Virus record (IMG/VR): IMGVR_UViG_3300042898_001927 | Length of the DNA stretch: 64,000 nucleotides | DNA from: a virus | Lineage: Duplodnaviria; Heunggongvirae; Uroviricota; Caudoviricetes | Reading direction: 5' to 3' (one strand) | Shown: piece after piece, positions 1 through 64,000 of the stretch | Position numbering within the stretch: the first letter of the stretch is position 1 | How the letters are laid out: the number at the start of each line of letters is the position of its first letter | Translations under genes and position numbers: made by a program | Notes under the pieces: model-generated | Seen by the model: the letters and a program-made list of their open reading frames with translations, nothing else | The model's database searches: none | Told to the model about the DNA's origin: nothing

Positions 1-102
1 CATGTCGTTCATAGTTTTATCACGACTGACACTTTTCTCTACATCTGGATTTGTTGCACATCCCGTTAAGAGCAGTGCTGTAATAATTATAATTGATTTC
101 AT
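1..102 (-). CDS. Putative lipoprotein, N-terminal part only (gene runs off the window start)
   Basis: Minus-strand ATG at 100-102 gives MKSIIIITALLLTGCATNPDVEKSV..., a signal peptide plus LTGC lipobox. The frame is open to position 1. It abuts the stop of the upstream ORF at 104. Confidence 0.4.
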   Translation of the reverse strand, partial: MKSIIIITALLLTGCATNPDVEKSVSRDKTMNDM

Positions 103-103
103 A

Positions 104-424
104 TTATGTTTCTTTTAATTTAAATTTAATGTCTTTATGTTTGACTATAATAAACAAAGTTATTTTATCATTAACTCGCATAGGCAAATCTAAGTGTATA
201 GTTACTTCTGGCCCGTTGATGTCGTTAATCTTGCGGTCATTACCCACTGTACCAACAAATGGGATTTTATTATAGTGACCAAATACACGATCACCTATGT
301 TATAGGTATGCTTGTATCCAATCTTGTTAAAATAATCAGTTTGATTTCCCATATACTTTCCAACAGTTATTTTCAACGTCCCAATGACGATTGTCATAAA
401 GAGTTGCGTTAATGCTGTAGCCAA
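104..424 (-). CDS. Hypothetical protein
   Basis: ORF track. The true start is possibly at an internal Met (M25). It overlaps the 336..629 ORF in another frame. Confidence 0.35.
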   Translation of the reverse strand: MATALTQLFMTIVIGTLKITVGKYMGNQTDYFNKIGYKHTYNIGDRVFGHYNKIPFVGTVGNDRKINDINGPEVTIHLDLPMRVNDKITLFIIVKHKDIKFKLKET

Positions 425-629
425 ACAGACCCAGACCTAATGTTGCACCAGAATGGTCGCATCGTGTGCGAACTGTAAAGTCAAACTCTACAAGGGCACC
501 ACTTTGTAAGACTTCGAACTCCCAATATTTATTCTTCCAGGGCAAGTGTCCGTGCCAGTTACGGATGTTTTTAAAATCCCGCCAACTTCTAAAGTATGGA
601 TTCTGTATAGAAAAGGTAACGGCTATCAT
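336..629 (-). CDS. Hypothetical protein
   Basis: ORF track, 97 aa, with Trp/His-rich composition. It overlaps neighbours at both ends, so its start is uncertain. Confidence 0.35.
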   Translation of the reverse strand: MIAVTFSIQNPYFRSWRDFKNIRNWHGHLPWKNKYWEFEVLQSGALVEFDFTVRTRCDHSGATLGLGLFGYSINATLYDNRHWDVENNCWKVYGKSN

Positions 630-1021
630 TCGTCATCCTCATCGAGATCTCCGTCATGCATATGTCCAATGATATCTTCATCGTCCAATGTTGCACCTAG
701 CATACGAATCAATCGCATAACTTCCTCGGGACCGAGACTCAGTGTCATACTGGTATAGTCAGCAATCAGTGTCAAGGTAGTTGCACCATTGGCGCTGTCG
801 TATCCTATTCTGTAATGATCCTTTACTTGGTTAGTAGGGATGTTAGGAATAGGAGGAATGGGTGTTACATCGGGCATAGCTTTTTTCATATCATTACCAA
901 TCTTTTCCATATCAGATGCCATGTCTCCAGTGGAATAACCACGAGTAGCAAATAAATTTCTAAACCAATCAAACATATTCTTCAAATCCTTAAAATGGGA
1001 TGTCATCATCCATATAGTCAA
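626..1021 (-). CDS. Hypothetical protein with an acidic C-terminal tail
   Basis: ORF track, 131 aa. The C-terminus is DDEDIIGHMHDGDLDEDDE. There is a 4-nt overlap with the neighbour, in operon style. Confidence 0.5.
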   Translation of the reverse strand: MTIWMMTSHFKDLKNMFDWFRNLFATRGYSTGDMASDMEKIGNDMKKAMPDVTPIPPIPNIPTNQVKDHYRIGYDSANGATTLTLIADYTSMTLSLGPEEVMRLIRMLGATLDDEDIIGHMHDGDLDEDDE

Positions 1022-1307
1022 ACACCACTCGCTTGGGCACAGGTGCTACATAATCAACATTGTCAAAGTTTTCAAACACGGTATTGTAATCACCCCTAAG
1101 CCTGTCTGGATTGTCACACAAGATTTCTGTCTTTTCAAGTGAGCTAAAGTCACCGCTGGGACAATCCAATACAGTAATATATCCATTTGTGAATACACCC
1201 TGCCAGCAACCATTGACTACCCAGAAGTCAAAATGTGTTAGTGACATTTCTTGTTCAAGTTCGATTAACAAACTTGGATTATCCTTAGTGCCCAGCATCA
1301 GTCTCAT
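990..1307 (-). CDS. Hypothetical protein
   Basis: ORF track, 105 aa, ordinary amino-acid composition. The preceding gene's terminator lies just upstream at 1333-1360. Confidence 0.5.
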   Translation of the reverse strand: MRLMLGTKDNPSLLIELEQEMSLTHFDFWVVNGCWQGVFTNGYITVLDCPSGDFSSLEKTEILCDNPDRLRGDYNTVFENFDNVDYVAPVPKRVVFDYMDDDIPF

Positions 1308-1332
1308 TTTTCAATCCTTACATTATTATAGC

Positions 1333-1360
1333 ACAAAAGAAAAGGGCCGTCAAGGCCCTT
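1333..1360 (-). terminator. Rho-independent terminator for the SPFH gene
   Basis: The hairpin has stem aagggcc/ggccctt and loop gtcaa at 1342-1360. On the minus strand it is followed by a T-rich run (plus-strand A-run at 1335-1343). It lies 19 nt after the stop at 1379. Confidence 0.6.
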
Positions 1361-1378
1361 GTTCTAGTTTTTATCCAA

Positions 1379-2176
1379 TCACTTGTTCATCATCAGTGCT
1401 GTGAAGTTGCTTGGCACTACAATAGTCTGTACCTTGCCGTTCTTAATACCTTCGGAGATATTCAGCATGGCCTGTGCTTCCATGAACTTGATAGAACTGG
1501 CGCTGTTATTAGCCAATGCTGCCATACGTCGGCTTTCAGCTTCAGCAGTCTTAACTTCAACTTCCTTCTGCTTCAATTCGTTCTTACTACGAACCAATGC
1601 ATTGGCACTTTCAACAACTGTGTCGCTAGGTACAACATTACGAATCAACACTTGACTAATCATAATAGTACCGTCCAACTTTTCCTCTGCCAAGTTGCGA
1701 ACGATTTCATCCTGGATGAACTTTTCCATTTCGCTACGCTTGTCAGCCATGTCCAATGCTTCGTACTTTCGTGCTGCCTTGTAGATAGCGTTACGAGCAT
1801 TTTGAACAATGTAGTTGTACATCACATAGGTATCACCCTTCATCTCAGCGTGGAACGCCTTGTTCTTGGTACTGTACAATTCTGCCACTTGTTGCGGATT
1901 GATGTTATAAACAACCACAGCATCCAAGTCTTTCATTGTGCTGTTATCAGCAGCCACAGGAGTCATGTCATTCAGCGCAACATTAACGTCCTTGATAGGG
2001 AATGTAAGCACATCACCGATGAATGTTTGGTTGAACGAACCAGGCAGCAACTCACCTGGCTGTACCTGTTTATCAAAACCAACTCGCACACCGACCTCAC
2101 CAGTCTCAATTCGAGTACAAGCACTAGTCAGTGCAACTGCGGCCACGACCAAACCAACTTTAATAAAACGCATCAT
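1379..2176 (-). CDS. SPFH/band-7 (prohibitin/HflC-like) lipoprotein
   Basis: 265 aa. The N-terminus MMRFIKVGLVVAAVALTSAC is a signal peptide with a lipobox Cys. The body is SPFH-like with an alternating charged coiled-coil C-terminus (EVEVKTAEAESRRMAALAN). Confidence 0.75.
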   Translation of the reverse strand: MMRFIKVGLVVAAVALTSACTRIETGEVGVRVGFDKQVQPGELLPGSFNQTFIGDVLTFPIKDVNVALNDMTPVAADNSTMKDLDAVVVYNINPQQVAELYSTKNKAFHAEMKGDTYVMYNYIVQNARNAIYKAARKYEALDMADKRSEMEKFIQDEIVRNLAEEKLDGTIMISQVLIRNVVPSDTVVESANALVRSKNELKQKEVEVKTAEAESRRMAALANNSASSIKFMEAQAMLNISEGIKNGKVQTIVVPSNFTALMMNK

Positions 2177-2272
2177 TTAAATAACTCCAGTAGAAAAAAG
2201 ATAAAAACAAACAACAAAGCCCAATGCAAAATACAAGGGCCTAAGCCAAAAGTCATTGATCATAATGATCCC

Positions 2273-2449
2273 TTAAAAAATTATCACCAATCCAAACATC
2301 AGCGCAATTGCTACTGCTGAACTGATTGTAGCATACACAGCGGCCTTTGTCAAGTCCAGGGCCTGCTTGCCTGAGAGTTTTTGGACTCCAAGAATGCCGC
2401 CCCAGACTAGAGCCGTCAATACCAAAAATAGGAAGATGACTCTGATCAT
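2273..2449 (-). CDS. Small membrane protein (58 aa, below the ORF-track cutoff)
   Basis: Hand translation gives MIRVIFLFLVLTALVWGGILGVQKLSGKQALDLTKAAVYATISSAVAIALMFGLVIIF, two predicted TM helices. It fills the gap between SPFH and rIIB on the same strand. Confidence 0.4.
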   Translation of the reverse strand: MIRVIFLFLVLTALVWGGILGVQKLSGKQALDLTKAAVYATISSAVAIALMFGLVIIF

Positions 2450-2452
2450 ATA

Positions 2453-3514
2453 TTAACCTTTAGTTGGGAAAGGCCAATCACCGCCTTGTGCTTTGAACAC
2501 GGTTCCTGGAGGAGGTGTTACCTTACCATCAGCATTGCGAGTCCAGCCGGTGGGAGTTGGCGGTACATAGCGATAGCGTTCCGGATCACCGTTTTCGCGA
2601 TCTTCCACTCCAGCTTCGTATCCAACGTCATAGGCATTGTGTTCTCTGGAACCATAGTTGTATGAATTGCTATAGTCTGCACCAGAGAAGCCGTCGCTAT
2701 AACCACGCTTATGGATACTTGAACCAACACGCACTTCTGGAACAGGCTTGGCTGCTCGAACAGTTTCGGTACCGTTAGCATTGCCCTGGACTGACTTGTT
2801 AAAAGCCTTGCCTGGTTCCACACCCAACTCACCGATAACTTCGTAGCGGCAAGCACGGCCTTTGGCCCCGTTGTAGTCGCTTGGAATTGATACAACATCG
2901 GCTGGATCAATCTTAACAATAACAGTTCGGCTATCAGTGCCACCAAAGTGATCCAAGTAACTCAAACCGCAGAAGTGTAGGCCAGCGGAACAGGTTTGAT
3001 CCTTGTTGTCATCCACTTGGTTGCGTTCCATTTCAACAACAGTACCTGGACTATTGTCCATAGTACCACTGTGAATGTCTTTGAAGTCACGGCGGACTTT
3101 CTTGTAAGCCAAGAAGTGACCATCGGGAGTGATTGGCAAACTGTTCTTTTCCAAAAAGCCGTAGAGTTCATCAACACTACGCTTGCTAGGGTTCTTCATC
3201 AAGTTATGCATGAACAGAACCATTGGATCAATAGTAAAGCCATCTTGCAACATAGTAATCATACGACTTGCCAACACACCTGCAAAAGGCTGACCCTTCC
3301 AGAACAGTTGTTCGCCCTTGACAGAGATGTTGCCAGCGCCGTAGTTCAGCACAACCTTAACTGGGTCGATAATGTTTTTAACAGTCTCCCAATCGTGTGC
3401 TTTGATAGCATCAACTACCTTTTGGTAAGTGACGTGGGTTTTAGAGATAGTGTGTGGCTTACCCTCGATAACCACGGTGACATTGCTGCCTTGAATAATA
3501 AACGGATAACTCAT
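2453..3514 (-). CDS. rIIB: rIIB-like protein
   Basis: 353 aa. It lies immediately downstream of rIIA with a 1-nt gap, in the T4 gene order. The size and C-terminal region (DNSPG...CSAGLHFC...DVVSIP.DYN.AK.R.C.YEV) are consistent with the rIIB family. Confidence 0.65.
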   Translation of the reverse strand: MSYPFIIQGSNVTVVIEGKPHTISKTHVTYQKVVDAIKAHDWETVKNIIDPVKVVLNYGAGNISVKGEQLFWKGQPFAGVLASRMITMLQDGFTIDPMVLFMHNLMKNPSKRSVDELYGFLEKNSLPITPDGHFLAYKKVRRDFKDIHSGTMDNSPGTVVEMERNQVDDNKDQTCSAGLHFCGLSYLDHFGGTDSRTVIVKIDPADVVSIPSDYNGAKGRACRYEVIGELGVEPGKAFNKSVQGNANGTETVRAAKPVPEVRVGSSIHKRGYSDGFSGADYSNSYNYGSREHNAYDVGYEAGVEDRENGDPERYRYVPPTPTGWTRNADGKVTPPPGTVFKAQGGDWPFPTKG

Positions 3515-3515
3515 T

Positions 3516-5696
3516 TTAGATTCCTTTCTTTGAATCGATCATTGAAACATATTCAGCGATATCGCTCGCTTCAACGCGGTAAGTACTCAAGGACTTCAAC
3601 AACGGGTACCTACGATTTACGTTGTCGAGTTGTGTTTGATATTTCACAATCAATGCATCTGGGCTAAGGTTAGCATTAGGTGCAAACTTGCGGAATAAGT
3701 TCTTCATATTATACTGGTTACCAGTAAATTTGTCAATACCTTTAAACTCCAAAATCAACCTGGCGTAAGGGCTGTTAAGATCGATGTCATTCAACACATC
3801 TTTGGAAAACTCCAGGATGTCTCGATTGTCCAAATTGGCCTTGACCAAACTCATCAATAACTTACTTACATCTTTGCCATTCAATTGGGCAGTAATGTGA
3901 TCTTCGAAATTGACCCAGTTCTTACGCTTCTTGATCTCTTCGATATCGCTCTTACGCACACCATAGATCTCACCGTTGAACAATCCAGGCAATGACTTAA
4001 CGTCCTCATACATTTCTTTGCCGCTTTGGTAGCCTTTAGCACTCTGCATAGTAAAGCCGCAGAGAGGAACATAGTAGTAAGTCTGTGTATCCACAAACTT
4101 GCTGGTATCACCTGCGTCACGCCAAACCATATCTTCATCACTACGACGATAACCACTGCGACTTCCGCGCTTCTCCAACTTAAGGATCGAAATGTTACGA
4201 CCCAAAGTCTCACGCTCACGTTGCTTCAGTGTAGAGGCTGCAAAGCGTCGGGCTAGCGGAGGTTCTTGGATTGCGGCAAAGAAGGCAGCAGTATCCATTA
4301 CTTTGGTCTTGTCAGCCTTGTCCAGAATCCAAATAGCACGGCTATAAACATTACAGCCAGTTTCCTTGTAGTGATAACGAGCACGTTCGGCAGCACCAGT
4401 CTTCAAATCATTGATAATAAAGTGGCTGTCAGCATCAACCTGCACACGCCATTCTTGCCAAGTGATGTAATGTCCATTGGCATTTTTAGCATGACCTGGT
4501 GCATACTCGGTAGTGCTTTTACCATTGGTAACAGTTTTGCTACCGCGATGTTGCGACAACTGTCGAATCACAATGTTGTAGTTGGCGGCCAAGTCTTCAA
4601 CTTTGAAATCAAAGCGAGTCATGTAACCGTACTGTTTGGTATTGTATGTAGGCAGGGCAGTGTCTATGGCATACTGATTTACAGCCGCAGTCCAAAGGCG
4701 GTGTTCTTTCTTCTTGAACAAGAACACAGCACGATCCCACAGGTTCTCGATGGCATCTGACTCTCGAGCAATTACAACTGTCAGGGCCGCATTGAGTTGT
4801 TCCAACTTGGCTTTGATAGCCGCAATAGTTGAAGGAATGTAACTCAAGCCTTCACGTGACGCTTGGAAGTCCAGCTCGCCGATGGCAAAGTGCATTTCCA
4901 AACCACAGCCCAATAATGCTCGTACATCTTGTTCGATGCTTTGATCAGCGGCAGGAATTTCAATAGGGTAAGCAATATTGCCCATAACAGCCACGCTGCC
5001 ACGACGACCTTCGTTTTTGTAACTATGCACACCGGGAATGATGTCACGGCTTTCGTATTCCGGAGTTTCGAATCCAAAGTCGCCGTTGCCCGACACTACT
5101 GGACGCAGAGCAAAGTGGCGATATACTTGACGTGCTTCTTGACGGAACTTGTCAAAGTCATAGCGTTCAGTAACAGCAAACTTGACTTCTACACCTGCCG
5201 GTTCGTCAGTGGCTTCTTCCATCATCTGGGCAATACTAGGCACACCAGCTTCGTTGATGAAAGCAGTGTAGATACCTTTGCGGCCGTTTTGGATAGCAGT
5301 TACTGTGAAGTTGTCAGTGTAACTAAACGGGCTTTTGGATCCCAAACCAAGGGCACCAATGAACTGGTTGCTCGCGGTTTTAGTACTTTCAAAGTAAGTG
5401 GTGTAGATGTTAGTGACTTGTTCGTGCGACAGACCAGTACCATAGTCTCGGATACTGAAGTGCGGTTCCAAGCTGTTTGGAAGATGAACGTCAAAGGGAG
5501 TGTCTTGCTTGCCAGCAGCCGCATGGCTGTCCACAGCGTTGCAACTGAGTTCGCGGATAACTGCTCGGATTTTGTTGGCATAAAGACCTGAGGAAAGAAT
5601 GGAAAACGCTTTGGCTGAGTTGCGAATACGGAATTCGCCAATCTCGCCCACGTTAGAAACAATGGCTTCGTTTTGCGGAGCGTTGTTGAGAATCAT
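3516..5696 (-). CDS. rIIA: rIIA protein (GHKL-ATPase family)
   Basis: 726 aa; T4 rIIA is 725 aa. The N-terminal Bergerat fold is present: N-box IRELSCNAVDSH and G1 box DYGTGLS. It carries the highly conserved rIIA block GALGLGSKSPFSYTDNFTVTA. Confidence 0.9.
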   Translation of the reverse strand: MILNNAPQNEAIVSNVGEIGEFRIRNSAKAFSILSSGLYANKIRAVIRELSCNAVDSHAAAGKQDTPFDVHLPNSLEPHFSIRDYGTGLSHEQVTNIYTTYFESTKTASNQFIGALGLGSKSPFSYTDNFTVTAIQNGRKGIYTAFINEAGVPSIAQMMEEATDEPAGVEVKFAVTERYDFDKFRQEARQVYRHFALRPVVSGNGDFGFETPEYESRDIIPGVHSYKNEGRRGSVAVMGNIAYPIEIPAADQSIEQDVRALLGCGLEMHFAIGELDFQASREGLSYIPSTIAAIKAKLEQLNAALTVVIARESDAIENLWDRAVFLFKKKEHRLWTAAVNQYAIDTALPTYNTKQYGYMTRFDFKVEDLAANYNIVIRQLSQHRGSKTVTNGKSTTEYAPGHAKNANGHYITWQEWRVQVDADSHFIINDLKTGAAERARYHYKETGCNVYSRAIWILDKADKTKVMDTAAFFAAIQEPPLARRFAASTLKQRERETLGRNISILKLEKRGSRSGYRRSDEDMVWRDAGDTSKFVDTQTYYYVPLCGFTMQSAKGYQSGKEMYEDVKSLPGLFNGEIYGVRKSDIEEIKKRKNWVNFEDHITAQLNGKDVSKLLMSLVKANLDNRDILEFSKDVLNDIDLNSPYARLILEFKGIDKFTGNQYNMKNLFRKFAPNANLSPDALIVKYQTQLDNVNRRYPLLKSLSTYRVEASDIAEYVSMIDSKKGI

Positions 5697-5730
5697 TTGG
5701 AACCTTTCAGTAGTGTGTCTGTATGTATAT

Positions 5731-5759
5731 ATTATAACAAGGTTTTACCTATTTGTCAA
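5731..5759 (-). promoter_or_regulatory. Sigma70-consensus early promoter for rIIA
   Basis: Read on the minus strand it is TTGACA (5754-5759), a 17-nt spacer, then TATAAT (5731-5736). The conserved downstream block ATATATACATACAGACACA follows, about 35 nt before the rIIA ATG. Confidence 0.7.
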
Positions 5760-6702
5760 GCTGATCTTGAAAAAGATTTACCACATTTTTAGATTTTTTT
5801 GTTGTTGTTTTTTTCTGTTTCGGTGCAGCATCTGGATTTCTGATTTTTTCCAAAATACCCTGCTCATATTTTTCGTTAGGAGTTGTTTGCACTCCTTCGG
5901 GCAATTGTGTGCTCAATTGTTTGTCAGCTGAAGTTACCGAGGATTCTACAGTTTGATTAATTCTTGTTTCAGCAATCTTGAAATATTCTTCAGTCATTTC
6001 AACACCAATGAAGTTTCTGCCAGTCAATTTGGCACTCACGCCACAACTACCGGATCCCATAGTAAAGTCCATAACAGTATCACCCGGGTTGCTGTATGTC
6101 ATGATCAACCAATTTAGAATATTAGTTGGCTTCTGAGTAGGATGCACTGTTTGCTGTGCAGAGAAATTTCTCGAAGCGTGAAGAATACTTTTTGGATAAC
6201 GAGTACCGTGATTCTCGCCGCCGAGGTATGGCTTTCCGTTGTTTCCAAAACCATATCCGTGACTGTTCTTACCTGTACCGTAGCCTTTTTCTTTGTCCTT
6301 GGCTTCTCGTTTGTAGGCTTCGCCTTCTTCCATAATTGGATTGTATGTGCCGCCACTTTCCTTGCTAAAGATCATAATATTTTCATGAACTTTTTGAGGA
6401 CGATATTTGGCCAAGCCTGGACTGCCGCACTTATTTTTATTCCAAATAAGCTCATGCCTGAACCAATCAATCTTACTGGCAATTACTAAACTGGTAAAAG
6501 GCTGACTACCAAAAATAACTATATTGCCTTTTGGTTTAACAATTCTTTCTAATTCAGCCCACATGGTTTTGAAGTCCAGGGTCTTGTCCCATTCAATGGT
6601 TGTAGTACCATATGGAGGATCGACACAGACCATATCTACTGATTGATCTGGAATCTTTTTAAAAGCTTCAAAGCATTGTTCGTTAAACAGAGTGATATTC
6701 AT
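5749..6702 (-). CDS. DNA amino-methyltransferase (N6-adenine or N4-cytosine), beta-class
   Basis: 317 aa. Motif IV DPPY (VCVDPPYGTT) is near the N-terminus. The AdoMet motif I (VMDFTMGSGSCGV) is near the C-terminus, giving the beta-class permuted order. There is a Lys-rich C-terminal tail. Confidence 0.85.
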   Translation of the reverse strand: MNITLFNEQCFEAFKKIPDQSVDMVCVDPPYGTTTIEWDKTLDFKTMWAELERIVKPKGNIVIFGSQPFTSLVIASKIDWFRHELIWNKNKCGSPGLAKYRPQKVHENIMIFSKESGGTYNPIMEEGEAYKREAKDKEKGYGTGKNSHGYGFGNNGKPYLGGENHGTRYPKSILHASRNFSAQQTVHPTQKPTNILNWLIMTYSNPGDTVMDFTMGSGSCGVSAKLTGRNFIGVEMTEEYFKIAETRINQTVESSVTSADKQLSTQLPEGVQTTPNEKYEQGILEKIRNPDAAPKQKKTTTKKSKNVVNLFQDQLDK

Positions 6703-7379
6703 TTTATATTTACTTTTTTTAGATTAGCTGTGCGGTAAGTAATGGCCTTGTTCCACTGTGCTGCCTTGTCTGCCCAGCATTTGAAAGCCCCGTCTGTAAT
6801 TACATTATAAAAAACATCTTCAAAGGATTGAGTACCTGGTTCGCACCCGTGTTCTTTACCCCACATAATTTGCAAGTTATTTGTTGGGTTTTTACCCCAG
6901 TGTGTAATTTGTTTGACTCCACGAACCATTACATGGCCGAAGTCTTTCTTGTCGAGACTAAGGAACCAATAGTCACGGTCAGTTTCTTTTTTATGCTTAA
7001 TAACTAACTCGGCAAATTTTGCATCGCTGATTTTATTGGCAATTTTAAATTCAGTGTATTGTTTAGCTGTGAGATCTGTCAGTGCCCACAAAATGCCTAG
7101 CTTACTAAATGCGTTGTCAGAACTGCCAATTGATGTTTTGATATTTACAGCATGGGCTGTGCCGTCGTCGTCGATTACTTCAATATCCATGAAGTTTCGG
7201 AGAACACCTTCTTTAATGCGATCTTTAAATTGTGGCTGTTTTTGCAGCCAAGCAATGATCTTATCTTCGTCTTTTTTACTATTGACTCGACCTTCATTGT
7301 TTTCGCTAACTGCTTTAAGATTAGACTTTTTCAGTGCTTCAACAATATCGTTCAAAATTTTTGGTGCTTTTGTATTCAT
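6699..7379 (-). CDS. Hypothetical protein co-transcribed with the MTase (candidate nuclease, unproven)
   Basis: 226 aa. Its stop overlaps the MTase start (ATGA). There is a weak D-x-E...N-I-K stretch (MDIEVIDDDGTAHAVNIK). No confident family could be assigned by eye. Confidence 0.5.
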   Translation of the reverse strand: MNTKAPKILNDIVEALKKSNLKAVSENNEGRVNSKKDEDKIIAWLQKQPQFKDRIKEGVLRNFMDIEVIDDDGTAHAVNIKTSIGSSDNAFSKLGILWALTDLTAKQYTEFKIANKISDAKFAELVIKHKKETDRDYWFLSLDKKDFGHVMVRGVKQITHWGKNPTNNLQIMWGKEHGCEPGTQSFEDVFYNVITDGAFKCWADKAAQWNKAITYRTANLKKVNIK

Positions 7380-7537
7380 TCTGTATCTCCGGAATCTTCT
7401 TGATCTTGCTTAAATGCTTCTGCTTCGAACAGCGTATCAAACGGATCGCTTTGAAAAGCACATTGTCCGAAAGGACCGTTAAAGTAAACATAGTACTTGC
7501 CTTCATCCTCAGCAAAGCGTATTTTAAGTTTGTCCAT
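7376..7537 (-). CDS. Small acidic hypothetical protein (start revised to an internal Met)
   Basis: The annotated start at 7597 lies inside the promoter -35 and terminator hairpin. The internal Met (MDKLKIRFAEDEG...) has an AAGG RBS and sits downstream of the promoter. Confidence 0.3.
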   Translation of the reverse strand: MDKLKIRFAEDEGKYYVYFNGPFGQCAFQSDPFDTLFEAEAFKQDQEDSGDTE

Positions 7538-7567
7538 CTTGAAGCCTTTTTGTGTCTGTATGCATAT

Positions 7568-7608
7568 ATTATACAAGAAAAAAACCGAGCATGTCAATAC
7601 TCGGTTTT
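7568..7608 (-). promoter_or_regulatory. Terminator hairpin overlapping a sigma70-consensus early promoter
   Basis: On the minus strand the hairpin is ccgag-N10-ctcgg followed by TTTTTTT (7578-7608). TTGACA sits in the hairpin loop (7592-7597), then an 18-nt spacer and TATAAT (7568-7573). The same downstream block ATATATGCATACAGACACA as at the rIIA promoter follows. Confidence 0.6.
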
Positions 7609-7623
7609 ACCTTATTTGTCCAA

Positions 7624-8154
7624 TTACTTTGTACGGATCTTCAATTTTGCGTAGCAGTTTTGGACGCCGACGGCCTGACGAATAGCATCCTGTAGAGCAT
7701 CGTGCTTACTGCCTTTGGGCATATCTGGATCTACGCCCAAATCAAACAAGGTGCGTGTATCACGTAGTTGCCAAAAGTTCCAAGGTAAAGGTTTGCCTAA
7801 TTGACGATAGATATTTTCTATAATGACCAAGTCAAAGGTAGCACCGTGACTCCAGAATGTATCACAGCCCCATGCAAACTTGTGGAACTGGTCTATTGCA
7901 TCTACAAGCGGAATGCGATTGTCTGGACTAAATGCTTCCTCCATAATAGCAGGATCTTGCTTGCTCCACCACTCAATTGTGTTTGGATCAATTTCCCTGC
8001 CTAGCTTGTCTTGATCGTCAAGATCAATACGGAAGTACAGTTTGTCTCCGTAGCCATTACCATGTGGGTTAAAATGTACAGCACCTAAGGATAGGACAAC
8101 TGCGTTTGGGGAGACTGCCATAGTCTCCATATCGATCATAAGTGCTTTAGTCAT
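7624..8154 (-). CDS. DEDDh 3'-5' exonuclease (DnaQ/RNase T/T4 DexA-like)
   Basis: Exo I is MIDMETM, Exo II is HGATFDLVII and Exo III is HDALQDA. The start is set at Met-7 (8154) because the longer ORF start at 8172 lies upstream of the promoter -10. The start remains uncertain and the mRNA may be leaderless. Confidence 0.75.
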   Translation of the reverse strand: MTKALMIDMETMAVSPNAVVLSLGAVHFNPHGNGYGDKLYFRIDLDDQDKLGREIDPNTIEWWSKQDPAIMEEAFSPDNRIPLVDAIDQFHKFAWGCDTFWSHGATFDLVIIENIYRQLGKPLPWNFWQLRDTRTLFDLGVDPDMPKGSKHDALQDAIRQAVGVQNCYAKLKIRTK

Positions 8155-8160
8155 GCAACA

Positions 8161-8189
8161 ATTATAACACAACTAAAGAACTTTGTCAA
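8161..8189 (-). promoter_or_regulatory. Sigma70-consensus early promoter
   Basis: Read on the minus strand it is TTGACA (8184-8189), a 17-nt spacer, then TATAAT (8161-8166). It lies between the bS21 stop and the exonuclease gene. Confidence 0.65.
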
Positions 8190-8434
8190 TAGTTTTTCTT
8201 AGGTAATTCGTTATCGCGAAGCTTCTTTTGCCAACGGGCTTTGGCTGCTCCGTTTTTACGCTTTCGTTCTGTGGTGGGCTTTTCGTAGAACATTTTAGCA
8301 CGGACAGTTTCTAGCACTCCGCTGTCTTCGACTTTCTGTTTAAATTTTCTCAATGCCACATTCAATGGCAGATCACCTACGATAACTTTATTACCAACTG
8401 CTTTATTTTGTTTGCTCATTTTTCTTTTTATCAA
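8186..8434 (-). CDS. rpsU: Ribosomal protein bS21
   Basis: 82 aa. The block NVALRKFKQKVEDSGVLETVRAKMFYEKPTTERKRK aligns with bacterial S21 (FYEKPTTERKR is near-invariant). It has a basic C-terminus. The start may instead be Met-6 at 8419. Confidence 0.85.
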   Translation of the reverse strand: MIKRKMSKQNKAVGNKVIVGDLPLNVALRKFKQKVEDSGVLETVRAKMFYEKPTTERKRKNGAAKARWQKKLRDNELPKKNY

Positions 8435-9635
8435 AAATCATTATGGCAGGTTTGCCATCAATCGTATCTTTACTTATCCTAATCGAAGTCAATCCGCGTT
8501 CAACTAAATCTACGGCATCAAATTGATATGGCAGAAGTACTTTTTCAATAATGTTTTTCAATCCACGGGCATTGGTCTTTAATTCTTTTGCCTGACGTGC
8601 GATTTCTCTTAATGCAGGGGTATCAAAATCCAACTGGATACCGTCTAGCTCAAACATATATTGATATTGCTTGATGGGACTATTTTTTGTCTCTTGTAAT
8701 ATATTGACCAATTGGTCTTCTGATAGCTCATCGACATGAGTGATAAGTCCGAATCGTCCTACGAACTCAGGAATAAGGCCGAACTTAATAAGATCTTTAG
8801 TAGTCACATCTTGGAATACATCAGCATCTTTGTCAATATTTTCAACATTGGCGTGAAATCCTACAGACCGTGCGCCAGTCCGTTGCTTAATGATTTTATC
8901 AATTCCTACAAATGCACCACCGCATATAAACAATATACTCCTGGTGTCGATTTCCTGCATGTCGGAACCTGGATGCTTCCTTTTGCTAGACGAAGGGACT
9001 CTCATAATCGAGCCTTCGATCATTTTTAAAAGTGCCTGTTGGACACCTTCTCCACTTACATCTCGGGTAATACTTACGTTTTCACCCTTTCGACTAATCT
9101 TATCAATTTCATCAATATATACAATACCTCTTGCAGCTTTTTCTAAGTCACCATCTGCTTCAGATATCAACCGAGTAAGAATGCTTTCAACGTCGTCACC
9201 TACGTATCCTGCTTCTGTAATACCGGTTGCATCGCATATGGCAAAAGGCAAGTCCAAATATTGTGCAATTTTTCGAGCCATCATAGTTTTTCCACAACCA
9301 GTAGGCCCTAGTAACAGCACATTAGTTTTTTCTAATTCAATATCAGTGCTAGGATTATTAATCCTTTTGAAATGCTGGCTAACTGCTACGCTTAAACTTA
9401 TTTTTGCATCCTCTTGACCGATAACATATTCGTCAAGGTATTCTTTTATTTTGGCAGGATTTAATAATTTTTTCTCATTTGGAAAAGTTTTTATTTTGTT
9501 ATCTTTGAGTATGTCCTCACATAACTCAACACAGTCATTGCATATTGCGGCATTGTCGCCTACAATGAGTTTCTCAACCTCATCCTTGCTTTTCCCACAA
9601 AAATCACACTTGTGATCGCTGTCCGATTTTGTCAT
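8403..9635 (-). CDS. clpX: ClpX-like AAA+ unfoldase
   Basis: 410 aa. The N-terminal C4 zinc-binding domain is CDFCGKS...CNDCVEL. Walker A is GPTGCGKT and Walker B is IVYIDEIDKI. The ClpX-specific blocks ITRDVSGEGVQQALLKMIEG and FGLIPEFVGR are present, plus sensor-2. Confidence 0.9.
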   Translation of the reverse strand: MTKSDSDHKCDFCGKSKDEVEKLIVGDNAAICNDCVELCEDILKDNKIKTFPNEKKLLNPAKIKEYLDEYVIGQEDAKISLSVAVSQHFKRINNPSTDIELEKTNVLLLGPTGCGKTMMARKIAQYLDLPFAICDATGITEAGYVGDDVESILTRLISEADGDLEKAARGIVYIDEIDKISRKGENVSITRDVSGEGVQQALLKMIEGSIMRVPSSSKRKHPGSDMQEIDTRSILFICGGAFVGIDKIIKQRTGARSVGFHANVENIDKDADVFQDVTTKDLIKFGLIPEFVGRFGLITHVDELSEDQLVNILQETKNSPIKQYQYMFELDGIQLDFDTPALREIARQAKELKTNARGLKNIIEKVLLPYQFDAVDLVERGLTSIRISKDTIDGKPAIMIFDKKKNEQTK

Positions 9636-10017
9636 GTAGTGCTCTTTCTAAAAATGATTCAACGCTAGAAACTCTGTTCTGATTAATGTAATGATACACA
9701 GCTGATTTGCTTTCATCAGTAATACTGTAATAGGTATTTTTCTTACCTACTATATACCCGCTTAATGCACTGGTAGCATAGTTAAGTCCGTCTAAGTCTA
9801 TATACTTATACTCGCTCCTACCTAGCGCAAATAAAAACCAGGGTATATCTATTTCGTGATCATAAAAGTAAATGTTTATATGTTCGGTTAAGTTAGCGTT
9901 GGCTAGCCATTGGCTAACTTTTGATTGGTCTGCTTCGCTCAAGTGAATGAAAAGAATACTGTAAGTTTCATTTTCAAAAAAATCAGGTGGCGTTATTAAT
10001 GTTATTCTATTATCCAT
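9604..10017 (-). CDS. Hypothetical protein
   Basis: ORF track, 137 aa. It is part of the same-strand operon, with a 32-nt overlap with clpX. Confidence 0.5.
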   Translation of the reverse strand: MDNRITLITPPDFFENETYSILFIHLSEADQSKVSQWLANANLTEHINIYFYDHEIDIPWFLFALGRSEYKYIDLDGLNYATSALSGYIVGKKNTYYSITDESKSAVYHYINQNRVSSVESFLERALHDKIGQRSQV

Positions 10018-10018
10018 T

Positions 10019-11485
10019 TTATATTCTTGCTTTAACTGCTAACATGTATTCTTCGGGAATACTTTGTAATGATAGTTTTCCAGATTTCACTAATGCAATA
10101 TATTCTGCAACCTCTGGCTGAGGCGCATCATTGTAAAGATCAGGGGCGGCGCTGGCACTGGCTTCCAAATACTCTTCCTTACTGATTAATGTAGAAGTCC
10201 ATAAGCTACTGTCTTTTTGTTCTTCGTTTTGAACAAACAAAGGTTCGTCAAGGTAATCTTCAGATTCTGTTGTACTACTATTCTGTTCAGGTGCAACTGC
10301 CAATCTATCGTTCATTCTTTCTAATTCGGGTTTATATACTATTGGTTGTAAGTTCTTAAAATACCTAAAAGGTTGCAACAGATAAGGATGTTGTTCTAAT
10401 ATAGATTTTTCCGGAATATAAGTTTTAGCAACTTCGACTAATCGATCACGTTCTAATTCTTCTTCGATCTCACGTTGTCTTTGCTCTTCCAACTCTTGTC
10501 TAGCCTGTGCCAACAGATTGTTAATCTCATCTACACTAACGGTTACAGTTTCCTCTTCTATACCAGTTACAGCTTCTGGAATTACGTCTGCTACTTCTTG
10601 TGCTACAAACCCATTATGTGCAGGCTCAACATCGTCTAAATTTGTGACAGTGGGTTCCGGGGAGACTACATCAACAACCGGTCCTGATGGGCTGTCACCC
10701 TCCGCAATACGTTTTCTAAAATCCTGGAAACTGATTTGACTAGATAGTAGCAAGATAACTGCCATTGGATCAAATACTACAATAAGAAGTATGATGACCC
10801 AAGTGACTGCTTTCTCTAGTATGCCTTCGGAGGTCTCGCCATAGACGAATGCCGCAATGTATTTTATCGGCCCAACTTCCGCTTCGACCTTTCGAACGTC
10901 TGCGGCAATCGGAGCCCTTTCTTCTGTAAGGCCAGCAATAGTTTTTTGTTCGGCGGAGATCTCAGATTGAAGGCGGGCACGTTCTTTTTGTTGTGCGCGG
11001 CGTAGTCCAACTGCTTTATCTGCACCTTTTTCATCTTGACTTCGACCCATAACTTGGTCCACAGCCTCATCCATCTGTTTAAGCGCCTTGCGGTTAGCAT
11101 CTATATTTTCCTTTGCTGTTTTAATCTTCTCGTCATACACTGCAATCTTGGCCATTACATCGCCCGACACCAAACTTTGATCACTGTGGGCTTGGCTTAG
11201 GAAGCCGAAGATACCCATAGATGTTACGCCCATGAGAACGGCAATAGCAGTTAGCAAATAGATTCTAACTGACCAAGGTGCAATGCTCCAATTTTGTTTA
11301 AGCCAGAGCGTAGCGGCAATTTTGCCAACACCGAGCACAATCCCCATAATAATTACAGGAATAACCGCGGCGGCAAAGATAGCAGTAAAGCCGATGATAC
11401 TGTAGTATTCGGCAACAACGGATATAGCAAGTCCGCTAATTAATGTAAGATAGGCTATTAGTTTTTCATTTAATGTTACAGGCAT
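10019..11485 (-). CDS. Membrane protein with coiled-coil and acidic Pro/Glu-rich regions
   Basis: 488 aa. It has three N-terminal TM helices, a further TM segment (VTWVIILLIVVFDPMAVILLL) and a central KQ/ER-rich coiled coil. Confidence 0.55.
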   Translation of the reverse strand: MPVTLNEKLIAYLTLISGLAISVVAEYYSIIGFTAIFAAAVIPVIIMGIVLGVGKIAATLWLKQNWSIAPWSVRIYLLTAIAVLMGVTSMGIFGFLSQAHSDQSLVSGDVMAKIAVYDEKIKTAKENIDANRKALKQMDEAVDQVMGRSQDEKGADKAVGLRRAQQKERARLQSEISAEQKTIAGLTEERAPIAADVRKVEAEVGPIKYIAAFVYGETSEGILEKAVTWVIILLIVVFDPMAVILLLSSQISFQDFRKRIAEGDSPSGPVVDVVSPEPTVTNLDDVEPAHNGFVAQEVADVIPEAVTGIEEETVTVSVDEINNLLAQARQELEEQRQREIEEELERDRLVEVAKTYIPEKSILEQHPYLLQPFRYFKNLQPIVYKPELERMNDRLAVAPEQNSSTTESEDYLDEPLFVQNEEQKDSSLWTSTLISKEEYLEASASAAPDLYNDAPQPEVAEYIALVKSGKLSLQSIPEEYMLAVKARI

Positions 11486-11494
11486 AGATGATAT

Positions 11495-11971
11495 TTATTT
11501 GTTATATCGAGCAACATCTTTACAAAATTCAATAAACTCATCATTGTTTAGATGTTGTTTTAGACAATTAGCCTTCCATGTAATTAATTGAATATTGCCT
11601 TCGATATAACCTTTATCGCTGTCAATTCTGTCAATGGTGCAACTATTGGGATTGCACCATTTGCCTAACCAATATTGACCACCTCTGGTAAATTCAAGGT
11701 CTTCCCCTGTTAATGCACAGTAGAAATCTTGTTCAGCACCTATATCGTATAGGTAATCTAAATCAACTTCAATGGGTTGAGTATTTTCTGTACGATTTGC
11801 CGCTCTTTGTAGATTCTGTCTTAAGAATGCTAGTGTGTGTCTAACTTCTACAAGGGTTTCTTGAGCGCTCTCGTATGCTGCATCTCTTTCCCAGTAGTCT
11901 CTCTGATACGGGCCTCGCTCCTTTAAGAAATACTTATAAGTTTCAGATTCACAGACTTTAGCAATTTTCAT
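11495..11971 (-). CDS. HNH-like endonuclease-domain protein (divergent)
   Basis: 158 aa. A Cys pair precedes IDRIDSDKGYIEGNIQLITWKANC, which resembles the HNH core (HH..N..N) with the His pair replaced by DR. It may be degenerate. Confidence 0.4.
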   Translation of the reverse strand: MKIAKVCESETYKYFLKERGPYQRDYWERDAAYESAQETLVEVRHTLAFLRQNLQRAANRTENTQPIEVDLDYLYDIGAEQDFYCALTGEDLEFTRGGQYWLGKWCNPNSCTIDRIDSDKGYIEGNIQLITWKANCLKQHLNNDEFIEFCKDVARYNK

Positions 11972-11975
11972 AATA

Positions 11976-12368
11976 TTATCTCCTCATGTTAGCAATGGCC
12001 ACAGCTTCTTCGTCTGAGAAGATAGGCACAGCGTTTGACTTGTGCATTGTGCCAATACCTTTGATCTTGTCGCCAGTATAGACCTTAGCTGGTGCTAGTG
12101 CGGCAATACCTGCACCGGAGTTTAGGCTTTTGATATGATGTGTATTTGTTCTACCGACAGGTGTTGGAAGTGAATAGGTCAGCGTTTCTGCCTTCATAGC
12201 TCGCTTACGTTTCTTGTCTTCTGCCTCTACTCCCCACTTCTTTTGTAGGGCATTCCACTGCTCATCAAGCTCACGTGCCTTACGTGCTTCTTCAGCATTG
12301 CGGAATTTGACCTTGCCCTTCTTCTTGCCATTGAGACTAAGGCTAGGGTGATGCAGGTGCATTGACAT
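11976..12368 (-). CDS. Hypothetical basic protein
   Basis: ORF track, 130 aa. It has a Lys/Arg-rich N-terminus. Confidence 0.5.
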   Translation of the reverse strand: MSMHLHHPSLSLNGKKKGKVKFRNAEEARKARELDEQWNALQKKWGVEAEDKKRKRAMKAETLTYSLPTPVGRTNTHHIKSLNSGAGIAALAPAKVYTGDKIKGIGTMHKSNAVPIFSDEEAVAIANMRR

Positions 12369-12369
12369 A

Positions 12370-12702
12370 TTATGCTACTTCGAGTGCAGGGAAGTTGATA
12401 GGATTAGTTGTGTTTGAAGAGTGTGGTTCAAATGTCTTTTGAACCTTACTAGGGATACCTGTGAATCGTAGTACCTGGCCATTGGCAGCAATTTTGAGTG
12501 AGCCTGCAACTACCCAAATCTGTTTGCCCGATGCATCGATGCCTGCTAACTTTCGTACTACACCGTTGATTAGTCCAGTGGGGGTATCCTTACCCCTATT
12601 CCATTGATATGCAGTATCTTTATTAAACCAAATCTGTTCATCCTTAGATTGGGCAATGCACCAAAGTTTAATTTGGGTAAGTGTATGTTCGGCGTTGGTC
12701 AT
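12370..12702 (-). CDS. Hypothetical protein
   Basis: ORF track, 110 aa. A strong RBS (AGGAGG) lies 6 nt upstream, and a TTGCAA-N17-TATAGT promoter is upstream. Confidence 0.5.
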   Translation of the reverse strand: MTNAEHTLTQIKLWCIAQSKDEQIWFNKDTAYQWNRGKDTPTGLINGVVRKLAGIDASGKQIWVVAGSLKIAANGQVLRFTGIPSKVQKTFEPHSSNTTNPINFPALEVA

Positions 12703-12732
12703 AGAACCTCCTAATGTGTATGTCTATGCACT

Positions 12733-12761
12733 ACTATACAACAAAACTGGTTTTATTGCAA
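12733..12761 (-). promoter_or_regulatory. Sigma70-like early promoter for the operon starting at 12702
   Basis: Read on the minus strand it is TTGCAA (12756-12761), a 17-nt spacer, then TATAGT (12733-12738), about 25 nt before the AGGAGG RBS. Confidence 0.55.
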
Positions 12762-12769
12762 CCAGAATT

Positions 12770-12800
12770 TTTACCAAAAGAAAAGCACCCGAAGGTGCCA
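12770..12800 (-). terminator. Rho-independent terminator downstream of pstS
   Basis: The hairpin is gcacc-cgaa-ggtgc (12785-12798). On the minus strand it is followed by a T-rich run (plus-strand ccaaaagaaaagc). Confidence 0.55.
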
Positions 12801-12845
12801 GTGCTGACCACTTATCACATTATACGCCGTCAGCGGGCGAGCATA

Positions 12846-13850
12846 TTATTTGATTTGTGTCCAAACACGCTCACGGATCTGCTTTGTTAATGCGTCCGGC
12901 AATGCTACATAGTCTAAGTCTGCGGCATCTTTCTTACCATTCTTAAATGCCCAATCAAAGAACTTTAACACTTCATCGCTGTTGGCTTTGTTAGCAGGTG
13001 TCTTATACATGATGATAAAACTTGCTGAACTTACTGGCCATGCATTAGGATTCTTTTGATCCACAATACTTAATCCCATACCAGGAACTGAGAACCAATC
13101 AGCGCCATCTGCAGCCGAGGCAAATGTTAGATCATCTGGGCTAACATACCGGCCACTCTTGTTTTGTAGTTGTAGGAATGTCATGTTGTTTTTCTTAACA
13201 TAAGCATACTCTACATAACCGATTGAACCTTTGATACGGTTCACGTTGGCCGCCACACCTTCGTTGCCTTTGCCACCCACTGAACTAGCAGCCGGCCATT
13301 TGATTGTGGCACCACGACCTGCACGTTGTAACCACTCTGGGCTGACTGTGGCAAGATAGTCTGTCCAGTTGAATGTAGTGCCTGAACCATCAGCACGGTG
13401 TACAACGGTGATTTCTGTGTTTGGCAATACTTTGCCAGGATTCAACGCCGCTAGTTTAGCATCATTCCAACGATTGATCGTGCCCAAGAACACTTCAGCC
13501 ATAACCGGGCCAGTGATGCGTAGCTCACCTGGTTTGAAACCATCCAAATTGATGACAGGCACAGTTCCGCCAATGATAGCAGGGAATTGAACCTGCCCCA
13601 TCTTGTCTAAGTTCTCGCCGCTTACTGGTGCGTCTGTGGCACCAAAGTCAACGGTCTTTGCATTAATTTGACGAATGCCACCGGATGATCCGATGCTTTG
13701 ATAGTTCATACCAGTACCTGTGGCTTTTTTGTAGCCCTCGGCCCACTTGGCATAGATCGGGAATGGGAAGGTAGCACCTGCCCCTGTAATGTCTGCGGCT
13801 TGTGCTGACACTGCTACAGCCGCAAATAGAATAGCAAATAATTTTTTCAC
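12846..13850 (-). CDS. pstS: Phosphate ABC transporter periplasmic substrate-binding protein PstS
   Basis: 334 aa. It has a signal peptide (MKKLFAILFAAVAVSAQA). The mature N-terminus ADITGAGATFPFPIYAKWAEGYK...YQSIGSSGGIRQI matches the PstS family. It has a GTG start with an AAGGAG RBS 7 nt upstream. Confidence 0.9.
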   Translation of the reverse strand: MKKLFAILFAAVAVSAQAADITGAGATFPFPIYAKWAEGYKKATGTGMNYQSIGSSGGIRQINAKTVDFGATDAPVSGENLDKMGQVQFPAIIGGTVPVINLDGFKPGELRITGPVMAEVFLGTINRWNDAKLAALNPGKVLPNTEITVVHRADGSGTTFNWTDYLATVSPEWLQRAGRGATIKWPAASSVGGKGNEGVAANVNRIKGSIGYVEYAYVKKNNMTFLQLQNKSGRYVSPDDLTFASAADGADWFSVPGMGLSIVDQKNPNAWPVSSASFIIMYKTPANKANSDEVLKFFDWAFKNGKKDAADLDYVALPDALTKQIRERVWTQIK

Positions 13851-13899
13851 TGTAAGTCTCCTTGTGTGTTAGTTCTTACATTAATATTTAAACACAGAA

Positions 13900-13920
13900 T
13901 GATTACAATATGATTACAAT
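13900..13920 (-). promoter_or_regulatory. Pho-box-like tandem direct repeat upstream of pstS
   Basis: On the plus strand it reads tgattacaat-a-tgattacaat, a perfect 10-nt direct repeat with an 11-nt period. On the minus strand it is TTGTAATCATATTGTAATCA. It lies about 10 nt upstream of a -10-like TAAATATTAAT and 50-70 nt before the start. The architecture is that of the E. coli Pho box CTGTCATAAAACTGTCA. Confidence 0.6.
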
Positions 13921-13945
13921 TTTAAGAAATTTTAGCCAAACTAGA

Positions 13946-14668
13946 TTAATTCCAATAACGGTTGTGATCCGTTTGATGCCAGTATGACTGATTATTGCGA
14001 TTGATAAAATTTTTCACTAGATATTTTGCCATACCAAAATATCCCATCTTCTTGAATCTGCGACTATCCTGTCCAAAATAGTGAGGCACAATCTTAAACT
14101 TTTTAGGGCTGTATTGTTTTGACAAGAAGTAATCTTCTGATGTTAAACAATGTTCAGGGAATCCGCCAAATTCTTCAAAACGATCTCTGCGTGTTAGCAT
14201 AAATGCACCTACGGCAAATGGTGAGAAGTGTTTTAAAATTTTATTAGTTATATTAAATGCTGCAAATCCGACAGATGCTCGCTTGTCACGATCATAACAT
14301 TTAATGTTCAGTCCAACAAGATCCAGATCGTTGGCTTCTAATTCATCGACAGCATCACGTATTACAGTGGATTTAAAAAAACGAACATCTGCATCAATGA
14401 ACAGGATGTAGGGAGTAGTGACTAGTCGTGCGCCGCAATTTTTAGCAACAGACACCGGACCACCGTCAATAATTTCTACATTCAAATTGCCTTTCATTAT
14501 TTCGATAACTTCTCTAGTTTTGTCTGTTGAACAATCTGCAATGATGATTCTAGTATTGCCTATCATTTGCTGACGTAAATGCATTAATAGATGTGCTATA
14601 TAGTTTTCCTCATTCTTACAAGGTACAACAATAGTGATTGCATCGCTGAGTTTTATTGTTTTCTGCAT
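13946..14668 (-). CDS. Family-2 glycosyltransferase (GT-A fold)
   Basis: 240 aa. The N-terminal block ITIVVPCKNEENYIAHLL and the DXD motif (LFIDADV) are present. It is separated from the upstream phosphoesterase gene by 21 nt containing an AAGGTAGAAGGA RBS. Confidence 0.8.
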   Translation of the reverse strand: MQKTIKLSDAITIVVPCKNEENYIAHLLMHLRQQMIGNTRIIIADCSTDKTREVIEIMKGNLNVEIIDGGPVSVAKNCGARLVTTPYILFIDADVRFFKSTVIRDAVDELEANDLDLVGLNIKCYDRDKRASVGFAAFNITNKILKHFSPFAVGAFMLTRRDRFEEFGGFPEHCLTSEDYFLSKQYSPKKFKIVPHYFGQDSRRFKKMGYFGMAKYLVKNFINRNNQSYWHQTDHNRYWN

Positions 14669-14689
14669 TGTCCTTCTACCTTAAAATTA

Positions 14690-15571
14690 TCAAACTTTAG
14701 TTGATATGACATCGTCTTGAGAACCGATTCGCACGATGTCTGGTCCGGGAACGTCAGTGTTATTCTTCCTGGGATGTCGTTTGGATTTTTTGAATGAATC
14801 GCTAGTAGTAACATTATCCACATCATCTCGCTCCTTAGTCCAAGTAACAATCTCCCAACGACCGTCCCAATGCTCAACTAAAGCTGTGCATGATTCAACC
14901 CAGTCGCCGTCATTCATATACATTACACCGTCTATCTCTTTTATTTCTGCGTGATGTATGTGTCCGCATATGACTCCATCAAAGCCACGTTTCTTACAGT
15001 AGCCTGCAAGATTCTTTTCAAACTGAAACATAAAATCTACTGCTCGTTTGACTTTGTATTTGAGATACTGACTTAAACTCCAATAACCAAATCCCATTTT
15101 GTGACGAACCCAGTTAAACTTACCGTTTAGGTATAAGACAAAGTCGTAGGCCTTGTCACCTAAAAAACCCAACCACGGTGCCAGGCGGGTAATGCCGTCA
15201 AACAGGTCGCCGTGTGTGACTAGATAGTGTTTGCCGTCAGCACCTATATGTTCTATTTGATTGTGTATCTCTACCAATCCAAAACTAAAACCATAAGGTA
15301 TCATTGGTCTTAAAAACTCATCGTGATTGCCTGCAATATAAACAACTCTAGTACCACGTTTGGCGTGACCTAGCACACGACGAACTACATTGGTATGACT
15401 CTGCTTCCACCGCCATTTGTTTTGTTGTATGCGCCAAGCGTCTATTATGTCACCTACTAGATAGAGTGTATCGCAGGTGTTGTGTTTGAGGAAGTTGTTT
15501 AACTTATCCGCTTGACTGTCTTTGGTTCCAAGATGCACATCACTGACAAAGATTGAGCGGTATGTCTTCAT
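14690..15571 (-). CDS. LpxH/PlcP-like calcineurin-type metallophosphoesterase
   Basis: 293 aa. The metallophosphoesterase motifs are present in order: DVHLG, GDIIDAW, GNHDE, THGD and GHIHH. The overall layout is as in the LpxH (UDP-2,3-diacylglucosamine hydrolase) / PlcP (phospholipase C) family. Confidence 0.8.
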   Translation of the reverse strand: MKTYRSIFVSDVHLGTKDSQADKLNNFLKHNTCDTLYLVGDIIDAWRIQQNKWRWKQSHTNVVRRVLGHAKRGTRVVYIAGNHDEFLRPMIPYGFSFGLVEIHNQIEHIGADGKHYLVTHGDLFDGITRLAPWLGFLGDKAYDFVLYLNGKFNWVRHKMGFGYWSLSQYLKYKVKRAVDFMFQFEKNLAGYCKKRGFDGVICGHIHHAEIKEIDGVMYMNDGDWVESCTALVEHWDGRWEIVTWTKERDDVDNVTTSDSFKKSKRHPRKNNTDVPGPDIVRIGSQDDVISTKV

Positions 15572-15591
15572 ACTATTATTTACGGAATATT

Positions 15592-15612
15592 CGATTACAG
15601 TATGATTACAGA
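15592..15612 (-). promoter_or_regulatory. Pho-box-like tandem direct repeat upstream of the phosphoesterase-GT operon
   Basis: On the plus strand it reads gattacag-tat-gattacag, an 8-nt direct repeat with an 11-nt period. On the minus strand it is CTGTAATCATACTGTAATCG. It is followed by GTAAATAAT (-10-like), then the ATG about 20-40 nt downstream. It is near-identical to the pstS box including flanks. Confidence 0.6.
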
Positions 15613-15613
15613 G

Positions 15614-15652
15614 TCAAAAAGAAACCCGCCGAAGCGGGTCCTGTTATTTTCT
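15614..15652 (-). terminator. Hairpin terminator/insulator upstream of the Pho-box promoter
   Basis: An A-run, then the hairpin acccgc-cgaa-gcgggt, then the T-rich run cctgttattttctgtt. It looks bidirectional. Confidence 0.5.
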
Positions 15653-16019
15653 GTTACGAGGTATAACTACCCTAAGCAGTGTTTAGGCTGCTAATGCGAA
15701 CTGTGAGTCGTTTGCGGTTACTTTGTTTTGCTTCTGCGACCGGGAATCCCCAATCCTAACGGCTTCTACATTGCCGGACTGTCCATTTCAATACTTGTGA
15801 CCCAATCGATATCTATGTCATCCCCACCTAAATATACATCATATACTTAGGTGGAGATGCCGGGAACTGCCCCCGGGTCTTGAATCCTTTTCTGTCTACT
15901 TCATACAGTCTTAACTTTTAACAGACTTCCCAGGGTGTGTTTGGCCTCTGCTAAGCCTGTAGGAATCTCACCTACTGCATATCTGCTACGCAAACTTGCC
16001 CCTGCGAAAGCAATTGTAT

Positions 16020-16217
16020 TTAATTAATACGAGTATAGTTCAGTACATTGCCTGAACCATATTGGGATTCGGCAATCATTTTGGCCTGCAGATCATCGTT
16101 AGCGTTTACGCGAACATGTGCAGTTTGATATTGATTGAGACGGATCCAAACTTCGTATGTGTACATTTTAAACTTTCTTTGTCGATCGAATATTTTGAGC
16201 CTGCTTACCTTTGTCAC
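16020..16217 (-). CDS. Small hypothetical protein
   Basis: The ORF-track ORF overlaps the csp 3' end by 50 nt. The real start is probably the internal Met at 16166 ([12 protein letters not shown]..., 48 aa). Confidence 0.25.
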
Positions 16218-16377
16218 CCTCAGCTAGATCAAATTCAACTTCTTGTCCAACTGCTAGTGTCCTGTACCCTTCCATTTGGATCTGACTAAAATGTGCAAAC
16301 ACATCATCAGTTGTGCCATCTGGAACGATAAATCCAAAACCTTTTGAATTATTAAACCATTTAACTTTTCCCTGCAT
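16168..16377 (-). CDS. cspA: Cold-shock protein (CspA family)
   Basis: 69 aa. It carries the RNP1 motif KGFGFI, the RNP2-like VFAHFS, and the N-terminal [15 protein letters not shown]. Confidence 0.9.
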
Positions 16378-16434
16378 ACTGCTTCCTACTTGTTATTATT
16401 ATACTAGATATTCACTGGTACGTCAAGTGATATT

Positions 16435-17289
16435 TTATACTACTTTTATACTACCGCCAGATCCGGAATATGTAACTTCTCTGTCGTATTCATTAGGGAC
16501 TTCCCAATCTCGTCCTACATATACAATAGGCATGCCAGCTGATTTAAAACCTACTTCTGTCAGATTGTCACTTTGGTTTCCACCTGCAATAAGCACACTG
16601 CCGTTGGCTTTGTTATAACCCCTAAAAAATCCAATGTGCCCACCGCCGTTCCTGCTGAAGATTACAATATCATTGAGTCTCCATTTAGTTTTATCAGTTA
16701 CTGGCACGGATGTACCGAAATTCTTATATGCTAGGCTACTTAAGGTCTTTAATGATTTTACACCAACATTCTTAAGAACGCTACCTGCAAATGCTGCACA
16801 CCAAGGAGTCGAATCCGATGCCAGGTTAAATCCTACAGCTTTATATGCTGCTAAGATTCTGGCGGTAGATCCTGTTTCCTTCCACAAATTCTGTTTTGCT
16901 TCCGATAAACAGAGATCGATATTTCTTGCCAAATCAATGAACACTGTTCCGGTGGCAGTAGTAGCTGTCGAAGTCGCAGCAGTGTCAGATGCAATTTCTG
17001 CGTTAGTGCTTACCGTTTCAGCCGGCCCTTCTTGCGGAACTTCGCCGACTCCTGACAGGCCTACTTCTGCTTCTGCTTCGGAATTAGCAGCAGCGGCAGA
17101 AGTAGTAATTGCCTCTTCTTGTTCCGGACTTAGGGTTATTAGATTGAGCTCAGGAAGTGAAACTGATGCACTGGCACCAGGTGCTAACCAAAGTGCAACG
17201 GGCACACTATTAACAAAAACATTTCCGCTTCGATACACATCTGCTACGTGGACTACTCCATGTACGCCTGCGCCTGGAACATATGGCAT
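16435..17289 (-). CDS. Cell-wall hydrolase, TIGR02594/CHAP (NlpC-P60-like) family
   Basis: 284 aa. The C-terminal domain has the catalytic Cys in TPWCAAFAGSVLK and the His in GGHIGFFRGY, then GGNQSD. The N-terminal ~140 aa is Ala/Thr/Glu-rich and of unknown function. Confidence 0.65.
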   Translation of the reverse strand: MPYVPGAGVHGVVHVADVYRSGNVFVNSVPVALWLAPGASASVSLPELNLITLSPEQEEAITTSAAAANSEAEAEVGLSGVGEVPQEGPAETVSTNAEIASDTAATSTATTATGTVFIDLARNIDLCLSEAKQNLWKETGSTARILAAYKAVGFNLASDSTPWCAAFAGSVLKNVGVKSLKTLSSLAYKNFGTSVPVTDKTKWRLNDIVIFSRNGGGHIGFFRGYNKANGSVLIAGGNQSDNLTEVGFKSAGMPIVYVGRDWEVPNEYDREVTYSGSGGSIKVV

Positions 17290-17311
17290 ATTGTTATCTC
17301 CTATTGCTTAT

Positions 17312-17605
17312 TTAAGAGAGGGCAATACCTGTTGTGCCTTCGAGATACTGTTTGGCAGCTTCCCCTTTACTTTCTACAACAAAGAAAGTGTTACGCTTGG
17401 CAATAGTAACCTCACTGTCTTTGCCCAGGAACACCCAAGGAATCATTCCTAATCCTTGACCGTTCATAGTTAATGCCAATGGGCGATTAACAGTAATGGT
17501 GTCGTTATCTTCTTTTTCAAACTTTGCAATGATCTCATCACCATTGATTAATTTGATACTTACTACATCTCCTGCGGAGAAATTTTTACTTACATCAATT
17601 AACAT
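17312..17605 (-). CDS. Hypothetical protein
   Basis: ORF track, 97 aa. It is a small beta-rich protein. Its size and pattern are GroES/gp31-like, but no motif is convincing. Confidence 0.45.
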   Translation of the reverse strand: MLIDVSKNFSAGDVVSIKLINGDEIIAKFEKEDNDTITVNRPLALTMNGQGLGMIPWVFLGKDSEVTIAKRNTFFVVESKGEAAKQYLEGTTGIALS

Positions 17606-17606
17606 T

Positions 17607-18050
17607 TTATTCCTTATCTTCTTCTTTAGGTATTTCGCATAGTGCTTCTAGAGTTTTATAATGCTGGTATGCTTTCCGGAGTGCCTCGAAGTGTTCTAAC
17701 TTGGCAGGATCCGGAGTTAGGATAGCTAGACGCTTTTCAATGGTGGTCAGCATATCTCCAAGACTACGGCCCTTCCATTTGATATCCCCTTCGAATATTG
17801 CATCTGTACTAACATGCAGGCCCGTGCTCGAAATGTTTCCTACTGTGTTACTAGTTGAGAAAACATAAGGGTTAGTGCTCCATGTTCCGTTTGCGCCTGC
17901 GCTTACAAAATAGGACCCTGCAGAGCCTGTGGCACCAATGGAGTAGTTATTCATTGAGTTGCTAATATCAATTGATATAGTGTCATTGATCAGTGACTCA
18001 TCGGATAAATCATCTACAAAGATGGTTAGATCGTCATCGGTGTTAGCCAT
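17607..18050 (-). CDS. Hypothetical protein
   Basis: ORF track, 147 aa. It has an acidic N-terminus. Confidence 0.5.
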   Translation of the reverse strand: MANTDDDLTIFVDDLSDESLINDTISIDISNSMNNYSIGATGSAGSYFVSAGANGTWSTNPYVFSTSNTVGNISSTGLHVSTDAIFEGDIKWKGRSLGDMLTTIEKRLAILTPDPAKLEHFEALRKAYQHYKTLEALCEIPKEEDKE

Positions 18051-18267
18051 TTAACTTAGCCTTTAGTTCAGTAAAGCCGCCGATCAGTTCTCCATCTAAA
18101 AAGATCTGAGGAACTGTACGAGCGGTAGGTACAGCTTCTAATAATTCTTCTTTGGTGTAACCGTCACCAATTTTCTTTTCTTCAAAGGCAATGCCTTTCT
18201 GTTTCAATAATGCCTTTGCTTGATCGCAGTAAGGGCAATGGTACTTAGACCATACAATCGCGTTCAT
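18043..18267 (-). CDS. grx: Glutaredoxin (NrdC/NrdH-like redoxin)
   Basis: 74 aa. The CPYC active site is in VWSKYHCPYCDQAK. The C-terminal TVPQIFLDGELIGG is the glutaredoxin signature. Confidence 0.85.
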   Translation of the reverse strand: MNAIVWSKYHCPYCDQAKALLKQKGIAFEEKKIGDGYTKEELLEAVPTARTVPQIFLDGELIGGFTELKAKLNG

Positions 18268-18278
18268 TTTATTTCCTT

Positions 18279-19379
18279 TTATAGATCTGGTAATTCTTCG
18301 TACTCAACTGCATCGCTCATAACGCCGATGACGTAGTTTGTACTTTCATTTTCTTGTAGAGCAGTCTGCTTCTTGTTGATATTAACATGTTTGTTGAACC
18401 AAGGAATAGGACTAAATTTAGGATGCTCCCCTTGGTACTTAATACCAATTTCCTTTAAACGTGTAAATGCAGTATAATCGACAAAGTCGCTAAGGATGGC
18501 AGCATTAAGTCCGATAACTGGACCTAACTTAAACAAGTAGGTTGCCCATTCTTTCTCTTCACGGATAACATCCATGTACATTGCATACACTTCTTCAGCA
18601 CATTCATCGACGATGGCTGCAAATCTAGGATCGTCTTTGACTACATTGTTGATTAGCCAAGCAGTCCATTCTGCGTGTAGTAACTCATCTTGTAAAATCA
18701 AACTGATGATGTTGCCATTGCCAATGTAGATCTTGTTCTCGACCATTGCCAACGATGTAGCAAAGGATACCATAAAGCGGAATGCTTCGAGGGCATAGCT
18801 GGCGTTCAAGGCTAACCAGATAGCCTTGATGTGTTCATGCTCGCTAATTTCCTCACCGACTTCCTTGCGGCAATTAATTCGATGTAGTGTTTCGTAGTAC
18901 ATACCGACACTACTGGCCATACTTACGATTGGCTCGATGTCATGAATCTTGTTAAATTCTTCTTTAGGTACGCCATAGACATTACGAATAATGTGACTGT
19001 AAGATTTTGAGTGAATATTTGTTTCAAAGAAACTCCAATTAGATACTAGTGCTTCTAGTTCCGGGATTGAGATAACAGGACTGAATACCTGATTAGGTGC
19101 TCGTCCTTGAATACTGTCCAAGGCTGTTTGACGCAGTAGGTTGCTGGTAAAGATATGTTTTACTGCATCGCTAGATTCTTTATGATCCATTTTGTCTTTG
19201 GTAAGACTGATTTCTTCTGGGACCCAAAAGAAGCCACGTGCTAGTTCTTCATACTTGGCAATCTTAGGATACTTAACTTCTTCAAATCGTTGCACAGTGA
19301 CAGGACCAGCAGGATCTAAAAACATTTTTCGTTTTAGATAGTTTGTTTGCTTACTTAAATTATATTGTTCTTTACTCAT
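18279..19379 (-). CDS. nrdB: Ribonucleotide reductase class Ia small subunit
   Basis: 366 aa. It is ferritin-like with di-iron ligands (FFWVPEE...; paired EXXH helices) and has the C-terminal acidic tail used for docking R1. Confidence 0.9.
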   Translation of the reverse strand: MSKEQYNLSKQTNYLKRKMFLDPAGPVTVQRFEEVKYPKIAKYEELARGFFWVPEEISLTKDKMDHKESSDAVKHIFTSNLLRQTALDSIQGRAPNQVFSPVISIPELEALVSNWSFFETNIHSKSYSHIIRNVYGVPKEEFNKIHDIEPIVSMASSVGMYYETLHRINCRKEVGEEISEHEHIKAIWLALNASYALEAFRFMVSFATSLAMVENKIYIGNGNIISLILQDELLHAEWTAWLINNVVKDDPRFAAIVDECAEEVYAMYMDVIREEKEWATYLFKLGPVIGLNAAILSDFVDYTAFTRLKEIGIKYQGEHPKFSPIPWFNKHVNINKKQTALQENESTNYVIGVMSDAVEYEELPDL

Positions 19380-19758
19380 TTGTGTGTTTCTTTCTATAGT
19401 CTTCTACTGCGGCTTTAATTGCATCTTCGGCTAGAATACTGCAATGTATCTTAACTGGGGGCAATGCTAGTTCTTCAGCAATTTGGCTATTACGAATGTG
19501 ACTAGCATCATCCACATGCATTCCTTTAACCATCTCAGTGACAAGACTGGAGCTGGCGATTGCTGAACCACATCCATATGTCTTGAAACGAGCATCTCTA
19601 ATAATACCATTTTCATCTACCTTTATCTGTAGTTTCATTACATCACCGCAGGCAGGGGCACCGACCATTCCAGTACCTACTCCTTCTTCGTCTTTAGCAA
19701 AGCTACCTACGTTACGAGGATTCTCATAGTGGTCAATAACTTTATCTGAATAGGCCAT
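19372..19758 (-). CDS. iscU: IscU/NifU-type Fe-S cluster scaffold protein
   Basis: 128 aa. The three conserved Cys are present (GAPACGDVMKL, KTYGCGSAIASS, HCSILAEDAIKAA). The LPPVK motif is also present. The gene overlaps nrdA and nrdB at both ends. Confidence 0.85.
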   Translation of the reverse strand: MAYSDKVIDHYENPRNVGSFAKDEEGVGTGMVGAPACGDVMKLQIKVDENGIIRDARFKTYGCGSAIASSSLVTEMVKGMHVDDASHIRNSQIAEELALPPVKIHCSILAEDAIKAAVEDYRKKHTNE

Positions 19759-22118
19759 TATAGTTTACATGCCTCGCAGTCGGCATCGTCGTACAGAGTT
19801 ACATTATCAACAGCATTAACATATGATGGAGGAGCAACTACTAATGTATTGGTAGTTGTTACACCTTCCTTAGCGCCGACTTTGTTAATTAAGCTATAGT
19901 ATATAGTCTTGATACCCCATTTGTAAGCCAGCATTAAGTTTTTGGCAATTAAAGTTCCGGGGACCTTGCGATCCTTTTGTGGATCTAAACTGGTAAAGTG
20001 TGCAGGATTGTAGAATGTGTTAGTGCTCAAACTTTGATCAATGTAGGCTGCAAGTACTGCGGCAGTTTTCAAATAATCAACACAGTCCTTTTGATCCCAC
20101 ATCAACTGATAACGATTCTTTAGACGTTTGTATTCTGGTACTACCTGTACAAAAGACCCTGCCTTGGATTCCTTAACACTGATAAGTTCCATCGGCATTT
20201 CAATACCGTTGGTACTGTTAAGCACGACCGAACTAGATTCAACTGGAGCAACTGCCATTAAGGTAGCGTTACGAATACCATACTTTTTCATCATCGCACG
20301 TAGAGGTTCCCAATCCATGCTTGGTGTAAAGTCTGTTAGTTCATCTACTCCTTTATTTCTACGCTCCCAAGGAAACACTCCCTTACCATAATAAGTATGC
20401 TGACTACGTCCGCATGGCCCACGTTCTTGGGCAAGCTCGACACTTGTTTCAGTTAGGTAGTATGCTTGATGTTCCATCCAACGTTTGACTTCGGCAAGAG
20501 CATCCTTCTCGCCGTATTTAAAACTACGCTTGGCATGCCAGTAGGCCAAGTTAGTAATGCCAACACCTAACGGTTCAAATTCACTATTGGCCATCTTTGA
20601 CTGTACGCTTAAGAAATCTTGATATGATAACAAGTTACTCAAGCTACGGACCAACACACGGCAGGCTTTACGCATCTCTTGCGGATTGCGGAACGCACCC
20701 CAGTTGATTGACCCAAGAGTGCAAAGAGCAATTCGTCCCTCTGCATCTTCAATTCTCTGGAAAGGACGGGTGGGTAAAAGTATCTCTTGGCATAGGTTTG
20801 ATTGATATATTGGATCCAAGGTTGTATCAAACGGGCCCTGGTTGATAACGTTGTCGATGTTGACAAAATATATGCGCCCAGTGTCAGTGCGCTCTTTAAG
20901 TATTCCAGCTTTGAATATCGCATCCGCTGATACAACTTTCTTTTTCTTTGTCTTATCTTGCTCATACTGTAGATACAATTTTTCAAACAGGCCGCTATCA
21001 CGATAGTAGGCTTCGTACAAGTCCGGAACTTCTGCAGGGTCAAACAAGCTCATCATTTCGCCATTCTTATAGCGGTTCCAGAACATCTTGCTGACTACTA
21101 CTGAATAGTCCATTTGACGCACACGAGTTTCTTCAGTACCTTGGTTGTTCTTTAGAACAATAAGATCTTCGAACTGATAATGCCAGACGGGAAAAGTCAC
21201 CGTACAACTTGCATTACGGATTCCACCTTGGCTGCAACTGCGAAGGTCTGCGAACCACTTTTTCAAGAAAGGGATCATTCCAGTATGCTTGATCTCACCG
21301 TTGCGAATTGGTGCACCTAACGGTCTGATTCTGCCTATTTCAAGGCCGATTCCGGCTCGTTTTGAAGCATATTTGGCCATCATTTCGCCTGCTGCGAAGA
21401 TACTATCCAGTGTGTCATCACTGCTGATCAATACACATGAACTGAATTGTTTTGTTGTGGTTCCTAGGCCGGCGAGAACAGGTGTAGCTAATGTGAAGTG
21501 TCCGTCACTAGCTGACTCGTAGTATTCCTTAACCCACTTTAATCTTTTATCTTTAGGTTCGTTATGAAACGCTGTTGCTGCGGCAATTGCATAGCGAACC
21601 TGAGGTGTTTCGTAGATTTGACCAGTAGCACGGTTCTGTACCAGATACTTTTCTGCTAACTGTGCAATGGCTGCATAGGTATAGTTTTCATCCTTGGCAT
21701 GATCGATGAATAGATCAATGATATCCCATTCTTCTTTAGAGTACCAGTCTAGCAGTTCGCTAGTGTACATGCCTAGATCTACATTCTTTTTAACAATATC
21801 ATACAATGCTGGAGGATCATAATCACCATAGACCTCTTTGCGTAACATGCTAACTTTTTGACGACCTGCTACATACTGATAATTGACATTATTAATTTCT
21901 GGATTTTCAGATTCGTCAATTAAATCTACCATGGCCTTGAGCAAGAGCTCGTCTATGGTTTCGGTAGTCATACCGTCGTGGAGTTCAATTTGAGCTTTAA
22001 TCTCAATCATCGAAGGACTTACTCCATCGATACCCCTGCAGCCGTAAGCTACTTGTCTCTGTATTTTTGCGATATCTAACGGAACGCGATGTCCATTACG
22101 CTTGACCACTGTGATCAT
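19758..22118 (-). CDS. nrdA: Ribonucleotide reductase class Ia large subunit
   Basis: 786 aa. The N-terminal ATP-cone is VVKRNGHRVPLDIAKIQ. The catalytic region and the C-terminal CEAC (CX2C) shuttle pair are present. Confidence 0.95.
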   Translation of the reverse strand: MITVVKRNGHRVPLDIAKIQRQVAYGCRGIDGVSPSMIEIKAQIELHDGMTTETIDELLLKAMVDLIDESENPEINNVNYQYVAGRQKVSMLRKEVYGDYDPPALYDIVKKNVDLGMYTSELLDWYSKEEWDIIDLFIDHAKDENYTYAAIAQLAEKYLVQNRATGQIYETPQVRYAIAAATAFHNEPKDKRLKWVKEYYESASDGHFTLATPVLAGLGTTTKQFSSCVLISSDDTLDSIFAAGEMMAKYASKRAGIGLEIGRIRPLGAPIRNGEIKHTGMIPFLKKWFADLRSCSQGGIRNASCTVTFPVWHYQFEDLIVLKNNQGTEETRVRQMDYSVVVSKMFWNRYKNGEMMSLFDPAEVPDLYEAYYRDSGLFEKLYLQYEQDKTKKKKVVSADAIFKAGILKERTDTGRIYFVNIDNVINQGPFDTTLDPIYQSNLCQEILLPTRPFQRIEDAEGRIALCTLGSINWGAFRNPQEMRKACRVLVRSLSNLLSYQDFLSVQSKMANSEFEPLGVGITNLAYWHAKRSFKYGEKDALAEVKRWMEHQAYYLTETSVELAQERGPCGRSQHTYYGKGVFPWERRNKGVDELTDFTPSMDWEPLRAMMKKYGIRNATLMAVAPVESSSVVLNSTNGIEMPMELISVKESKAGSFVQVVPEYKRLKNRYQLMWDQKDCVDYLKTAAVLAAYIDQSLSTNTFYNPAHFTSLDPQKDRKVPGTLIAKNLMLAYKWGIKTIYYSLINKVGAKEGVTTTNTLVVAPPSYVNAVDNVTLYDDADCEACKL

Positions 22119-22152
22119 TAAGTAACCTCTTTTTATTGTTCTAGGTTGATAT

Positions 22153-22587
22153 TTACCTTGGGACGGTAACTTCTATTAAATTTTCAAGTCTAAATGAGTC
22201 GGTCAATTCTTGTCCAGAGATTGGTCCATTATCATCATAGTTTATAATCCATTTATCATCAACATATACTAGATTATACTGCCTCGTACGATTAGAATCA
22301 ACTAGTGTTCGCAATTCAATTTTGCTATCCTTAAATTTTTTTGTCAATTTAAGCGTCCAGCCGATCATTAGTGCTTTGGTAAAATCATCATAGATGTTAT
22401 CTGCAATAATTTCCCAGGGGCTGGGCCAGCTTTGTTGATAATGAGGATCAATGTTCCTATTGTGTGGGGTGAAGGGAGCCCGGTGCCAAAAATCCCAAAC
22501 GGTCTGTAAGGGGTCTGCTGACTCGTCTAACTCTCTTCTATGATTTGCCCACTCTGTTAATCTACTATCTACAGGTTGGTTAAACAT
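22153..22587 (-). CDS. Hypothetical protein
   Basis: ORF track, 144 aa, Trp-rich. Confidence 0.5.
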   Translation of the reverse strand: MFNQPVDSRLTEWANHRRELDESADPLQTVWDFWHRAPFTPHNRNIDPHYQQSWPSPWEIIADNIYDDFTKALMIGWTLKLTKKFKDSKIELRTLVDSNRTRQYNLVYVDDKWIINYDDNGPISGQELTDSFRLENLIEVTVPR

Positions 22588-22594
22588 ATTGTCC

Positions 22595-24304
22595 TTATAA
22601 CATTAATTTTGTCTGAAGTTCTACTTGTACTGCACTGGCCAATGTTGGATTTACGCCAATAAGTTCGTAGTATCTATATGCAGGTTCTACAGTTATTCCC
22701 CAATATAATCCACCATCTGATCCGGATGCATTATATTCGTCAAATAGTTGTACGTCAGAAGGAGTTGAACCTTTTCTAATATACACATGTAAATTTCCTG
22801 TTCTAGCTATAGTGCTATCATATGAATTACAATTATACTTTAAATTTAGATATTGTGCATTCCCTGTTATAGGTAAGCGCATGATCGTAGTTGAAGTATT
22901 TGCTGCCATCGTAGCAGTTGATACAGAGCTAAGATCAAGTGTTGCAGGTCCTTCAACTAATGGAAAATATGTATAGTTTGTTCCGAAGTTTTGGTCTTGC
23001 CATTGCTGTCTATAGAAGTAGTCGTTAATACTGGCATTTCCCTGAGTGGAAAATTTGATAACACTAGTTCCTACATTGGCAGTTTCGTTCAAACCATAAT
23101 TGCCTACTCTAACGTAGGAGTTATTCATACTAATATGATTAGTAGGTTCTTTATTTGTGTTTGGTCCAACAAAGAATCCTTGATTCTGAATCTCTTCAAA
23201 TTTATTATTAACTAGCCTTGCGTACTTCGGCCCCGATGTTGCTAATAGATTAGTCGCTGTACTAAATGCTACACCGTAGGCAGAATATTTAAAGCTATTA
23301 TTCTGAATAACAATGTTGTTTGTATCATAGTTTGATCTAACGTCATAGTACAAACCTGTGAATTGACAATTGTCAATTAAAATGTTTTCGGAAGTAACAT
23401 TACTATACCCGCGGATATCGATACCTGTATATCCAGGATCTCCGAGATCTAGTGGAGTTTGATGACCTTCAAATTTTACTTTTCTAATTGTAGCGTGATC
23501 TACACAGTCTAAACTTAAAAGGCTTAGGTGTCCAGTTGTAGGAATGTCAGCATTATACCTAATGGTCATGCCTTCTATCTGAATATTAGCAGGCTGTCCG
23601 CTTCCTGAAATAGTTGTAATCGAACTACCAGTATTGGCATCAAATCTTCCAGTTGCAGCATCGAGCCTTCTTGCATCGTAATCAACGGTTTGAAATACTC
23701 CAGATCCTGTACTGATACATTCAATAATAGTTTTATCAATACCTTCACCGATGATGACAGTGTTTCTAGGAATATAGACTTTTCCGCCTACTCTATAGAC
23801 ACCGGCAGGAACTAGCAGTTTCTTATTATATCTGTTAGAGCCGTAATCATCGAATGTTTCTCCGGTGATTAAATTCTTATCTAAAAACAAATGATCAACT
23901 GCTAACTGTAGAGTCTCAGTAATATCAATTGCTTCTGTAGCAGTGGTAGTAATTATTCCAAAGTCTGCAACACTGACAATATCATCTAGTTTGTTCTGGG
24001 CACTTCTAACTACTTTGGCACTGATAGTAGAAGTAGAAGTGATCTTGTTAGCATTATCAATTTCCCATGTGTAGGAGGCTTGCAGTGCTGCATTGGAAAC
24101 AAAACTATTGAACAGTCTTACATCGTTTTCAGTCAGTACTCGGATGTTAGCATCTCGGGCACCACCGTCTTCTCTTTTAAGACCAATATATAAGTTTTCA
24201 GTATCCTCAGCCCAAGCAAATTCTCCTCCAGCAAGCTGCGGAATGCCTATTTGATTCTCTTGTCCTCTGCGAACCTGTATTTTTGCAATCTCAATTACGG
24301 CCAT
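22595..24304 (-). CDS. Tail fibre/tailspike-like protein with a parallel beta-helix (pectate-lyase fold)
   Basis: 569 aa. The N-terminus IAKIQVRRGQE...GE.A.AEDTENLYIG is the conserved phage fibre N-terminal motif. The body has repeated beta-helix rungs (IDNCQFTGLYYDVRSN, IVIQNNSFKYSAYGVAFS). Confidence 0.6.
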   Translation of the reverse strand: MAVIEIAKIQVRRGQENQIGIPQLAGGEFAWAEDTENLYIGLKREDGGARDANIRVLTENDVRLFNSFVSNAALQASYTWEIDNANKITSTSTISAKVVRSAQNKLDDIVSVADFGIITTTATEAIDITETLQLAVDHLFLDKNLITGETFDDYGSNRYNKKLLVPAGVYRVGGKVYIPRNTVIIGEGIDKTIIECISTGSGVFQTVDYDARRLDAATGRFDANTGSSITTISGSGQPANIQIEGMTIRYNADIPTTGHLSLLSLDCVDHATIRKVKFEGHQTPLDLGDPGYTGIDIRGYSNVTSENILIDNCQFTGLYYDVRSNYDTNNIVIQNNSFKYSAYGVAFSTATNLLATSGPKYARLVNNKFEEIQNQGFFVGPNTNKEPTNHISMNNSYVRVGNYGLNETANVGTSVIKFSTQGNASINDYFYRQQWQDQNFGTNYTYFPLVEGPATLDLSSVSTATMAANTSTTIMRLPITGNAQYLNLKYNCNSYDSTIARTGNLHVYIRKGSTPSDVQLFDEYNASGSDGGLYWGITVEPAYRYYELIGVNPTLASAVQVELQTKLML

Positions 24305-24345
24305 AAAAATATCCCTGTTATAGGATATTTATCAGAGAGCAGTGT

Positions 24346-25038
24346 TTATAATTTGTAGTACTCTTCGACTTTGCTCAACCACATGTCTTCGTACTTGTTA
24401 AAATTATCTTTGTTTAGATCAAATTGCTGATATTGGAAGTCTCTGCTACACATAAAAATAACACCTCTACGAATATCAGTCTTATAGACTTCATTATGTG
24501 CTAAGATATAGGCAACTAGCTGTACATAGTAGTCTTCAACCCATTCTGCCTTCTTTGGTTTGTTAGTTTGTTTGTGGTCGCAAACTGCTGGTTCGCCTTC
24601 AAATACTCCTACTAGGTCAGTGGTACCGCTGTATAGTCCAGGAAAGTACAATGACTGTTCCATAGCCCATACTTCGTTCATTTTGCTTAGACCGTTTTCA
24701 ATAATAACATCTGCCATTGCGTTAGCCTGTACATGCACAGGGTTATTGCCCGGCTGTCGCTGTTCGCCGATTAAGAAGCGTTCTAAGTTGGCGTGCATAG
24801 CTGTACCTACTCCTGCGGCTTCCTTAGTGATCTGTGCAGCATTAGCTTCACCTACTCGCTTACGCCATTCGATCAAGTGTGTTTGATCTTTAGTAGCGCC
24901 AAGGATAGTAGTAACGCTAGGTAGTTTTTCACCGTCAGGTGTTTGATAAACTCGTTTCCGTGTTACCGGATCATTTATCTGCTGACAATTTTTGTATTGG
25001 AATCGTTCGATGAACGGAGGAGGAGTATAAACTTGCAT
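24346..25038 (-). CDS. PD-(D/E)XK nuclease, RecB/Cas4-like family
   Basis: 230 aa. Motif II is TTDLVGVF, motif III is CDHK, and the QhxxY motif (YVQLVAYILAH) follows. Confidence 0.55.
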   Translation of the reverse strand: MQVYTPPPFIERFQYKNCQQINDPVTRKRVYQTPDGEKLPSVTTILGATKDQTHLIEWRKRVGEANAAQITKEAAGVGTAMHANLERFLIGEQRQPGNNPVHVQANAMADVIIENGLSKMNEVWAMEQSLYFPGLYSGTTDLVGVFEGEPAVCDHKQTNKPKKAEWVEDYYVQLVAYILAHNEVYKTDIRRGVIFMCSRDFQYQQFDLNKDNFNKYEDMWLSKVEEYYKL

Positions 25039-25070
25039 TACTATAATTATAGCAGTGCAAGTTTATGAAG

Positions 25071-25409
25071 TCAAATATCTGGCGATAATTTCTTAGCATT
25101 TCTAGATGCCATTGCATCTAATGCTGGAGAGCCTGCGGGCTCTTGTGGTTGATTTGGATTTGCTTCCCCTGTGTTAAGGATAACATTTCCTTGATCATCG
25201 ATATCTTGGATAACATCGCCTGCTGGATCAACAGCGTTTTTGAGTGCAATCAATCCGTCTGGAGTGTTAATGCCTAGATTATAGGGTTGTAACAATTTCA
25301 TTACAACAGGGAAAGGCAAGGTAGAGGATTGTTGTTCTCTATTAGCTTGCCCTTGTAAGACTGCTAGAACATCTCTAGCAGATCCTAAATCTACTTCAAA
25401 TAATCTCAT
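25071..25409 (-). CDS. Hypothetical protein
   Basis: ORF track, 112 aa. Its stop overlaps the next gene's start. Confidence 0.45.
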   Translation of the reverse strand: MRLFEVDLGSARDVLAVLQGQANREQQSSTLPFPVVMKLLQPYNLGINTPDGLIALKNAVDPAGDVIQDIDDQGNVILNTGEANPNQPQEPAGSPALDAMASRNAKKLSPDI

Positions 25410-26710
25410 TTAGCTAATTTGCTTAGAATAGAATGGCTCTCAGCTAGCTTACGAGCAAATCGGCTTTCGCGCATTTCACGACCCGGAACGCCTGCACCTG
25501 CTGCGGCATCACTTGCGCCAAACTCGTCGCCTGCTGCTGGCATTGGATTCATATCATCCGGTGCTGCAACATCCATGCTTGGTTCCATACCTGCGTCCAT
25601 ACCTGGTTCCATTCCCATGCCTACGTCTGGAGTAGCTTCGCCTGCTAGAACTGCAACTGCTCCGCTAACTGCTTCGCGCTGTTGAGTTAGTGTTTCTAGT
25701 GTAGCGCTCAATGCTGGACCAACTGCCTGTTTAAATGCTTCTGCTTCTGCTGCTCCAAAGTCCGCTTTGATAGCATCTGCAAGTTCAATCATTGTCTTAG
25801 TCTGATATTGACCAACACGTTGCATCCAGCTAGTGAAATCATTGACCATATCTCCTGCGCTGGTAATAGCTTTAGCCTTGCCTTCTTCATCTTCGTTAAT
25901 AAGATAATTTAGACTTTCATTAACAATAGCAACATGACGCTTATAGATAGAATTAGCTTCTTCTAGCTTGTTAGTTTTTTTAGCAACAGATTCTTTTTTG
26001 GCTTTAGCTTTAGCTTTCTTAGTATCTGCATCGTCGCCACCGTCAGTGAATGTGCTAGCTTTACGTGTATATTGAGTACCTGTACCAGTATCTTTCTTGT
26101 CGAACTTGCCAGTAGTCTTTTCTTTTTCAGCACGAGCCTTAGCATCTGCTACAGTTGGAAAGCCTTCTTTAACTTTCTTTTCTTTAGCAGCTTTCTTCAT
26201 TGGCTCTTTCTTGTTACCATCTTTGTCCATGTCTAAGAAGTCAGGCTTTGCTGATTCTTCAAATGGCTTGCCAGATTTAGCAGCAGCTTTAGCACGGCTA
26301 CCCCAGACTTCGTCTTTAGGGCTTTCTTTCTTACCGTCGCCGTCATAATCCTTAGCGGCTGTTCCCTGTGCGTGAATCTTGTGCTTAGGAGCGCGAACTC
26401 CTTTTTTAGCTTCGCTTAATTCTGTCATTTTGTCGCGTAATTTTTTGATGTCTTCGCCTAGCATTTCTTTGATCCTTGTATTAAGCAATGCTAACATTGC
26501 TTTGTCTTTTTGATATGTCTCGTTGGTCAGTAGGTCATTAATACCTGCTCTACCTTCTTGCTGGAACACACGAGTGCGAAGTTTATTTCGCATGTCTTCT
26601 AACTGCTCTCTAGAATACTTATTAAAGTTGACGTTGACGCCAAACATTTTGTTCATGTTTTCATTAAGCTGTGAACTTGTTGTTTTATTCCTGAAATCAC
26701 TAGTTTTCAT
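25406..26710 (-). CDS. Lys/Ala-rich coiled-coil protein with a Met/Pro/Gly-rich C-terminus (scaffold/internal-protein-like)
   Basis: 434 aa. It has a long KAKAKAKK-type basic low-complexity stretch, and the C-terminus has MGMEPGMDAGMEPSMD repeats. The call is speculative. Confidence 0.5.
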   Translation of the reverse strand: MKTSDFRNKTTSSQLNENMNKMFGVNVNFNKYSREQLEDMRNKLRTRVFQQEGRAGINDLLTNETYQKDKAMLALLNTRIKEMLGEDIKKLRDKMTELSEAKKGVRAPKHKIHAQGTAAKDYDGDGKKESPKDEVWGSRAKAAAKSGKPFEESAKPDFLDMDKDGNKKEPMKKAAKEKKVKEGFPTVADAKARAEKEKTTGKFDKKDTGTGTQYTRKASTFTDGGDDADTKKAKAKAKKESVAKKTNKLEEANSIYKRHVAIVNESLNYLINEDEEGKAKAITSAGDMVNDFTSWMQRVGQYQTKTMIELADAIKADFGAAEAEAFKQAVGPALSATLETLTQQREAVSGAVAVLAGEATPDVGMGMEPGMDAGMEPSMDVAAPDDMNPMPAAGDEFGASDAAAGAGVPGREMRESRFARKLAESHSILSKLAK

Positions 26711-26739
26711 ATTTGTTCCAAAAGATTGATTAAATTTAT

Positions 26740-27210
26740 TTATCTAAACCGCATCAGTTTCTCAAAACCATTGAGGATTACTTTTTTGTGCTCTTCTTTC
26801 TTATGTTTGGCTATTTTAAATTTAGTAAACATAATATCTGCTCTGTCTAGGTTATTCGACTGAATATTTTTTTCAGCTATCTGTTTGTGCAGTTCTTCTT
26901 CAAACAGTGCATGTCCGTAACTCCGGTCTGCTGATAACAATACATCGTCAATGCACTTTCCTAAGGCAAGTCGATTGGCTAATAATGCAGCAGTTTGAGG
27001 AAGATTAATATGATCGATTACTATGTCATTACTGTAATCTAAAACTCGATAAAATCCAGTTTGAGATTTTTTAATTTTAAAATATCCTACTCGAATAGTA
27101 CCGTCTTCTGTTTTAGAAGGTACAATAATTCCTTGGCTCTTTAAACGGTCTTTGACATTTTGGCCAAGTTGTTTAACTCGTTGATAGATATCGTTAGGAG
27201 CTTGTTTCAT
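26740..27210 (-). CDS. Hypothetical protein
   Basis: ORF track, 156 aa. Confidence 0.5.
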   Translation of the reverse strand: MKQAPNDIYQRVKQLGQNVKDRLKSQGIIVPSKTEDGTIRVGYFKIKKSQTGFYRVLDYSNDIVIDHINLPQTAALLANRLALGKCIDDVLLSADRSYGHALFEEELHKQIAEKNIQSNNLDRADIMFTKFKIAKHKKEEHKKVILNGFEKLMRFR

Positions 27211-27403
27211 TTATGTTCTTTATCAGTGTTCGACTGTCTTTACTTATCGAGTAAATGCCTTTCCTGACAAGGTTCTGAGCAAGCCATTGATCATGCTCAC
27301 TCAATGCATTAATATTGACATGAGTGCTGTGGCTTTCTACAAATTGCTGTTCTTGATTTGTAAGAACAATACCAATGCCCGATATTAATTGTTCAATTTT
27401 CAT
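27194..27403 (-). CDS. Hypothetical protein
   Basis: ORF track, 69 aa, with operon-style overlaps. Confidence 0.4.
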   Translation of the reverse strand: MKIEQLISGIGIVLTNQEQQFVESHSTHVNINALSEHDQWLAQNLVRKGIYSISKDSRTLIKNINETSS

Positions 27404-27810
27404 ATGGCTCCTGGAACTGCCGGTTGCTGCCCCGGTGTAGATAACTTAGCCGCTGCTGGATTTTTACTTCCTATTGTTTTCATCAATCCTGCAATCTGTG
27501 TTGTTAGGCCAGGTTTTGCCACTACTGCTTTAGTGAATGCACCTAAAGTCTTTTCTTGATCTGGATTTAAGGGTTGCTTTTGTTGTACAGCAGTATATGC
27601 ATTAAGAAAGTCATCTACACTGTTAACATTGATTTGATTTTGTTTCAACAAATTTCCTAACTGGGCTGAATTAGGATCTTCCGGTGATTTCTCTGAAGCA
27701 CCAGGTGCCGGTGTCTGGGGGACAGGTTGGACTGGTTGATTTGTGGGCATGGAAGAAGACCCCACTGATCCTATTGATTGTTGTTCACTAATCAACTCTG
27801 CTATTCTCAT
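27400..27810 (-). CDS. Pro/Gln-rich hypothetical protein
   Basis: ORF track, 136 aa. Confidence 0.45.
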   Translation of the reverse strand: MRIAELISEQQSIGSVGSSSMPTNQPVQPVPQTPAPGASEKSPEDPNSAQLGNLLKQNQINVNSVDDFLNAYTAVQQKQPLNPDQEKTLGAFTKAVVAKPGLTTQIAGLMKTIGSKNPAAAKLSTPGQQPAVPGAI

Positions 27811-27811
27811 A

Positions 27812-28099
27812 TTATTTTCCTAAAATTTTTGAAACAATATCAAAATAACCTGCGACCCAACTTAATGCAGCAACTGCACCAAATATAATATAGGTCCATT
27901 TGGTCTTGAAGCCTTCGATATCTTTAATTTTATCTGCAAGCTGTGCATGTTGATCGCATGATGCACTATACATAGTATGCAACTGATCTTTGATATCGAG
28001 GTGACTAGATTTAACGTCAGCTCTGATATCGTCTATTTTTTCGTTGATCCCGTCTACTTTAGTTTCTAGAATACCAACTCTTTCTTGTACTGTTGCCAC
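27812..28099 (-). CDS. XhlA-like coiled-coil protein with a C-terminal TM helix (possible lysis-associated protein)
   Basis: 95 aa. The N-terminal heptad coiled coil is ILETKVDGINEKIDDIRADVKS. A single C-terminal TM helix (WTYIIFGAVAALSWVAGYF) is present. Confidence 0.4.
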   Translation of the reverse strand: MATVQERVGILETKVDGINEKIDDIRADVKSSHLDIKDQLHTMYSASCDQHAQLADKIKDIEGFKTKWTYIIFGAVAALSWVAGYFDIVSKILGK

Positions 28100-28136
28100 C
28101 GGTCTTGACCTCCATAGTTAATTGACCTAAATTAAT

Positions 28137-28562
28137 TTATATTGCTGCCGGAAGTGCCTTGATGATTGTATTTTTAGTTGACGGATTGTGCAATTCAAAA
28201 ATTGCTTGTTCTATATTTATAGTTTCTGATAACTTTTGGATAATTGGAACACCGTTGACATCTTCAATAAGAGACCCTAATTCGTTATCACCCGAAACAT
28301 ATACTCCGCTGCGGTCAGGACTAAACCTAAAGGTCCATACAGCATGTTTGCCCTTGTACTTTGTACCAAAGCCCATGTCTTTAATGTCGCTAACTTCTAG
28401 TATTGGACCTGTATCATAACTGATAATAGATCTAATTTCAACACACTGCTTTAGTGTAACAAAATTCCTATATTGATCGTGCTCAAGTTGGGTTCCTTGA
28501 TTTAGTCTAACAACTTTAGTGTCAGTAATATCTATTAATGTTTTGATTTCGATGATTTGCAT
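28137..28562 (-). CDS. Hypothetical protein
   Basis: ORF track, 141 aa. A late-like ATAAATAT element and a terminator hairpin lie upstream. Confidence 0.5.
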   Translation of the reverse strand: MQIIEIKTLIDITDTKVVRLNQGTQLEHDQYRNFVTLKQCVEIRSIISYDTGPILEVSDIKDMGFGTKYKGKHAVWTFRFSPDRSGVYVSGDNELGSLIEDVNGVPIIQKLSETINIEQAIFELHNPSTKNTIIKALPAAI

Positions 28563-28587
28563 AATGTACCTATATAATATATTTATG

Positions 28588-28622
28588 CCACAAAAAAAGG
28601 CCTTCCTAAGAAAGCCTTTTCA
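28588..28622 (-). terminator. Rho-independent terminator
   Basis: The hairpin is aaaggc-N12-gccttt. On the minus strand it is followed by a T7 run (plus-strand caaaaaaa at 28591-28598). It lies 15 nt after the stop of the gene 28636..29040. Confidence 0.55.
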
Positions 28623-28635
28623 CTTAATTTAAAAA

Positions 28636-29040
28636 TTAAATGTTTGTTGCAACACCAGCTACAACTGTTGTAGCAGTGTTAGCAACGGTTTGTAGCGAAC
28701 CAGTAGCTAGACCGGAAGCCTGTACTAGGTCTTCTAGGTGAGCAGCGAAAGTTTCGCTGTTTGTACCGTCCCAGAAATCTGTACCAAAGTTACCACCGAT
28801 AGCAGCGATACCGATAGAAATTTCAGTATTGCTGTTTTGTGGCTCACCGACGATTTCGATAGAGCAAACTTGTGCAATTGCGTCTAATGCAGCAACAACT
28901 GGTGAGCGAACACCGGCTGCTGTAGCACCTAGTTTTTCATGAATAGCACTTTGGAAAGTGAGTGTGAAAAACTGTAGTGTTGGGCCGTTCTTGAAAAGTG
29001 GTAGTACAACCTTTTCGTTCTTTTTTACTTGAGTAACCAT
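28636..29040 (-). CDS. Hypothetical protein (possibly abundant or structural)
   Basis: 134 aa, Ala/Gly/Thr-rich. It is followed directly by a strong terminator. Confidence 0.5.
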   Translation of the reverse strand: MVTQVKKNEKVVLPLFKNGPTLQFFTLTFQSAIHEKLGATAAGVRSPVVAALDAIAQVCSIEIVGEPQNSNTEISIGIAAIGGNFGTDFWDGTNSETFAAHLEDLVQASGLATGSLQTVANTATTVVAGVATNI

Positions 29041-29131
29041 TTTAAATCTCCTTGATCTTTTTTGAACTCCCCTATGGAGCTCGTTATGTTTTTATTTAGC
29101 CTCTTTGAAAAAAAATTACTCAAATAGCCAA

Positions 29132-29431
29132 TTAATCGTCATCTTTGACATTACCTTCAATCAATTTTAGCCCCTTAGCCGTCTCTTTACTATCACGCAA
29201 CTTGCGTATTCCTCTAGTAAACTTAGCAGGATCACCTGCTTTGATACTGTTTAGGAATCTTCTTTCGAGTTCGTATGCTTGCTCGGGTGGAAAGTTTTCT
29301 TTAATCGTGGTAAGAAGATTAATAGCACTGTTGATAACATGTGCTGCCCTGCTTTCAACAATGGCTTCACTGTCTTTTTTCAGTGTTACTGAATTAAGTT
29401 CTTCTAACAGGCTGCGTGTTGCTCGTTTCAA
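29132..29431 (-). CDS. Hypothetical protein (TTG start)
   Basis: ORF track, 99 aa. The start codon is TTG, with an AAGGA RBS 8 nt upstream. Confidence 0.4.
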   Translation of the reverse strand: MKRATRSLLEELNSVTLKKDSEAIVESRAAHVINSAINLLTTIKENFPPEQAYELERRFLNSIKAGDPAKFTRGIRKLRDSKETAKGLKLIEGNVKDDD

Positions 29432-29604
29432 GATAGTATCCTTTGTTTTATTTAGTTATAGTGTAGCATATTATTTGGTAAAATAAAAGTTAGTGTTTGC
29501 TCACTAGAGAAAAGTCTTTTGCGGCGGTGCAACATATGTTATACTAAATACAGTATCAGTAGAAACCATGAGATGATACTGATTACAACACACAGGAAAA
29601 CAAA

Positions 29605-29781
29605 ATGAAATACATATCAGAAAAAATGATCTCTATCATGGAACGATTAGCTGAAATGTTCCCAGGTAGCAGTTATCAAAGCCGCTTAGATGCGTATCTA
29701 AGCACCAAAGGCATTACCGATGCCGCTCAGTTGGAAAACTACATCCGACAATTTAATTCTCAAAAGGAAAGCTATCTATGA
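29605..29781 (+). CDS. Small hypothetical protein (58 aa, below the ORF-track cutoff)
   Basis: Hand translation gives MKYISEKMISIMERLAEMFPGSSYQSRLDAYLSTKGITDAAQLENYIRQFNSQKESYL. An AGGAAA RBS is present. It is the first gene of the plus-strand island downstream of an extended -10 element (TGTTATACT). Confidence 0.35.
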   Translation: MKYISEKMISIMERLAEMFPGSSYQSRLDAYLSTKGITDAAQLENYIRQFNSQKESYL

Positions 29782-29900
29782 AAAAATTACTAAACATTCT
29801 ATACGAAATTGGCCTAAGCATTGGTCAAGCTCGCGCCGCCGCCGCTATGGTTCGTGTAGGCATGCACAAAGAAGCACAGACATTACTGGCTGGCAAGTAA
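29778..29900 (+). CDS. Small hypothetical protein (40 aa)
   Basis: It has an ATGA overlap with the previous ORF and an AAGGAAA RBS. It encodes MKKLLNILYEIGLSIGQARAAAAMVRVGMHKEAQTLLAGK. Confidence 0.3.
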   Translation: MKKLLNILYEIGLSIGQARAAAAMVRVGMHKEAQTLLAGK

Positions 29901-30006
29901 TATTGTATTTTGTCAGATCGCTTTACAAAGCGTGACAAGGTCTATATAATAAATACTTAGGCAGTAATGATACTGCTTATACAAACATACACACAAGGAG
30001 AAAAAT

Positions 30007-30261
30007 ATGTTTTCAGCATTTGCACCATACTTCACGCTCGAAGCACAAATCGATGCGTTTCAAACTACCAAGCGTGGTTTAACAGATAAGATCATTACTG
30101 ATCCTACACTGAACAAGGCAGCACATCAATATATCGATGCTCAGACTACATTTGCCAAGATGTTGTCAAAGAACTTTGCTGATCTTGCCAAGTATTCCGT
30201 GGATTCTTTTGCCAACAAGGCATTTCCACAGACTAAAGAAAAAGCCACTACTAAGGCTTAA
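30007..30261 (+). CDS. Hypothetical protein
   Basis: 84 aa. An AAGGAG RBS lies 7 nt upstream within a conserved ACACAAGGAGAAA context. Confidence 0.5.
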   Translation: MFSAFAPYFTLEAQIDAFQTTKRGLTDKIITDPTLNKAAHQYIDAQTTFAKMLSKNFADLAKYSVDSFANKAFPQTKEKATTKA

Positions 30262-30282
30262 TACACACACAAGGAAAATACA

Positions 30283-30555
30283 ATGTCAAATTTTGAAACA
30301 CCAAAGCTACCAGAAGTAAAATTTAATAAGAACGGATACGAAATCCGCACAGACATCCTGGCCATGGCCAAAGACATGGTACAACAAGACTTTCAAGTCA
30401 AGTTTGCCGGTTGGGAAATGACTGCTGAGCGCGACGAAAAGACTGGCCAAATCGTTAGCAAGGTCAATATGCCAGAGTTTCCAGGACTTGAAAAAGTTCT
30501 AGAAACAGCTGAAAAGATGTACGGTTTTGTTAATGCTGGTGCTACTAGAAAATAA
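30283..30555 (+). CDS. Hypothetical protein
   Basis: 90 aa. An AAGGAAA RBS is present within the same ACACACAAGGAAA context. Confidence 0.5.
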   Translation: MSNFETPKLPEVKFNKNGYEIRTDILAMAKDMVQQDFQVKFAGWEMTAERDEKTGQIVSKVNMPEFPGLEKVLETAEKMYGFVNAGATRK

Positions 30556-30602
30556 TTTATTATAATAATATAGGGCATAGCCCACAATAATATATAGAAA
30601 AT

Positions 30603-30629
30603 AAAAAAGGACCTTTGGGTCCTTTTTTT
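30603..30629. terminator. Bidirectional rho-independent terminator between convergent genes
   Basis: The sequence is aaaaaa-ggacc-tttg-ggtcc-ttttttt. It has a GC stem flanked by an A-run and a T-run. It serves the plus-strand island (ending at 30555) and the minus-strand gene ending at 30628. Confidence 0.7.
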
Positions 30630-31032
30630 ATAGTGGCTTACTTTTTAAGTATTCTGGATAGCGTTTGTTGAAGTTACGCATAATAACTCCTGCTATTTCA
30701 TGTGCTTGATTCTCATGTGGGCTACCTGTTTCGCCACTGTTGTCCGTTAGCTCGCCCTGCTGATCTTGTTTGAAATGTACTAGTTCGTGTGCCACTGTTC
30801 TCAGTATATCTACAGGGTGACGATTCTTTAATGCAACTAACAGGGTATTCTCACCTGGCACATAGGCTCCAAAGCTAGGCTGTTCGCCTGTATTTAGATC
30901 TGGTGCAAACTGCATCTTGGGCAGTTGATCTATTTCAAGGATCTCCATAGCTAATGGTAGGAACTTTCGAAACATTTCCACAACATTGGCATTTTCTTCT
31001 GCGCCCTCAACGATAAACTGACGTGCTCTCAT
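30628..31032 (-). CDS. Putative minimal zinc metallopeptidase (HEXXH)
   Basis: 134 aa. The HEXXH motif is in TVAHELVHF, and a downstream HENQAHE supplies a possible third ligand. Confidence 0.45.
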   Translation of the reverse strand: MRARQFIVEGAEENANVVEMFRKFLPLAMEILEIDQLPKMQFAPDLNTGEQPSFGAYVPGENTLLVALKNRHPVDILRTVAHELVHFKQDQQGELTDNSGETGSPHENQAHEIAGVIMRNFNKRYPEYLKSKPL

Positions 31033-31040
31033 ATCAGTAT

Positions 31041-34000
31041 TTAGCGTCGAACAAAGTGATAATCTCCGTCGGGTCCATTGTTGCTAAAGATGCCCAAACA
31101 GTCAAAACCCTGTGTGTCCATGTAGGCGATTACAGCATCTTTTAAAGGAGCACCTTTATTGTATTCCACTACCTGTAGTTCTAGAATAACATGCTTCACT
31201 GTGGACAGTGTTTCTACAGCACCCCTTAGTACATCTAACTCTGCACCTTGCACATCCATTTTAATCATGTCCGGAGCAGGAAAGTTTTTAAGTCGGCGCA
31301 CAGCATCTAGAGTTACTGTCTTTAGCCTACGACGATGTGATTCGTTAAAGTAGTTGACTGTTTCTGGATTAACTTCTTCGTTTTCTTTGTAATAGCTGTT
31401 GCCGCCTGGATGAACATCATTTTGGTAGAAGTCAACTTCTTTACCGCTCTCGTCACTCAGCACACCCATGTGATATTTTAGCCCACGTTCTTTAAATAAG
31501 AACTCACTACTGTCCATAGCTTCAAAAACAACATATTCTGCTCGATCCCAAATACGTTGTGCTTCGTTGGTCCAATGTAGCACACATGCACCGATATCGT
31601 ATATAACCTTTGGTTCAAACCCTTGATTTTTTAGTTTAGCAAGATAATCTACATGATCACGTGGAATTAATCGCTGACTTCCTAGTTCTCTTAGTCTATC
31701 CTGAATGCTAAAAGGCTTTGCATCGGGCAGTGCAGGAATAGCCGTATCTACATTAAATGTAAAACTGCCAGTGTGGCTGCACAATACGCTAGGATCTGCC
31801 CAAATTTTAAAACCTCTATCTAATGCCTTGCGACAGAAATCTACATCTTCTGAAACAGTGTGTCTATGATCAACCGCACTATAATACTTAAACTGTGGAT
31901 AGCCTATTTCACGCATTACTTCTGCTTTGACTAAGGCACAACCAAAACCACACCCGGCAATTTCTACTAGGCTCCTGCCCTTTAATTTTTCGTAAGGCAT
32001 ATTGGTAACACCACCTTGAGCAGTGTGCTCATAGATTTCAAGAATGTGCAAGCCCGGCTTGCGCTGTATGTATAATCCGCTAACAACATCCTTGTCGTGC
32101 GCCAACAGCTTTAACAGTGTGTTAGGAGGAAAGCTGATATCGCTATCAACGCTGAACAAATAATCATATCCCTTAACTACCCAGTCGGCGATTAAGTTTC
32201 GTACTTGATCAATATTGTATCCGTAGAAGTATTGGAACGTTGCTTCGTAGCCCTCGGGGATGATCAAGTCATAGATACTTTTAAAAGTTTCCGGCTCAAT
32301 ATTACGAGCTGTCGGAATTGCTATGAGAATCTTTTTTTTAGATGGATTCATTTTTTTAATAATAGATTTAGCTGCTACGTTCTGTTCAATAGCATTTACT
32401 TTGTAATCGTTGAGTGGATTAACATCATTGTAATTATATACAATATCCTGCAGGCATTTAACTCGGGCAGGATTGGCTGATTCAATAAGGGCATAGAAAA
32501 TACTACCGTCACCTCCAGCTTTATACCATGCACCTGTTTCGTCCTGGAATAGGCTGTCGTCTAACTCGTCAATTAAATGTTTCTTAAAGGTACGTAGATG
32601 CGTGTATGGTAAGATCCAGTTGAAATGATGATTCCTATATTCTTTGCTGTTCTTTACGTGCTCAGGATAAGGCTGGCTAATCAATGGAATATTATCAACC
32701 ATTGACCAGCAACTGCCATAACTGAATTCTGTTGTGCCATCATAGACATTGTTATAGTAGCTAAACACAGTATTGTCATTTACTAGACTGTCGTCGCCAT
32801 CTAGAATCATAACAATAGCGTCGGGATCTTGTATAGATCTAAATGCATCTATTTGATTCTTTACAGCACCTACATTATTTTGATTTTCGATAACTTCGAA
32901 CTTATTTCGAATGTCAGCCGGATAGTGTGACAATGCAACATACAATGCTTCTAGTGTATTGTCAGTGCTGGCATCATCGACTAAGATACAGCGATAGTTA
33001 TCGTAGTCCTGTGCAGCAATGCTATCAATACATCTTGTAATATAGTTTGCACAGTTATAGAATGTACTGACAACAACAATAGGCTGTTCTGTCCCGGGCT
33101 TGTAATCTTCTAGCTCAACAGTATTGTGAAACTTGCGATTGTAAATTTTGTGCAGTCTATGATTGATCTTACTAACCGCACGATAGTCGTCTCTACGTAG
33201 ATAGCACCCTGTACGCTTGTAGAAGTGTTGCTTCCATTGCAGTGCTACACTATCCCATCCTGCAATATCTTTGACAATGTTACAATAGTATTGTTTCTGT
33301 TGATGCAGGTAAGGATTTCGATAGGCCTCTACGGCAGTCTTGACAAATTGTTCAATTTGATGCGGAACATTTATGTTAGGGAACAAACCGTTAGGTTCGA
33401 TAGCATAGTCGATTAGGTAACAGGCACCCGCTACTGCTATTTCTTCAAGTGCGCCAAATCTGCAGGTTACAATGGGAGTGTTGTAACAGAGACTTTCCAT
33501 TGATGAAATACCATAGGTCTCTGGGAATGCTGCTGGATACAGCATAAAGTTTGCCTGAGTTAGTATATCAGCGATTTCCTTCTGACTAATAACTCCGGTA
33601 AATTCTATACCCTGTGCTGCCAGCTGAGGATCGGCGGCCATGGCACGCCAATCTTTTTCTTGTTGGTCAGGTTCCGACCCTGTACTGAACCTATAGTAGC
33701 CGCCAATGACTTTTAATCGAGCTTCAGGTATGTGACGTTTAATATGCGGCCAGATCAGTTTAACTAAAGGGATCATTCCCTTAGTAACTGACGCATTGTA
33801 GACAAACAGATTCTTGTCTTTGGCGGCAATATCAACTTCTCGATTGTAGATGCGTACACCGTTACGAGTAATAAACATCTTACGCTTGAGTACTTCAAAG
33901 TTTCTGCGCTTCCCGTGATCGCAGTTAGCAACATAGGTCAAGTGAAAATCACTTAGTGTAAAAATGTCTGTAATTCTATCGGCAATTGCAAGTTCTTCAA

Positions 34001-34409
34001 TTAGGTTATCACCTAGACAAAATGTGTCATGCATCCACAATACACGCATACGTGCTCTACTGATAATCCTATCATAAAGATTCATAGGAGCGAACGGTGT
34101 GCTCCTATAGTCATTTAATTTTGGATAGTCTGCAGGGTCAGTAAATGGGATGATTGTGCGTGAGCTGATAACAATATCAAACTCGTGATCCTGTGCTAGA
34201 TCTGTAAGTGGGCGATATGTTACTTGATCGTATGTGCCCGGCAGTGCATGGTCAATATTACAGTTATTGAAAACTGTAACATCAAACCCAATTTGAGCAA
34301 GTTCTCTGCTCATTAGGATAACAGCACTTTCGCTGCCACCCAAGCCCTGTTTGAAAACGGTTGTACCGTCATATGGAATACCAATAATGTCTATAATAGC
34401 TAGTTTCAT
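31041..34409 (-). CDS. Four-domain glycan-modifying enzyme: GT4-like + GT2 + second GT-A + FkbM-family methyltransferase
   Basis: 1122 aa. The GT4-type EX7E motif is ETYGISSMESLCYNTPIV. The GT2 block is VVVSTFYNCANYI...ILVDDASTDNT...ILDGDDS. A second DXD domain is FSVDSDISF. The C-terminal FkbM MTase motif is MIKMDVQGAELDVLRGA. Confidence 0.8.
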   Translation of the reverse strand: MKLAIIDIIGIPYDGTTVFKQGLGGSESAVILMSRELAQIGFDVTVFNNCNIDHALPGTYDQVTYRPLTDLAQDHEFDIVISSRTIIPFTDPADYPKLNDYRSTPFAPMNLYDRIISRARMRVLWMHDTFCLGDNLIEELAIADRITDIFTLSDFHLTYVANCDHGKRRNFEVLKRKMFITRNGVRIYNREVDIAAKDKNLFVYNASVTKGMIPLVKLIWPHIKRHIPEARLKVIGGYYRFSTGSEPDQQEKDWRAMAADPQLAAQGIEFTGVISQKEIADILTQANFMLYPAAFPETYGISSMESLCYNTPIVTCRFGALEEIAVAGACYLIDYAIEPNGLFPNINVPHQIEQFVKTAVEAYRNPYLHQQKQYYCNIVKDIAGWDSVALQWKQHFYKRTGCYLRRDDYRAVSKINHRLHKIYNRKFHNTVELEDYKPGTEQPIVVVSTFYNCANYITRCIDSIAAQDYDNYRCILVDDASTDNTLEALYVALSHYPADIRNKFEVIENQNNVGAVKNQIDAFRSIQDPDAIVMILDGDDSLVNDNTVFSYYNNVYDGTTEFSYGSCWSMVDNIPLISQPYPEHVKNSKEYRNHHFNWILPYTHLRTFKKHLIDELDDSLFQDETGAWYKAGGDGSIFYALIESANPARVKCLQDIVYNYNDVNPLNDYKVNAIEQNVAAKSIIKKMNPSKKKILIAIPTARNIEPETFKSIYDLIIPEGYEATFQYFYGYNIDQVRNLIADWVVKGYDYLFSVDSDISFPPNTLLKLLAHDKDVVSGLYIQRKPGLHILEIYEHTAQGGVTNMPYEKLKGRSLVEIAGCGFGCALVKAEVMREIGYPQFKYYSAVDHRHTVSEDVDFCRKALDRGFKIWADPSVLCSHTGSFTFNVDTAIPALPDAKPFSIQDRLRELGSQRLIPRDHVDYLAKLKNQGFEPKVIYDIGACVLHWTNEAQRIWDRAEYVVFEAMDSSEFLFKERGLKYHMGVLSDESGKEVDFYQNDVHPGGNSYYKENEEVNPETVNYFNESHRRRLKTVTLDAVRRLKNFPAPDMIKMDVQGAELDVLRGAVETLSTVKHVILELQVVEYNKGAPLKDAVIAYMDTQGFDCLGIFSNNGPDGDYHFVRR

Positions 34410-34443
34410 GCTATTAATTATACACTCTTTGTCTGTGAATTAG

Positions 34444-35352
34444 TTAGTTCTGAAATAATATAGTACCCGAACCGGTAAAAGTATAAACAAAATTACTATT
34501 GACTGTAGACAATGATACCGTTCCAGTTACTACAGCTGGGTTGAATGTTATTGGATACCTTATAATAATTATACCAGATCCACCAGCTAGATTGTTGCCT
34601 CCTCCTCCCTGGCCGCCAGCGCCTCCTCCTGTGTTTGGATCTCCGGCTGTGGGAATGCCACCGGGGGCACTGCCCTCGCTGCCCCAACCGCCGCCACCTA
34701 ATGCTTTTGTAGTCTCGCCGCCACCTTGACCATTCGCCCTACCATACCCCCCACCGCCACCATAATAAAGGGCAGTACCTGAAATATCAAATTCTATGCC
34801 ATTCCATCCATCAGTTCCAGCGCCGCCGCCTCGGGCAGCTGAAAGGAAGTTACCACCGGTAAATCCAGATCCTCCAAATCCTCCCCATATACTACTTGGT
34901 TGTAACGCGGAACCGCCTACTCCGCCTGTACCGCCACCGCCACCGCCTGATCCTCCGTTAGAACCAGCTCCGCCGGCGGCAGCGCCACCGCGTCCGCCAC
35001 CCAATGCTTGAACAAGAACATCAGAATTTGAAGTCCTAACTAAACTACTATCACTGCCATTTGCACCTGCAGTTCCTGCACCTACAATCACAGTATAAAG
35101 GTCAACGTCAAAGCCCGATACAACATTTAAATTACCATAATATACACCACCTGCGCCACCACCACCGGTAACTCCTGTGACACTGCCGCCACCTGCTGCA
35201 ACTACAAGGCATTCGATTATAAATGGAGTTTTTGGCCAATTACTATCTTGTCTAGCTTGCAAAACTTCCCAAGGTTTCCATACACCCTGTGCTTCAGAAA
35301 GGCTAGGTACATATTCTGTTGTTTCTATAATATTTCTTGGGTTATTAGACAT
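34444..35352 (-). CDS. Glycine-rich repeat structural protein
   Basis: 302 aa with GGGxGG runs. The C-terminal GGSGIIIIRYP motif is shared with the other Gly-rich proteins here. Confidence 0.6.
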   Translation of the reverse strand: MSNNPRNIIETTEYVPSLSEAQGVWKPWEVLQARQDSNWPKTPFIIECLVVAAGGGSVTGVTGGGGAGGVYYGNLNVVSGFDVDLYTVIVGAGTAGANGSDSSLVRTSNSDVLVQALGGGRGGAAAGGAGSNGGSGGGGGGTGGVGGSALQPSSIWGGFGGSGFTGGNFLSAARGGGAGTDGWNGIEFDISGTALYYGGGGGYGRANGQGGGETTKALGGGGWGSEGSAPGGIPTAGDPNTGGGAGGQGGGGNNLAGGSGIIIIRYPITFNPAVVTGTVSLSTVNSNFVYTFTGSGTILFQN

Positions 35353-35354
35353 GA

Positions 35355-37091
35355 TTAAAACGTAATAGTTCCAGATTGAGTAAATGTGTAAACAGTAAAT
35401 TCACCTGATGTAGTAATAGTTGGACTACCTGTTACACTTAATGTTGCTACTCCTGTCAAATATCTAAAAATAACAATGCCCGATCCTCCTTGACCAGAAG
35501 TTCCTAATTCAGTTTCGGTATTCCAGCTTCCACCACCACCGCCACCGGTGTTAACGCTGCCGTTAGTCGGTGCCTGAACGACACCAAGATCATCTCCTCC
35601 ATCGCCGCCACCACCAAGTCCGCCGGCGCCACCGATGTCACGGGCAGCTCCGCCACCACCACCAGCATAAAATACTGCGCTACCAGTTATATCAATAGCT
35701 AATCCAATACCGCCAACTCCTCCAGTGTCGGCTGAGCCGTCTCCTTCGCCGCCACTACCGCCAGCGCCACCACCACCACCACCGGCACTGTCGTCATTTA
35801 CAGTTCCGCCACCATCAAACCCTTGACCAAGGGTTCCTAAACCTCCAACAGCATTGACAAATGCGTTTGCACCACCGCCGCCACCTGAACCTCCATTACT
35901 ACCAGTCCTAACACTTTGACCTGCGCCGCCGGCACCACCGCCTATGGCAGTAACTCCATTAAATGAACTGTTTGCTCCATTTGTGCCGTTAGCGCCATTA
36001 TCGACACCACCGTTGCCTCCAGCACCTACAATAATAGAGTATGTACCAGGCACTAAAATTTTGTCAGAATAGAGTAAGCCGCCAGCTCCTCCACCTGCAC
36101 TGTCGGACCCTCCGCCACCACCGGCTACTACTAACTGCTGTAATACAATATAATTCCCGCCGACTAAATCAATAGTGTTTGTGGCAGGAAAGGCCCGGCC
36201 TAGGCCCCAAATTATACGAACTGCACCTCCACCACCTGCACCACTGTTACTCGAGCTTCCGCCACCACCACCACCATAAAATCCACCTCCGCCGCCATTG
36301 CCAGATCTTGGATTGGCGCCGTTGGTTCCCCCCGAGCCGCCCCTGCCGAAGCCATTCGTTGTGGAATCATCAACCCCGGCTGCTCCGCTTGCGCCTTGAC
36401 CATAGATACCAACGCCTCCTCCGCCACCGCCGTTGCTGCCACTGTCACCGCCTCCTCCTCCGCCACCGCCGCTGCCCGCACTTCTCCAATTGCCGCCATT
36501 GCCCGAATATCCGCCCGCGCCGCCTCCCCCACCACCCATTTGGCCTCCACCTCGGCCGCCGTCGCCGCCGCCCTCTCCTACAAAAGTTCCGCCAAGTGCT
36601 TGAGGACCGTTAGGACCAGCACCGACAGCACCTGCGCCGCCGTTTGCTCTAACCACAGTAGAGTCTATAAAAAGACTATGTTCTCCAGCAATACCGTTTA
36701 CAAAGTTACCGCTTCGGCCAGCAGCCCCTGCTCCGACTACAACTGTGTAACTTTGTCCAGGCACTACCGTAATGTTATTTCGCCATGCAAGGGCTCCAGC
36801 ACCGCCACCGCGACCTGAAGAAACACCTGCGTCACCAGTTGAGCCACTACCGCCCCCACCTACGCACACTGCACATACTGAAAAAACTTTATTAGGCGCT
36901 GTCCATGTATAAGTCCCTGGTGTGGTAAATTCTACTTGTCCTACTTGGAGAGGATATCTCCAATATTCGGATCCAGAGTTTGTCTGCAGTCTAAGTTCAT
37001 TGGGAGAGAATATACCAGATTGATTATTAGAATTATTAAAATTAAGCAGGGGATTAGCCGCACTTACCATTCTATACTTAAACTTTGACAT
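35355..37091 (-). CDS. Glycine-rich domain structural protein
   Basis: 578 aa. It has the N-terminal YTWTAPNKVFSVCAVCVGGGG module, the internal AVRIIWGLGRAFPATNT motif and the C-terminal GGSGIVIFRY. It is a paralog of 48748..50481 and 52812..53666. Confidence 0.65.
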   Translation of the reverse strand: MSKFKYRMVSAANPLLNFNNSNNQSGIFSPNELRLQTNSGSEYWRYPLQVGQVEFTTPGTYTWTAPNKVFSVCAVCVGGGGSGSTGDAGVSSGRGGGAGALAWRNNITVVPGQSYTVVVGAGAAGRSGNFVNGIAGEHSLFIDSTVVRANGGAGAVGAGPNGPQALGGTFVGEGGGDGGRGGGQMGGGGGGAGGYSGNGGNWRSAGSGGGGGGGGDSGSNGGGGGGVGIYGQGASGAAGVDDSTTNGFGRGGSGGTNGANPRSGNGGGGGFYGGGGGGSSSNSGAGGGGAVRIIWGLGRAFPATNTIDLVGGNYIVLQQLVVAGGGGGSDSAGGGAGGLLYSDKILVPGTYSIIVGAGGNGGVDNGANGTNGANSSFNGVTAIGGGAGGAGQSVRTGSNGGSGGGGGANAFVNAVGGLGTLGQGFDGGGTVNDDSAGGGGGGAGGSGGEGDGSADTGGVGGIGLAIDITGSAVFYAGGGGGAARDIGGAGGLGGGGDGGDDLGVVQAPTNGSVNTGGGGGGSWNTETELGTSGQGGSGIVIFRYLTGVATLSVTGSPTITTSGEFTVYTFTQSGTITF

Positions 37092-37109
37092 GATGTCCCA
37101 GTTCTTTAA

Positions 37110-37481
37110 TTAACTAATAATTTCAAATACTGCAATATAGTCTAATGAATCAGCAACCTGAGATGTAACAGCTATACTCTTATCTTCTGTTAGATACAAG
37201 AAGTTGCCCTTGTCAATTAACTGTAAACTAGCGTTTGCCGGAACGTAAATATCATAAGCTAGATAATAATTAGTGCCAAGCCCACTTGCACTAGTATTTA
37301 ATGCTACCCTAGTAGCCGCAACAGTATTAGTTACATTGGTAATAACAAGTGAGTTAACCTTAACTACCGAATTGCTGCTGGCTGCATTTATTACTAATAT
37401 GTTTGAAGAAATATTACTGGGCGATAATGCAGCATAACCTGCAACGATCGATGAAACATTTACAATATTTGGTGCTGCCAT
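37110..37481 (-). CDS. Small MAAPN-family protein (cassette paralog 1)
   Basis: 123 aa. MAAPNIVNV...NAASSN..VKVNSL is a paralog of 53668..54051, with weaker similarity to 55911..56246. Confidence 0.5.
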   Translation of the reverse strand: MAAPNIVNVSSIVAGYAALSPSNISSNILVINAASSNSVVKVNSLVITNVTNTVAATRVALNTSASGLGTNYYLAYDIYVPANASLQLIDKGNFLYLTEDKSIAVTSQVADSLDYIAVFEIIS

Positions 37482-37482
37482 T

Positions 37483-37758
37483 TTATCCTCCGAATACCAA
37501 TGCCATTGCTATGGCTTTTCCCGTAGTAACGCCACCTGCGCTACCTGTATAACCTATATTACCCTGATAACCTTGGCTACCGGTGTATCCGCCGGCTGGA
37601 CCACGACTACCTGTATAGCCTCTGCTGCCTGTATAACCGTCAGGGTCACCTTTGCTGCCTGTATAACCTTGACTGCCTGTATAGCCATCAGCAGGACCGG
37701 CACTACCAGTAAATCCTGTTAGATTAGAGCCCAGTATTGTTTTTACGCTAATGACCAT
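37483..37758 (-). CDS. Short collagen-like (GYTGSxG) repeat protein
   Basis: 91 aa with G-X-Y triplets (GYTGSQGYTGSKGDPDGYTGSRG...). Confidence 0.5.
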   Translation of the reverse strand: MVISVKTILGSNLTGFTGSAGPADGYTGSQGYTGSKGDPDGYTGSRGYTGSRGPAGGYTGSQGYQGNIGYTGSAGGVTTGKAIAMALVFGG

Positions 37759-37766
37759 TGATTAAA

Positions 37767-38069
37767 TTAACTCCAGAATTGGTATATGATAGGTGTAGTG
37801 GTGTTAGAATAAACATCGCCAAACAATTCAACTTCTATTTGTTTATTAGGTTGAATAAACCCTTTCTCTAGGTATTTATCGTCATGTCTAGTGCCGATAT
37901 TTACTAACGACATCGGAGAACTGTTACGCATAAACACAGTCTTGCTATTTGTTACTAAATTGATAAAATTGTAGGAAGCAGAATTTTCACCTAGAACAAA
38001 TCGTGTAGATACAATGCTGCCACTCAAAGATTGTGTGGTCGTTTGTGTTCCTATGGATACGATTGCCAT
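37767..38069 (-). CDS. Hypothetical protein
   Basis: ORF track, 100 aa. It has an ATGA overlap with the upstream gene. Confidence 0.45.
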   Translation of the reverse strand: MAIVSIGTQTTTQSLSGSIVSTRFVLGENSASYNFINLVTNSKTVFMRNSSPMSLVNIGTRHDDKYLEKGFIQPNKQIEVELFGDVYSNTTTPIIYQFWS

Positions 38070-40171
38070 TATGCTTTGATCAACAATCTACCAGTTTGGC
38101 CGCCATTGACCGCAGTGGTATTATAGATGCCTGTAATGCAATTGATTCTGTTATCACTGGCTACTACAGTAGAGAATGTAGTAACTAGTCTGCTACCATT
38201 AGTGGTCATACCAGCTGCATATCCTAGTGGGTTAGTTGTAGTTCCAATGCTGGCCAGTGTTGCAATAGTAGAAATATTACCGCTGGTCACTTGTTGAGGA
38301 TAGTTAAATTGCACACGAGCAGCATAGCCCACTGTTGCAGATATCTGTCCTACTTTTCTTGGACTGATGATAAACGATCCACGTACTGCAACAATGTTTA
38401 AGTCACCCCGGTAATCTAAAGAGGCCGATTGATTTAAGTGAGAATGGCAGGCCGCCCCGGTTGCTGCTGTTGCAAATGTTGCTACGTTGGATGTTACTGT
38501 TAAATCGGTGTTTAGTTCATAAAGGTTTCCAGTGGCTGCAAATCCCACGGCTAGATAAATCCTTCCACTTGCATAATCAATGTAGAATGAAGTAGGACTA
38601 TCTGGAGTAACAGTGCTTGCACCGGTTACTCTTGGATTAACAACACCTGCTGTTTGTACACCGTCGTCTGCTGTAAATCTAGCAATACGCATTGTTTGAG
38701 AAGACAGCGTCCCACCTTGAGTTGCGACATATACGTTTCCTAGATAATCCGGAACAGGTTTTCCAAATCCACTAGCTACTGTTATAGGTGTTCCTAATGT
38801 ATAAACACCGGCATTGGTTGTAAAAGTCGATCTATTGACCATTGCTACTGTTGGTGTGGTGCTGGCAGTTCTCCTAACACAATAGACATACTTATTATCA
38901 ATTCCTAAATAAGAAACGTCGGCGATAGTGGACGACATATTAAGTACAGTGGAATTAAATGTTTCAGTGTCGATCTTAACTATGCCTGTATTGGTAGAAC
39001 CGTAAATTGTACGTTGTCCGTCAAACACAATATCCTGTACGCCGCCGGAGATACTGTATCGTAGAGTAGTTAATCCACCCTGGCCAGTACTCGTATCGTA
39101 AGTTCTAATACCGTCACTTGCTGCTAACCAGACGATACTACCGATGATAATAGGTGTAGAAAGAACTGCGGCCTGTGCTTGTCCAAATGTGTTTGTGCTC
39201 TTACCGGCTGCATAAGCTGCATCAACTTCACAGCCGCCATTCATTGGCATCAGTAAAAATTCTGTGCTTGTACCACTGGCGCTAGGCCATCCACCGGTGC
39301 TATCAGCAGTTACTAATGTGCTGTCCAAGAAACTACCAATAGATTTAGTAACACCTACATTGTAGGCACGGCCTACTGGCATACTCTTAGTAATGGCATC
39401 TGCTGCCACTGGGCTAACAATGGTCTTAGTAGGATCCCAACCGTAGGTTATGTTGAAATAAGAACCTAGGTGCAGTAAGTTGGTATCGGTACCGACTGTT
39501 ACTGTAGTAGATGGATAGCTCGGAGGAAACATTCCTCTGTTGGTGCTAGGTGCATATGTCCTAGCTGCGGCAGCTCCTGTTAGTCCGTCAGCAGTTTTTG
39601 GAAATGCCAGCATTACTTGACTGATTGTAGCAGTAGTAGCTTGACCCCACGGGGTACCGATCATGACAGAGCTAGTCCATGCAAAACAGGGGACATTAAG
39701 TGCAGCAGTGTCTTCTGATGCTACTCGTTCAAATTCAAATACCCCAGACCACAGTCCGCCTTCGTTTCTGATAAATGTCCATAATACGCAATGCCTTGCT
39801 GATCCTGAGATAATAATATAGCTGTCTTTTAAGTCATAATACTGTTCAAAGCCTCCAGCACCGCTCCATGTTTCATTAGTTGCAATATGCAGTGTATCGT
39901 TCCATGATTCACACGCAGATGTGTTAATAGCTAGTGTAATAGTGTTTATTCGAAACAACATATACTTGTAGGTAACTGTGTCTGCATTCAACACACGATA
40001 TACTTTTGTTATAATAGGAGAAAACGTTGTTGTTCCCACAGTGTCAAACAGCGACCATCCAATTGCAGCCATTGCATTATCAATTTGGGGAATGATGTTG
40101 GTAGATGATGTTTCGTTACTGATAGTAATTCTTATACTATTTGCGGTATAGGTTGATGTGGTTATTGACAT
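38069..40171 (-). CDS. Large Ser/Thr/Ala-rich structural protein (fibre/baseplate-associated?)
   Basis: 700 aa with beta-rich composition. It is preceded by a T4-type late promoter TATAAATA and an AGGA RBS. Confidence 0.55.
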   Translation of the reverse strand: MSITTSTYTANSIRITISNETSSTNIIPQIDNAMAAIGWSLFDTVGTTTFSPIITKVYRVLNADTVTYKYMLFRINTITLAINTSACESWNDTLHIATNETWSGAGGFEQYYDLKDSYIIISGSARHCVLWTFIRNEGGLWSGVFEFERVASEDTAALNVPCFAWTSSVMIGTPWGQATTATISQVMLAFPKTADGLTGAAAARTYAPSTNRGMFPPSYPSTTVTVGTDTNLLHLGSYFNITYGWDPTKTIVSPVAADAITKSMPVGRAYNVGVTKSIGSFLDSTLVTADSTGGWPSASGTSTEFLLMPMNGGCEVDAAYAAGKSTNTFGQAQAAVLSTPIIIGSIVWLAASDGIRTYDTSTGQGGLTTLRYSISGGVQDIVFDGQRTIYGSTNTGIVKIDTETFNSTVLNMSSTIADVSYLGIDNKYVYCVRRTASTTPTVAMVNRSTFTTNAGVYTLGTPITVASGFGKPVPDYLGNVYVATQGGTLSSQTMRIARFTADDGVQTAGVVNPRVTGASTVTPDSPTSFYIDYASGRIYLAVGFAATGNLYELNTDLTVTSNVATFATAATGAACHSHLNQSASLDYRGDLNIVAVRGSFIISPRKVGQISATVGYAARVQFNYPQQVTSGNISTIATLASIGTTTNPLGYAAGMTTNGSRLVTTFSTVVASDNRINCITGIYNTTAVNGGQTGRLLIKA

Positions 40172-40208
40172 AATTATCCTGTTTTATTGCACAACGGTGC
40201 ATTTCTTA

Positions 40209-40216
40209 TATTTATA
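40209..40216 (-). promoter_or_regulatory. T4-type late promoter (TATAAATA)
   Basis: On the minus strand it reads CAGTATAAATATAAG, about 38 nt upstream of the ATG at 40171. Confidence 0.6.
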
Positions 40217-41027
40217 CTGCGATGTACTGTACTTGTACATATAAATCTGTACCAGACCCTGTTCCCACGCCTGTTTGCAGCACATTGACAGTTAGGTAGT
40301 CTCCTGCAGAGAGAGCAGTAGTTGCTGTATTTGTAATTCCCGTAGTTTGCCCCGCCGGAATAGATAAAGAAACAGTAGGTGTTCCATTCTTTACTAGGCT
40401 TAATACGATATCTACAGATGAAGCTACTCTAACCCTAGGAACAATCTTGGTGATAGCAGCATTATATGGAGCATACCATCTTGCTACACCAAAGAAAGTT
40501 GTTAAATTTCCTGGCTGTTGCAGTGTAATAACATCAGCACCTTGACTACCTGTATAACCTGTTGGTCCGATAGGTCCTGTAGTAGATGTTACTTGCCAAG
40601 TGGATCCTGTATAGACAAATTCAAAGGTAGATCCTTTTAGATCTAGCAATACATTATCAGAGTAACCTTCTATAGTTGATCCGTTACGTATCACAGTTAC
40701 TGGATATAATGCTAGATCGTACCCGTCTGTAATCTGTATGTATTGACCCGCTGTAGGAGTATCAGGCAGTGTTATATTAAATGATCCGAATACAGTGTTG
40801 GCAATAATCCTATCACCATCTGTTGCTGTATAATCTTCTGTCTGTACTTGCCACGGATTAGTAGCACTGCCCGGTAATCCCCTGCTGCCCACGTATCCTG
40901 TACTTCCAGTATAGCCCACTGTGGTCGAAGTAGCCATCCAAAAATCACCTGTCCAGGTCCAGGTTCTATTACCGAATGTATAAGTTTGCCCTACGGTAGG
41001 CGATGTTGGAAAATTAACTGTTGTCAT
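40212..41027 (-). CDS. Collagen-like fibre protein with a conserved N-terminal NFP domain
   Basis: 271 aa. The N-terminus MTTVNFPTSPTVGQTYTFGNRTWTWTGDFW is a paralog of the N-terminus of 50485..52770, followed by GYTGS triplets. Confidence 0.6.
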   Translation of the reverse strand: MTTVNFPTSPTVGQTYTFGNRTWTWTGDFWMATSTTVGYTGSTGYVGSRGLPGSATNPWQVQTEDYTATDGDRIIANTVFGSFNITLPDTPTAGQYIQITDGYDLALYPVTVIRNGSTIEGYSDNVLLDLKGSTFEFVYTGSTWQVTSTTGPIGPTGYTGSQGADVITLQQPGNLTTFFGVARWYAPYNAAITKIVPRVRVASSVDIVLSLVKNGTPTVSLSIPAGQTTGITNTATTALSAGDYLTVNVLQTGVGTGSGTDLYVQVQYIAV

Positions 41028-41036
41028 AGTAAATAT

Positions 41037-44000
41037 TTATCGAGTAGGATATGGTGCACGGAACACCGTGAAATTTGAAGTGTATCGTGCCACACCTTTG
41101 GTAATTCTAAGATCGTTGATATAACCGTTAAAATATTGTAATGCAGCAGCTGATCGTAAAAATCCTACATATAAGTTAGCAGGCAATGTAGGAACAACAG
41201 TTAATGTAGTTGATGCTACACTGGCCCCATTTAAATAGACTGTGAGAGTATTTTCATTTCTCACATACGCAGCATGATACCAAAAACCAACATTAACTAA
41301 CTCATTTGCAGATATAGCCGAATTGGCAGTAACACTTCCTGTTTCTACGTAGGCATAAATTCCTCCTAGTGCATTAATTCCTAATTGAACTCGGTTGGCA
41401 TTTGAACTAGTAGTTCCGTTGAATATAAAGCCCGAACCTTCTGCACCTCCTCGAGAATTTGCATAGAACCAGAATTCAATTGTAAAATTAGAAGCGTAAT
41501 CAAATACAGAGTTTTCAATATATAAATAGTCCCCAGAGCCATCAAAAGACATAACTGCGGCAGCATCCGGGTAGTACTCGATCGCCGAGTTTTGTAATTT
41601 AGATTCCCCTACTGCTATCACATGATTTCGACCAGTGCGATCAACAATAGCCCCGTTAGTTCCGTCAAGCAATAGAACAGTGTTAGGTACGGCTCGTGCA
41701 GGGGATTGGGGGGTAGTAAAATTACTTGTATCAATAACGTCAGCTGTTGGAATTCTAGCAGTACCTTTGAGTATGCGAAGATTAGAAATAAGACCCTGGT
41801 AGTAACCAGTTAGAGATGGGCCTACTGCTCCAATGTATATAGGATCTACAGTATTGTTGTATATCGACGATGCTATCCCGGTATCAGTTGAGTCTAATAC
41901 CCCATTGATATAAATTTTAGCAGTTGTTCCTTGTTTTATTGCTGATATAAAATACCATGTGTTGGGCAATATCTCTTGGTTACTGTAAAGGATGCTAGCT
42001 CCAGATCCAGTTCCTACTCGAAATAAAATTTCTCCATTTCGCACGGCAAGGTACCAAGATCTTCTATTATTTGAATATCCATAAAGGGATGCTATTACAT
42101 GCTCACCGTCAACATCGGTAGGATATATCCATGCTTCGATAGTAAAATTGTTAGATCCAAAATTTAATGTTGATGTATTGGCTACACTCAACACTTGCTT
42201 TGTCGGTGCAGTGTTAATAAAACTGTAACTATAATATCCATCATTGCTGATATTATTAGCAAAGGGCGTACTGGTTGATATAAATGCCGAACCTCCTATG
42301 GTATTGTCATATGTAGAATTATCAATTAGACCGGATGATTGTGCTGTTAGTAATACTGTATTGTCTATCGCAGTTAATGGTGTGTAATTCGGCCCTGCAT
42401 ATAAGGCAGTTCCTATGACCAGTCTAACATCCGACATGTATCCTGTAAAGAAATTTGAACCAGAACCGCGTTGAGAACCCACATGTAGGCCGCCTGCAAC
42501 ATCAATGCTATTTGTAAATGCTGCACTACCGTCGAGCTGACCATTTATCCAGAGATATAGTGTTCCGGCTCGTCGAGTAACTGATACATGAATCCAACTG
42601 TTTAATGGAACTTTAGTTGTTCCTGTAATTATTGTACTATTACTAAAATCAAATGTTAAAAAACCTGTAATGTTAGTGGTACCGAGGTAATACGCACCCG
42701 TAGCTAGACTTGGTGCCGATGATAGTATAGTTTTACTACCTGTGAAATTTAATAGATATATCCAGGCCTCTATAGTAAAATCGCTAGTTCCTATAACATG
42801 ATCCTGATCATAGGCTATATCTAGATAATCACTCGATCCGTTAAAATACATAGACCCGCTGTTTATTAAAGAGTTGTATCCAGGTGTACGATAGGGTGAG
42901 AATCGCTGAATACTGGCATTACCAAAACTACTAATTGTAAAATTGTTCCCACTATTATCAACAAATCTATTGCTTTGCAGTGTTAATAACACTGTGTTAG
43001 ATATGCGAGGTAATTCTGAAGTGGGTCGAATGCCTATAATATCTGCTGTATCTGCGAATGGAAAAGATCTGCCAGGGCCCGAAATTATACGCACCGCGCC
43101 TGCGCCTGCTGCACCACCTGTAACTGTTGGCGATCCACTAGCACCGACGCCGCCGGATCCGCCACCACCGCCGCCATATAAACCACCAGCACCACCTCGT
43201 GCAGCAGTAGCGAATAGAATGCCCGTGCCATTTGCGCCTGCAGTACCACCAGATCCACCGCTACCGCCGATTCCTGCCCCGCTGCCGCTGCTTGGACCAG
43301 CTGCACCACTGGTTCCTTGTCCAAATATTCCAACGCCGCCACCGCCAGCTCCACCTGAGACAAAGTTACCGTTTCCGTTGGTATCATTAAATGAGGATCC
43401 ACCACCACCGCCAGCACCACCTGCTCCTGCGCCGGCTGACCCCGGGTCGGTGGCTTGACCTGATGCTCGGGCACCTGCTCCACCATTTCCTGCGTAACCG
43501 CCTGCACCACCACCGCCTGCACCTTGGGCAGATCCAACGCCGCTGTAAAATCCGCCTGCACCACCACTGCCGCCGCCGTCACCCGTAAATGTGCCGCCTA
43601 TGTTTGCTCCCGAAGGCTGACCACCTCGACCACCGCCACCTCTAACGGTGGATGTGCTTATAAAGTAACTATCACCACCATTGCCGCCATTGACGTTAAG
43701 AGTGCTTGTTGCAGGTACTCCAGCAGCACCGACAACTAAAGTATACGATTGTCCGGGAACTACTGCAATATTATTTTTCCACCCAAGACCACCACCACCA
43801 CCACCGTTGACGTTGTTTGCGCCTGCGCCGCCACCACCAACACAAACTACACTAACACTGGTAACTCCTTCTGGCGCAATCCAAGAATATGTACCAGGTA
43901 TAGTATAATTTACTTGTAAGATGCCGGAAGTTGTGTATATTATAGAATTTGTAACTCTAAAATTGCTTATATAGCCATTGATGTAGTCTCCTGCAACTCC

Positions 44001-47000
44001 GCCAAAATGTTGCCAACCTATAGCCCAACTTGTTCCAGAACTTAAAGAAGCATTTGTACTGGTAGCTTCTGCTATGCCATTTACAAATAGAGTCGCAACT
44101 CCTGTGCTTGAATTTCTTGTTACAGCTACATGATACCAAGTGTTGGCCAATACAGTGGCTGTTCCTATGGCAGGACTACCTGCCGCAGCATTTAAGGTTG
44201 TAAGACGAAATACTCCGCTAGAATCACGAAACAACACATATCTATTATTAACATCTGTACCAAAATTAAATATGTGCGGAGTAGTGTTTGTAAAATTATT
44301 AAAGAATACCCAACACTCTATAGTCCAATCGGTTGCACTTAAACTTTCTCCAGTCAGTGTTAAATAATCTCCAGTACCGTCAAAGTATCCGCTCCATCCT
44401 TGCCCGTGCGGACTAAACGTTCCCTGAGACACTGTTGTCCCCACTGGAGTTATAGTTGAATTAACAATCGATTTATCGTAAAACGCTCTATTATTTGCAA
44501 GACCATTGTTTTGTAGAGTTAGTAACGATGTGTTAGGAATAGCAGTTAGTGGCCTAAATGGCGGAGGGAAGTTATTAATATAGACTGCTGTGCCGTTTAC
44601 TACACGTAGGTTGGAAATATAACCAATAAAGTTGTTCTCGAAAGATGTAATATTTCTTCTGCCAATCTGTACAGTGTTAACTTGGTTCCCCCATGAAAGG
44701 TACGATGTTGTCTGCGTTGTAACTAGGGATCCGTTCAAAAATAATCTAACGGTCGTTCCAACTTTAGTAGCAGCTAAATGGACCCATTGATTCTGGGGGA
44801 CTGAGCCGGTGATCGCGATCGTTTCAGCATTCCCGCCAGTATCAATTATGCGCTGTATGCCAAAGTTCGTTGGTGTTGCGAAAAATGAAATACTTCCCGC
44901 ACTACGTGTAGGACCGTCATTTGACAGAATCATAAAGTTACTAGAGGACAAACCTGTACCGTATATCCAGCATTCTATTGTAAAATCAGAGTTACCAAAA
45001 TTCAAAGGACTAGCCCCAGGCGCAGTTAAATAATCCCCAGTACCGTCGAAGTACGCACTACCCTGCGAAGAATAGGGAGATATGTAATTAAATGGCTGTA
45101 GATTAGATACTGCGGCTGTTCCAGTTGTAAAACTTAAATTAGCAGGTGATTTATCAACAATTCTATTGCTAGAAGCCGTTAACAATGCCACTGTACCGGT
45201 GATAGCAGAATCAACACTAGTATGACCGATTGTGGCAGTCGGTAGTGGCTGTGTTCCTACAGAGAATTCTTCTGTATATAATCCTTCTCCCTTAACTACT
45301 CGCAAATTGCTGATATATCCGTTAAATAGCTCACTGCCATTGAGGTTTGCACCAATAGTGGCAGTGGTGAGAGTTAGTTCGTTTTGAATTGGGGCTGTTC
45401 CTGCAAACAAAATACTCCCAGATGCAGTAAATGTATATAGTATATTGCCGCCGGTGTTGACTACAGTAACTCCGCCTGTAACAGTGGCCTGTGTGAGTGT
45501 TGCACTATGTCTAATAATAACTAAACCTGATCCACCTGATCCACCTGTGGTGGGCGTAGGTGAGCCGCGCCCTGCGCCACCACCACCCCCACCTGTATTT
45601 GGTGTGCCGGGACTGCCATTAATTCCAACATTACTACCATTACCTCCGCCGCCTAGTCCACCCGTCCCGGCTGTACTACCACCTACTGTACTTTGGGCTC
45701 CGCCGCCGCCGCCTGCATAGTATGTTGAGGTTCCAGAGATTGAATCTAATACACCGACACCTCCATTACCGGCAGTATTACTTACACTGCTAGATCCTGG
45801 TGCCCCGCCTCCGCCGCCTCCGCCACCTGCTTGGTTACCGCTAGTGCCGTTTCCACCTGCTCCACCATCATTGCCCTGACCCGGAGTACCTAAACCATTC
45901 GCAATCAATGGGGTACTAAATGCAGCGTCGCCGCTTCCACCGCCTCCGCTACCACCACTACTTCCATCAACATCGGTAGAGTTTGCGCTATTACCGCCGC
46001 CACCACCGCCACCACCGATGGCAGTTATAGTGGATAAATTTGCACCTGATATGATAGTATTAGATCCAGTATTACCAAGATTACCAGCTACTCCTGTGCC
46101 TCCGCCACCTACACTTATTGCATATGGCACACCACCTGTTAGGATTGTACTAGTTGATATCACTCCACCCGCGCCACCACCGCCTCCACCGCCATTAGAA
46201 CCACTGGCGGCGCCACCAGCACCACCGCCTGCTACCACTAGATACTCTACAGGTACTGCATTCACTCCTTCTGCGTCGTTGTTAGGAACTACAGATCCGT
46301 TTAAAAATAAATTTATATACCCGGCATGTTTAACTACTGCAACATGATTCCAATTGTTAGTTAATAGTAGATCGCTTACATTGTTTGCAACGAATTCGCC
46401 CATGTACCAATATAGTCCGCCTGTGGGATTCACACCAAACGCTCCGCCTGTGTATATACCAGCAGTTGCACTAGATGGTCTAGTAGAATATATTGTGCGA
46501 TAAGTGCCCGGCGCACCCGTTACATAAATCCATGCTTCTACAGTAAAATTATCTGAACCAAATGCAACAGTTGAGGTGCTGGCTAATCTTAGATAATTAG
46601 TAGATCCATTAAATTTTATGCTGTAATTTTCAGCATATGGATGAAAATTATCCGGTCTAGTGTCGCCCAAAATGGATACATTAAAATTATTGACGCTAGA
46701 ATCATCAACAAAGGTAGTTTTTATTTCAGAGGATAATAATAATGTTGTATTTTTAAAATTAGGTTCAGGAGCATTAGATGATTGTGCAGGATATCTAACA
46801 GTTAAAGGCGCCTGTTCCGTTACATAGGAGATAGTTCCCCCCGTAGCAGTTCCTAAACTGGTTTGATATTTAATAATAACAACACCCGATCCGCCACTGC
46901 CACCTACTTTACTATTAGTAGGGGCACCTGCACCACCGCCACCACCTGTGTTCGGATCGCCAGGAGTACAAAGATCAGCAGCCGCTGTTGTTCCGTTATC

Positions 47001-47894
47001 TTTCGCTCCACGGCCGCCACCACCTAATCCACCTTGACCTTGGGTTACGCCGGATGCGCCACCTCCGCCTGCATAGTATGTCGATGTACCGATAATACTG
47101 ATCAGCCGGCCGATGCCCCCTGTTCCTCCAACTGTTGGACTACCGGTAGTGACGCCACCGACACCACCAGCGCCGCCACCCGCGCTACCATTTTGCCCGG
47201 TGGCGTCACCTCCATTAAAACCTTCTCCCACGATACCGGTGCCACCAACTTGTCCGGACGCTCCGCCGCCACCTGATCCGCCACCACCACCTGGTGTTGG
47301 GAAGATGCCACCTATAAATCCGTCTGCACCGCCACCGCCACCACCAAATCCACCACCAGTTGGGTTAATAACACCAACCGGAAAGCCTGTAATTGAGCTG
47401 TTAGTTCCCGAAGTAAGAGCTGCGCCGCCACCCCCTACGGTTACTGTTTTAGTGCCAGCGGATATCTCAAGATTTTCATAAAATCTCACTCCACCAGCGC
47501 CCCCACCACCACCAACGTGGTTTCCAGTTCGACCGTATCCACCTCCGCCGCCGCCGGCAACCAGCAAAGCAGACACGTTGCTGATAGAGGTAGTGGGTGT
47601 AAAATCTCCGCTACTGGTAAAAGAATGAACAGTAAAGCTAGTAGCAGAAGTATCGACTACTGTATACGACTCTGTCGGTGGTACTATGACCGTTCGAACA
47701 ACATTACCTCCTTCATCGACAAGTTCTATAGGTACAGGAATTGTCGATGTATTGGTAAAAGTACCTACTGTGTAAAATGTGTGATAATAGTAGTTGTCGC
47801 CGCCAACACGATTGATCGTAACAATTCCGCCTGTGCCGGAATAAGTAGGCCCAATGTATCTCTGTCTAGCTGTTACACCTAAATCGTATGCCAT
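41037..47894 (-). CDS. Giant fibre protein with ~6 LamG/ConA-like lectin modules separated by glycine-rich modules
   Basis: 2285 aa. The repeated motifs are FTIEAWIY/FTVEAWIY/FTIECWIY, WYHVAVTR/WNHVAVVK/WIHVSVTRR and LFVNG/LFLNG/LWING/IYINGV, typical of laminin-G/pentraxin-type jelly-rolls. They are interleaved with the same GGGG...GGSGVVIIKYQT modules as in neighbouring genes. Confidence 0.75.
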   Translation of the reverse strand: MAYDLGVTARQRYIGPTYSGTGGIVTINRVGGDNYYYHTFYTVGTFTNTSTIPVPIELVDEGGNVVRTVIVPPTESYTVVDTSATSFTVHSFTSSGDFTPTTSISNVSALLVAGGGGGGYGRTGNHVGGGGGAGGVRFYENLEISAGTKTVTVGGGGAALTSGTNSSITGFPVGVINPTGGGFGGGGGGADGFIGGIFPTPGGGGGSGGGGASGQVGGTGIVGEGFNGGDATGQNGSAGGGAGGVGGVTTGSPTVGGTGGIGRLISIIGTSTYYAGGGGASGVTQGQGGLGGGGRGAKDNGTTAAADLCTPGDPNTGGGGGAGAPTNSKVGGSGGSGVVIIKYQTSLGTATGGTISYVTEQAPLTVRYPAQSSNAPEPNFKNTTLLLSSEIKTTFVDDSSVNNFNVSILGDTRPDNFHPYAENYSIKFNGSTNYLRLASTSTVAFGSDNFTVEAWIYVTGAPGTYRTIYSTRPSSATAGIYTGGAFGVNPTGGLYWYMGEFVANNVSDLLLTNNWNHVAVVKHAGYINLFLNGSVVPNNDAEGVNAVPVEYLVVAGGGAGGAASGSNGGGGGGGAGGVISTSTILTGGVPYAISVGGGGTGVAGNLGNTGSNTIISGANLSTITAIGGGGGGGGNSANSTDVDGSSGGSGGGGSGDAAFSTPLIANGLGTPGQGNDGGAGGNGTSGNQAGGGGGGGGAPGSSSVSNTAGNGGVGVLDSISGTSTYYAGGGGGAQSTVGGSTAGTGGLGGGGNGSNVGINGSPGTPNTGGGGGGAGRGSPTPTTGGSGGSGLVIIRHSATLTQATVTGGVTVVNTGGNILYTFTASGSILFAGTAPIQNELTLTTATIGANLNGSELFNGYISNLRVVKGEGLYTEEFSVGTQPLPTATIGHTSVDSAITGTVALLTASSNRIVDKSPANLSFTTGTAAVSNLQPFNYISPYSSQGSAYFDGTGDYLTAPGASPLNFGNSDFTIECWIYGTGLSSSNFMILSNDGPTRSAGSISFFATPTNFGIQRIIDTGGNAETIAITGSVPQNQWVHLAATKVGTTVRLFLNGSLVTTQTTSYLSWGNQVNTVQIGRRNITSFENNFIGYISNLRVVNGTAVYINNFPPPFRPLTAIPNTSLLTLQNNGLANNRAFYDKSIVNSTITPVGTTVSQGTFSPHGQGWSGYFDGTGDYLTLTGESLSATDWTIECWVFFNNFTNTTPHIFNFGTDVNNRYVLFRDSSGVFRLTTLNAAAGSPAIGTATVLANTWYHVAVTRNSSTGVATLFVNGIAEATSTNASLSSGTSWAIGWQHFGGVAGDYINGYISNFRVTNSIIYTTSGILQVNYTIPGTYSWIAPEGVTSVSVVCVGGGGAGANNVNGGGGGGLGWKNNIAVVPGQSYTLVVGAAGVPATSTLNVNGGNGGDSYFISTSTVRGGGGRGGQPSGANIGGTFTGDGGGSGGAGGFYSGVGSAQGAGGGGAGGYAGNGGAGARASGQATDPGSAGAGAGGAGGGGGSSFNDTNGNGNFVSGGAGGGGVGIFGQGTSGAAGPSSGSGAGIGGSGGSGGTAGANGTGILFATAARGGAGGLYGGGGGGSGGVGASGSPTVTGGAAGAGAVRIISGPGRSFPFADTADIIGIRPTSELPRISNTVLLTLQSNRFVDNSGNNFTISSFGNASIQRFSPYRTPGYNSLINSGSMYFNGSSDYLDIAYDQDHVIGTSDFTIEAWIYLLNFTGSKTILSSAPSLATGAYYLGTTNITGFLTFDFSNSTIITGTTKVPLNSWIHVSVTRRAGTLYLWINGQLDGSAAFTNSIDVAGGLHVGSQRGSGSNFFTGYMSDVRLVIGTALYAGPNYTPLTAIDNTVLLTAQSSGLIDNSTYDNTIGGSAFISTSTPFANNISNDGYYSYSFINTAPTKQVLSVANTSTLNFGSNNFTIEAWIYPTDVDGEHVIASLYGYSNNRRSWYLAVRNGEILFRVGTGSGASILYSNQEILPNTWYFISAIKQGTTAKIYINGVLDSTDTGIASSIYNNTVDPIYIGAVGPSLTGYYQGLISNLRILKGTARIPTADVIDTSNFTTPQSPARAVPNTVLLLDGTNGAIVDRTGRNHVIAVGESKLQNSAIEYYPDAAAVMSFDGSGDYLYIENSVFDYASNFTIEFWFYANSRGGAEGSGFIFNGTTSSNANRVQLGINALGGIYAYVETGSVTANSAISANELVNVGFWYHAAYVRNENTLTVYLNGASVASTTLTVVPTLPANLYVGFLRSAAALQYFNGYINDLRITKGVARYTSNFTVFRAPYPTR

Positions 47895-47898
47895 TAAT

Positions 47899-48261
47899 TT
47901 ATTCTGTTGGGAAAGTGACTGCTATCCAATTTAGACTATCTTCATCCCAAGTGTATGTTGTGTTATCTTGAGATTCGGGCATGGCAACAGGGGCAGACCA
48001 TATGCAGGTGTCTTCGTCTAATATCCAGCTAGGATACGGTTGCGGTATATAGAATGCATCTCTAACTGCATCATATACATAACCAATGCCCGCATAATTT
48101 TTACGTAGCGGACGACCTTCTGGATGTTGCCCAGCATAGGTGTTATAACTGGTTTGAATCCAAGATGCAGGATCTCCTACTAGACCAGTATCAATAAAAT
48201 CTTGTTCTGCAACAATGACCTGCGTAACAATACCGTTTTCAACTTTAGCAAAATGACTCAT
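47899..48261 (-). CDS. Hypothetical protein (tandem paralog A)
   Basis: 120 aa. The C-terminus YPSWILDEDTCIWSAPVAMPESQDNTTYTWDEDSLNWIAV is a paralog of the C-terminus of 48323..48745. A TATAAATA late promoter lies upstream at 48292-48299. Confidence 0.5.
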   Translation of the reverse strand: MSHFAKVENGIVTQVIVAEQDFIDTGLVGDPASWIQTSYNTYAGQHPEGRPLRKNYAGIGYVYDAVRDAFYIPQPYPSWILDEDTCIWSAPVAMPESQDNTTYTWDEDSLNWIAVTFPTE

Positions 48262-48291
48262 TTTAATCCTTTTAATTAACTATGATACAGT

Positions 48292-48299
48292 TATTTATA
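48292..48299 (-). promoter_or_regulatory. T4-type late promoter (TATAAATA)
   Basis: On the minus strand it reads TTATAAATAACTG, about 31 nt upstream of the start at 48261. Confidence 0.6.
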
Positions 48300-48322
48300 A
48301 CTCAGTAGAATAGGCCAATTGC

Positions 48323-48745
48323 TTATTCTGAACTAATTTCTATCCAACTTAGACTAGGTTCGTCCCAAATGTATGCTACATTGTCGTGTTTATCTGGTCT
48401 AGGAATAGGTGCTTCAAACATACAAAGTTCTTCATTAAAAATCCAAGAAGAGTATCCGTCGTTTTCTATCCATGCAGCTTTAACTTGATCCTGTAAAGCT
48501 GTTTTTTCTTCTTGGGTCATAGGTCTAATGTGCCAAACATCTTTGACAATCCCATCTACCCATTCGTAGGTTACGCCTTCATTAATCTCATAATGAGAAA
48601 TTTGGGGACACTCAACTCTTTCAAAGGGTACAAAAATGCTGGGAATATTATCAGGATCTATTTCGGGATAAGCAGCCAGCAAATTTTCCAATACAATTGG
48701 ATGACCCGTTGGCTGACCGTTTTCTAATCTAATGTATAAATTCAT
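48323..48745 (-). CDS. Hypothetical protein (tandem paralog B)
   Basis: 140 aa. The C-terminus YSSWIFNEELCMFEAPIPRPDKHDNVAYIWDEPSLSWIEI matches paralog A. Confidence 0.5.
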   Translation of the reverse strand: MNLYIRLENGQPTGHPIVLENLLAAYPEIDPDNIPSIFVPFERVECPQISHYEINEGVTYEWVDGIVKDVWHIRPMTQEEKTALQDQVKAAWIENDGYSSWIFNEELCMFEAPIPRPDKHDNVAYIWDEPSLSWIEISSE

Positions 48746-48747
48746 AA

Positions 48748-50481
48748 TTAACGATCTGCTGTGTTTGTAGTAGGATACAATCTTTCTCGACCATATATGA
48801 TACGCACAGCACCGGATCCGGCTCCTATAACTGCTGTATTATCTCCGCCGGGTGCTCCACCGCCGTACAGACCTCCGCTAGCATTTGCACCCCTGGCACC
48901 GTTGCCTCCTGCATTTGATCCGTTGCCGCCACCTGTACCGTCGCCTGCACCGCCTCCAGCACCGGCAACACCATTAGCGCCTTGTCCTAATATGTCGGTT
49001 CCGCCGCCGCCAGCGCCGTTGTCAGCTGAACCACCAGCGCCACCACCACCACCGCCTCCACCAGATCCTGCTGCTCCACCTACACCACTTGATGTACCGG
49101 AGTTACCGCCGCCACCACCGCCATTGCCACTATAGCCCCCGGCACCGCCGCCGCCGCCACCGACTGCGGACGCACCGTTGCCGCCACCACCACCGGCGCC
49201 ACCGCCTATTATTCCTCCAAACGGATTAAACACCAATGCATTACCGCCAGTTGCACCGGCGCCACCGCCACCACCGCCTGCACTACTTGCTCCGCTATCA
49301 TATCCAAGATCGTCACCGCCTGCGAACCCTTGTCCTGCTGTTCCTGAACCAGGTCCTAAACTCTGTCCGTTTTCGCCTGCGCCGCCACCTGATCCGCCAT
49401 TAGTGGCCTGCACAGTCCAGGTTCCACCGCCACCGCCACCGATGGCTATTATCTGTACTGCCGTGGATAGTACGAAAGAACTATTATTTCCGCTGCCTCC
49501 GACTACAAATCCGGCAGTGTTTGTTCCACCAGCGCCAATAGTTACAGTATGTTCCCCAGCAGGCACAGTTAATGCTGCGCGAGTCGCTCCGCCAGCGCCC
49601 CCACCACCACTGGCAATACTTGTACCCTGACTACCACCGCCACCGCCACCGCCAGCTACTACGAGATATTCTACATTAAAACTACCTGCGGTTGTAAATG
49701 TTCCACTTGCTGTAAAAACATGAACATTATAAACATAAATTCCTTCTGTTATAGAAGTTATCGTATTACCACCAGTCGCAGAATTTCCAGTTGGTACTGA
49801 ATCGATTGAAGTAATGTAGCGAAGGACAGTAATGCCACTGCCGCCGGATCCGCCAGGCTGAGCGGCTTCATTACCGTTGGTTAGTGATCCACCACCGCCT
49901 CCACCGGTATTTGCTGTTCCTGCTGAGCCTTGGCCAGTTGTTAATGTTCGGCCGTTGCCACCACCGCCAATACCTACTGTACCTCCCCCAGAACTTCCTG
50001 CTCCTCCTCCACCGCCGGCATAGAACACAGAACTTCCAGTGATAGATGATTCTATTCCATTTCCGCCAATTCCGCCAATAGAACTACTTAAACTAGTCCC
50101 GCCGCCGCCAGCGCCTCCGGTTGTAGTTACAGCAGGACTTCCGCCTGTTGCTTCTAATAACACATTTCCGTTTGATGCTCTAGTTAGCCTGCTAGTTCCG
50201 CCGCCACTAGGTGTTGTGGTGCTACTACCTCCGGCACCTCCTACAGTAATAGTCAGTGTTTCTCCAGGAGTTACTGGAAGGTCATTAATCCACCTAAGAC
50301 CGCCACCACCGCCAGCGCCGCCTCCACTGCCAGTAAATCTACCACCACCACCACCGCCGACTAACACAGCACTAACAGCATACACTTCGGTGGGTACCAC
50401 AAAAGAAAAAGATCCCGGCGAAGTATAATTAACTTGACTATCTGCTTGACCCGGAAATCCAGGATTAATCATTATGGCCAT
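48748..50481 (-). CDS. Glycine-rich domain structural protein
   Basis: 577 aa. It has the N-terminal YTSPGSFSFVVPTEVYAVSAVLVGGGGGG module, the internal GGSGITVLRYIT and the C-terminal AVRIIYGRERLYPTTNTADR. Confidence 0.65.
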   Translation of the reverse strand: MAIMINPGFPGQADSQVNYTSPGSFSFVVPTEVYAVSAVLVGGGGGGRFTGSGGGAGGGGGLRWINDLPVTPGETLTITVGGAGGSSTTTPSGGGTSRLTRASNGNVLLEATGGSPAVTTTGGAGGGGTSLSSSIGGIGGNGIESSITGSSVFYAGGGGGAGSSGGGTVGIGGGGNGRTLTTGQGSAGTANTGGGGGGSLTNGNEAAQPGGSGGSGITVLRYITSIDSVPTGNSATGGNTITSITEGIYVYNVHVFTASGTFTTAGSFNVEYLVVAGGGGGGGSQGTSIASGGGGAGGATRAALTVPAGEHTVTIGAGGTNTAGFVVGGSGNNSSFVLSTAVQIIAIGGGGGGTWTVQATNGGSGGGAGENGQSLGPGSGTAGQGFAGGDDLGYDSGASSAGGGGGGAGATGGNALVFNPFGGIIGGGAGGGGGNGASAVGGGGGGAGGYSGNGGGGGGNSGTSSGVGGAAGSGGGGGGGGAGGSADNGAGGGGTDILGQGANGVAGAGGGAGDGTGGGNGSNAGGNGARGANASGGLYGGGAPGGDNTAVIGAGSGAVRIIYGRERLYPTTNTADR

Positions 50482-50484
50482 ATT

Positions 50485-52770
50485 TTAACTAGGTAGATAG
50501 TATAATGTTACTTTTAGGCCAGCAGCTCCTGTGCCAGCAGAAGTGATGTCGATTGTAAATTCAGCATCGTCAGCAATTGAAGTAGTTGCTAATGTTGTAG
50601 GTGTTGCGGCTGTGGTACTAGTTTTCTCATTAGCATCTATTGTCAATTTGTTTGCACCTAAAATTGTAGTTCCATTTACTTTAATATCAACAGTAACTAA
50701 TCCAGAGGTCGATGCTGCTGTTAAACTTGCTCTAGGTATGCTAGATAGCGTTAATGCGTTAGGCGCTCTAAAAGTTACTTTAGATGTTCCTACTGCTACT
50801 GAACCTAGTTCATTAGTTACTGCAACAATAAAAGGAGTTCCGCCACTAGCGCCACGACTACCTACAAATCCTACATCACCTCGGCTACCTGTGAATCCAA
50901 CAGCGCCATTGGTGCCATTAACTCCTCGACTACCTGTGTATCCTGTTGCAGCTGGGGATATAAAGCTCCACTCGTTAGTGCCAGTTTTGATCAATGTACC
51001 AATGCTGAATTGCGTGTTCAACATAGGATATTCAGTGCTGTTTAAGACAACTCCCGGGGCACCTACTACAATAACAGGACCAGTACTCAACTGTTGTAAA
51101 TCAATACGCTGGCCGATGGCAAAATCTGCGGTACTTTCTTCTGGTACAGTGACAGTAGTACCTAGTGTATTGTTTAATTTAACTAATAGTCCTGTGTCAC
51201 TTCCTATTAGTGTATAAGTTGTACCAGTCTGTAGATTCATAGTCTGAATAGAACTGAACCCGCCCAAACTTCCTGTATACCCAAAACTACCTGTATAACC
51301 TAGATCACCTGTCCTAGAGTATTCAACTGCCATTTGGTCAGCAACAATAAACGCAGATAAACTTCCACTTATGTAGGATACCGGAACCATTAAGTAATCT
51401 ACTTCATTTGTAATAGGACCAGTAATATTATACACCGCAGTAGCAGTTGATACGTTAGCATTTTTCTTAAATGATATGTATCCTTTGCTGTCAGGATTAC
51501 TGCTATTGTCCCAACTCAGTATATAATTTTCGTTACTGCTTCCGTAAATATCGAGTTTATTAATATAAATTTCACCAACTGAGCTAGTTACAGTACTGTT
51601 AAACCTAATCCTTCCGTTGGCAATTGCTTCGGTAGTTGTTGTAGGGTCAAATAAGTATTGCAGTCCGCTGCGATTTCCCTGACTTCCTGTATAACCAAAA
51701 CTACCTACGAAGCCCGTGTCCCCTTTGATACCTTGGCTACCGGTAAATCCTATATCACCCTTTTCACCTTGATCACCTATGTCACCTTGACTTCCTGTGT
51801 AGCCTGTTGCAGTGCTTGCACTACCAGTATAACCCATACCTGCAAATGCGCCGTCGATACCTTGGTCGCCCTTGCTACCAGTATATCCTATCTGTCCTAG
51901 ATAACCACTGGCTGAAATTTCAACCCATTGTGTAGTATCGCCATCATCTGTCCAAACTAATTCAATACCGTAGTTGGTATTAAACCATCGATCACCGACT
52001 GCCGGATTAAACGGTGCATTTATAGAGTAAGTATAAGAGCTTTCTCCTCGGCTACCAGTGAAACCATTTGTTCCAGCACTGCCAGTAAATCCAGTACTGC
52101 CATCATACCCGTTGATACCTTGGCTACCAGTAAAGCCGGCACCTTGACTACCAGTATATCCTTCACTTCCAGTATAGCCTACGTCTCCCTGTGATCCAGT
52201 AAAGCCAGCACCTTGACTACCTGTGTAGCCCAAGTCGCCCTGTGACCCGGCATATCCTTGCGATCCAGTAAATCCTTCACTACCTGTGTATCCAGCGTTG
52301 CCTTGACTGCCTGTATAACCATCGATACCATTAATACCTTGACTGCCTGTATATCCTTGACTGCCTGTATAACCATCTACACCAATGTTACCATCTGCAC
52401 CAGCACTTCCTGTATAGCCTATGCTACCAGTGTATCCGATAATTGCGCCAACATCATTCCATGTGGCCCCAGTCCAAACGTTAAGATGTCCGTTATCCGA
52501 TGTAATATATCCATCACCTATGTTGCCTGAGTATGGATCAGGTAATGCACTATATGTAGAAGTTGAACCAATGATAGTTACACTTGTGCCGTCGGCACCT
52601 GTACTACCAGTATAACCTATGCTACCAGTGTATCCACTGTCACCGGCACTACCAGTATAGCCTATTGTAGTAGAGATCGCTTCCCAGTAGGTGCCGTTCC
52701 ATAACCAGGTTCGGTCACCCGCTGAAAATTCTTCATTTAGACTAGGGGTGTTGGGAAAATTAACGGCCAT
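50485..52770 (-). CDS. Collagen-like (GYTGSxGDxGYTGS) fibre protein
   Basis: 761 aa. It has the N-terminal NFP domain, long G-X-Y tracts, the internal VGDRWFNT...QWVEISASGY module and a C-terminal Thr/Ala-rich beta domain. Confidence 0.65.
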   Translation of the reverse strand: MAVNFPNTPSLNEEFSAGDRTWLWNGTYWEAISTTIGYTGSAGDSGYTGSIGYTGSTGADGTSVTIIGSTSTYSALPDPYSGNIGDGYITSDNGHLNVWTGATWNDVGAIIGYTGSIGYTGSAGADGNIGVDGYTGSQGYTGSQGINGIDGYTGSQGNAGYTGSEGFTGSQGYAGSQGDLGYTGSQGAGFTGSQGDVGYTGSEGYTGSQGAGFTGSQGINGYDGSTGFTGSAGTNGFTGSRGESSYTYSINAPFNPAVGDRWFNTNYGIELVWTDDGDTTQWVEISASGYLGQIGYTGSKGDQGIDGAFAGMGYTGSASTATGYTGSQGDIGDQGEKGDIGFTGSQGIKGDTGFVGSFGYTGSQGNRSGLQYLFDPTTTTEAIANGRIRFNSTVTSSVGEIYINKLDIYGSSNENYILSWDNSSNPDSKGYISFKKNANVSTATAVYNITGPITNEVDYLMVPVSYISGSLSAFIVADQMAVEYSRTGDLGYTGSFGYTGSLGGFSSIQTMNLQTGTTYTLIGSDTGLLVKLNNTLGTTVTVPEESTADFAIGQRIDLQQLSTGPVIVVGAPGVVLNSTEYPMLNTQFSIGTLIKTGTNEWSFISPAATGYTGSRGVNGTNGAVGFTGSRGDVGFVGSRGASGGTPFIVAVTNELGSVAVGTSKVTFRAPNALTLSSIPRASLTAASTSGLVTVDIKVNGTTILGANKLTIDANEKTSTTAATPTTLATTSIADDAEFTIDITSAGTGAAGLKVTLYYLPS

Positions 52771-52790
52771 TCATAATCTCTTTAATTCAA

Positions 52791-52798
52791 TATTTATA
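52791..52798 (-). promoter_or_regulatory. T4-type late promoter (TATAAATA)
   Basis: On the minus strand it reads ACTATAAATATTG, about 21 nt upstream of the ATG at 52770. Confidence 0.6.
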
Positions 52799-52811
52799 GT
52801 ATGTTTTACTT

Positions 52812-53666
52812 TTAAAATGTGATACTACCTGAACTGTTGAATTGATAGTATCGGTAACCGCCAGATAGTGTGATTGTCGGGCTCCCTGTTGTGCTAGTTG
52901 CGGCATTGAATGCGTCTGAATAGCGAATAACTACAACTCCAGATCCACCAGCACCACCAGTATTACCAGCACTAGAACCACCTCCACCTCCACCACCGGT
53001 GTTCACTGTTCCTGCAATGCCATTTGCGCTAGTTCGGGCACCAGCACCACCACCGCCAATACCGCCTGTTCCTGCTGTTGCGGTTTCCCGTGTGCTTCCA
53101 CCACCCCCGCCAGCGTAGTAGTTACCGTCTACCCACTGTAATCCGGCCCCGCCATTACCTGCATTTTGGCCAGAGGCATTTGCGCCTACTGCGTTTGCGC
53201 CGCCACCACCGCCACCAGGATACCCGCTAGGAGAAAAGGCGCCGGCGCCACCGTTATTGCCTTGTCCTACTGTGCCAGCACCGCCGATACCATTGTAGCC
53301 GCCGCCGCCACCAGAGCCACCAGCGCCACCGTTCACGTCATGTGAACCGTAACCGCCACCTGTTGATGTTACTCCAAATGCACTTGAGTTATTACCGCTA
53401 GATCCGTTATTTGGCCACACGCCTCCAGCGCCACCTGATCCGACTGTGATTGTATATGTTTGTTGAATAACTGATGCAGTTCCCGATCGATATCCACCTG
53501 CACCGCCTCCTCCTCCGCCACCGCCACCTCCGCCACCGCCGGCTACCACTAGATATTCAACTGAAGAAAGAACCAGTAGTGGCCAGTTTGACCCCATTAA
53601 ACTATTGCGTACATCTAGTAATGACCAAATACCGCTAGCACTACCAGTGGATGGAAATTGAGCCAT
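52812..53666 (-). CDS. Glycine-rich domain structural protein
   Basis: 284 aa. It has EYLVVAGGGGGGGGGGGGAGG and the C-terminal GGSGVVVIRYS. Confidence 0.6.
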   Translation of the reverse strand: MAQFPSTGSASGIWSLLDVRNSLMGSNWPLLVLSSVEYLVVAGGGGGGGGGGGGGAGGYRSGTASVIQQTYTITVGSGGAGGVWPNNGSSGNNSSAFGVTSTGGGYGSHDVNGGAGGSGGGGGYNGIGGAGTVGQGNNGGAGAFSPSGYPGGGGGGANAVGANASGQNAGNGGAGLQWVDGNYYAGGGGGSTRETATAGTGGIGGGGAGARTSANGIAGTVNTGGGGGGGSSAGNTGGAGGSGVVVIRYSDAFNAATSTTGSPTITLSGGYRYYQFNSSGSITF

Positions 53667-53667
53667 T

Positions 53668-54051
53668 TTAACTTATATCCTCATAACTACACGTTACAAT
53701 TAATGTGCTTGTTGTTCCTGCAGTTGCCCCCAAACTATTATTTTCTTCCAAATAATACTGTGTATTTTTTTGTATAACTGTTACTGTGCCTCCAGAAGGA
53801 ACTGTAACGTTACTTGCAATTGCAAATGCTGTTCCACCGACGTTGGCAGCATTATACCAAGCAACCGTAACGGCAGCTGTGTTAGGACCGTAATTAGCTA
53901 CGTTTAATGTATTAACCTTTAGGCACTTATTGCTACTAGCAGCATTACTCAACACCACCGTTGTTGCTGTAGTAGTCAGACTAGTACCTGTTGTTTTGCC
54001 ATTGATTGTTGTTGCGCCGATTAAGTTTGGTGCTGCCATATTATCCTCCAA
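53668..54051 (-). CDS. Small MAAPN-family protein (cassette paralog 2)
   Basis: 127 aa. MAAPNLIGATTI...SNAASSNKCLKVNTL is a paralog of 37110..37481. Confidence 0.5.
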   Translation of the reverse strand: MEDNMAAPNLIGATTINGKTTGTSLTTTATTVVLSNAASSNKCLKVNTLNVANYGPNTAAVTVAWYNAANVGGTAFAIASNVTVPSGGTVTVIQKNTQYYLEENNSLGATAGTTSTLIVTCSYEDIS

Positions 54052-55918
54052 ATACTAATGAATAACCTACTGCGGCGGCAGTACTTCCGCCGCCGGTTCC
54101 GGAAGATCCGGTGAACCCTGTTCTGCCTAAGAATCCACTTGCTGCTGTTTCTACCCATTGAAAGCTATCGCCATCGTCGACCCATACTGCTATTTTTGAT
54201 CTAGTTGTATCGAACCAACGATCTCCCACTTGCGGACTGCTAGGAGGAGTAGTACCCCATGTGAAACTACTTTCTCCTTTGCTACCGACAAATCCAGGAT
54301 TACCTGTATAACCTTGACTTCCAGTGAAGCCTTCGCTACCCGTATAACCTTTATCACCTTGTGATCCAGTAAATCCAACACCTTCACTACCCGTGTATCC
54401 TAAGTCACCTTGGCTACCTACAAAACCGACACTACCAGTAAATCCAGCACTGCCTGTATAACCTATATCCCCGGGACTACCGGTGTTGCCCACACTTCCG
54501 GTAAATCCCTGACTGCCAGTGTAGCCCTGACTTCCGTCATACCCTTGACTGCCAGTAAATCCCTGAAGACCGAAACTACCAGTGTATCCTGTAGCCCCGT
54601 CAAGACCTGCACTGCCAGTATATCCTCGACTTCCCGTATATCCAATATCGCCTTGTGATCCAGTATAGCCCGTATCCCCTTTATCTCCATTGACAATAAA
54701 TGATACAATTACATTAGTATCGTCCGGAGGAACTGTTGTAGCACCCGAAACATATGAAACAGGGATATGAAAGTGATCGTCATGTATATAGTGTTCATTA
54801 ATAATTGCAAAGATTGCAAAATTATTAGGATTTCCTTCCTGGGATAGTTTAATATACCCCTTGATATCACTTGTCGAATCATCAACTGTTTGTATAAATG
54901 AAGAGATATCTGTACTAAATCTATCAGTATCTGCTAACGCAATAAATGTTACTGATGTAGTGACTGTACTATCTAATCGAAGATACCCGTCAGGTACAGT
55001 TCCTGCATATGTATCTGATTCAAATATGTAATAAAATGATGCGCCACCGAACTGACCATCAACACCTTTTGATCCTGTATAACCTCTATCACCTTGACTA
55101 CCAGTGAATCCTGTCGCTCCATCAGTTCCGCTAGTGCCATTTGATCCATCTAGACCTTTCGATCCAGTATATCCAATATCACCTTGACTACCTGTATAAC
55201 CAGCTGCACCGTCGGTTCCGCTAGTTCCGTCTAATCCAGCCGATCCAGTATATCCAATATCACCTTGACTACCTGTGTAACCTGCATCACCCTGTGATCC
55301 AGTATATCCTTGGCTACCTGTATAACCTTCACTTCCAGTATAACCTAAATCGCCCTGACTTCCAGTATAACCTAAATCGCCCTGACTTCCTGTATATCCA
55401 ATATCACCTTGTGACCCGGTATAACCTTGACTACCGTCATACGCATACCCGATTGGAGTACCGCTTCTGTATATCTCACCTTCGACATTTAGATCACTAC
55501 CGACATATAGTCTTTCACCAATACCAACACCGCCCGTAACGACTAATGCACCACTGCTTATATCAGTAGCCGATGTAGAATTCTGAATATTGAATACATC
55601 ATCAGTTTGTATTAATGTTGTGGTAATAGTAGTGTATTGGATGGTTAGCTTGTCGGCGACGATTTCTCCAATGACATGTAAATTGCCAGTTACAGTACTT
55701 GCACCAACTGTTAAACTACCAAGTGTAAAATTAGTGTTAGATGTATCTGTCCATACTCTTGTTCCGTCTAGGTTACCTACTAATAAAGAATTATCAGTCG
55801 TCGGTAACCCTAGATCGGGCTCAGCTTGACTAACATCTAGATAATCGTACCGATCAGCGGAAAGTTTATCTCCGCTTAATTTCTTAATCTTTCCGCTGAA
55901 TAATCTACTTTTACTCAT
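54041..55918 (-). CDS. Collagen-like (GYTGSxG) fibre protein
   Basis: 625 aa. It has two G-X-Y tracts separated by a globular insert. The C-terminus is PQVGDRWFDTTRSKIAVWVDDGDSFQWVETAASGF. Confidence 0.65.
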   Translation of the reverse strand: MSKSRLFSGKIKKLSGDKLSADRYDYLDVSQAEPDLGLPTTDNSLLVGNLDGTRVWTDTSNTNFTLGSLTVGASTVTGNLHVIGEIVADKLTIQYTTITTTLIQTDDVFNIQNSTSATDISSGALVVTGGVGIGERLYVGSDLNVEGEIYRSGTPIGYAYDGSQGYTGSQGDIGYTGSQGDLGYTGSQGDLGYTGSEGYTGSQGYTGSQGDAGYTGSQGDIGYTGSAGLDGTSGTDGAAGYTGSQGDIGYTGSKGLDGSNGTSGTDGATGFTGSQGDRGYTGSKGVDGQFGGASFYYIFESDTYAGTVPDGYLRLDSTVTTSVTFIALADTDRFSTDISSFIQTVDDSTSDIKGYIKLSQEGNPNNFAIFAIINEHYIHDDHFHIPVSYVSGATTVPPDDTNVIVSFIVNGDKGDTGYTGSQGDIGYTGSRGYTGSAGLDGATGYTGSFGLQGFTGSQGYDGSQGYTGSQGFTGSVGNTGSPGDIGYTGSAGFTGSVGFVGSQGDLGYTGSEGVGFTGSQGDKGYTGSEGFTGSQGYTGNPGFVGSKGESSFTWGTTPPSSPQVGDRWFDTTRSKIAVWVDDGDSFQWVETAASGFLGRTGFTGSSGTGGGSTAAAVGYSLVFGG

Positions 55919-56246
55919 TGCTTGTTTCTAATATACTTAGGATTAAATTTACACTGTTATTTGCACCTGCACTAGCAGTAACTGAAGAACCGGACTCTAA
56001 CACTAGCTTGCCCGTAGTAACTTCACATGCATCATTGACAGGAATTTCAAAATCTTTTAGCATGACAAAAGTAGTATCGTTTTTGATCAATGTAAATTTA
56101 ACGGTAACTGGATTATCACTAATATTATTGGCTTGTGCGCCCAGCACAATGGTGGTAAGATCTTCCGGAGTTGTGTATATAGTCTGTGTTGAAGTTGTCA
56201 ACTCAAACGCTTTAGTCTTAAACGAATTTAATGGTAATGTTGCCAT
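55911..56246 (-). CDS. Small protein, distant MAAPN-family member (cassette paralog 3)
   Basis: 111 aa. It occupies the same position relative to a collagen-like gene, with weak similarity (IVLGAQANNISDNPVTV). Confidence 0.45.
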   Translation of the reverse strand: MATLPLNSFKTKAFELTTSTQTIYTTPEDLTTIVLGAQANNISDNPVTVKFTLIKNDTTFVMLKDFEIPVNDACEVTTGKLVLESGSSVTASAGANNSVNLILSILETSNE

Positions 56247-56249
56247 ATT

Positions 56250-59200
56250 TTATTTTCCAATTGCTAGTATGTACGGTGTCATGACTGCAAATAAACTTTT
56301 AGTAAAAGTTCTTCCAGATATTGTGCCTAGATTATTATTTATAACCAGCTCATTACCGATCCTAAAGTCACCTTGCTGGTCTGTTCCTGTGAAATAGACT
56401 TTTCCGCCATTAACCATAACAGCTTGATTTTCAGATATAGGCACACCGCCTAGCGACGGCAATGCTGAATTAATATTTGTGCCAGCACCAATCCATTCAA
56501 AGTTATGTGCCGAACTCTGTATCAAACTGTACTTGTGGAATGTTACTGTAGTATCATCTGCTATGATGTTTGCAATATTTTGTTGCAGTGTGATTGTACT
56601 AGAATAGGCGTTCTCTAGTATATTTGATACTATACCTACTAGACTTTGTGCTCTTGCTGACTCTGTAGATGTCACAGGATCTACGCTAAAATCTTGCGGA
56701 ACGACTGTTTGCAATGTAAGAGCTTCGGTTCCTAACAAACACTCGTCAATGATTGATTTAATAAAATCATACGCTGCTATAGTAAGTGCTTTTTCATTTT
56801 CAGGTATTCTAAATACAGCACCATCATAATATGCATCAGCTGCTTTGGCAGTTTGACTATTGCCCCCGTATAACATGTCATAGGTAACTGCATCGATAAC
56901 ATAGCCCACATCTCGTTTGCAAGTCGATGTGTTATATGTTACTCCAACAAATGTGTCATCAATGTAGGCAATTGTTTCAGCTTTGATAAACTCTCTGTTG
57001 GCCAACAACAGGTTAAATGCATTAACTGTAGAAGTTGTAGTGCTGGAAGTTAGACCAATTGGAATACGCAATGGTGCAACACTAGGACCATTGTTAATGA
57101 TATTAGTAATGATATTAATTACATTAGATATTAATGATACTTCAATAGTTGTTGCTGTGTTAGTGCTAGTTACCTGAGATACAATGTTTTGATATGTTGC
57201 TGTGCTAACAACACCTGTAACAATGTTTGCACTAAGAGTTTTGATAAAATTATAAGCAGCAGTTGTTTGAGGAATTTCAGTTGGAATGTTAATACTTCCG
57301 CTATCAAACTCATAGTAATAGACACCCATCATAAAACTTTGTCTATTACCGGTATGTAAGAAATCAAAAGCAACACTGTCTATAATGTAACCTATGTCTC
57401 TGTAATAGGTTGAGGTATTATAAACCAAAGAAGGATATGTTGAATTAATGTAACTGATAGTATCTTGTTGCAGAGATATTTTATCAGCTAATATTGCATT
57501 ATAAGAATCTACAATAGTAGATGTTGTACTAGCAATACTGTTTGGTTCAATTAAATCAGTTATTCCGTCTGTACCATAATTGACAACGTCGAGGATGTGC
57601 GCAAATAGATCTCCGATTCGAGTCACTGCATCTCCATCGCCGATTGGTGTTACTATAGACTCGATAGAATCTCTTAGATAAGCAAGAGCGCCGCTAAGAG
57701 GAACAAGTTCTGCTCCGATAGTACCAATATAGCCATCCTTGTTCCAATATTGCAGACCGGCAAACGTACTTTGACTTGTGCCCCCGTGCAACAGATCAAA
57801 AGCAATGCTATCAACAATTAGTCCAGTGTCTCTAGAACAGGTTGCAGTGTTGTATGAAAAATTAGGTTGTGCATAGGTTACAGTTTCTTCAGCAATAAAT
57901 GCCTTGTTTGCCTGTAATATTAAACCAGCATTTATTGTATTGTCGCTTGCGCCAGTTGGTGGATTAAATGCAAACGCAGCCGCAGCTTCGGTACCGTTTT
58001 CTAATATATCTAACAGTTCGTCAAACAGTGCTGAAATTCTAGTATAAGGAGTTGTAGCAGGAGTTAGTATTGCCAATACCCTAGTCTTTAAAAATGTAAT
58101 TGCAGCCAGTGTCTCTGTTAGTTGTTCATCAACAACTACTAAACTTGCTGCCCTATAGTAACTAGTACCTGCCATAACAGTTTGATAATTGGTGTTTAAC
58201 ACCATGTCATAGCAAACTGCATTTATAATAGTCGCAACATCTCTACTGCACTTAAACTGATTAAAATCAAATCCTGGATATTCTTCCAGTATATAATTAA
58301 TCGTTTCTACTTGTAATCTAGTCTTTTCGTCTAGAACATCTTGTCTAGCATTTCTTAATGCTGCATCTTCAGTGGTCAATGTGGGAAATACAATGTCAGT
58401 GCTGCCCGTTTTAAACGCTGTACTAGATGCCACAGTGTAGTATGTGCTAGTACTGTCCCCAAATTTAACTGCATCGCCTACATTAGGTTTTGTTGTTAAA
58501 TTGTCTAGTATAAATGTACGTCCTCGCTGTGCTCCAACTAGCTTTCCCGAATATTGACTAGGGCTCACTCCATCTGCATATAACGCATAATTACCAAAAC
58601 TACTATTACTGTTAGTAATAGAACAGAATCCCCCGGTTTCACATAAGAATCCCTTGTCACAGCAAATAGTGAATACAGAAACTAGTTGTGTATAACCTAA
58701 GTTAAGCATGTGAATACCAATACCACCTTGGTTATACTGGGTAAATGCATCAACAACCATGCTCTTTGTGCCCAATGCATGACTACCATCGACACGCATA
58801 CCGGTACCTGTGCTGGTCATTGACGTGCAGTTCTGTACATAAGGGCTAGTGGAAATAACACCAGCACTACCGTCTGGATTAAACGCAACTGCGGCTGCAG
58901 GGCTTACATGGTCCTTAAAGGTCATGTGTGCCAGATAGGATCCGTTATTAACATAGAATAAATCTTGTGTAGTGTTTGCTGGGCGAACAGTTACTGAACG
59001 AAGATTATCACCTATTACTGATACAAAATCTGGAACGGTTACGGGATTCGCTTCAGTATAATCACCGCTTTTAACCATGATTGTTGTACCGCGAGTGGCA
59101 ATTGCTAAAGCTGCTTTAATGGTGAGTTTTGAACTACCATAAGATGTTCCATTGTTAGCATCATTACCACTTTTGCTCACATACAGTACGTTTTGTACAG

Positions 59201-59408
59201 CAATGCCACCGACGGATCCTGCGTATCCAGTGCTACCTGTATAACCCCTTATGCCACCGTAGTCTAAATCGTTCCATTGAAGGGCACCGTTACCAATTTT
59301 AAATAAATTAGTATCAGTTTCAATACCCATTTCGGCTAGGGCTAGAATAGGGTTAACCGTGCTCCATTCTGTAGCTGTGCCCCGTCTAAATTGGATTTGA
59401 ATAGCCAT
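56250..59408 (-). CDS. Tail fibre/tailspike with the conserved N-terminal IQFRRG motif and a pectate-lyase-like beta-helix
   Basis: 1052 aa. The N-terminus is MAIQIQFRRGTATEWSTVNPILALAEMGIETDTNLFKIGNGALQWNDLDY. There is one GYTGSTGYAGS triplet stretch, then beta-helix rungs (MRVDGSHALG, GIGIHMLNLG). Confidence 0.7.
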   Translation of the reverse strand: MAIQIQFRRGTATEWSTVNPILALAEMGIETDTNLFKIGNGALQWNDLDYGGIRGYTGSTGYAGSVGGIAVQNVLYVSKSGNDANNGTSYGSSKLTIKAALAIATRGTTIMVKSGDYTEANPVTVPDFVSVIGDNLRSVTVRPANTTQDLFYVNNGSYLAHMTFKDHVSPAAAVAFNPDGSAGVISTSPYVQNCTSMTSTGTGMRVDGSHALGTKSMVVDAFTQYNQGGIGIHMLNLGYTQLVSVFTICCDKGFLCETGGFCSITNSNSSFGNYALYADGVSPSQYSGKLVGAQRGRTFILDNLTTKPNVGDAVKFGDSTSTYYTVASSTAFKTGSTDIVFPTLTTEDAALRNARQDVLDEKTRLQVETINYILEEYPGFDFNQFKCSRDVATIINAVCYDMVLNTNYQTVMAGTSYYRAASLVVVDEQLTETLAAITFLKTRVLAILTPATTPYTRISALFDELLDILENGTEAAAAFAFNPPTGASDNTINAGLILQANKAFIAEETVTYAQPNFSYNTATCSRDTGLIVDSIAFDLLHGGTSQSTFAGLQYWNKDGYIGTIGAELVPLSGALAYLRDSIESIVTPIGDGDAVTRIGDLFAHILDVVNYGTDGITDLIEPNSIASTTSTIVDSYNAILADKISLQQDTISYINSTYPSLVYNTSTYYRDIGYIIDSVAFDFLHTGNRQSFMMGVYYYEFDSGSINIPTEIPQTTAAYNFIKTLSANIVTGVVSTATYQNIVSQVTSTNTATTIEVSLISNVINIITNIINNGPSVAPLRIPIGLTSSTTTSTVNAFNLLLANREFIKAETIAYIDDTFVGVTYNTSTCKRDVGYVIDAVTYDMLYGGNSQTAKAADAYYDGAVFRIPENEKALTIAAYDFIKSIIDECLLGTEALTLQTVVPQDFSVDPVTSTESARAQSLVGIVSNILENAYSSTITLQQNIANIIADDTTVTFHKYSLIQSSAHNFEWIGAGTNINSALPSLGGVPISENQAVMVNGGKVYFTGTDQQGDFRIGNELVINNNLGTISGRTFTKSLFAVMTPYILAIGK

Positions 59409-59437
59409 AATTACTTTTTATTCCCGCTTTCTGATAT

Positions 59438-62400
59438 TTAGCTGGAAACTCCGCCTGCGTCAATTGAGGTAATTCCACCATAATTTGAGTCAGGTTGCCC
59501 GCCATCTAAGTTTCCAAATGCGCCGCCGCCGCCGCCACCTGATATAGTGACTACAACGGCGCCTGCGCCACCTGATGCAGCAGATACACCGTCGCCTAAG
59601 AAGGTAATGCTGGTTACGGTGTTGGTTACCGTGGTCGTTTCATCTATAATCTTAATAGAAGACCCTGCGCCGGCGCTACCAGTAAATCCTAAAGATCCGG
59701 TAAATCCTGCACCTGCACTACCTGTATAACCTATTACACCTCGACTGCCAGTAAATCCTACACCTTGACTACCTGTAAATCCAGAGTTTCCCTGTGAGCC
59801 AGTAAATCCTGCTCCTTCACTCCCAGTAAATCCAGCAGACCCAGTATATCCATCTGCGCCAGCACTACCAGTAAATCCTGCACCTGCACTACCTGTGAAA
59901 CCAGTATCGCCTTTGCTACCATCGTATCCGTCTCGACCAATTAAGCCGTCCTGTCCTGCTGATCCAGTAAATCCAACTCCAGTACTACCAGTAAAACCTA
60001 GATCTCCCTGCGATCCTGTAAAGCCGGCACTACCAGTAAAGCCGCTGCCGGCTGAACCAGTAAATCCAACACCTTGGCTACCTGTATATCCTAAATCACC
60101 TCTGCTGCCAGCAAAGCCGGCACTACCAGTAAATCCTGCACCTGCACTACCAGTATAACCCAAGCTCCCGGAATATCCTCTGCTACCCACAAAACCAGCA
60201 CTACCACTAAATCCGGCACCTGCTGATCCTGTAAATCCTCTACTGCCAGAAAATCCTCTACTGCCTGAGAATCCGACTGAACCAGTTCTACCTGTGCTGC
60301 CTGCAAAACCTTGTGAGCCAGTAAATCCTCTACTTCCGGAATATCCCCTGCTTCCACTATAACCTAAACTACCGGTAAATCCTAAACTACCAGTAAATCC
60401 TCGACTTCCATTAAATCCCTGACTGCCTGAAAAGCCCCTACTGCCTGTGAAGCCAGCACCTGCACTGCCTGTAAAACCGACGCCGCGACTACCAGTATAT
60501 CCTAAAACTCTACCTACGCTGGTCCATGCTGATCCGGTCCATATCCATAAGAATCCAGTATCGGATGCAATATAACCATCACCTTTAACTCCGGTATAGC
60601 TAGGTGGTAAATTCAGTGATGACGATACTGTACCTACAATAACAACACTGCTACCCGGTGTTCCCTGAATACCTTGTGATCCAGTGTAACCTACTTCACC
60701 TCGACTACCTACAAATCCTGCACCTTGCGATCCTGTGAATCCTAAAGTACCCTGACTGCCCGTATATCCAGGAGTTGTACTTTGACTACCGGTGTAACCC
60801 TGACTACCTGTATAACCAATATCACCTAGGCTACCTGTAAATCCTGCCGAACCAGTATAGCCCAAGCTACCGCTGTAACCAATGCTACCGGTATATCCGA
60901 TAATTCGGCCTGCATCGGTCCATATAGTGCCTGTCCAGACCCACAAGTTTCCTGTGTCTTGTGCAATATATCCGTCGCCAACGAGTCCTGCGTAGCTAGG
61001 ATTTAAATTCGCGGCGGTACCAACTTGCCCAACAATTTTAACACTGGTACCTGCATCACCTTTGCTGCCAGTAAATCCTACACTACCATTAGTGCCGTTA
61101 GTACCTGCACTACCAGTGAATCCAACTACACCTTGCGTACCAGTGCTACCTGTACTACCAGTAAATCCAATTGGTCCCTGAGTACCAGTACTACCGGTGA
61201 AACCCCTGCTGCCAGTGTAGCCTTTACCTTCAGTAATAACTGGGGAAAATACGTTTAAGTCAAAAGTTGCAGTACTAGATTGAGGAACAAGGTCTGTTAT
61301 TGTAACAGTAAATGTAGCTGTACTAAATGATGCAGTTGGATTGCCGCTTAGTACACCTGTGCCGGTATTAAATGATAGCCCGTTCGGCAATAGAGTTGGA
61401 CTAATTGCATAACTCAGTGTTCCAAATCCCCCTGATCCGGTAACTGGAACAACGTCAACTGAATCGCCTTGGACTAATGACAATGGATTAACTGTGGCTG
61501 CTGCCGTTAATACCGGAGGAGCGTCGTCATTAACAGTAATTGTAATAGTCGCAGTTGATTGTTGATTTAAAGAGTCGCTTACTGTAACAGCATAGATTGA
61601 AGTAGGCGATGTTGCTGTAGGTGTTCCTGTAATTTGTCCAGATATAGAGTTGAAACTTAGACCAGCTGGCAATGATGGACTTATACTGTAGCTTAGTGTC
61701 CCAAACCCTACACTGCCTATAACAGGAATAAACGGTGTAACAACTTTATACTGTGTTAATACTGTTGTTGGAAAAGGTACTGTTGTTACAATAGCTCTAG
61801 GATTAACAGCAATAGAAACCTGTGTAGATGTAAACACAGACAGAGTGTCAGTTGCTGTAATTGTGTAGGCAGTGGCAGAACTTAATACCGTAGGAGTGCC
61901 ACTTAATACACCAGTAGAAGTATTATATAACAGTCCAGCTGGTAAAGTTGGACCAATTCTATATCTTAATGTACCATAGCCGCCGGATGCAAAGGCCAAT
62001 GTAACAGGTGTAATTGCTGTAGAAATTGTATAAGCCACTGACGATGTCGAAGCTGAGATCGTTAATGTAGGAGGCTCGTTAACAAATACTGTAAAACTAG
62101 AAGCAGTTGTACTGGCTACAGAATCTGTTACTGTAATTGTATAAGATGCAGTTGATGTAAAAGCAGTAGGTGTTCCACTGATAATACCAGTGCTGCTACT
62201 TAATGCCAAGCCATCAGGCAGTGCAGGTGACACACTATAATTGTACGGTGTTGATCCACCGCTGACTGCAACGGGCCTAACTGGAGTTATAGTTAACCCA
62301 TCAATAAAGGATAGATTAGTCGCAGTAGTAGTTGCAGTTAACGGTGGATTGTTTACTATCAAAGTAAACGGTGTACTGCTAGTTTGACCAAGACTATCAG

Positions 62401-64000
62401 TTGCAGATACTGTGAAAGTGCTGTTTGTTAATACTTGAGCAATGCCTGTTATCTTACCGTTAGTGGTTGAGAAACTCAATCCAGTTGGCAGTGCTGGATT
62501 AACAGCAAACGCAATACTACCAAAACCACCACTAGCACTTACAGGTGCGATATTTGCACTTGTTACTAATCTAACTAATGTAACAGTACTGACTACCTGT
62601 GTTGTAATCAATGCAGCAGGAGAATTAACTTCTAGATTGAATTGTCTGCTAACTATTTGACCTTGGCTGTCTGTTATGAATACAGAATAAAATGTACTTG
62701 CACTATTAACTATAGGAGTTCCGCTAACTAGTCCAGTAGAACTATTAATAGCCAACCCAGTCGGTAGTACAGGATTTATAGTGAATACATTTCCGCCGTA
62801 TCCGCCACTAGCAGTAACAGGAGTAAAAGGAGTTACTGCTACAGACCTAACTGCGATTAATGCACTTACAACTAGTGTAGAAGTAAATGCAGGCGGTATA
62901 ACACTTAATACAAATGTTTGAGTATTTCGTTGTGTTGCCTGATCACTTACTGTTACTGAATAAGTTGATGTAAAACTAAAACCAGTAGGTGTTCCGCTAA
63001 TGTTGCCATTGACTGTACTATAACTTAATCCGTTTGGCAACACTGGAGTAACTGCGTAGGCCAGTGTTCCAAAACCACCAGTTGCAGTTACTGGAGCGAA
63101 TGGTGTTGTTGCTACACCTTGATTTAAAGTAGATATTGCAACAGTAGTCGTTGTGACCAACAATGGTGGATCAATAACATTTAAACTAAATGATCTATCT
63201 ACTGTTTGAAATATTTGGTCAGAAACTGTTATGGTATAAGTTGCTGTAGAACTAGTTGTTGTAGGACTACCAAGAATCTGTCCAGTCTGTGTTAAGAAAG
63301 TTAAACCAGTTGGCAAACTAGGACTGATGCTATAGGTTAATATACCTCGACCACCAGTTGCTGTTACAGGAGTATAGCTTGATGAAACTTGATTTCTTAC
63401 CAGTGTAATAGACGAGATTACTACTGTTGCTGTAATAGCAGGCGGAGGTGGAGCGAGTGCAACAAATAAATTAAAAGACTTGCTGCTTGTTTGATTTATA
63501 GTATCTCTAGCAGTGACTGTAAAACTTGATGTGCTTAGACCAACAATTGGAAAACCTGATACTGCACCAGTTGAAGTATTGAATACTAAGTTATTAGGTA
63601 ATGCAGGGCTTACTGAATAAGCTATTGATCCTTGCCCACCACTAGCAGTAACTGGAATAAATGTAGTTGCTGTGGTAAACTGAGTTAACGCTGCACTAGG
63701 AACAGCCAACGTAGTAAACAACGGCGGATGTATTACTTCTAAATTAAAAGTCTGTGTACTCTGTTGACTTAAGGTGTCGGACACAGTAACTGCATAACTG
63801 CTTAGAGGTTGTATTACTGTAGGAGTTCCGCTTATAACACCTGTACCTGTGTTGAAAATTAATCCGGTACTTAATGCAGGATTTACTGCATATTGTAGTG
63901 TTCCAACTCCGCCACTGGCAGTAACAGGAGTACTAGTTTGTCCTGTTTTATTTAGAATAAAAGTAGTCGTACTTACTGCTAAGTTAGTAACAACAGCAGG
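59438..64000 (-). CDS. Giant fibre protein with ~14+ tandem Ig-like (~90 aa) repeats followed by a long collagen-like G-X-Y region (5' end beyond the window)
   Basis: The ORF track gives 59438..63784, but that start is a GTG (Val) inside the repeat. The same frame stays open to 64000 and still encodes the repeat (...TPVTASGGVGTLQYAVNPALSTGLIFNTGTGVISGTPT...). The repeat unit is ...PVTASGG.G...Y.V.P.LP.GL.FN..TG.ISGTPT....TY.VTV.D. The C-terminal ~600 aa are GFTGS/GYTGS triplets. Confidence 0.7.
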   Translation of the reverse strand, partial: PAVVTNLAVSTTTFILNKTGQTSTPVTASGGVGTLQYAVNPALSTGLIFNTGTGVISGTPTVIQPLSSYAVTVSDTLSQQSTQTFNLEVIHPPLFTTLAVPSAALTQFTTATTFIPVTASGGQGSIAYSVSPALPNNLVFNTSTGAVSGFPIVGLSTSSFTVTARDTINQTSSKSFNLFVALAPPPPAITATVVISSITLVRNQVSSSYTPVTATGGRGILTYSISPSLPTGLTFLTQTGQILGSPTTTSSTATYTITVSDQIFQTVDRSFSLNVIDPPLLVTTTTVAISTLNQGVATTPFAPVTATGGFGTLAYAVTPVLPNGLSYSTVNGNISGTPTGFSFTSTYSVTVSDQATQRNTQTFVLSVIPPAFTSTLVVSALIAVRSVAVTPFTPVTASGGYGGNVFTINPVLPTGLAINSSTGLVSGTPIVNSASTFYSVFITDSQGQIVSRQFNLEVNSPAALITTQVVSTVTLVRLVTSANIAPVSASGGFGSIAFAVNPALPTGLSFSTTNGKITGIAQVLTNSTFTVSATDSLGQTSSTPFTLIVNNPPLTATTTATNLSFIDGLTITPVRPVAVSGGSTPYNYSVSPALPDGLALSSSTGIISGTPTAFTSTASYTITVTDSVASTTASSFTVFVNEPPTLTISASTSSVAYTISTAITPVTLAFASGGYGTLRYRIGPTLPAGLLYNTSTGVLSGTPTVLSSATAYTITATDTLSVFTSTQVSIAVNPRAIVTTVPFPTTVLTQYKVVTPFIPVIGSVGFGTLSYSISPSLPAGLSFNSISGQITGTPTATSPTSIYAVTVSDSLNQQSTATITITVNDDAPPVLTAAATVNPLSLVQGDSVDVVPVTGSGGFGTLSYAISPTLLPNGLSFNTGTGVLSGNPTASFSTATFTVTITDLVPQSSTATFDLNVFSPVITEGKGYTGSRGFTGSTGTQGPIGFTGSTGSTGTQGVVGFTGSAGTNGTNGSVGFTGSKGDAGTSVKIVGQVGTAANLNPSYAGLVGDGYIAQDTGNLWVWTGTIWTDAGRIIGYTGSIGYSGSLGYTGSAGFTGSLGDIGYTGSQGYTGSQSTTPGYTGSQGTLGFTGSQGAGFVGSRGEVGYTGSQGIQGTPGSSVVIVGTVSSSLNLPPSYTGVKGDGYIASDTGFLWIWTGSAWTSVGRVLGYTGSRGVGFTGSAGAGFTGSRGFSGSQGFNGSRGFTGSLGFTGSLGYSGSRGYSGSRGFTGSQGFAGSTGRTGSVGFSGSRGFSGSRGFTGSAGAGFSGSAGFVGSRGYSGSLGYTGSAGAGFTGSAGFAGSRGDLGYTGSQGVGFTGSAGSGFTGSAGFTGSQGDLGFTGSTGVGFTGSAGQDGLIGRDGYDGSKGDTGFTGSAGAGFTGSAGADGYTGSAGFTGSEGAGFTGSQGNSGFTGSQGVGFTGSRGVIGYTGSAGAGFTGSLGFTGSAGAGSSIKIIDETTTVTNTVTSITFLGDGVSAASGGAGAVVVTISGGGGGGAFGNLDGGQPDSNYGGITSIDAGGVSS

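Follow-up and report, generated by a model that had tools for sequence, protein, structure and literature searches.

An apparently functional IscU scaffold gene, probably host-derived, in the nrdA-nrdB junction of a T4-like phage ribonucleotide reductase operon

In the stretch of phage DNA analysed here (64,000 nucleotides, referred to as the window), an apparently complete and functional gene for the Fe-S cluster scaffold IscU lies between the genes of the two subunits of a class I ribonucleotide reductase (RNR). Judging from sequence comparisons, it is probably a functional scaffold of host origin belonging to a known class of auxiliary metabolic genes (AMGs), carried as cargo at a site that is a hotspot of recombination and insertion in T4-like phages. 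Both this class of genes and the hotspot are already known; the pairing of IscU with RNR, however, recurs in unrelated phage RNR operons, and no description of this was found in the literature searched.

Table 1. Features of the RNR operon and its surroundings, in positions of the window
Feature	Position	Strand	Description and basis
147-aa ORF 3' of grx	17607-18050	-	co-oriented; overlaps grx by 8 nt
grx	18043-18267	-	dithiol glutaredoxin, 74 aa; PF00462, active site CPYC
nrdB	18279-19379	-	class I RNR beta, 366 aa; PF00268
iscU	19372-19758	-	Fe-S cluster scaffold, 128 aa; ORF and profile matches
nrdA	19758-22118	-	class Ia RNR alpha, 786 aa; ORF and profile matches
144-aa conserved ORF directly 5' of nrdA	22153-22587	-	backbone marker
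putative recombination patch, ~0.85 kb	19280-20120	.	iscU at centre; DNA identity and dS comparison

The order nrdA, iscU, nrdB and grx, with overlaps at both iscU junctions, had been proposed in an initial annotation and agrees with the ORFs on the minus strand (Table 1). As read directly from the sequence, the nrdA stop and the iscU start share one nucleotide (TAATG, base 19758), and the iscU stop and the nrdB start overlap by 8 nt at 19372-19379 (ATGAGTAA). The gap between nrdB and grx measures 11 nt, with AAGGA located 5' of the grx start. A well-placed Shine-Dalgarno sequence is missing at the start of iscU, where the nearest GAGG lies 15 nt upstream. No terminator-like sites were found on the minus strand within 18043-22118, and a scan for sigma-70 promoters was uninformative (34 sites, with 22.7 ± 4 expected). 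Since neither a promoter nor a terminator belongs to iscU alone, and since both ends of the gene overlap with nrdA and nrdB, it should be co-transcribed and co-translated with the RNR subunits, and its translational coupling into the operon is supported on these grounds.

The surroundings of the operon are those of a phage, with rIIA, rIIB and tail-fibre genes in the window. The gene order exo, beta-helix, up144 (the 144-aa ORF) and nrdA is common to related phages, and L013, L073 and L163, the closest relatives, also keep the 147-aa ORF 3' of grx. The collection indexes an identical copy of the IscU protein in 29 blocks, and 17 contigs were read. At all six places displayed, on independent contigs from several metagenome samples, the order is again nrdA-iscU-nrdB, with grx present wherever the contig extends that far; the arrangement is no assembly artefact.

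The product of iscU passes the curated cutoff of the TIGR01999 equivalog (223.4 bits, cutoff 192.4) and also matches PF01592 (NifU_N; E = 4.4e-53) and PHROG 8429, 'NifU-like Fe-S cluster assembly protein' (2.3e-40). It aligns without gaps over residues 1-125 to the IscU proteins of E. coli (2L4X) and H. influenzae (1Q48), solved structures that are 77% identical to it, and its N-terminus is nearly identical to that of E. coli IscU. The cluster ligands C37, D39, C63, H105 and C106 are all kept, as is the HscA-binding motif LPPVK at residues 99-103. The earlier reading of a full-length protein with its three cysteines and LPPVK intact was thus borne out, and the truncation relative to functional IscU that had been considered against it is not present. 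Without exception, the viral IscUs compared (177/177) have all ten key residues. Viral iscU is under strong purifying selection, the median dN being 0.135 and the median dS 1.36 (dN/dS ~0.1).

Identity to the window protein is 79-86% for the 80 closest bacterial IscUs, which belong to Betaproteobacteria (Burkholderiales, Rhodocyclales). All but one of them adjoin isc-operon genes, the exception (L119) having no neighbours detected, and most of these loci carry the full iscR-iscS-iscU-iscA-hscB-hscA set. The suggested capture of the gene from a host isc operon is supported by these comparisons. It also agrees with the IscU phylogeny proposed as a check, in which viral IscUs group together beside those of Betaproteobacteria, in a tree too shallow to tell single from multiple acquisitions. 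The label 'marine' could not be retained: besides the betaproteobacterial affiliation of the nearest bacterial IscUs, the names of some of the metagenome-assembled genomes that carry them hint at a lake or groundwater origin. Megablast detected no counterpart of the operon among deposited phages, and the nearest RNRs of cultured phages are those of Xanthomonas, Ralstonia and Stenotrophomonas phages. The IscUs listed under 'Acinetobacter phage MD-2021a' were rejected as close phage homologs, since this record represents bacterial chromosomal DNA that includes a complete isc operon.

Partners of IscU were searched for by tblastn, and IscA, IscS, IscR, HscBA and Fdx were all absent from the 64-kb window. 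Among the 80 closest viral loci, none carries iscS, iscR, hscB or fdx (0/80), and 68 have an IscA-type carrier next to IscU. In relatives, an Fe/Mn SOD adjoins IscU-IscA, and radical-SAM genes adjoin IscU, neighbours in keeping with a broader theme of Fe-S metabolism or oxidative stress. Matches to HscA in viral relatives were not accepted as a chaperone of IscU, the sequence being DnaK-like as judged by eye. With respect to possible clients, all window ORFs were without radical-SAM, ferredoxin or 4Fe-4S Cys motifs, and Pfam searches of ten further window ORFs gave no Fe-S client. A tblastn search with an approximate YfaE query detected no YfaE-like ferredoxin in the window or in the viral loci. 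A PD-(D/E)XK exonuclease (24346-25038) was considered as a Cas4-like Fe-S client and discarded, as it has only three scattered Cys.

Because the window lacks a desulfurase, HscA/HscB and a ferredoxin while all ligand and LPPVK residues of the scaffold are kept, we infer that the phage protein uses host machinery. Most likely it would join IscS-HscBA-Fdx of the host as an additional scaffold and thereby sustain the supply of [2Fe-2S] and [4Fe-4S] clusters to Fe-S enzymes of host and phage. Such an extra IscU may be of benefit when host isc expression fails or when clusters are damaged during infection, and its location in the junction would set timing and dosage of iscU together with the genes of nucleotide metabolism.

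In the window, NrdA consists of ATP-cone, Ribonuc_red_lgN and lgC domains, passes the cutoff of NF006578 for class Ia alpha subunits (815.8 bits, cutoff 813), and has the NxCxE finger loop (NLCQE at 441) and the C-terminal redox pair CEAC. NrdB scores 297 with NF006576, under the cutoff of 346. It has the metal-ligand Asp, ELLH as the second E-x-x-H, the radical Tyr within IHSKSY, and YVIG at its C-terminus. Its first metal motif reads E-T-N-I-H, a one-residue insertion compared with E-x-x-H, and the metal is not readable from sequence. This odd E-x-x-x-H motif was considered as a reason for the presence of IscU and rejected: the motif occurs in Xanthomonas phage X1, which lacks IscU, and IscU is present in a lineage whose motif is the canonical one. 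Grx is presumed to be the reductant of the phage RNR.

In IMG/VR, 27 distinct contigs have an IscU gene exactly between nrdA and nrdB. They represent three RNR lineages: the type of the window, the type of phage C48C1, and a third that shares about 50% identity with the latter. Between the window type and the C48C1 type, NrdA is 24% and NrdB 22% identical. The gene as such is widespread, each IscU-seeded scan having found more than 590 viral stretches, and its position shifts across the NrdB tree. Where IscU is found outside the junction, 15 of the 23 loci with full flanks in the first sample still have it within about 6 kb of RNR; among relatives with such placements the distance is 0-5.6 kb, to either side of RNR. 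Fully flanked IscU loci without a nearby RNR numbered 8 and 12 in the two samples, and in the complete genome of phage C48C1 (OQ984149) the distance to RNR is 32 kb. The RNR also occurs without IscU: relatives with a 90% identical NrdB (L252/L253) have an empty junction and no IscU, and the related RNR of Xanthomonas phage X1 is likewise without it. The view that iscU is a common, unlinked auxiliary gene holds in part, as it is common and variable in position; yet its recurrent linkage to RNR in three lineages contradicts the term 'unlinked'.

The content of the junction was surveyed in two NrdB-seeded samples of loci, one for the window type and one for a second RNR lineage. It was empty in 33 and 53 loci, respectively, held other cargo in 33 and 19, and held IscU in 6 and 7, so that about half of the window-type loci and a third of those of the second lineage carry an insert. 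The cargo families are many and mutually unrelated, and IscU is the commonest single one in both lineages sampled. In the junctions of some relatives, weak matches to HNH (E = 0.0017) and SegE GIY-YIG (E = 5e-5) endonucleases were obtained. The closest relatives without IscU have an 8-nt spacer where the window has the bare 387-nt iscU ORF. At this point it should be noted that two observations are left unexplained by a pure hotspot model by itself, namely the first rank of IscU among the cargo of two lineages sharing 22-24% identity and the closeness of off-junction IscU to RNR in 15/23 loci.

Traces of exchange are visible around the gene. DNA of the patch centred on iscU is 92-100% identical to that of the loci L164-L168, compared with 70-83% for the rest of nrdA and nrdB. 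Against the same loci, iscU has a dS of 0.025-0.077, whereas nrdA reaches about 0.8-1.2 and nrdB exceeds 2, and nonsynonymous changes within the patch are zero. In this respect the patch resembles a co-conversion tract. [quoted passage not shown] The junction of the window contains no endonuclease gene, iscU being its sole occupant, and any homing would therefore need to act in trans. The placement of iscU probably arose, or spreads, by homologous recombination or endonuclease-driven co-conversion over the conserved nrdA 3' and nrdB 5' ends. The placement itself is real, but to call it 'unexpected', as was done initially, is overstated: phage IscU is a described AMG class, the junction is a known insertion site, and with YfaE there is a precedent.

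A different role, which we consider rather unlikely, would be that of an accessory dedicated to RNR: IscU, together with IscA and SOD in relatives, would assemble or maintain the di-iron tyrosyl-radical cofactor of NrdB, and selection would keep iscU in or beside the RNR operon. Possible routes are the maturation of a YfaE-type ferredoxin re-reducing met-NrdB, electron donation by IscU itself, or delivery of Fe(II) to apo-NrdB. The junction copies on 27 contigs in three RNR lineages, the leading share of IscU among single cargo genes, its proximity to RNR in other relatives and the tight translational coupling to both subunits are in favour of such a role, and precedents are given by E. coli YfaE and by the IscU-like domain of class II RNR (PMC9669993). 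This evidence is, however, positional throughout, and many unrelated genes occupy the same slot; L252/L253 and Xanthomonas phage X1 run the same RNR without IscU, the C48C1 gene and the 8 + 12 loci mentioned above lie far from RNR or have none nearby, and neither the window nor the viral loci yielded a ferredoxin. To our knowledge, the loading of NrdB is not among the documented roles of IscU. Slightly more doubtful is the extended form of this proposal, in which the phage protein, joined by IscA and SOD in relatives, is dedicated to assembling and maintaining the class I RNR metallocofactor and gives iron or an electron directly or via a host [2Fe-2S] ferredoxin. The recurrence of the order nrdA-iscU-nrdB in unrelated RNR lineages would then reflect selection for coupling, and the locus would be a living example of the adjacency behind the class II fusion.

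It is improbable that the phage hijacks the sulfur flux of its host, with surplus IscU competing for host IscS and diverting sulfur from TusA-dependent tRNA thiolation or other clients instead of supplying clusters; the outcome would be altered translation, for example in frameshifting, or a loss of host functions. Competition between IscU and TusA for IscS does occur in E. coli, where it alters lambda infection via tRNA thiolation and frameshifting (PMC3296357), and the phage has an IscU without IscS. However, the ISC pathway protected the host in the case of lambda, so that the sign of the effect is uncertain. The IscA-type carrier in most relatives and the radical-SAM clients in some fit productive cluster delivery and not mere titration. 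Furthermore, a decoy would need the IscS-binding surface only, whereas all 177 viral copies keep D39, H105 and LPPVK, which are required for releasing the cluster and handing it over to the chaperone. Least probable of all is a neutral hitch-hiker spread by recombination or co-conversion without benefit to the phage, or a product of contamination or misassembly: the co-conversion-like patch, the diverse cargo of the junction and the bacterial nature of some 'phage' database records with IscU would suit it, but dN/dS and the lack of nonsynonymous changes in the patch, the functional residues kept in 177 viral copies with no pseudogenised or ligand-mutated copy seen among them, the more than 590 viral stretches per scan, the identical arrangement on independent contigs, and a GC content of iscU (0.416) similar to that of the neighbouring genes all speak against it.

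The interpretation of iscU as a functional, host-derived scaffold travelling as hotspot cargo is therefore the one that we regard as probable. In bacterial class Ia NrdB, the in vivo source of iron and of the activating electron is only partly understood. The repeated occurrence of an Fe-S scaffold in phage RNR operons would offer a compact natural system for examining a link between Fe-S assembly and the biogenesis of the RNR cofactor, and nature already provides variants in which this junction contains iscU or lacks it. The locus may also bear on the domain of class II RNRs that resembles IscU. Should the link prove purely positional, the locus would still be a clear example of a hyperplastic hotspot and of co-conversion spreading a metabolic gene among diverged T4-like phages.

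Compared with bacterial IscU (E. coli 2L4X/3LVL; H. influenzae 1Q48), the phage protein has the same length, ligands and LPPVK motif. Bacterial iscU is part of iscRSUA-hscBA-fdx, whereas phage iscU stands alone between nrdA and nrdB. IscU and A-type carriers have been described as viral AMGs in T4-like environmental genomes (Nishimura 2017, PMC5332604), and HMO-2011-type phages belong to the same class (PMC9038755); in the available portions of both reports, a placement in or beside the RNR operon is not mentioned. Like the window gene, these AMGs (PHROG 8429; C48C1) are host-derived and found in T4-like phages without IscS. They are often accompanied by an IscA/ErpA-type carrier and other Fe-S-related genes, whereas the window has no carrier, and for marine genomes, SAR86/gammaproteobacterial relatives of IscU have been reported in place of betaproteobacterial ones.

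The mobE gene of T4 shares with iscU of the window the insertion site and the position inside the nrd transcription unit, and the near-identical DNA in the window reaches beyond the insert on both sides, to the nrdA 3' and nrdB 5' ends, in the manner of a co-conversion tract. However, mobE is an endonuclease cassette, whereas the cargo of the window is a metabolic gene without a nuclease domain. In E. coli, yfaE is located in the nrdAB operon. Its product is a [2Fe-2S] ferredoxin and is reported to maintain the diferric-tyrosyl cofactor of class Ia RNR. Thus, YfaE and the window IscU are both small Fe-S-related proteins encoded in a class Ia RNR operon, but YfaE is an electron carrier using a cluster, IscU is a cluster builder, and their sequences are unrelated. 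Finally, many class II RNR alpha subunits have an IscU-like domain at their C-terminus (Burnim et al. 2022, PMC9669993). In both cases an IscU fold follows the RNR catalytic subunit; in the window, the final base of the nrdA stop is also the first base of iscU. The class II domain, however, is fused, belongs to a B12-dependent RNR and has usually lost its Cys ligands, whereas the window IscU is separate, canonical and encoded in a class I operon.

The initial annotation had described an IscU gene wedged between nrdA and nrdB, in the order nrdA-iscU-nrdB-grx and with overlaps at both iscU junctions. Both parts of this description are borne out. The four minus-strand genes were each confirmed by family searches, and the nrdA stop is joined to the iscU start in TAATG and the iscU stop to the nrdB start in ATGAGTAA. 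A Shine-Dalgarno sequence is well placed for nrdA and grx, but not for iscU, which fits a putative translation of iscU by termination-reinitiation. No terminator-like sites were found on the minus strand inside the operon. Identical copies of the IscU protein occur in 29 indexed collection blocks, and at all six places displayed, from several samples (17 contigs read), the gene arrangement is the same. The nrdA-iscU-nrdB gene feature is real.

Positions of the operon and of other features in the window
Feature	Position	Strand	Remarks
SPFH/Band 7 protein	1379-2176	-	auxiliary gene
Rv2179c-like 3'-5' exoribonuclease	7624-8172	-	auxiliary gene
ClpX-like unfoldase	8403-9635	-	ClpX C4 zinc finger, AAA_2 and ClpB_D2-small domains
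PstS-like phosphate-binding protein	12846-13850	-	auxiliary gene
Cold-shock protein	16168-16377	-	auxiliary gene
grx	18043-18267	-	domain and curated-family searches
nrdB	18279-19379	-	domain and curated-family searches
iscU	19372-19758	-	domain and curated-family searches; TIGR01999
nrdA	19758-22118	-	domain and curated-family searches
Mosaic patch	roughly 20120-19280		nrdA 3' end, iscU, nrdB 5' end

The window belongs to a T4-like myovirus (rIIA, rIIB, PstS, ClpX-like ATPase, tail fibres) for which no close DNA relative was found among deposited phages; phages of Xanthomonas, Ralstonia and Stenotrophomonas have the nearest NrdA proteins (54-60% identity). NrdB scores below the cutoff of NF006576. 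Its first metal-binding motif, E-T-N-I-H at residues 119-123, has a one-residue insertion relative to E115-x-x-H118 of E. coli. This longer form recurs in all of the nearest viral NrdBs (22 of 22) and, as ETNLH, in Xanthomonas phage X1; the canonical ETIH occurs in a more distantly related lineage. No correlation of this motif with IscU was observed.

The IscU protein reaches 223.4 bits against TIGR01999 (cutoff 192.4) and aligns gap-free to its E. coli and H. influenzae counterparts; C37, D39, C63, LPPVK, H105 and C106 are kept, in agreement with the earlier reading that the cluster-ligating cysteines and LPPVK are intact. Among bacterial IscUs, the 80 nearest come from Betaproteobacteria and are 79-86% identical; isc-operon genes are neighbours of every one except L119, and in most cases the set iscR-iscS-iscU-iscA-hscB-hscA is complete. 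The viral copies cluster, with a viral nearest neighbour for 80 of 81. They are under purifying selection (median dN 0.135, dS 1.36), and ten key residues are kept in 177 of 177 near-full-length copies. In all 80 nearest viral loci iscS, iscR, hscB and fdx are absent. Taken together, these observations indicate that iscU is most likely functional and would rely on IscS, HscAB and ferredoxin of the host.

The 80 closest viral loci share a common backbone with IscU in one of three slots: 2-5.6 kb upstream of nrdA (13 loci, and in addition truncated contigs that have this backbone), between nrdA and nrdB (6 loci, plus the window) or 0-5.5 kb downstream of nrdB/grx (21 loci); RNR is absent from 40 loci. 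Where IscU is flanked by 5 kb or more on both sides (23 loci), RNR lies within 6 kb in 15 loci and none is that near in 8. The position between both genes is scattered over the NrdB tree, so IscU has changed its place more than once. A second sample, seeded with the IscU of phage C48C1 (OQ984149), revealed the exact nrdA-IscU-nrdB placement in C48C1-type RNR operons and in a lineage about 50% identical to these. Over all samples, IscU lies at the junction on 27 distinct IMG/VR contigs. Window and C48C1 share only 24% identity in NrdA and 22% in NrdB. The NrdA of C48C1 itself (L171, 23714-25708) is of the C48C1 type without ATP-cone; in pairwise alignment the C-terminal region of this type contains an apparent glutaredoxin-like segment (CPWC ... 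TVPQIYLEG). In the complete genome of C48C1, IscU is located beside replication genes and RNR 32 kb away.

An IscA-type carrier adjoins IscU in 68 of the 80 nearest viral loci; none was found in the window. A Fe/Mn superoxide dismutase (SOD) recurs beside IscU-IscA (loci L016, L027, L048, L051, L053, L068, L075, L082, L268 and L289), both away from RNR and within the nrdA-nrdB junction, which suggests an oxidative-stress or Fe-S repair module. Radical-SAM genes (cluster c53) adjoin IscU in L041, L055, L063 and L065 and are candidate phage-encoded Fe-S clients. Directly upstream of IscU, many relatives (within L003-L082, e.g. L059) encode a small secreted protein, ORF cluster c5, for which Pfam gave no match; it carries the His-rich stretch HWHHGHRYHGPVRHHGHYGH and may be metal-binding. 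An Hsp70 gene, DnaK-like by eye only and cut by the locus end, follows about 5.7 kb downstream of IscU in L008, L045 and L061. Two records of the phage collection labelled 'Acinetobacter phage MD-2021a' (L002, CAKLQH020000011.1; CAKLQF020000009.1) are bacterial chromosome and not phage; they carry housekeeping genes and a full bacterial iscRSUA-hscBA-fdx operon.

With loci sampled by NrdB and not by IscU, the junction is empty in 33 loci of the window-type lineage, holds other inserts in 33 and IscU in 6; for the C48C1-type the numbers are 53, 19 and 7. Besides IscU, the cargo comprises IscA, class II aldolase, FkbM methyltransferase, Fe/Mn SOD, 2OG-Fe(II) and Asp/Arg hydroxylases, a GATase-like protein, class V aminotransferase, 5'-nucleotidase, weak HNH and SegE-type GIY-YIG matches and several unknown families. 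At the junction of L329, the 380-aa aminotransferase-fold gene belongs to a fold family shared with cysteine desulfurases. The best-supported interpretation is that iscU is a general Fe-S supply gene, carried as cargo of a known hotspot and co-expressed with RNR. The IscA, SOD and radical-SAM neighbours in relatives favour general Fe-S maintenance over a function tied to RNR. A role specific for RNR is the less likely reading; in its favour, no other single cargo is as common as IscU in two unrelated RNR operons, and IscU mostly stays near RNR. Independent precedents for a connection of Fe-S and RNR are the YfaE ferredoxin and an unexplained IscU-like domain of class II RNRs (PMC9669993).

This class of IscU has been described before, with viral IscU and A-type carriers reported from T4-like environmental genomes (Nishimura et al. 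2017, PMC5332604) and from HMO-2011-type phages (PMC9038755), and the window IscU belongs to PHROG 8429. No description of the nrdA-iscU-nrdB arrangement was found in the literature searched, and the chief point of note is the recurrent, apparently undescribed linkage of IscU and RNR. In the nearest IscU-less relatives the junction consists of TAA, an 8-nt spacer and ATG, whereas in the window a bare iscU ORF takes the place of the spacer. The DNA of a patch of about 0.85 kb around iscU is 92-100% identical to that of contigs L164-L168; outside of it, identity of the RNR genes drops to 70-83%, with synonymous sites saturated. With iscU at its centre, this patch resembles a co-conversion tract, and it matches the co-conversion pattern given by mobE of T4, which is located in the same intergenic region (PMC2790892).

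Follow-up and report, generated by a model that had tools for sequence, protein, structure and literature searches.

The recurrence of similar modules along a run of tail-fibre genes raises the question of whether such genes are copies of one cassette or parts for several different fibres. It is posed here by about 30 kb of the minus strand (positions 34444 to 64000) of a 64,000-nucleotide caudoviral sequence, hereafter the window, in which an initial annotation had seen three paralogous cassettes of a small MAAPN protein, a collagen-like protein and glycine-rich (Gly-rich) proteins. The block is a host-recognition (tail-fibre) gene cluster of a T4-like, cyanophage-type virus. The window carries the T4-like genes rIIA, rIIB, NrdA/B and PstS, its top protein matches are to Synechococcus and Prochlorococcus myoviruses, and its fibre proteins match cyanophage tail fibres (tblastn, PHROG). 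This type of locus is known and not novel: in cyano- and pelagimyophages, collagen repeats, ConA/LamG and Mtd domains, and glycosyltransferases are found in hypervariable 'host recognition clusters' ~34 kb long (PMC7029224; PMC1079782). The present cluster resembles them in its size (at least ~30 kb in a T4-like genome), its several tail-fibre-like genes, collagen G-x-y repeats, ConA/LamG domains, Mtd-type N-termini and glycosyltransferases, and its poor synteny among relatives. Both papers (Zaragoza-Solas et al. 2020, PMC7029224; Sullivan et al. 2005, PMC1079782) describe the clusters at the level of domain content, and we found no mention in them of the junction between shaft tail, jelly-roll and tip or of the Gly_rich_2 arrays reported below. 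The connector rule proposed here, in which a previously unannotated protein, modelled as a small jelly-roll, sits between swappable fibre shafts and swappable glycine-rich tips that probably bind receptors, appears to be novel.

A repeated shaft, MAAPN and tip gene unit

The true repeated unit is a shaft protein ending in ..LVFGG, a MAAPN protein encoded 1 nt later, and then a Gly-rich tip. It occurs twice in the window and is present in at least 71 of 80 related viral contigs. In the first copy, the shaft is a 625-aa collagen-like protein (54041..55918; 96 triplets, Pfam Collagen E 8.8e-40) with a VGDRWF..QWV module at aa 565-589 and a hydrophobic C-terminal tail, ..AAAVGYSLVFGG (coding positions 54044-54079), that is kept in relatives. 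It groups with MAAPN-1 (123 aa; 53668..54039) and a 284-aa tip (52812..53666), whose putative docking segment at the N-terminus (..SASGIWSL..NWP) is followed by a TNF-like/polyglycine Gly_rich_2 domain and, at the C-terminus, by a ..SGSITF beta tail. In the second copy, a minimal 91-aa shaft (37483..37758), in which a 14-aa N-terminus leads into 17 collagen triplets and then the tail ..GKAIAMALVFGG, is followed after 1 nt by MAAPN-2 (123 aa; 37110..37481). Two tips come next. One has 578 aa (35355..37091; PF21722 E 2e-30, two stretches), and its N-terminal ..SGIFSPNE.. segment precedes two Gly-rich domains, one of type II at aa 50-311, which ends AVRIIWGLGRAFPATNT, and one of type I at aa 312-578; the other has 302 aa (34444..35352; PF21722 E 7e-14), with an N-terminal ..AQGVWKPWE..NWP segment and one type I domain.

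The two MAAPN paralogs are 32% identical over their full length (E 4e-14). All homologues have 123 aa and start with MAAPN, so we place the MAAPN-1 start at ATG 54039 rather than TTG 54051; apart from this start, all annotated open reading frames were recovered on the minus strand with unchanged coordinates. The division into three cassettes is inaccurate. The small beta protein of 111 aa (55911..56246; phrog_1276 match) is only a distant MAAPN homologue (hhalign 96.3%, E 1.8e-9, negative controls <3%; no similarity to MAAPN in pairwise comparison), and its gene lies before a collagen gene, not after it as MAAPN genes do. The 761- and 577-aa genes that had been assigned to the MAAPN-1 cassette are a separate unit with its own promoter at the head.

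The junction itself follows a rule. Among the 80 loci (IMG/VR), an upstream ORF that ends in the hydrophobic tail lies within 19 nt of the MAAPN start in 67 by regular expression and in 4 more by eye, whereas the tail is present in only 5 of 1232 other ORFs, and the rule also holds in metagenome relatives, in Bellamy and in DSL-LC04. Because the codons for part of the ..FGG tail also form the Shine-Dalgarno sequence of MAAPN, that part is constrained at the DNA level too. On the other side, the N-terminal tip motifs occur in 38 and 34 of 64 downstream proteins, against a background of 16 and 24 of 412. Only 36 of 76 proteins downstream of MAAPN are glycine-rich, and a Gly-rich tip is therefore one option and not a fixed partner.

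Other genes and promoters of the cluster

The block opens with an ORF that runs to the window edge (59438..64000) and covers the C-terminal 1448+ codons of a protein whose full form, called on identical contigs, has 2166 aa. In this protein, at least nine He_PIG Ig-like domains precede 127 collagen-like G-x-y triplets and a pair of GDGYI..WVWTG..W modules (1448-aa part: He_PIG E 7e-68, Collagen E 1.3e-40). A 1052-aa tail-fibre-like protein follows (56250..59408), with an Mtd_N-type N-terminus (Pfam E 4e-12) and the end ..YILAIGK; it matches PHROG tail fibre families (E down to 1e-95) and, by tblastn, cyanophage tail fibre or baseplate wedge genes. The 111-aa gene begins 3 nt downstream and overlaps the 625-aa gene by 8 nt, and S-SKS1 has a matching order of 928-aa and 114-aa genes.

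Beyond the first MAAPN unit lies the 761-aa protein (50485..52770; 92 collagen triplets, Pfam Collagen E 6.6e-32). It contains an NFP N-domain (aa 5-29) and a GDGYI module, carries VGDRWF..QWV internally at aa 259-283, and is not repetitive in its C-terminal part. Next comes the 577-aa protein (48748..50481; PF21722, two stretches), with a type I domain D5 (aa 15-265) and a type II domain D6 (aa 266-577, ending AVRIIYGRERLYPTTNT). Two paralogous genes for proteins of 140 and 120 aa (47899..48745; phrog_7759, mutual E 1e-12) encode candidate assembly factors; genes of this type lie downstream of Gly-rich arrays in relatives, where the 120-aa gene is a conserved island. They are followed by a 2285-aa mosaic protein (41037..47894; Laminin_G_3 E 2e-107, six stretches; Gly_rich_2 E 2e-36, three stretches), whose Gly-rich domains (aa 85-375, 545-835 and 1325-1620) are interleaved with six LamG/ConA-like domains and are nearest to those of the 284- and 578-aa proteins. 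The presence of Gly-rich modules in this LamG protein, pointed out in the initial annotation, is confirmed. A 271-aa protein (40212..41027) has an NFP N-domain shared with the 761-aa protein (E 1e-15) and short collagen tracts, and in part matches phrog_972, 'tail fiber protein proximal subunit' (E 4e-8). Proteins of 700 and 100 aa (37767..40171) have no sequence match in Pfam, PHROG or PDB, and the 100-aa protein showed no relation to the MAAPN family; the pair is conserved in the relative L016, where the larger has a 719-aa homologue (E 5e-207). After the last tip comes a 1122-aa fusion enzyme (31041..34409) with GT1, GT2 and FkbM methyltransferase domains (Pfam), whose 1123-aa homologue in L016 (71% nucleotide identity) has the same position and is syntenic with the MAAPN-2 unit. 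NFP and VGDRWF hairpin modules (the latter common to the 625- and 761-aa proteins), Gly-rich, LamG and Ig-like domains are reused across the block in different orders.

Genes are tightly packed (spacing -8 to +9 nt), apart from a few larger spacers (18, 29 and 34 nt) and three gaps of 40-61 nt, the only intergenic ones above 35 nt. Each of these three holds one minus-strand T4-type late promoter core, TATAAATA, 21-38 nt before an ATG: at 52791..52798 (a 41-nt gap, 21 nt before the 761-aa gene), at 48292-48299 (the 61-nt gap between the 140- and 120-aa genes) and at 40209..40216 (38 nt before the 700-aa gene). By estimate, ~0.012 such sites would be expected in 257 nt of intergenic DNA. Two of the three are conserved in relatives: the core at 40209 is kept upstream of the homologous gene in L016, and an ATAAATA motif is found at about -30 in 4 of 5 relatives at the 140-aa/120-aa gene family. 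The three promoters had been listed before as the only ones of the block; there is a fourth copy of the core at 56336-56343, within the 3' end of the 1052-aa gene.

MAAPN as connector or chaperone

Taken together, we read the block as a late-transcribed fibre cluster of a T4-like, cyanophage-type myovirus, whose interchangeable shafts and tips are joined by a MAAPN connector, and give this reading as a whole a probability of roughly 0.65. Instead of one cassette in three copies, the cluster would encode the components of several fibres, each built from more than one protein. A shaft of almost any length or type, here predicted collagen triple helices of 625 and 91 aa, would present a short hydrophobic C-terminal tail (..GYSLVFGG or ..AIAMALVFGG). 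MAAPN, a predicted single jelly-roll with an invariant N-terminal MAAPN arm and translationally coupled to the shaft gene, would take this tail and, as part of the virion, hold at least one tip protein, in which an N-terminal ..SASG(I/V)W..NWP segment precedes the TNF-like/polyglycine domain. The glycine lattice would then display variable loops for binding to the host surface, and the collagen tracts may determine fibre length, which triplet indels would alter.

In the monomer model MAAPN is a jelly-roll whose invariant arm is not folded, and the predicted fold is closest to structural turret and cement proteins of capsids. Natural fusions support a structural role: an 817-aa protein found on two independent contigs (P0471) has the order MAAPN-Gly_rich-MAAPN-Gly_rich, with an upstream neighbour that still ends in ..ALSIIFR, and another (P0466) joins MAAPN to LamG.

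It is possible, at markedly lower odds, that MAAPN is instead not a structural protein but a chaperone of tail-fibre assembly, similar in function to T4 gp38/gp57A, Mu/lambda Tfa or Pam3 gp25, which would bind the hydrophobic tail of the nascent shaft, aid trimerisation (e.g. nucleation of the collagen triple helix) and leave, being absent from the virion. The position of the gene, directly downstream of a fibre gene and translationally coupled to it, is typical of such chaperones, the 91-aa collagen protein lacks its own trimerisation domain, and in Pam3 a small beta-sandwich domain chaperones a Gly-rich fibre (PMC9608196). Shaft tail and MAAPN are moreover conserved together; chromosomal adjacency without physical contact explains some of this co-conservation. 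However, searches of Pfam, PHROG and PDB matched MAAPN to no chaperone family and to no PDB chain, and its predicted fold, a plain jelly-roll, differs from Pam3 gp25 and Mu Tfa, which combine a beta-sandwich with a helical domain. The fusions, in which Gly-rich, LamG or other binding-type domains share a polypeptide with MAAPN while an upstream gene still provides the shaft tail, likewise argue for the connector, although MAAPN fused to a tip domain could alternatively act as an intramolecular chaperone.

Probable exchange between genomes

Under the connector reading, phages would diversify chiefly by swapping shafts and tips with one another at the conserved junction. MAAPN is 70-85% identical across relatives, whereas the sequences that flank it cannot be aligned. 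Around MAAPN, the DNA of 12 relatives resembles the window only in the gene itself and the last 40-55 nt of its upstream neighbour, and in most the similarity ends at the MAAPN stop codon; in two (L010 and L012) it extends 150-750 nt into the tip gene. The 120-aa gene and, in L016, that for the glycosyltransferase are among a few further stretches that are conserved; shafts and tips otherwise cannot be aligned. To judge from these alignments, similarity confined to MAAPN is probably the signature of modular exchange between genomes. The core idea of the initial annotation, a modular fibre locus with modules shuffled to vary host recognition, thus holds.

The route it proposed does not: 'nearly identical nucleotide repeats' within the genome would drive frequent intragenomic domain shuffling or phase-like fibre variation, which we consider improbable. 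Self-BLAST of the window found no such repeats. The best are 73% identical over 171 bp, 77% over 122 bp and 69% over 225 bp, and identity of at least 90% is limited to stretches of 35-42 bp, all but one of them in collagen tracts; the two shaft/MAAPN junctions share 35 bp at 91% identity. None is long or similar enough for efficient homologous recombination, Gly-rich paralogs do not align at the DNA level, and no DGR-type template/variable repeat pair was found. One co-occurring natural variant does carry an in-frame 12-aa (36 bp) deletion between TGSQG repeats in a collagen tract of the 625-aa protein, a change that is also in line with the core idea, but rearrangements are absent from seven further contigs: six, assembled independently, match the window at 100% identity over as much as 14.9 kb, and the other has a single base difference.

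The Gly-rich domains

Gly_rich_2 (PF21722) exceeds its gathering cut-off in the 284-, 577-, 578-, 302- and 2285-aa proteins, which together hold nine Gly-rich domains of two subtypes, type I ending in GGSGxVxIRY and type II in AVRII.G..R..P..(N/D)T. An AF2 model of the domain is confident (pLDDT 90.7), and the family profile matches Pam3 gp24 (E 7.5e-4), in which the Gly-rich domain is the receptor-binding end of the fibre (PMC9608196). The module is predicted to share its fold with virion tail-tip proteins, and in orthologous tips the variation sits between the glycine runs.

Alternatively, the Gly-rich and collagen-like proteins might not be tail fibres but a different kind of late product, for example whiskers of the capsid or neck, or agents acting on the host surface with the neighbouring glycosyltransferase. 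Capsid cement and turret proteins are among the jelly-roll relatives of MAAPN, the large glycosyltransferase/methyltransferase is syntenic with the unit, and host-surface modification has been proposed for such glycosyltransferases (PMC7029224). We nevertheless regard this as quite unlikely, since the two close structural matches of the Gly-rich domain belong to tail tips or fibres, adjoining genes match tail fibre families, and the cluster lies where cyano- and pelagimyophages carry fibre genes (PMC7029224). Finally, the idea that the repeats are mere Gly-rich or G-x-y composition, prompted by the loss of most Gly-rich matches in BLAST with composition correction or SEG masking, is refuted by bias-corrected phmmer matches between domains (E down to 1e-35; none from 180 shuffled domains), conserved non-glycine flanks (VEYLVVAGGG, GGSGVVIIRY, TGSPTIT..SGSITF), Pfam scores and the confident fold; the alignable modules reported at the outset (Collagen in the G-Y-T-G-S tracts, Gly_rich_2, NFP, VGDRWF..QWVE) are real.

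Comparison with known systems

We know of no collagen shaft or MAAPN-type partner in mycobacteriophage Bxb1. A further difference is that its 'tail wing brush' gp33 and tail spike gp29 (PDB 9D93) belong to a siphovirus with an actinobacterial host. In cyanophage Pam3, the tail fibre gp24 has its own helical baseplate-docking domain, whereas the tip here is a separate protein, and the chaperone gp25 is encoded downstream and is partly helical, whereas MAAPN is encoded upstream of the tip and is predicted as a plain jelly-roll (PDB 7YFW/7YPX; PMC9608196). Nor does MAAPN resemble gp25. A trimeric jelly-roll head in the same polypeptide as a collagen part is known from the C1q/TNF family and from Bacillus BclA. 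The likeness is at the level of the general fold only, and the head here would come in trans, joined through the short hydrophobic tail. At the tip of the T-even long tail fibre, in Salmonella phage S16, the gp37 shaft carries a separate adhesin, gp38, with a polyglycine-II sandwich (PDB 6F45, as cited in PMC9608196). S16 gp38 was absent among the best 50-60 matches listed in our fold searches. The arrangement proposed here is similar in that a glycine-rich adhesin with its own gene sits at the end of a trimeric shaft, its hypervariable loops are framed by conserved glycine motifs, and tip exchange alters host range. It differs in that gp38 binds gp37 directly, whereas here a third conserved protein, the predicted jelly-roll MAAPN, is encoded between shaft and tip.

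A host recognition cluster of a T4-like phage

Marine and freshwater T4-like phages carry large, poorly annotated fibre clusters that set host range. The left part of the window holds the rIIA, rIIB, NrdA and NrdB genes of a T4-like (Tevenvirinae-type) genome, together with a gene for a PstS-like phosphate-binding protein (12846-13850, minus strand; phrog_5385, E 3e-61). PstS is an auxiliary metabolic gene typical of cyanophages and is not a T4 marker. The 1052-aa fibre-like protein is most closely related to proteins of Synechococcus and Prochlorococcus myoviruses (30-54% identity), and the window is most likely derived from a cyanophage. Megablast of a 22-kb core against 50,697 phage genomes returned no match, so that the phage has no close cultured relative at the DNA level. 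Perfect matches to the window (100% identity, up to 14.9 kb) come from six metagenome contigs of different JGI samples, and one further contig has a single base changed. The window therefore represents a T4-like phage that is real and recurs in the environment. Only seven matches, all on MAG contigs and none allowing a host assignment, came from a scan of bacterial and archaeal genomes, and there are no tRNAs in the window. The fibre block (34444-64000) encodes Pfam Collagen, Laminin_G_3, Mtd_N and Glycos_transf_1/2 domains, its proteins match PHROG tail fibre families, and its gene content varies among relatives, with poor synteny. The locus is of an already described type, the host recognition cluster of T4-like cyano- and pelagimyophages, a hypervariable region of 34-45 kb with fibre genes, collagen repeats, ConA, Mtd and glycosyltransferases (PMC7029224). 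In those phages the cluster is placed between VrlC and the neck gene gp14. In P-SSM2, candidates for collagen-like fibres were reported in 2005 (PMC1079782).

Gene layout and late promoters

Every gene in the block is on the minus strand. The ORF coordinates of the initial annotation were borne out, with the exception of one start: the first of the two genes for MAAPN, a 123-aa predicted jelly-roll family, begins at ATG 54039 and encodes 123 aa (MAAPN-1, 53668-54039; MAAPN-2, 37110-37481), because all of the more than 960 homologues begin with MAAPN. At the right edge, the gene annotated as a GTG-started ORF of 1448 aa (59438-64000, minus strand, open to the window edge) is the C-terminal part of a gene whose full length on the identical contigs is 2166 aa, so further He_PIG repeats lie outside the window and the fibre cluster extends past 64000. 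Neighbouring genes lie -8 to +9 nt from each other; larger distances are limited to a few spacers of 18, 29 and 34 nt and the three gaps of 40-61 nt that hold the promoters. This tight spacing suggests translational coupling inside at least four late transcription units.

The sequence TATAAATA occurs four times on the coding strand of the block. Just three intergenic gaps exceed 35 nt, and each holds one of the sites (52791, 48292 and 40209), 21-38 nt 5' of the next ATG. The claim that only three T4-type late promoters serve the block thus holds for intergenic sites but overlooks a fourth TATAAATA at 56336, within the 1052-aa gene. Over the whole window the motif is at chance level (6 found vs. 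5.5 expected); the expectation for 257 nt of intergenic DNA is an estimated ~0.012, and the three intergenic sites are therefore not due to chance. Having the TATAAATA core in non-coding DNA shortly 5' of a gene, they are predicted T4-type late promoters, which a gp55-type late sigma factor would use. Relatives retain such elements: ATAAATA lies at about -30 of the homologue of the 120-aa gene in four of five, and the metagenome contig L016 keeps TATAAATA upstream of its 700-aa homologue. Within the block, sigma-70 promoters and intrinsic terminators were predicted at or close to chance frequency; of two scanned stretches, one had 46 sigma-70 promoter-like sites vs. 31.9 in shuffles (sd 6.0), and none stood out.

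Directly after the last Gly-rich gene lies a gene for a single 1122-aa protein fusing GT1, GT2 and FkbM methyltransferase domains (31041-34409, minus strand). This enzyme could glycosylate the Thr/Ser-rich collagen fibres or modify the host surface; BclA of Bacillus is a collagen-like protein that gets glycosylated. In L016 (10344-13715) its homologue is syntenic with the MAAPN-2 unit at 71% nucleotide identity, while the Gly-rich genes there are unalignable. A strong terminator-like hairpin (30603-30628, minus strand; 11-bp stem AAAAAAGGACCC.., then a T-rich run) follows right after the 134-aa gene and probably marks the end of the late fibre transcription units. Further left, a 40-bp near-perfect palindrome (90%; 25027-25066) overlaps the start of a 230-aa gene (24346-25038) and extends into the gap preceding a 112-aa gene (25071-25409).

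The repeating unit is shaft, MAAPN and tip

The initial annotation parsed the block into three paralogous cassettes. The true unit is a shaft protein with a hydrophobic tail, MAAPN and a tip protein, and it is present in two copies. The two shafts, collagen-like proteins of 625 and 91 aa, end in ..AAAVGYSLVFGG and ..GKAIAMALVFGG, respectively, and in both cases the MAAPN gene starts exactly 1 nt downstream. The 3' codons of the shaft genes (TTT/TTC GGA GGA TAA; 54041-54055 and 37483-37497, minus strand) specify the FGG tail and at the same time form the MAAPN Shine-Dalgarno sequence GGAGGA, so that part of the tail is under dual constraint. Outside the collagen tracts the block has a single DNA repeat, of 35 bp and 91% identity, which spans the two shaft/MAAPN junctions. 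Behind MAAPN-1 comes the Gly-rich 284-aa gene and behind MAAPN-2 the 578- and 302-aa genes; the order of tailed shaft, MAAPN and Gly-rich gene is the same at both MAAPN genes, which makes two copies of the unit. No MAAPN accompanies the 761- and 577-aa genes, which are led by a promoter of their own.

The initial annotation counted the 111-aa protein as a MAAPN small protein. Pairwise searches gave no similarity to MAAPN, yet an iterated search seeded with the 111-aa protein reaches MAAPN proteins, and hhalign of the two families gives 96.3% probability (E 1.8e-9) vs. less than 3% for six control proteins, which makes it a distant member of the MAAPN superfamily. Its homology thus stands but its position differs, after the 1052-aa fibre protein and before the collagen shaft, an arrangement that is the same in the cultured phage S-SKS1. 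The 100-, 120- and 140-aa proteins were also considered as MAAPN relatives and rejected (hhalign below 1% for all three).

The arrangement around MAAPN recurs widely. In metagenome relatives the upstream partner has 52, 142, 148, 555, 1058 or 1546 aa and the sequences are unrelated, but it always ends in ..GYSL(V/I)FGG or ..AIAMA(L/M)IFGG. IMG/VR contains at least 583 MAAPN loci, of which 80 were kept for counting. An upstream ORF with a hydrophobic tail lies at most 19 nt from the MAAPN start in 67 of these 80 by regular expression, plus four variants that the expression missed; among 1232 other ORFs, just 5 have such a tail. Of 76 downstream proteins, 36 are glycine-rich and the others are of different kinds; their N-termini are nevertheless related (M.(K/R)..GG(V/F)I(S/G) .. 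(S/A)SG(I/V)W .. NWP), with the two motifs found in 38/64 and 34/64 vs. a background of 16/412 and 24/412. The triad is also present in the cultured phages Bellamy (..ALSMVFG, then MAAPN), S-SKS1 and DSL-LC04. The last of these (61.5 kb) has a protein ending in ..SIAMAMIFGF, followed by a MAAPN annotated as 'putative lectin' and by a protein in which Gly_rich_2 occurs twice; the annotation of its upstream protein as an 'intramolecular chaperone auto-processing domain' was not reproduced by Pfam.

At the DNA level, the island that the window shares with 12 relatives around MAAPN covers that gene and the 3'-terminal 40-55 nt of the shaft gene. It ends at the MAAPN stop codon in most relatives and runs into the tip gene in two (L010 and L012). 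Other alignable islands are few, for example the 120-aa gene and the L016 matches, and the remainder is unalignable. A frameshift or readthrough fusing shaft to MAAPN was rejected, as the shaft-MAAPN gap varies across loci (1, 3 or 10-19 nt) and the frame relation is thus not conserved. The MAAPN family comprises ~1,800 protein clusters in large and small phage genomes from several host phyla and has no entry in Pfam, PHROGs, NCBIfam or PDB. Nor was a joint of tail, jelly-roll and tip found described in domain libraries or the searched literature.

MAAPN as connector or chaperone

We favour MAAPN being a structural connector, with a probability of about 0.55-0.6. MAAPN is 70-85% identical where both of its neighbours are unalignable, a pattern that fits an internal joint rather than a receptor-binding surface. 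Conserved along with it are the C-terminus of the shaft and the N-terminus of the tip. The chief alternative, which we regard as unlikely, is that MAAPN is a fibre assembly chaperone. The gene does occupy a chaperone-type position, directly 3' of a fibre gene (1 nt here; no more than 19 nt in at least 71 of 80 loci). However, MAAPN has no match in Pfam, PHROG, NCBIfam or PDB sequences (PDB even at E up to 10), and thus none to a chaperone family such as Caudo_TAP/Tfa or T4 gp38. Its predicted fold is unlike known fibre chaperones and lacks the two-domain build with a helical oligomerisation domain of Mu Tfa and of gp25, the tail fibre chaperone of cyanophage Pam3.

Natural fusions bear on the same question. 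Among the 150 best MAAPN representatives, 143 are stand-alone and seven are longer, always with MAAPN at the N-terminus. One fusion (P0471, 817 aa, on two independent contigs) runs MAAPN, Gly_rich_2, MAAPN, Gly_rich_2 without the tip N-terminal motif, and 6 nt upstream of it sits a 112-aa protein ending in ..KATALSIIFR; another (P0466) joins MAAPN to LamG. In four others, further beta-rich domains make up the C-terminal side, and one has two MAAPN domains in tandem. Fusion to Gly_rich_2 or LamG, with a tail-type protein still upstream of P0471, speaks against a chaperone, although an intramolecular chaperone would also tolerate fusion to tip domains. By position, candidates for the real fibre chaperone are the paralogous 120-aa (47899-48261, minus strand) and 140-aa (48323-48745, minus strand) proteins, both of the functionally unannotated family phrog_7759. 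Their homologues lie behind Gly-rich or LamG arrays in every relative examined and form a conserved DNA island (L010 16869, L012 11267, L014 8554, L017 15611, L107 7684 and Bellamy gp34). Neither has a PDB sequence match.

Gly-rich domains and shared modules

Gly_rich_2 (PF21722) is found in the 284-, 577-, 578-, 302- and 2285-aa proteins at 52.9-126.3 bits vs. a cut-off of 24.3. We mapped nine Gly-rich domains of two subtypes: type I ends in GGSGxVxIRY, usually followed by a ..TGSPTIT..SGSITF tail, and type II in AVRII.G..R..P..(N/D)T. Homology beyond low complexity, as the initial annotation had proposed, is confirmed by composition-corrected phmmer (E to 1e-35), with no matches among 180 shuffled domains. 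The choice of method matters here: low-complexity masking defeated tblastn with a Gly-rich protein, so HMM methods were used, and composition-corrected BLASTP hid most of the Gly-rich paralogy, which phmmer with shuffled controls resolved. The modules do extend into the 2285-aa LamG protein, where three lie between six LamG domains and are closest to those of the 284- and 578-aa proteins. Likewise, the 761- and 271-aa proteins have the NFP N-domain in common, and the 625- and 761-aa proteins the VGDRWF..QWV module. By eye, the N-terminal NFP module (FP..P......G..W.W.G..W) and the internal or C-terminal VGDRWF..QWVE module resemble variants of a single P..P..G(D/E).(W/F) .. W..(D/N)G..W hairpin (52666-52770, 51922-51996 and 54152-54226, minus strand).

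The predicted Gly_rich_2 fold matches the solved structures of Pam3 gp24, the 'tail wing brush' Bxb1 gp33 of a mycobacteriophage and the glycine-rich domain of ALK. The tip domain thus belongs to a structurally known family, and its receptor-binding role at the fibre end is putative; a literature search on PF21722 and polyglycine II receptor-binding phage proteins found nothing relevant. Tip sets differ among metagenome relatives, with three ~300-aa tips in a row in L011 and six or more in L014. L017 (9268-15563) has five tandem paralogous genes of 361-453 aa, each with the NFP N-domain fused directly to a Gly-rich domain and four of the five ending in ..GGSG(I/L)V(I/V)I(R/G)YRYQ. These appear to be alternative tips needing no separate shaft or MAAPN. 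On a 27-kb contig (L013), the same gene series recurs with a 14.6-kb period (1-849 vs. 14572-15495 and onward), which reflects a concatemer formed in assembly or a genuine tandem duplication of a Gly-rich gene block.

Collagen-like tracts and modes of variation

Three proteins match Pfam Collagen (PF01391) with E-values of 1e-40, 9e-40 and 7e-32 (109-137 bits). The four collagen-like proteins contain 127, 96, 92 and 17 G-x-y triplets (longest run 44) and 38, 26, 26 and 7 G(Y/F)TGS units; the 91-aa protein is below the Collagen cut-off (23.4 vs. 27.2 bits), yet has 17 triplets. The tracts, which are putative trimeric triple helices, contain no Pro/Hyp and abound in Tyr-Thr-Gly-Ser.

Nearly identical nucleotide repeats had been proposed as a substrate for recombinational domain shuffling. 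The best self-BLAST matches reach identities of 73% (171 bp), 77% (122 bp) and 69% (225 bp), and identity of at least 90% is confined to 35-42 bp, almost all in collagen tracts. The repeats are too diverged for such shuffling, the identical contigs show no rearrangement, and frequent intragenomic recombination finds no support in the sequence. Two other processes are visible. The first is apparent slippage by triplets within collagen tracts: an environmental variant of 99.7% identity (L004 2417-4258 vs. window 54041-55918) has an in-frame 36-nt deletion in the collagen shaft, with TGSQGYDGSQGY missing between TGSQG repeats, and differs from the window by nine mismatches in the 3.8-kb stretch with the deletion and three in the following 10 kb. 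The second is apparent exchange between phages, in which entire shafts and tips are swapped at the conserved joint. A DGR, prompted by the Mtd_N match, was rejected, with self-BLAST finding no ~100-bp template/variable repeat pair in the window; the Mtd match of the 1052-aa protein is limited to the N-terminal domain.

Comparison with known systems

Apart from the joint, the locus is of an ordinary, already described type. We tentatively propose that MAAPN, the shaft tail (..AIAMAIVFG / ..GYSLVFGG) and the tip N-segment (..GGVIS..SASGIW..NWP) form a widespread, undescribed 'plug-and-socket' joint, which could combine any shaft with any tip, be it polyglycine, LamG or other. On collagen shafts, a MAAPN trimer might act as a C1q-like head supplied in trans that starts triple-helix formation and sets its register. 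Such a joint, conserved and in three parts, would let fibre clusters be parsed into shafts, connectors and tips, would explain tip swapping among otherwise unrelated phages and would offer a natural docking system for engineered receptor-binding proteins, and the model assigns a testable role to a family of ~1,800 clusters without a database entry. The proposed joint is similar to gp37-gp38 of the T2/S16 type, but has an extra connector within it. It also resembles C1q in having a collagen head, which here would be a separate protein.
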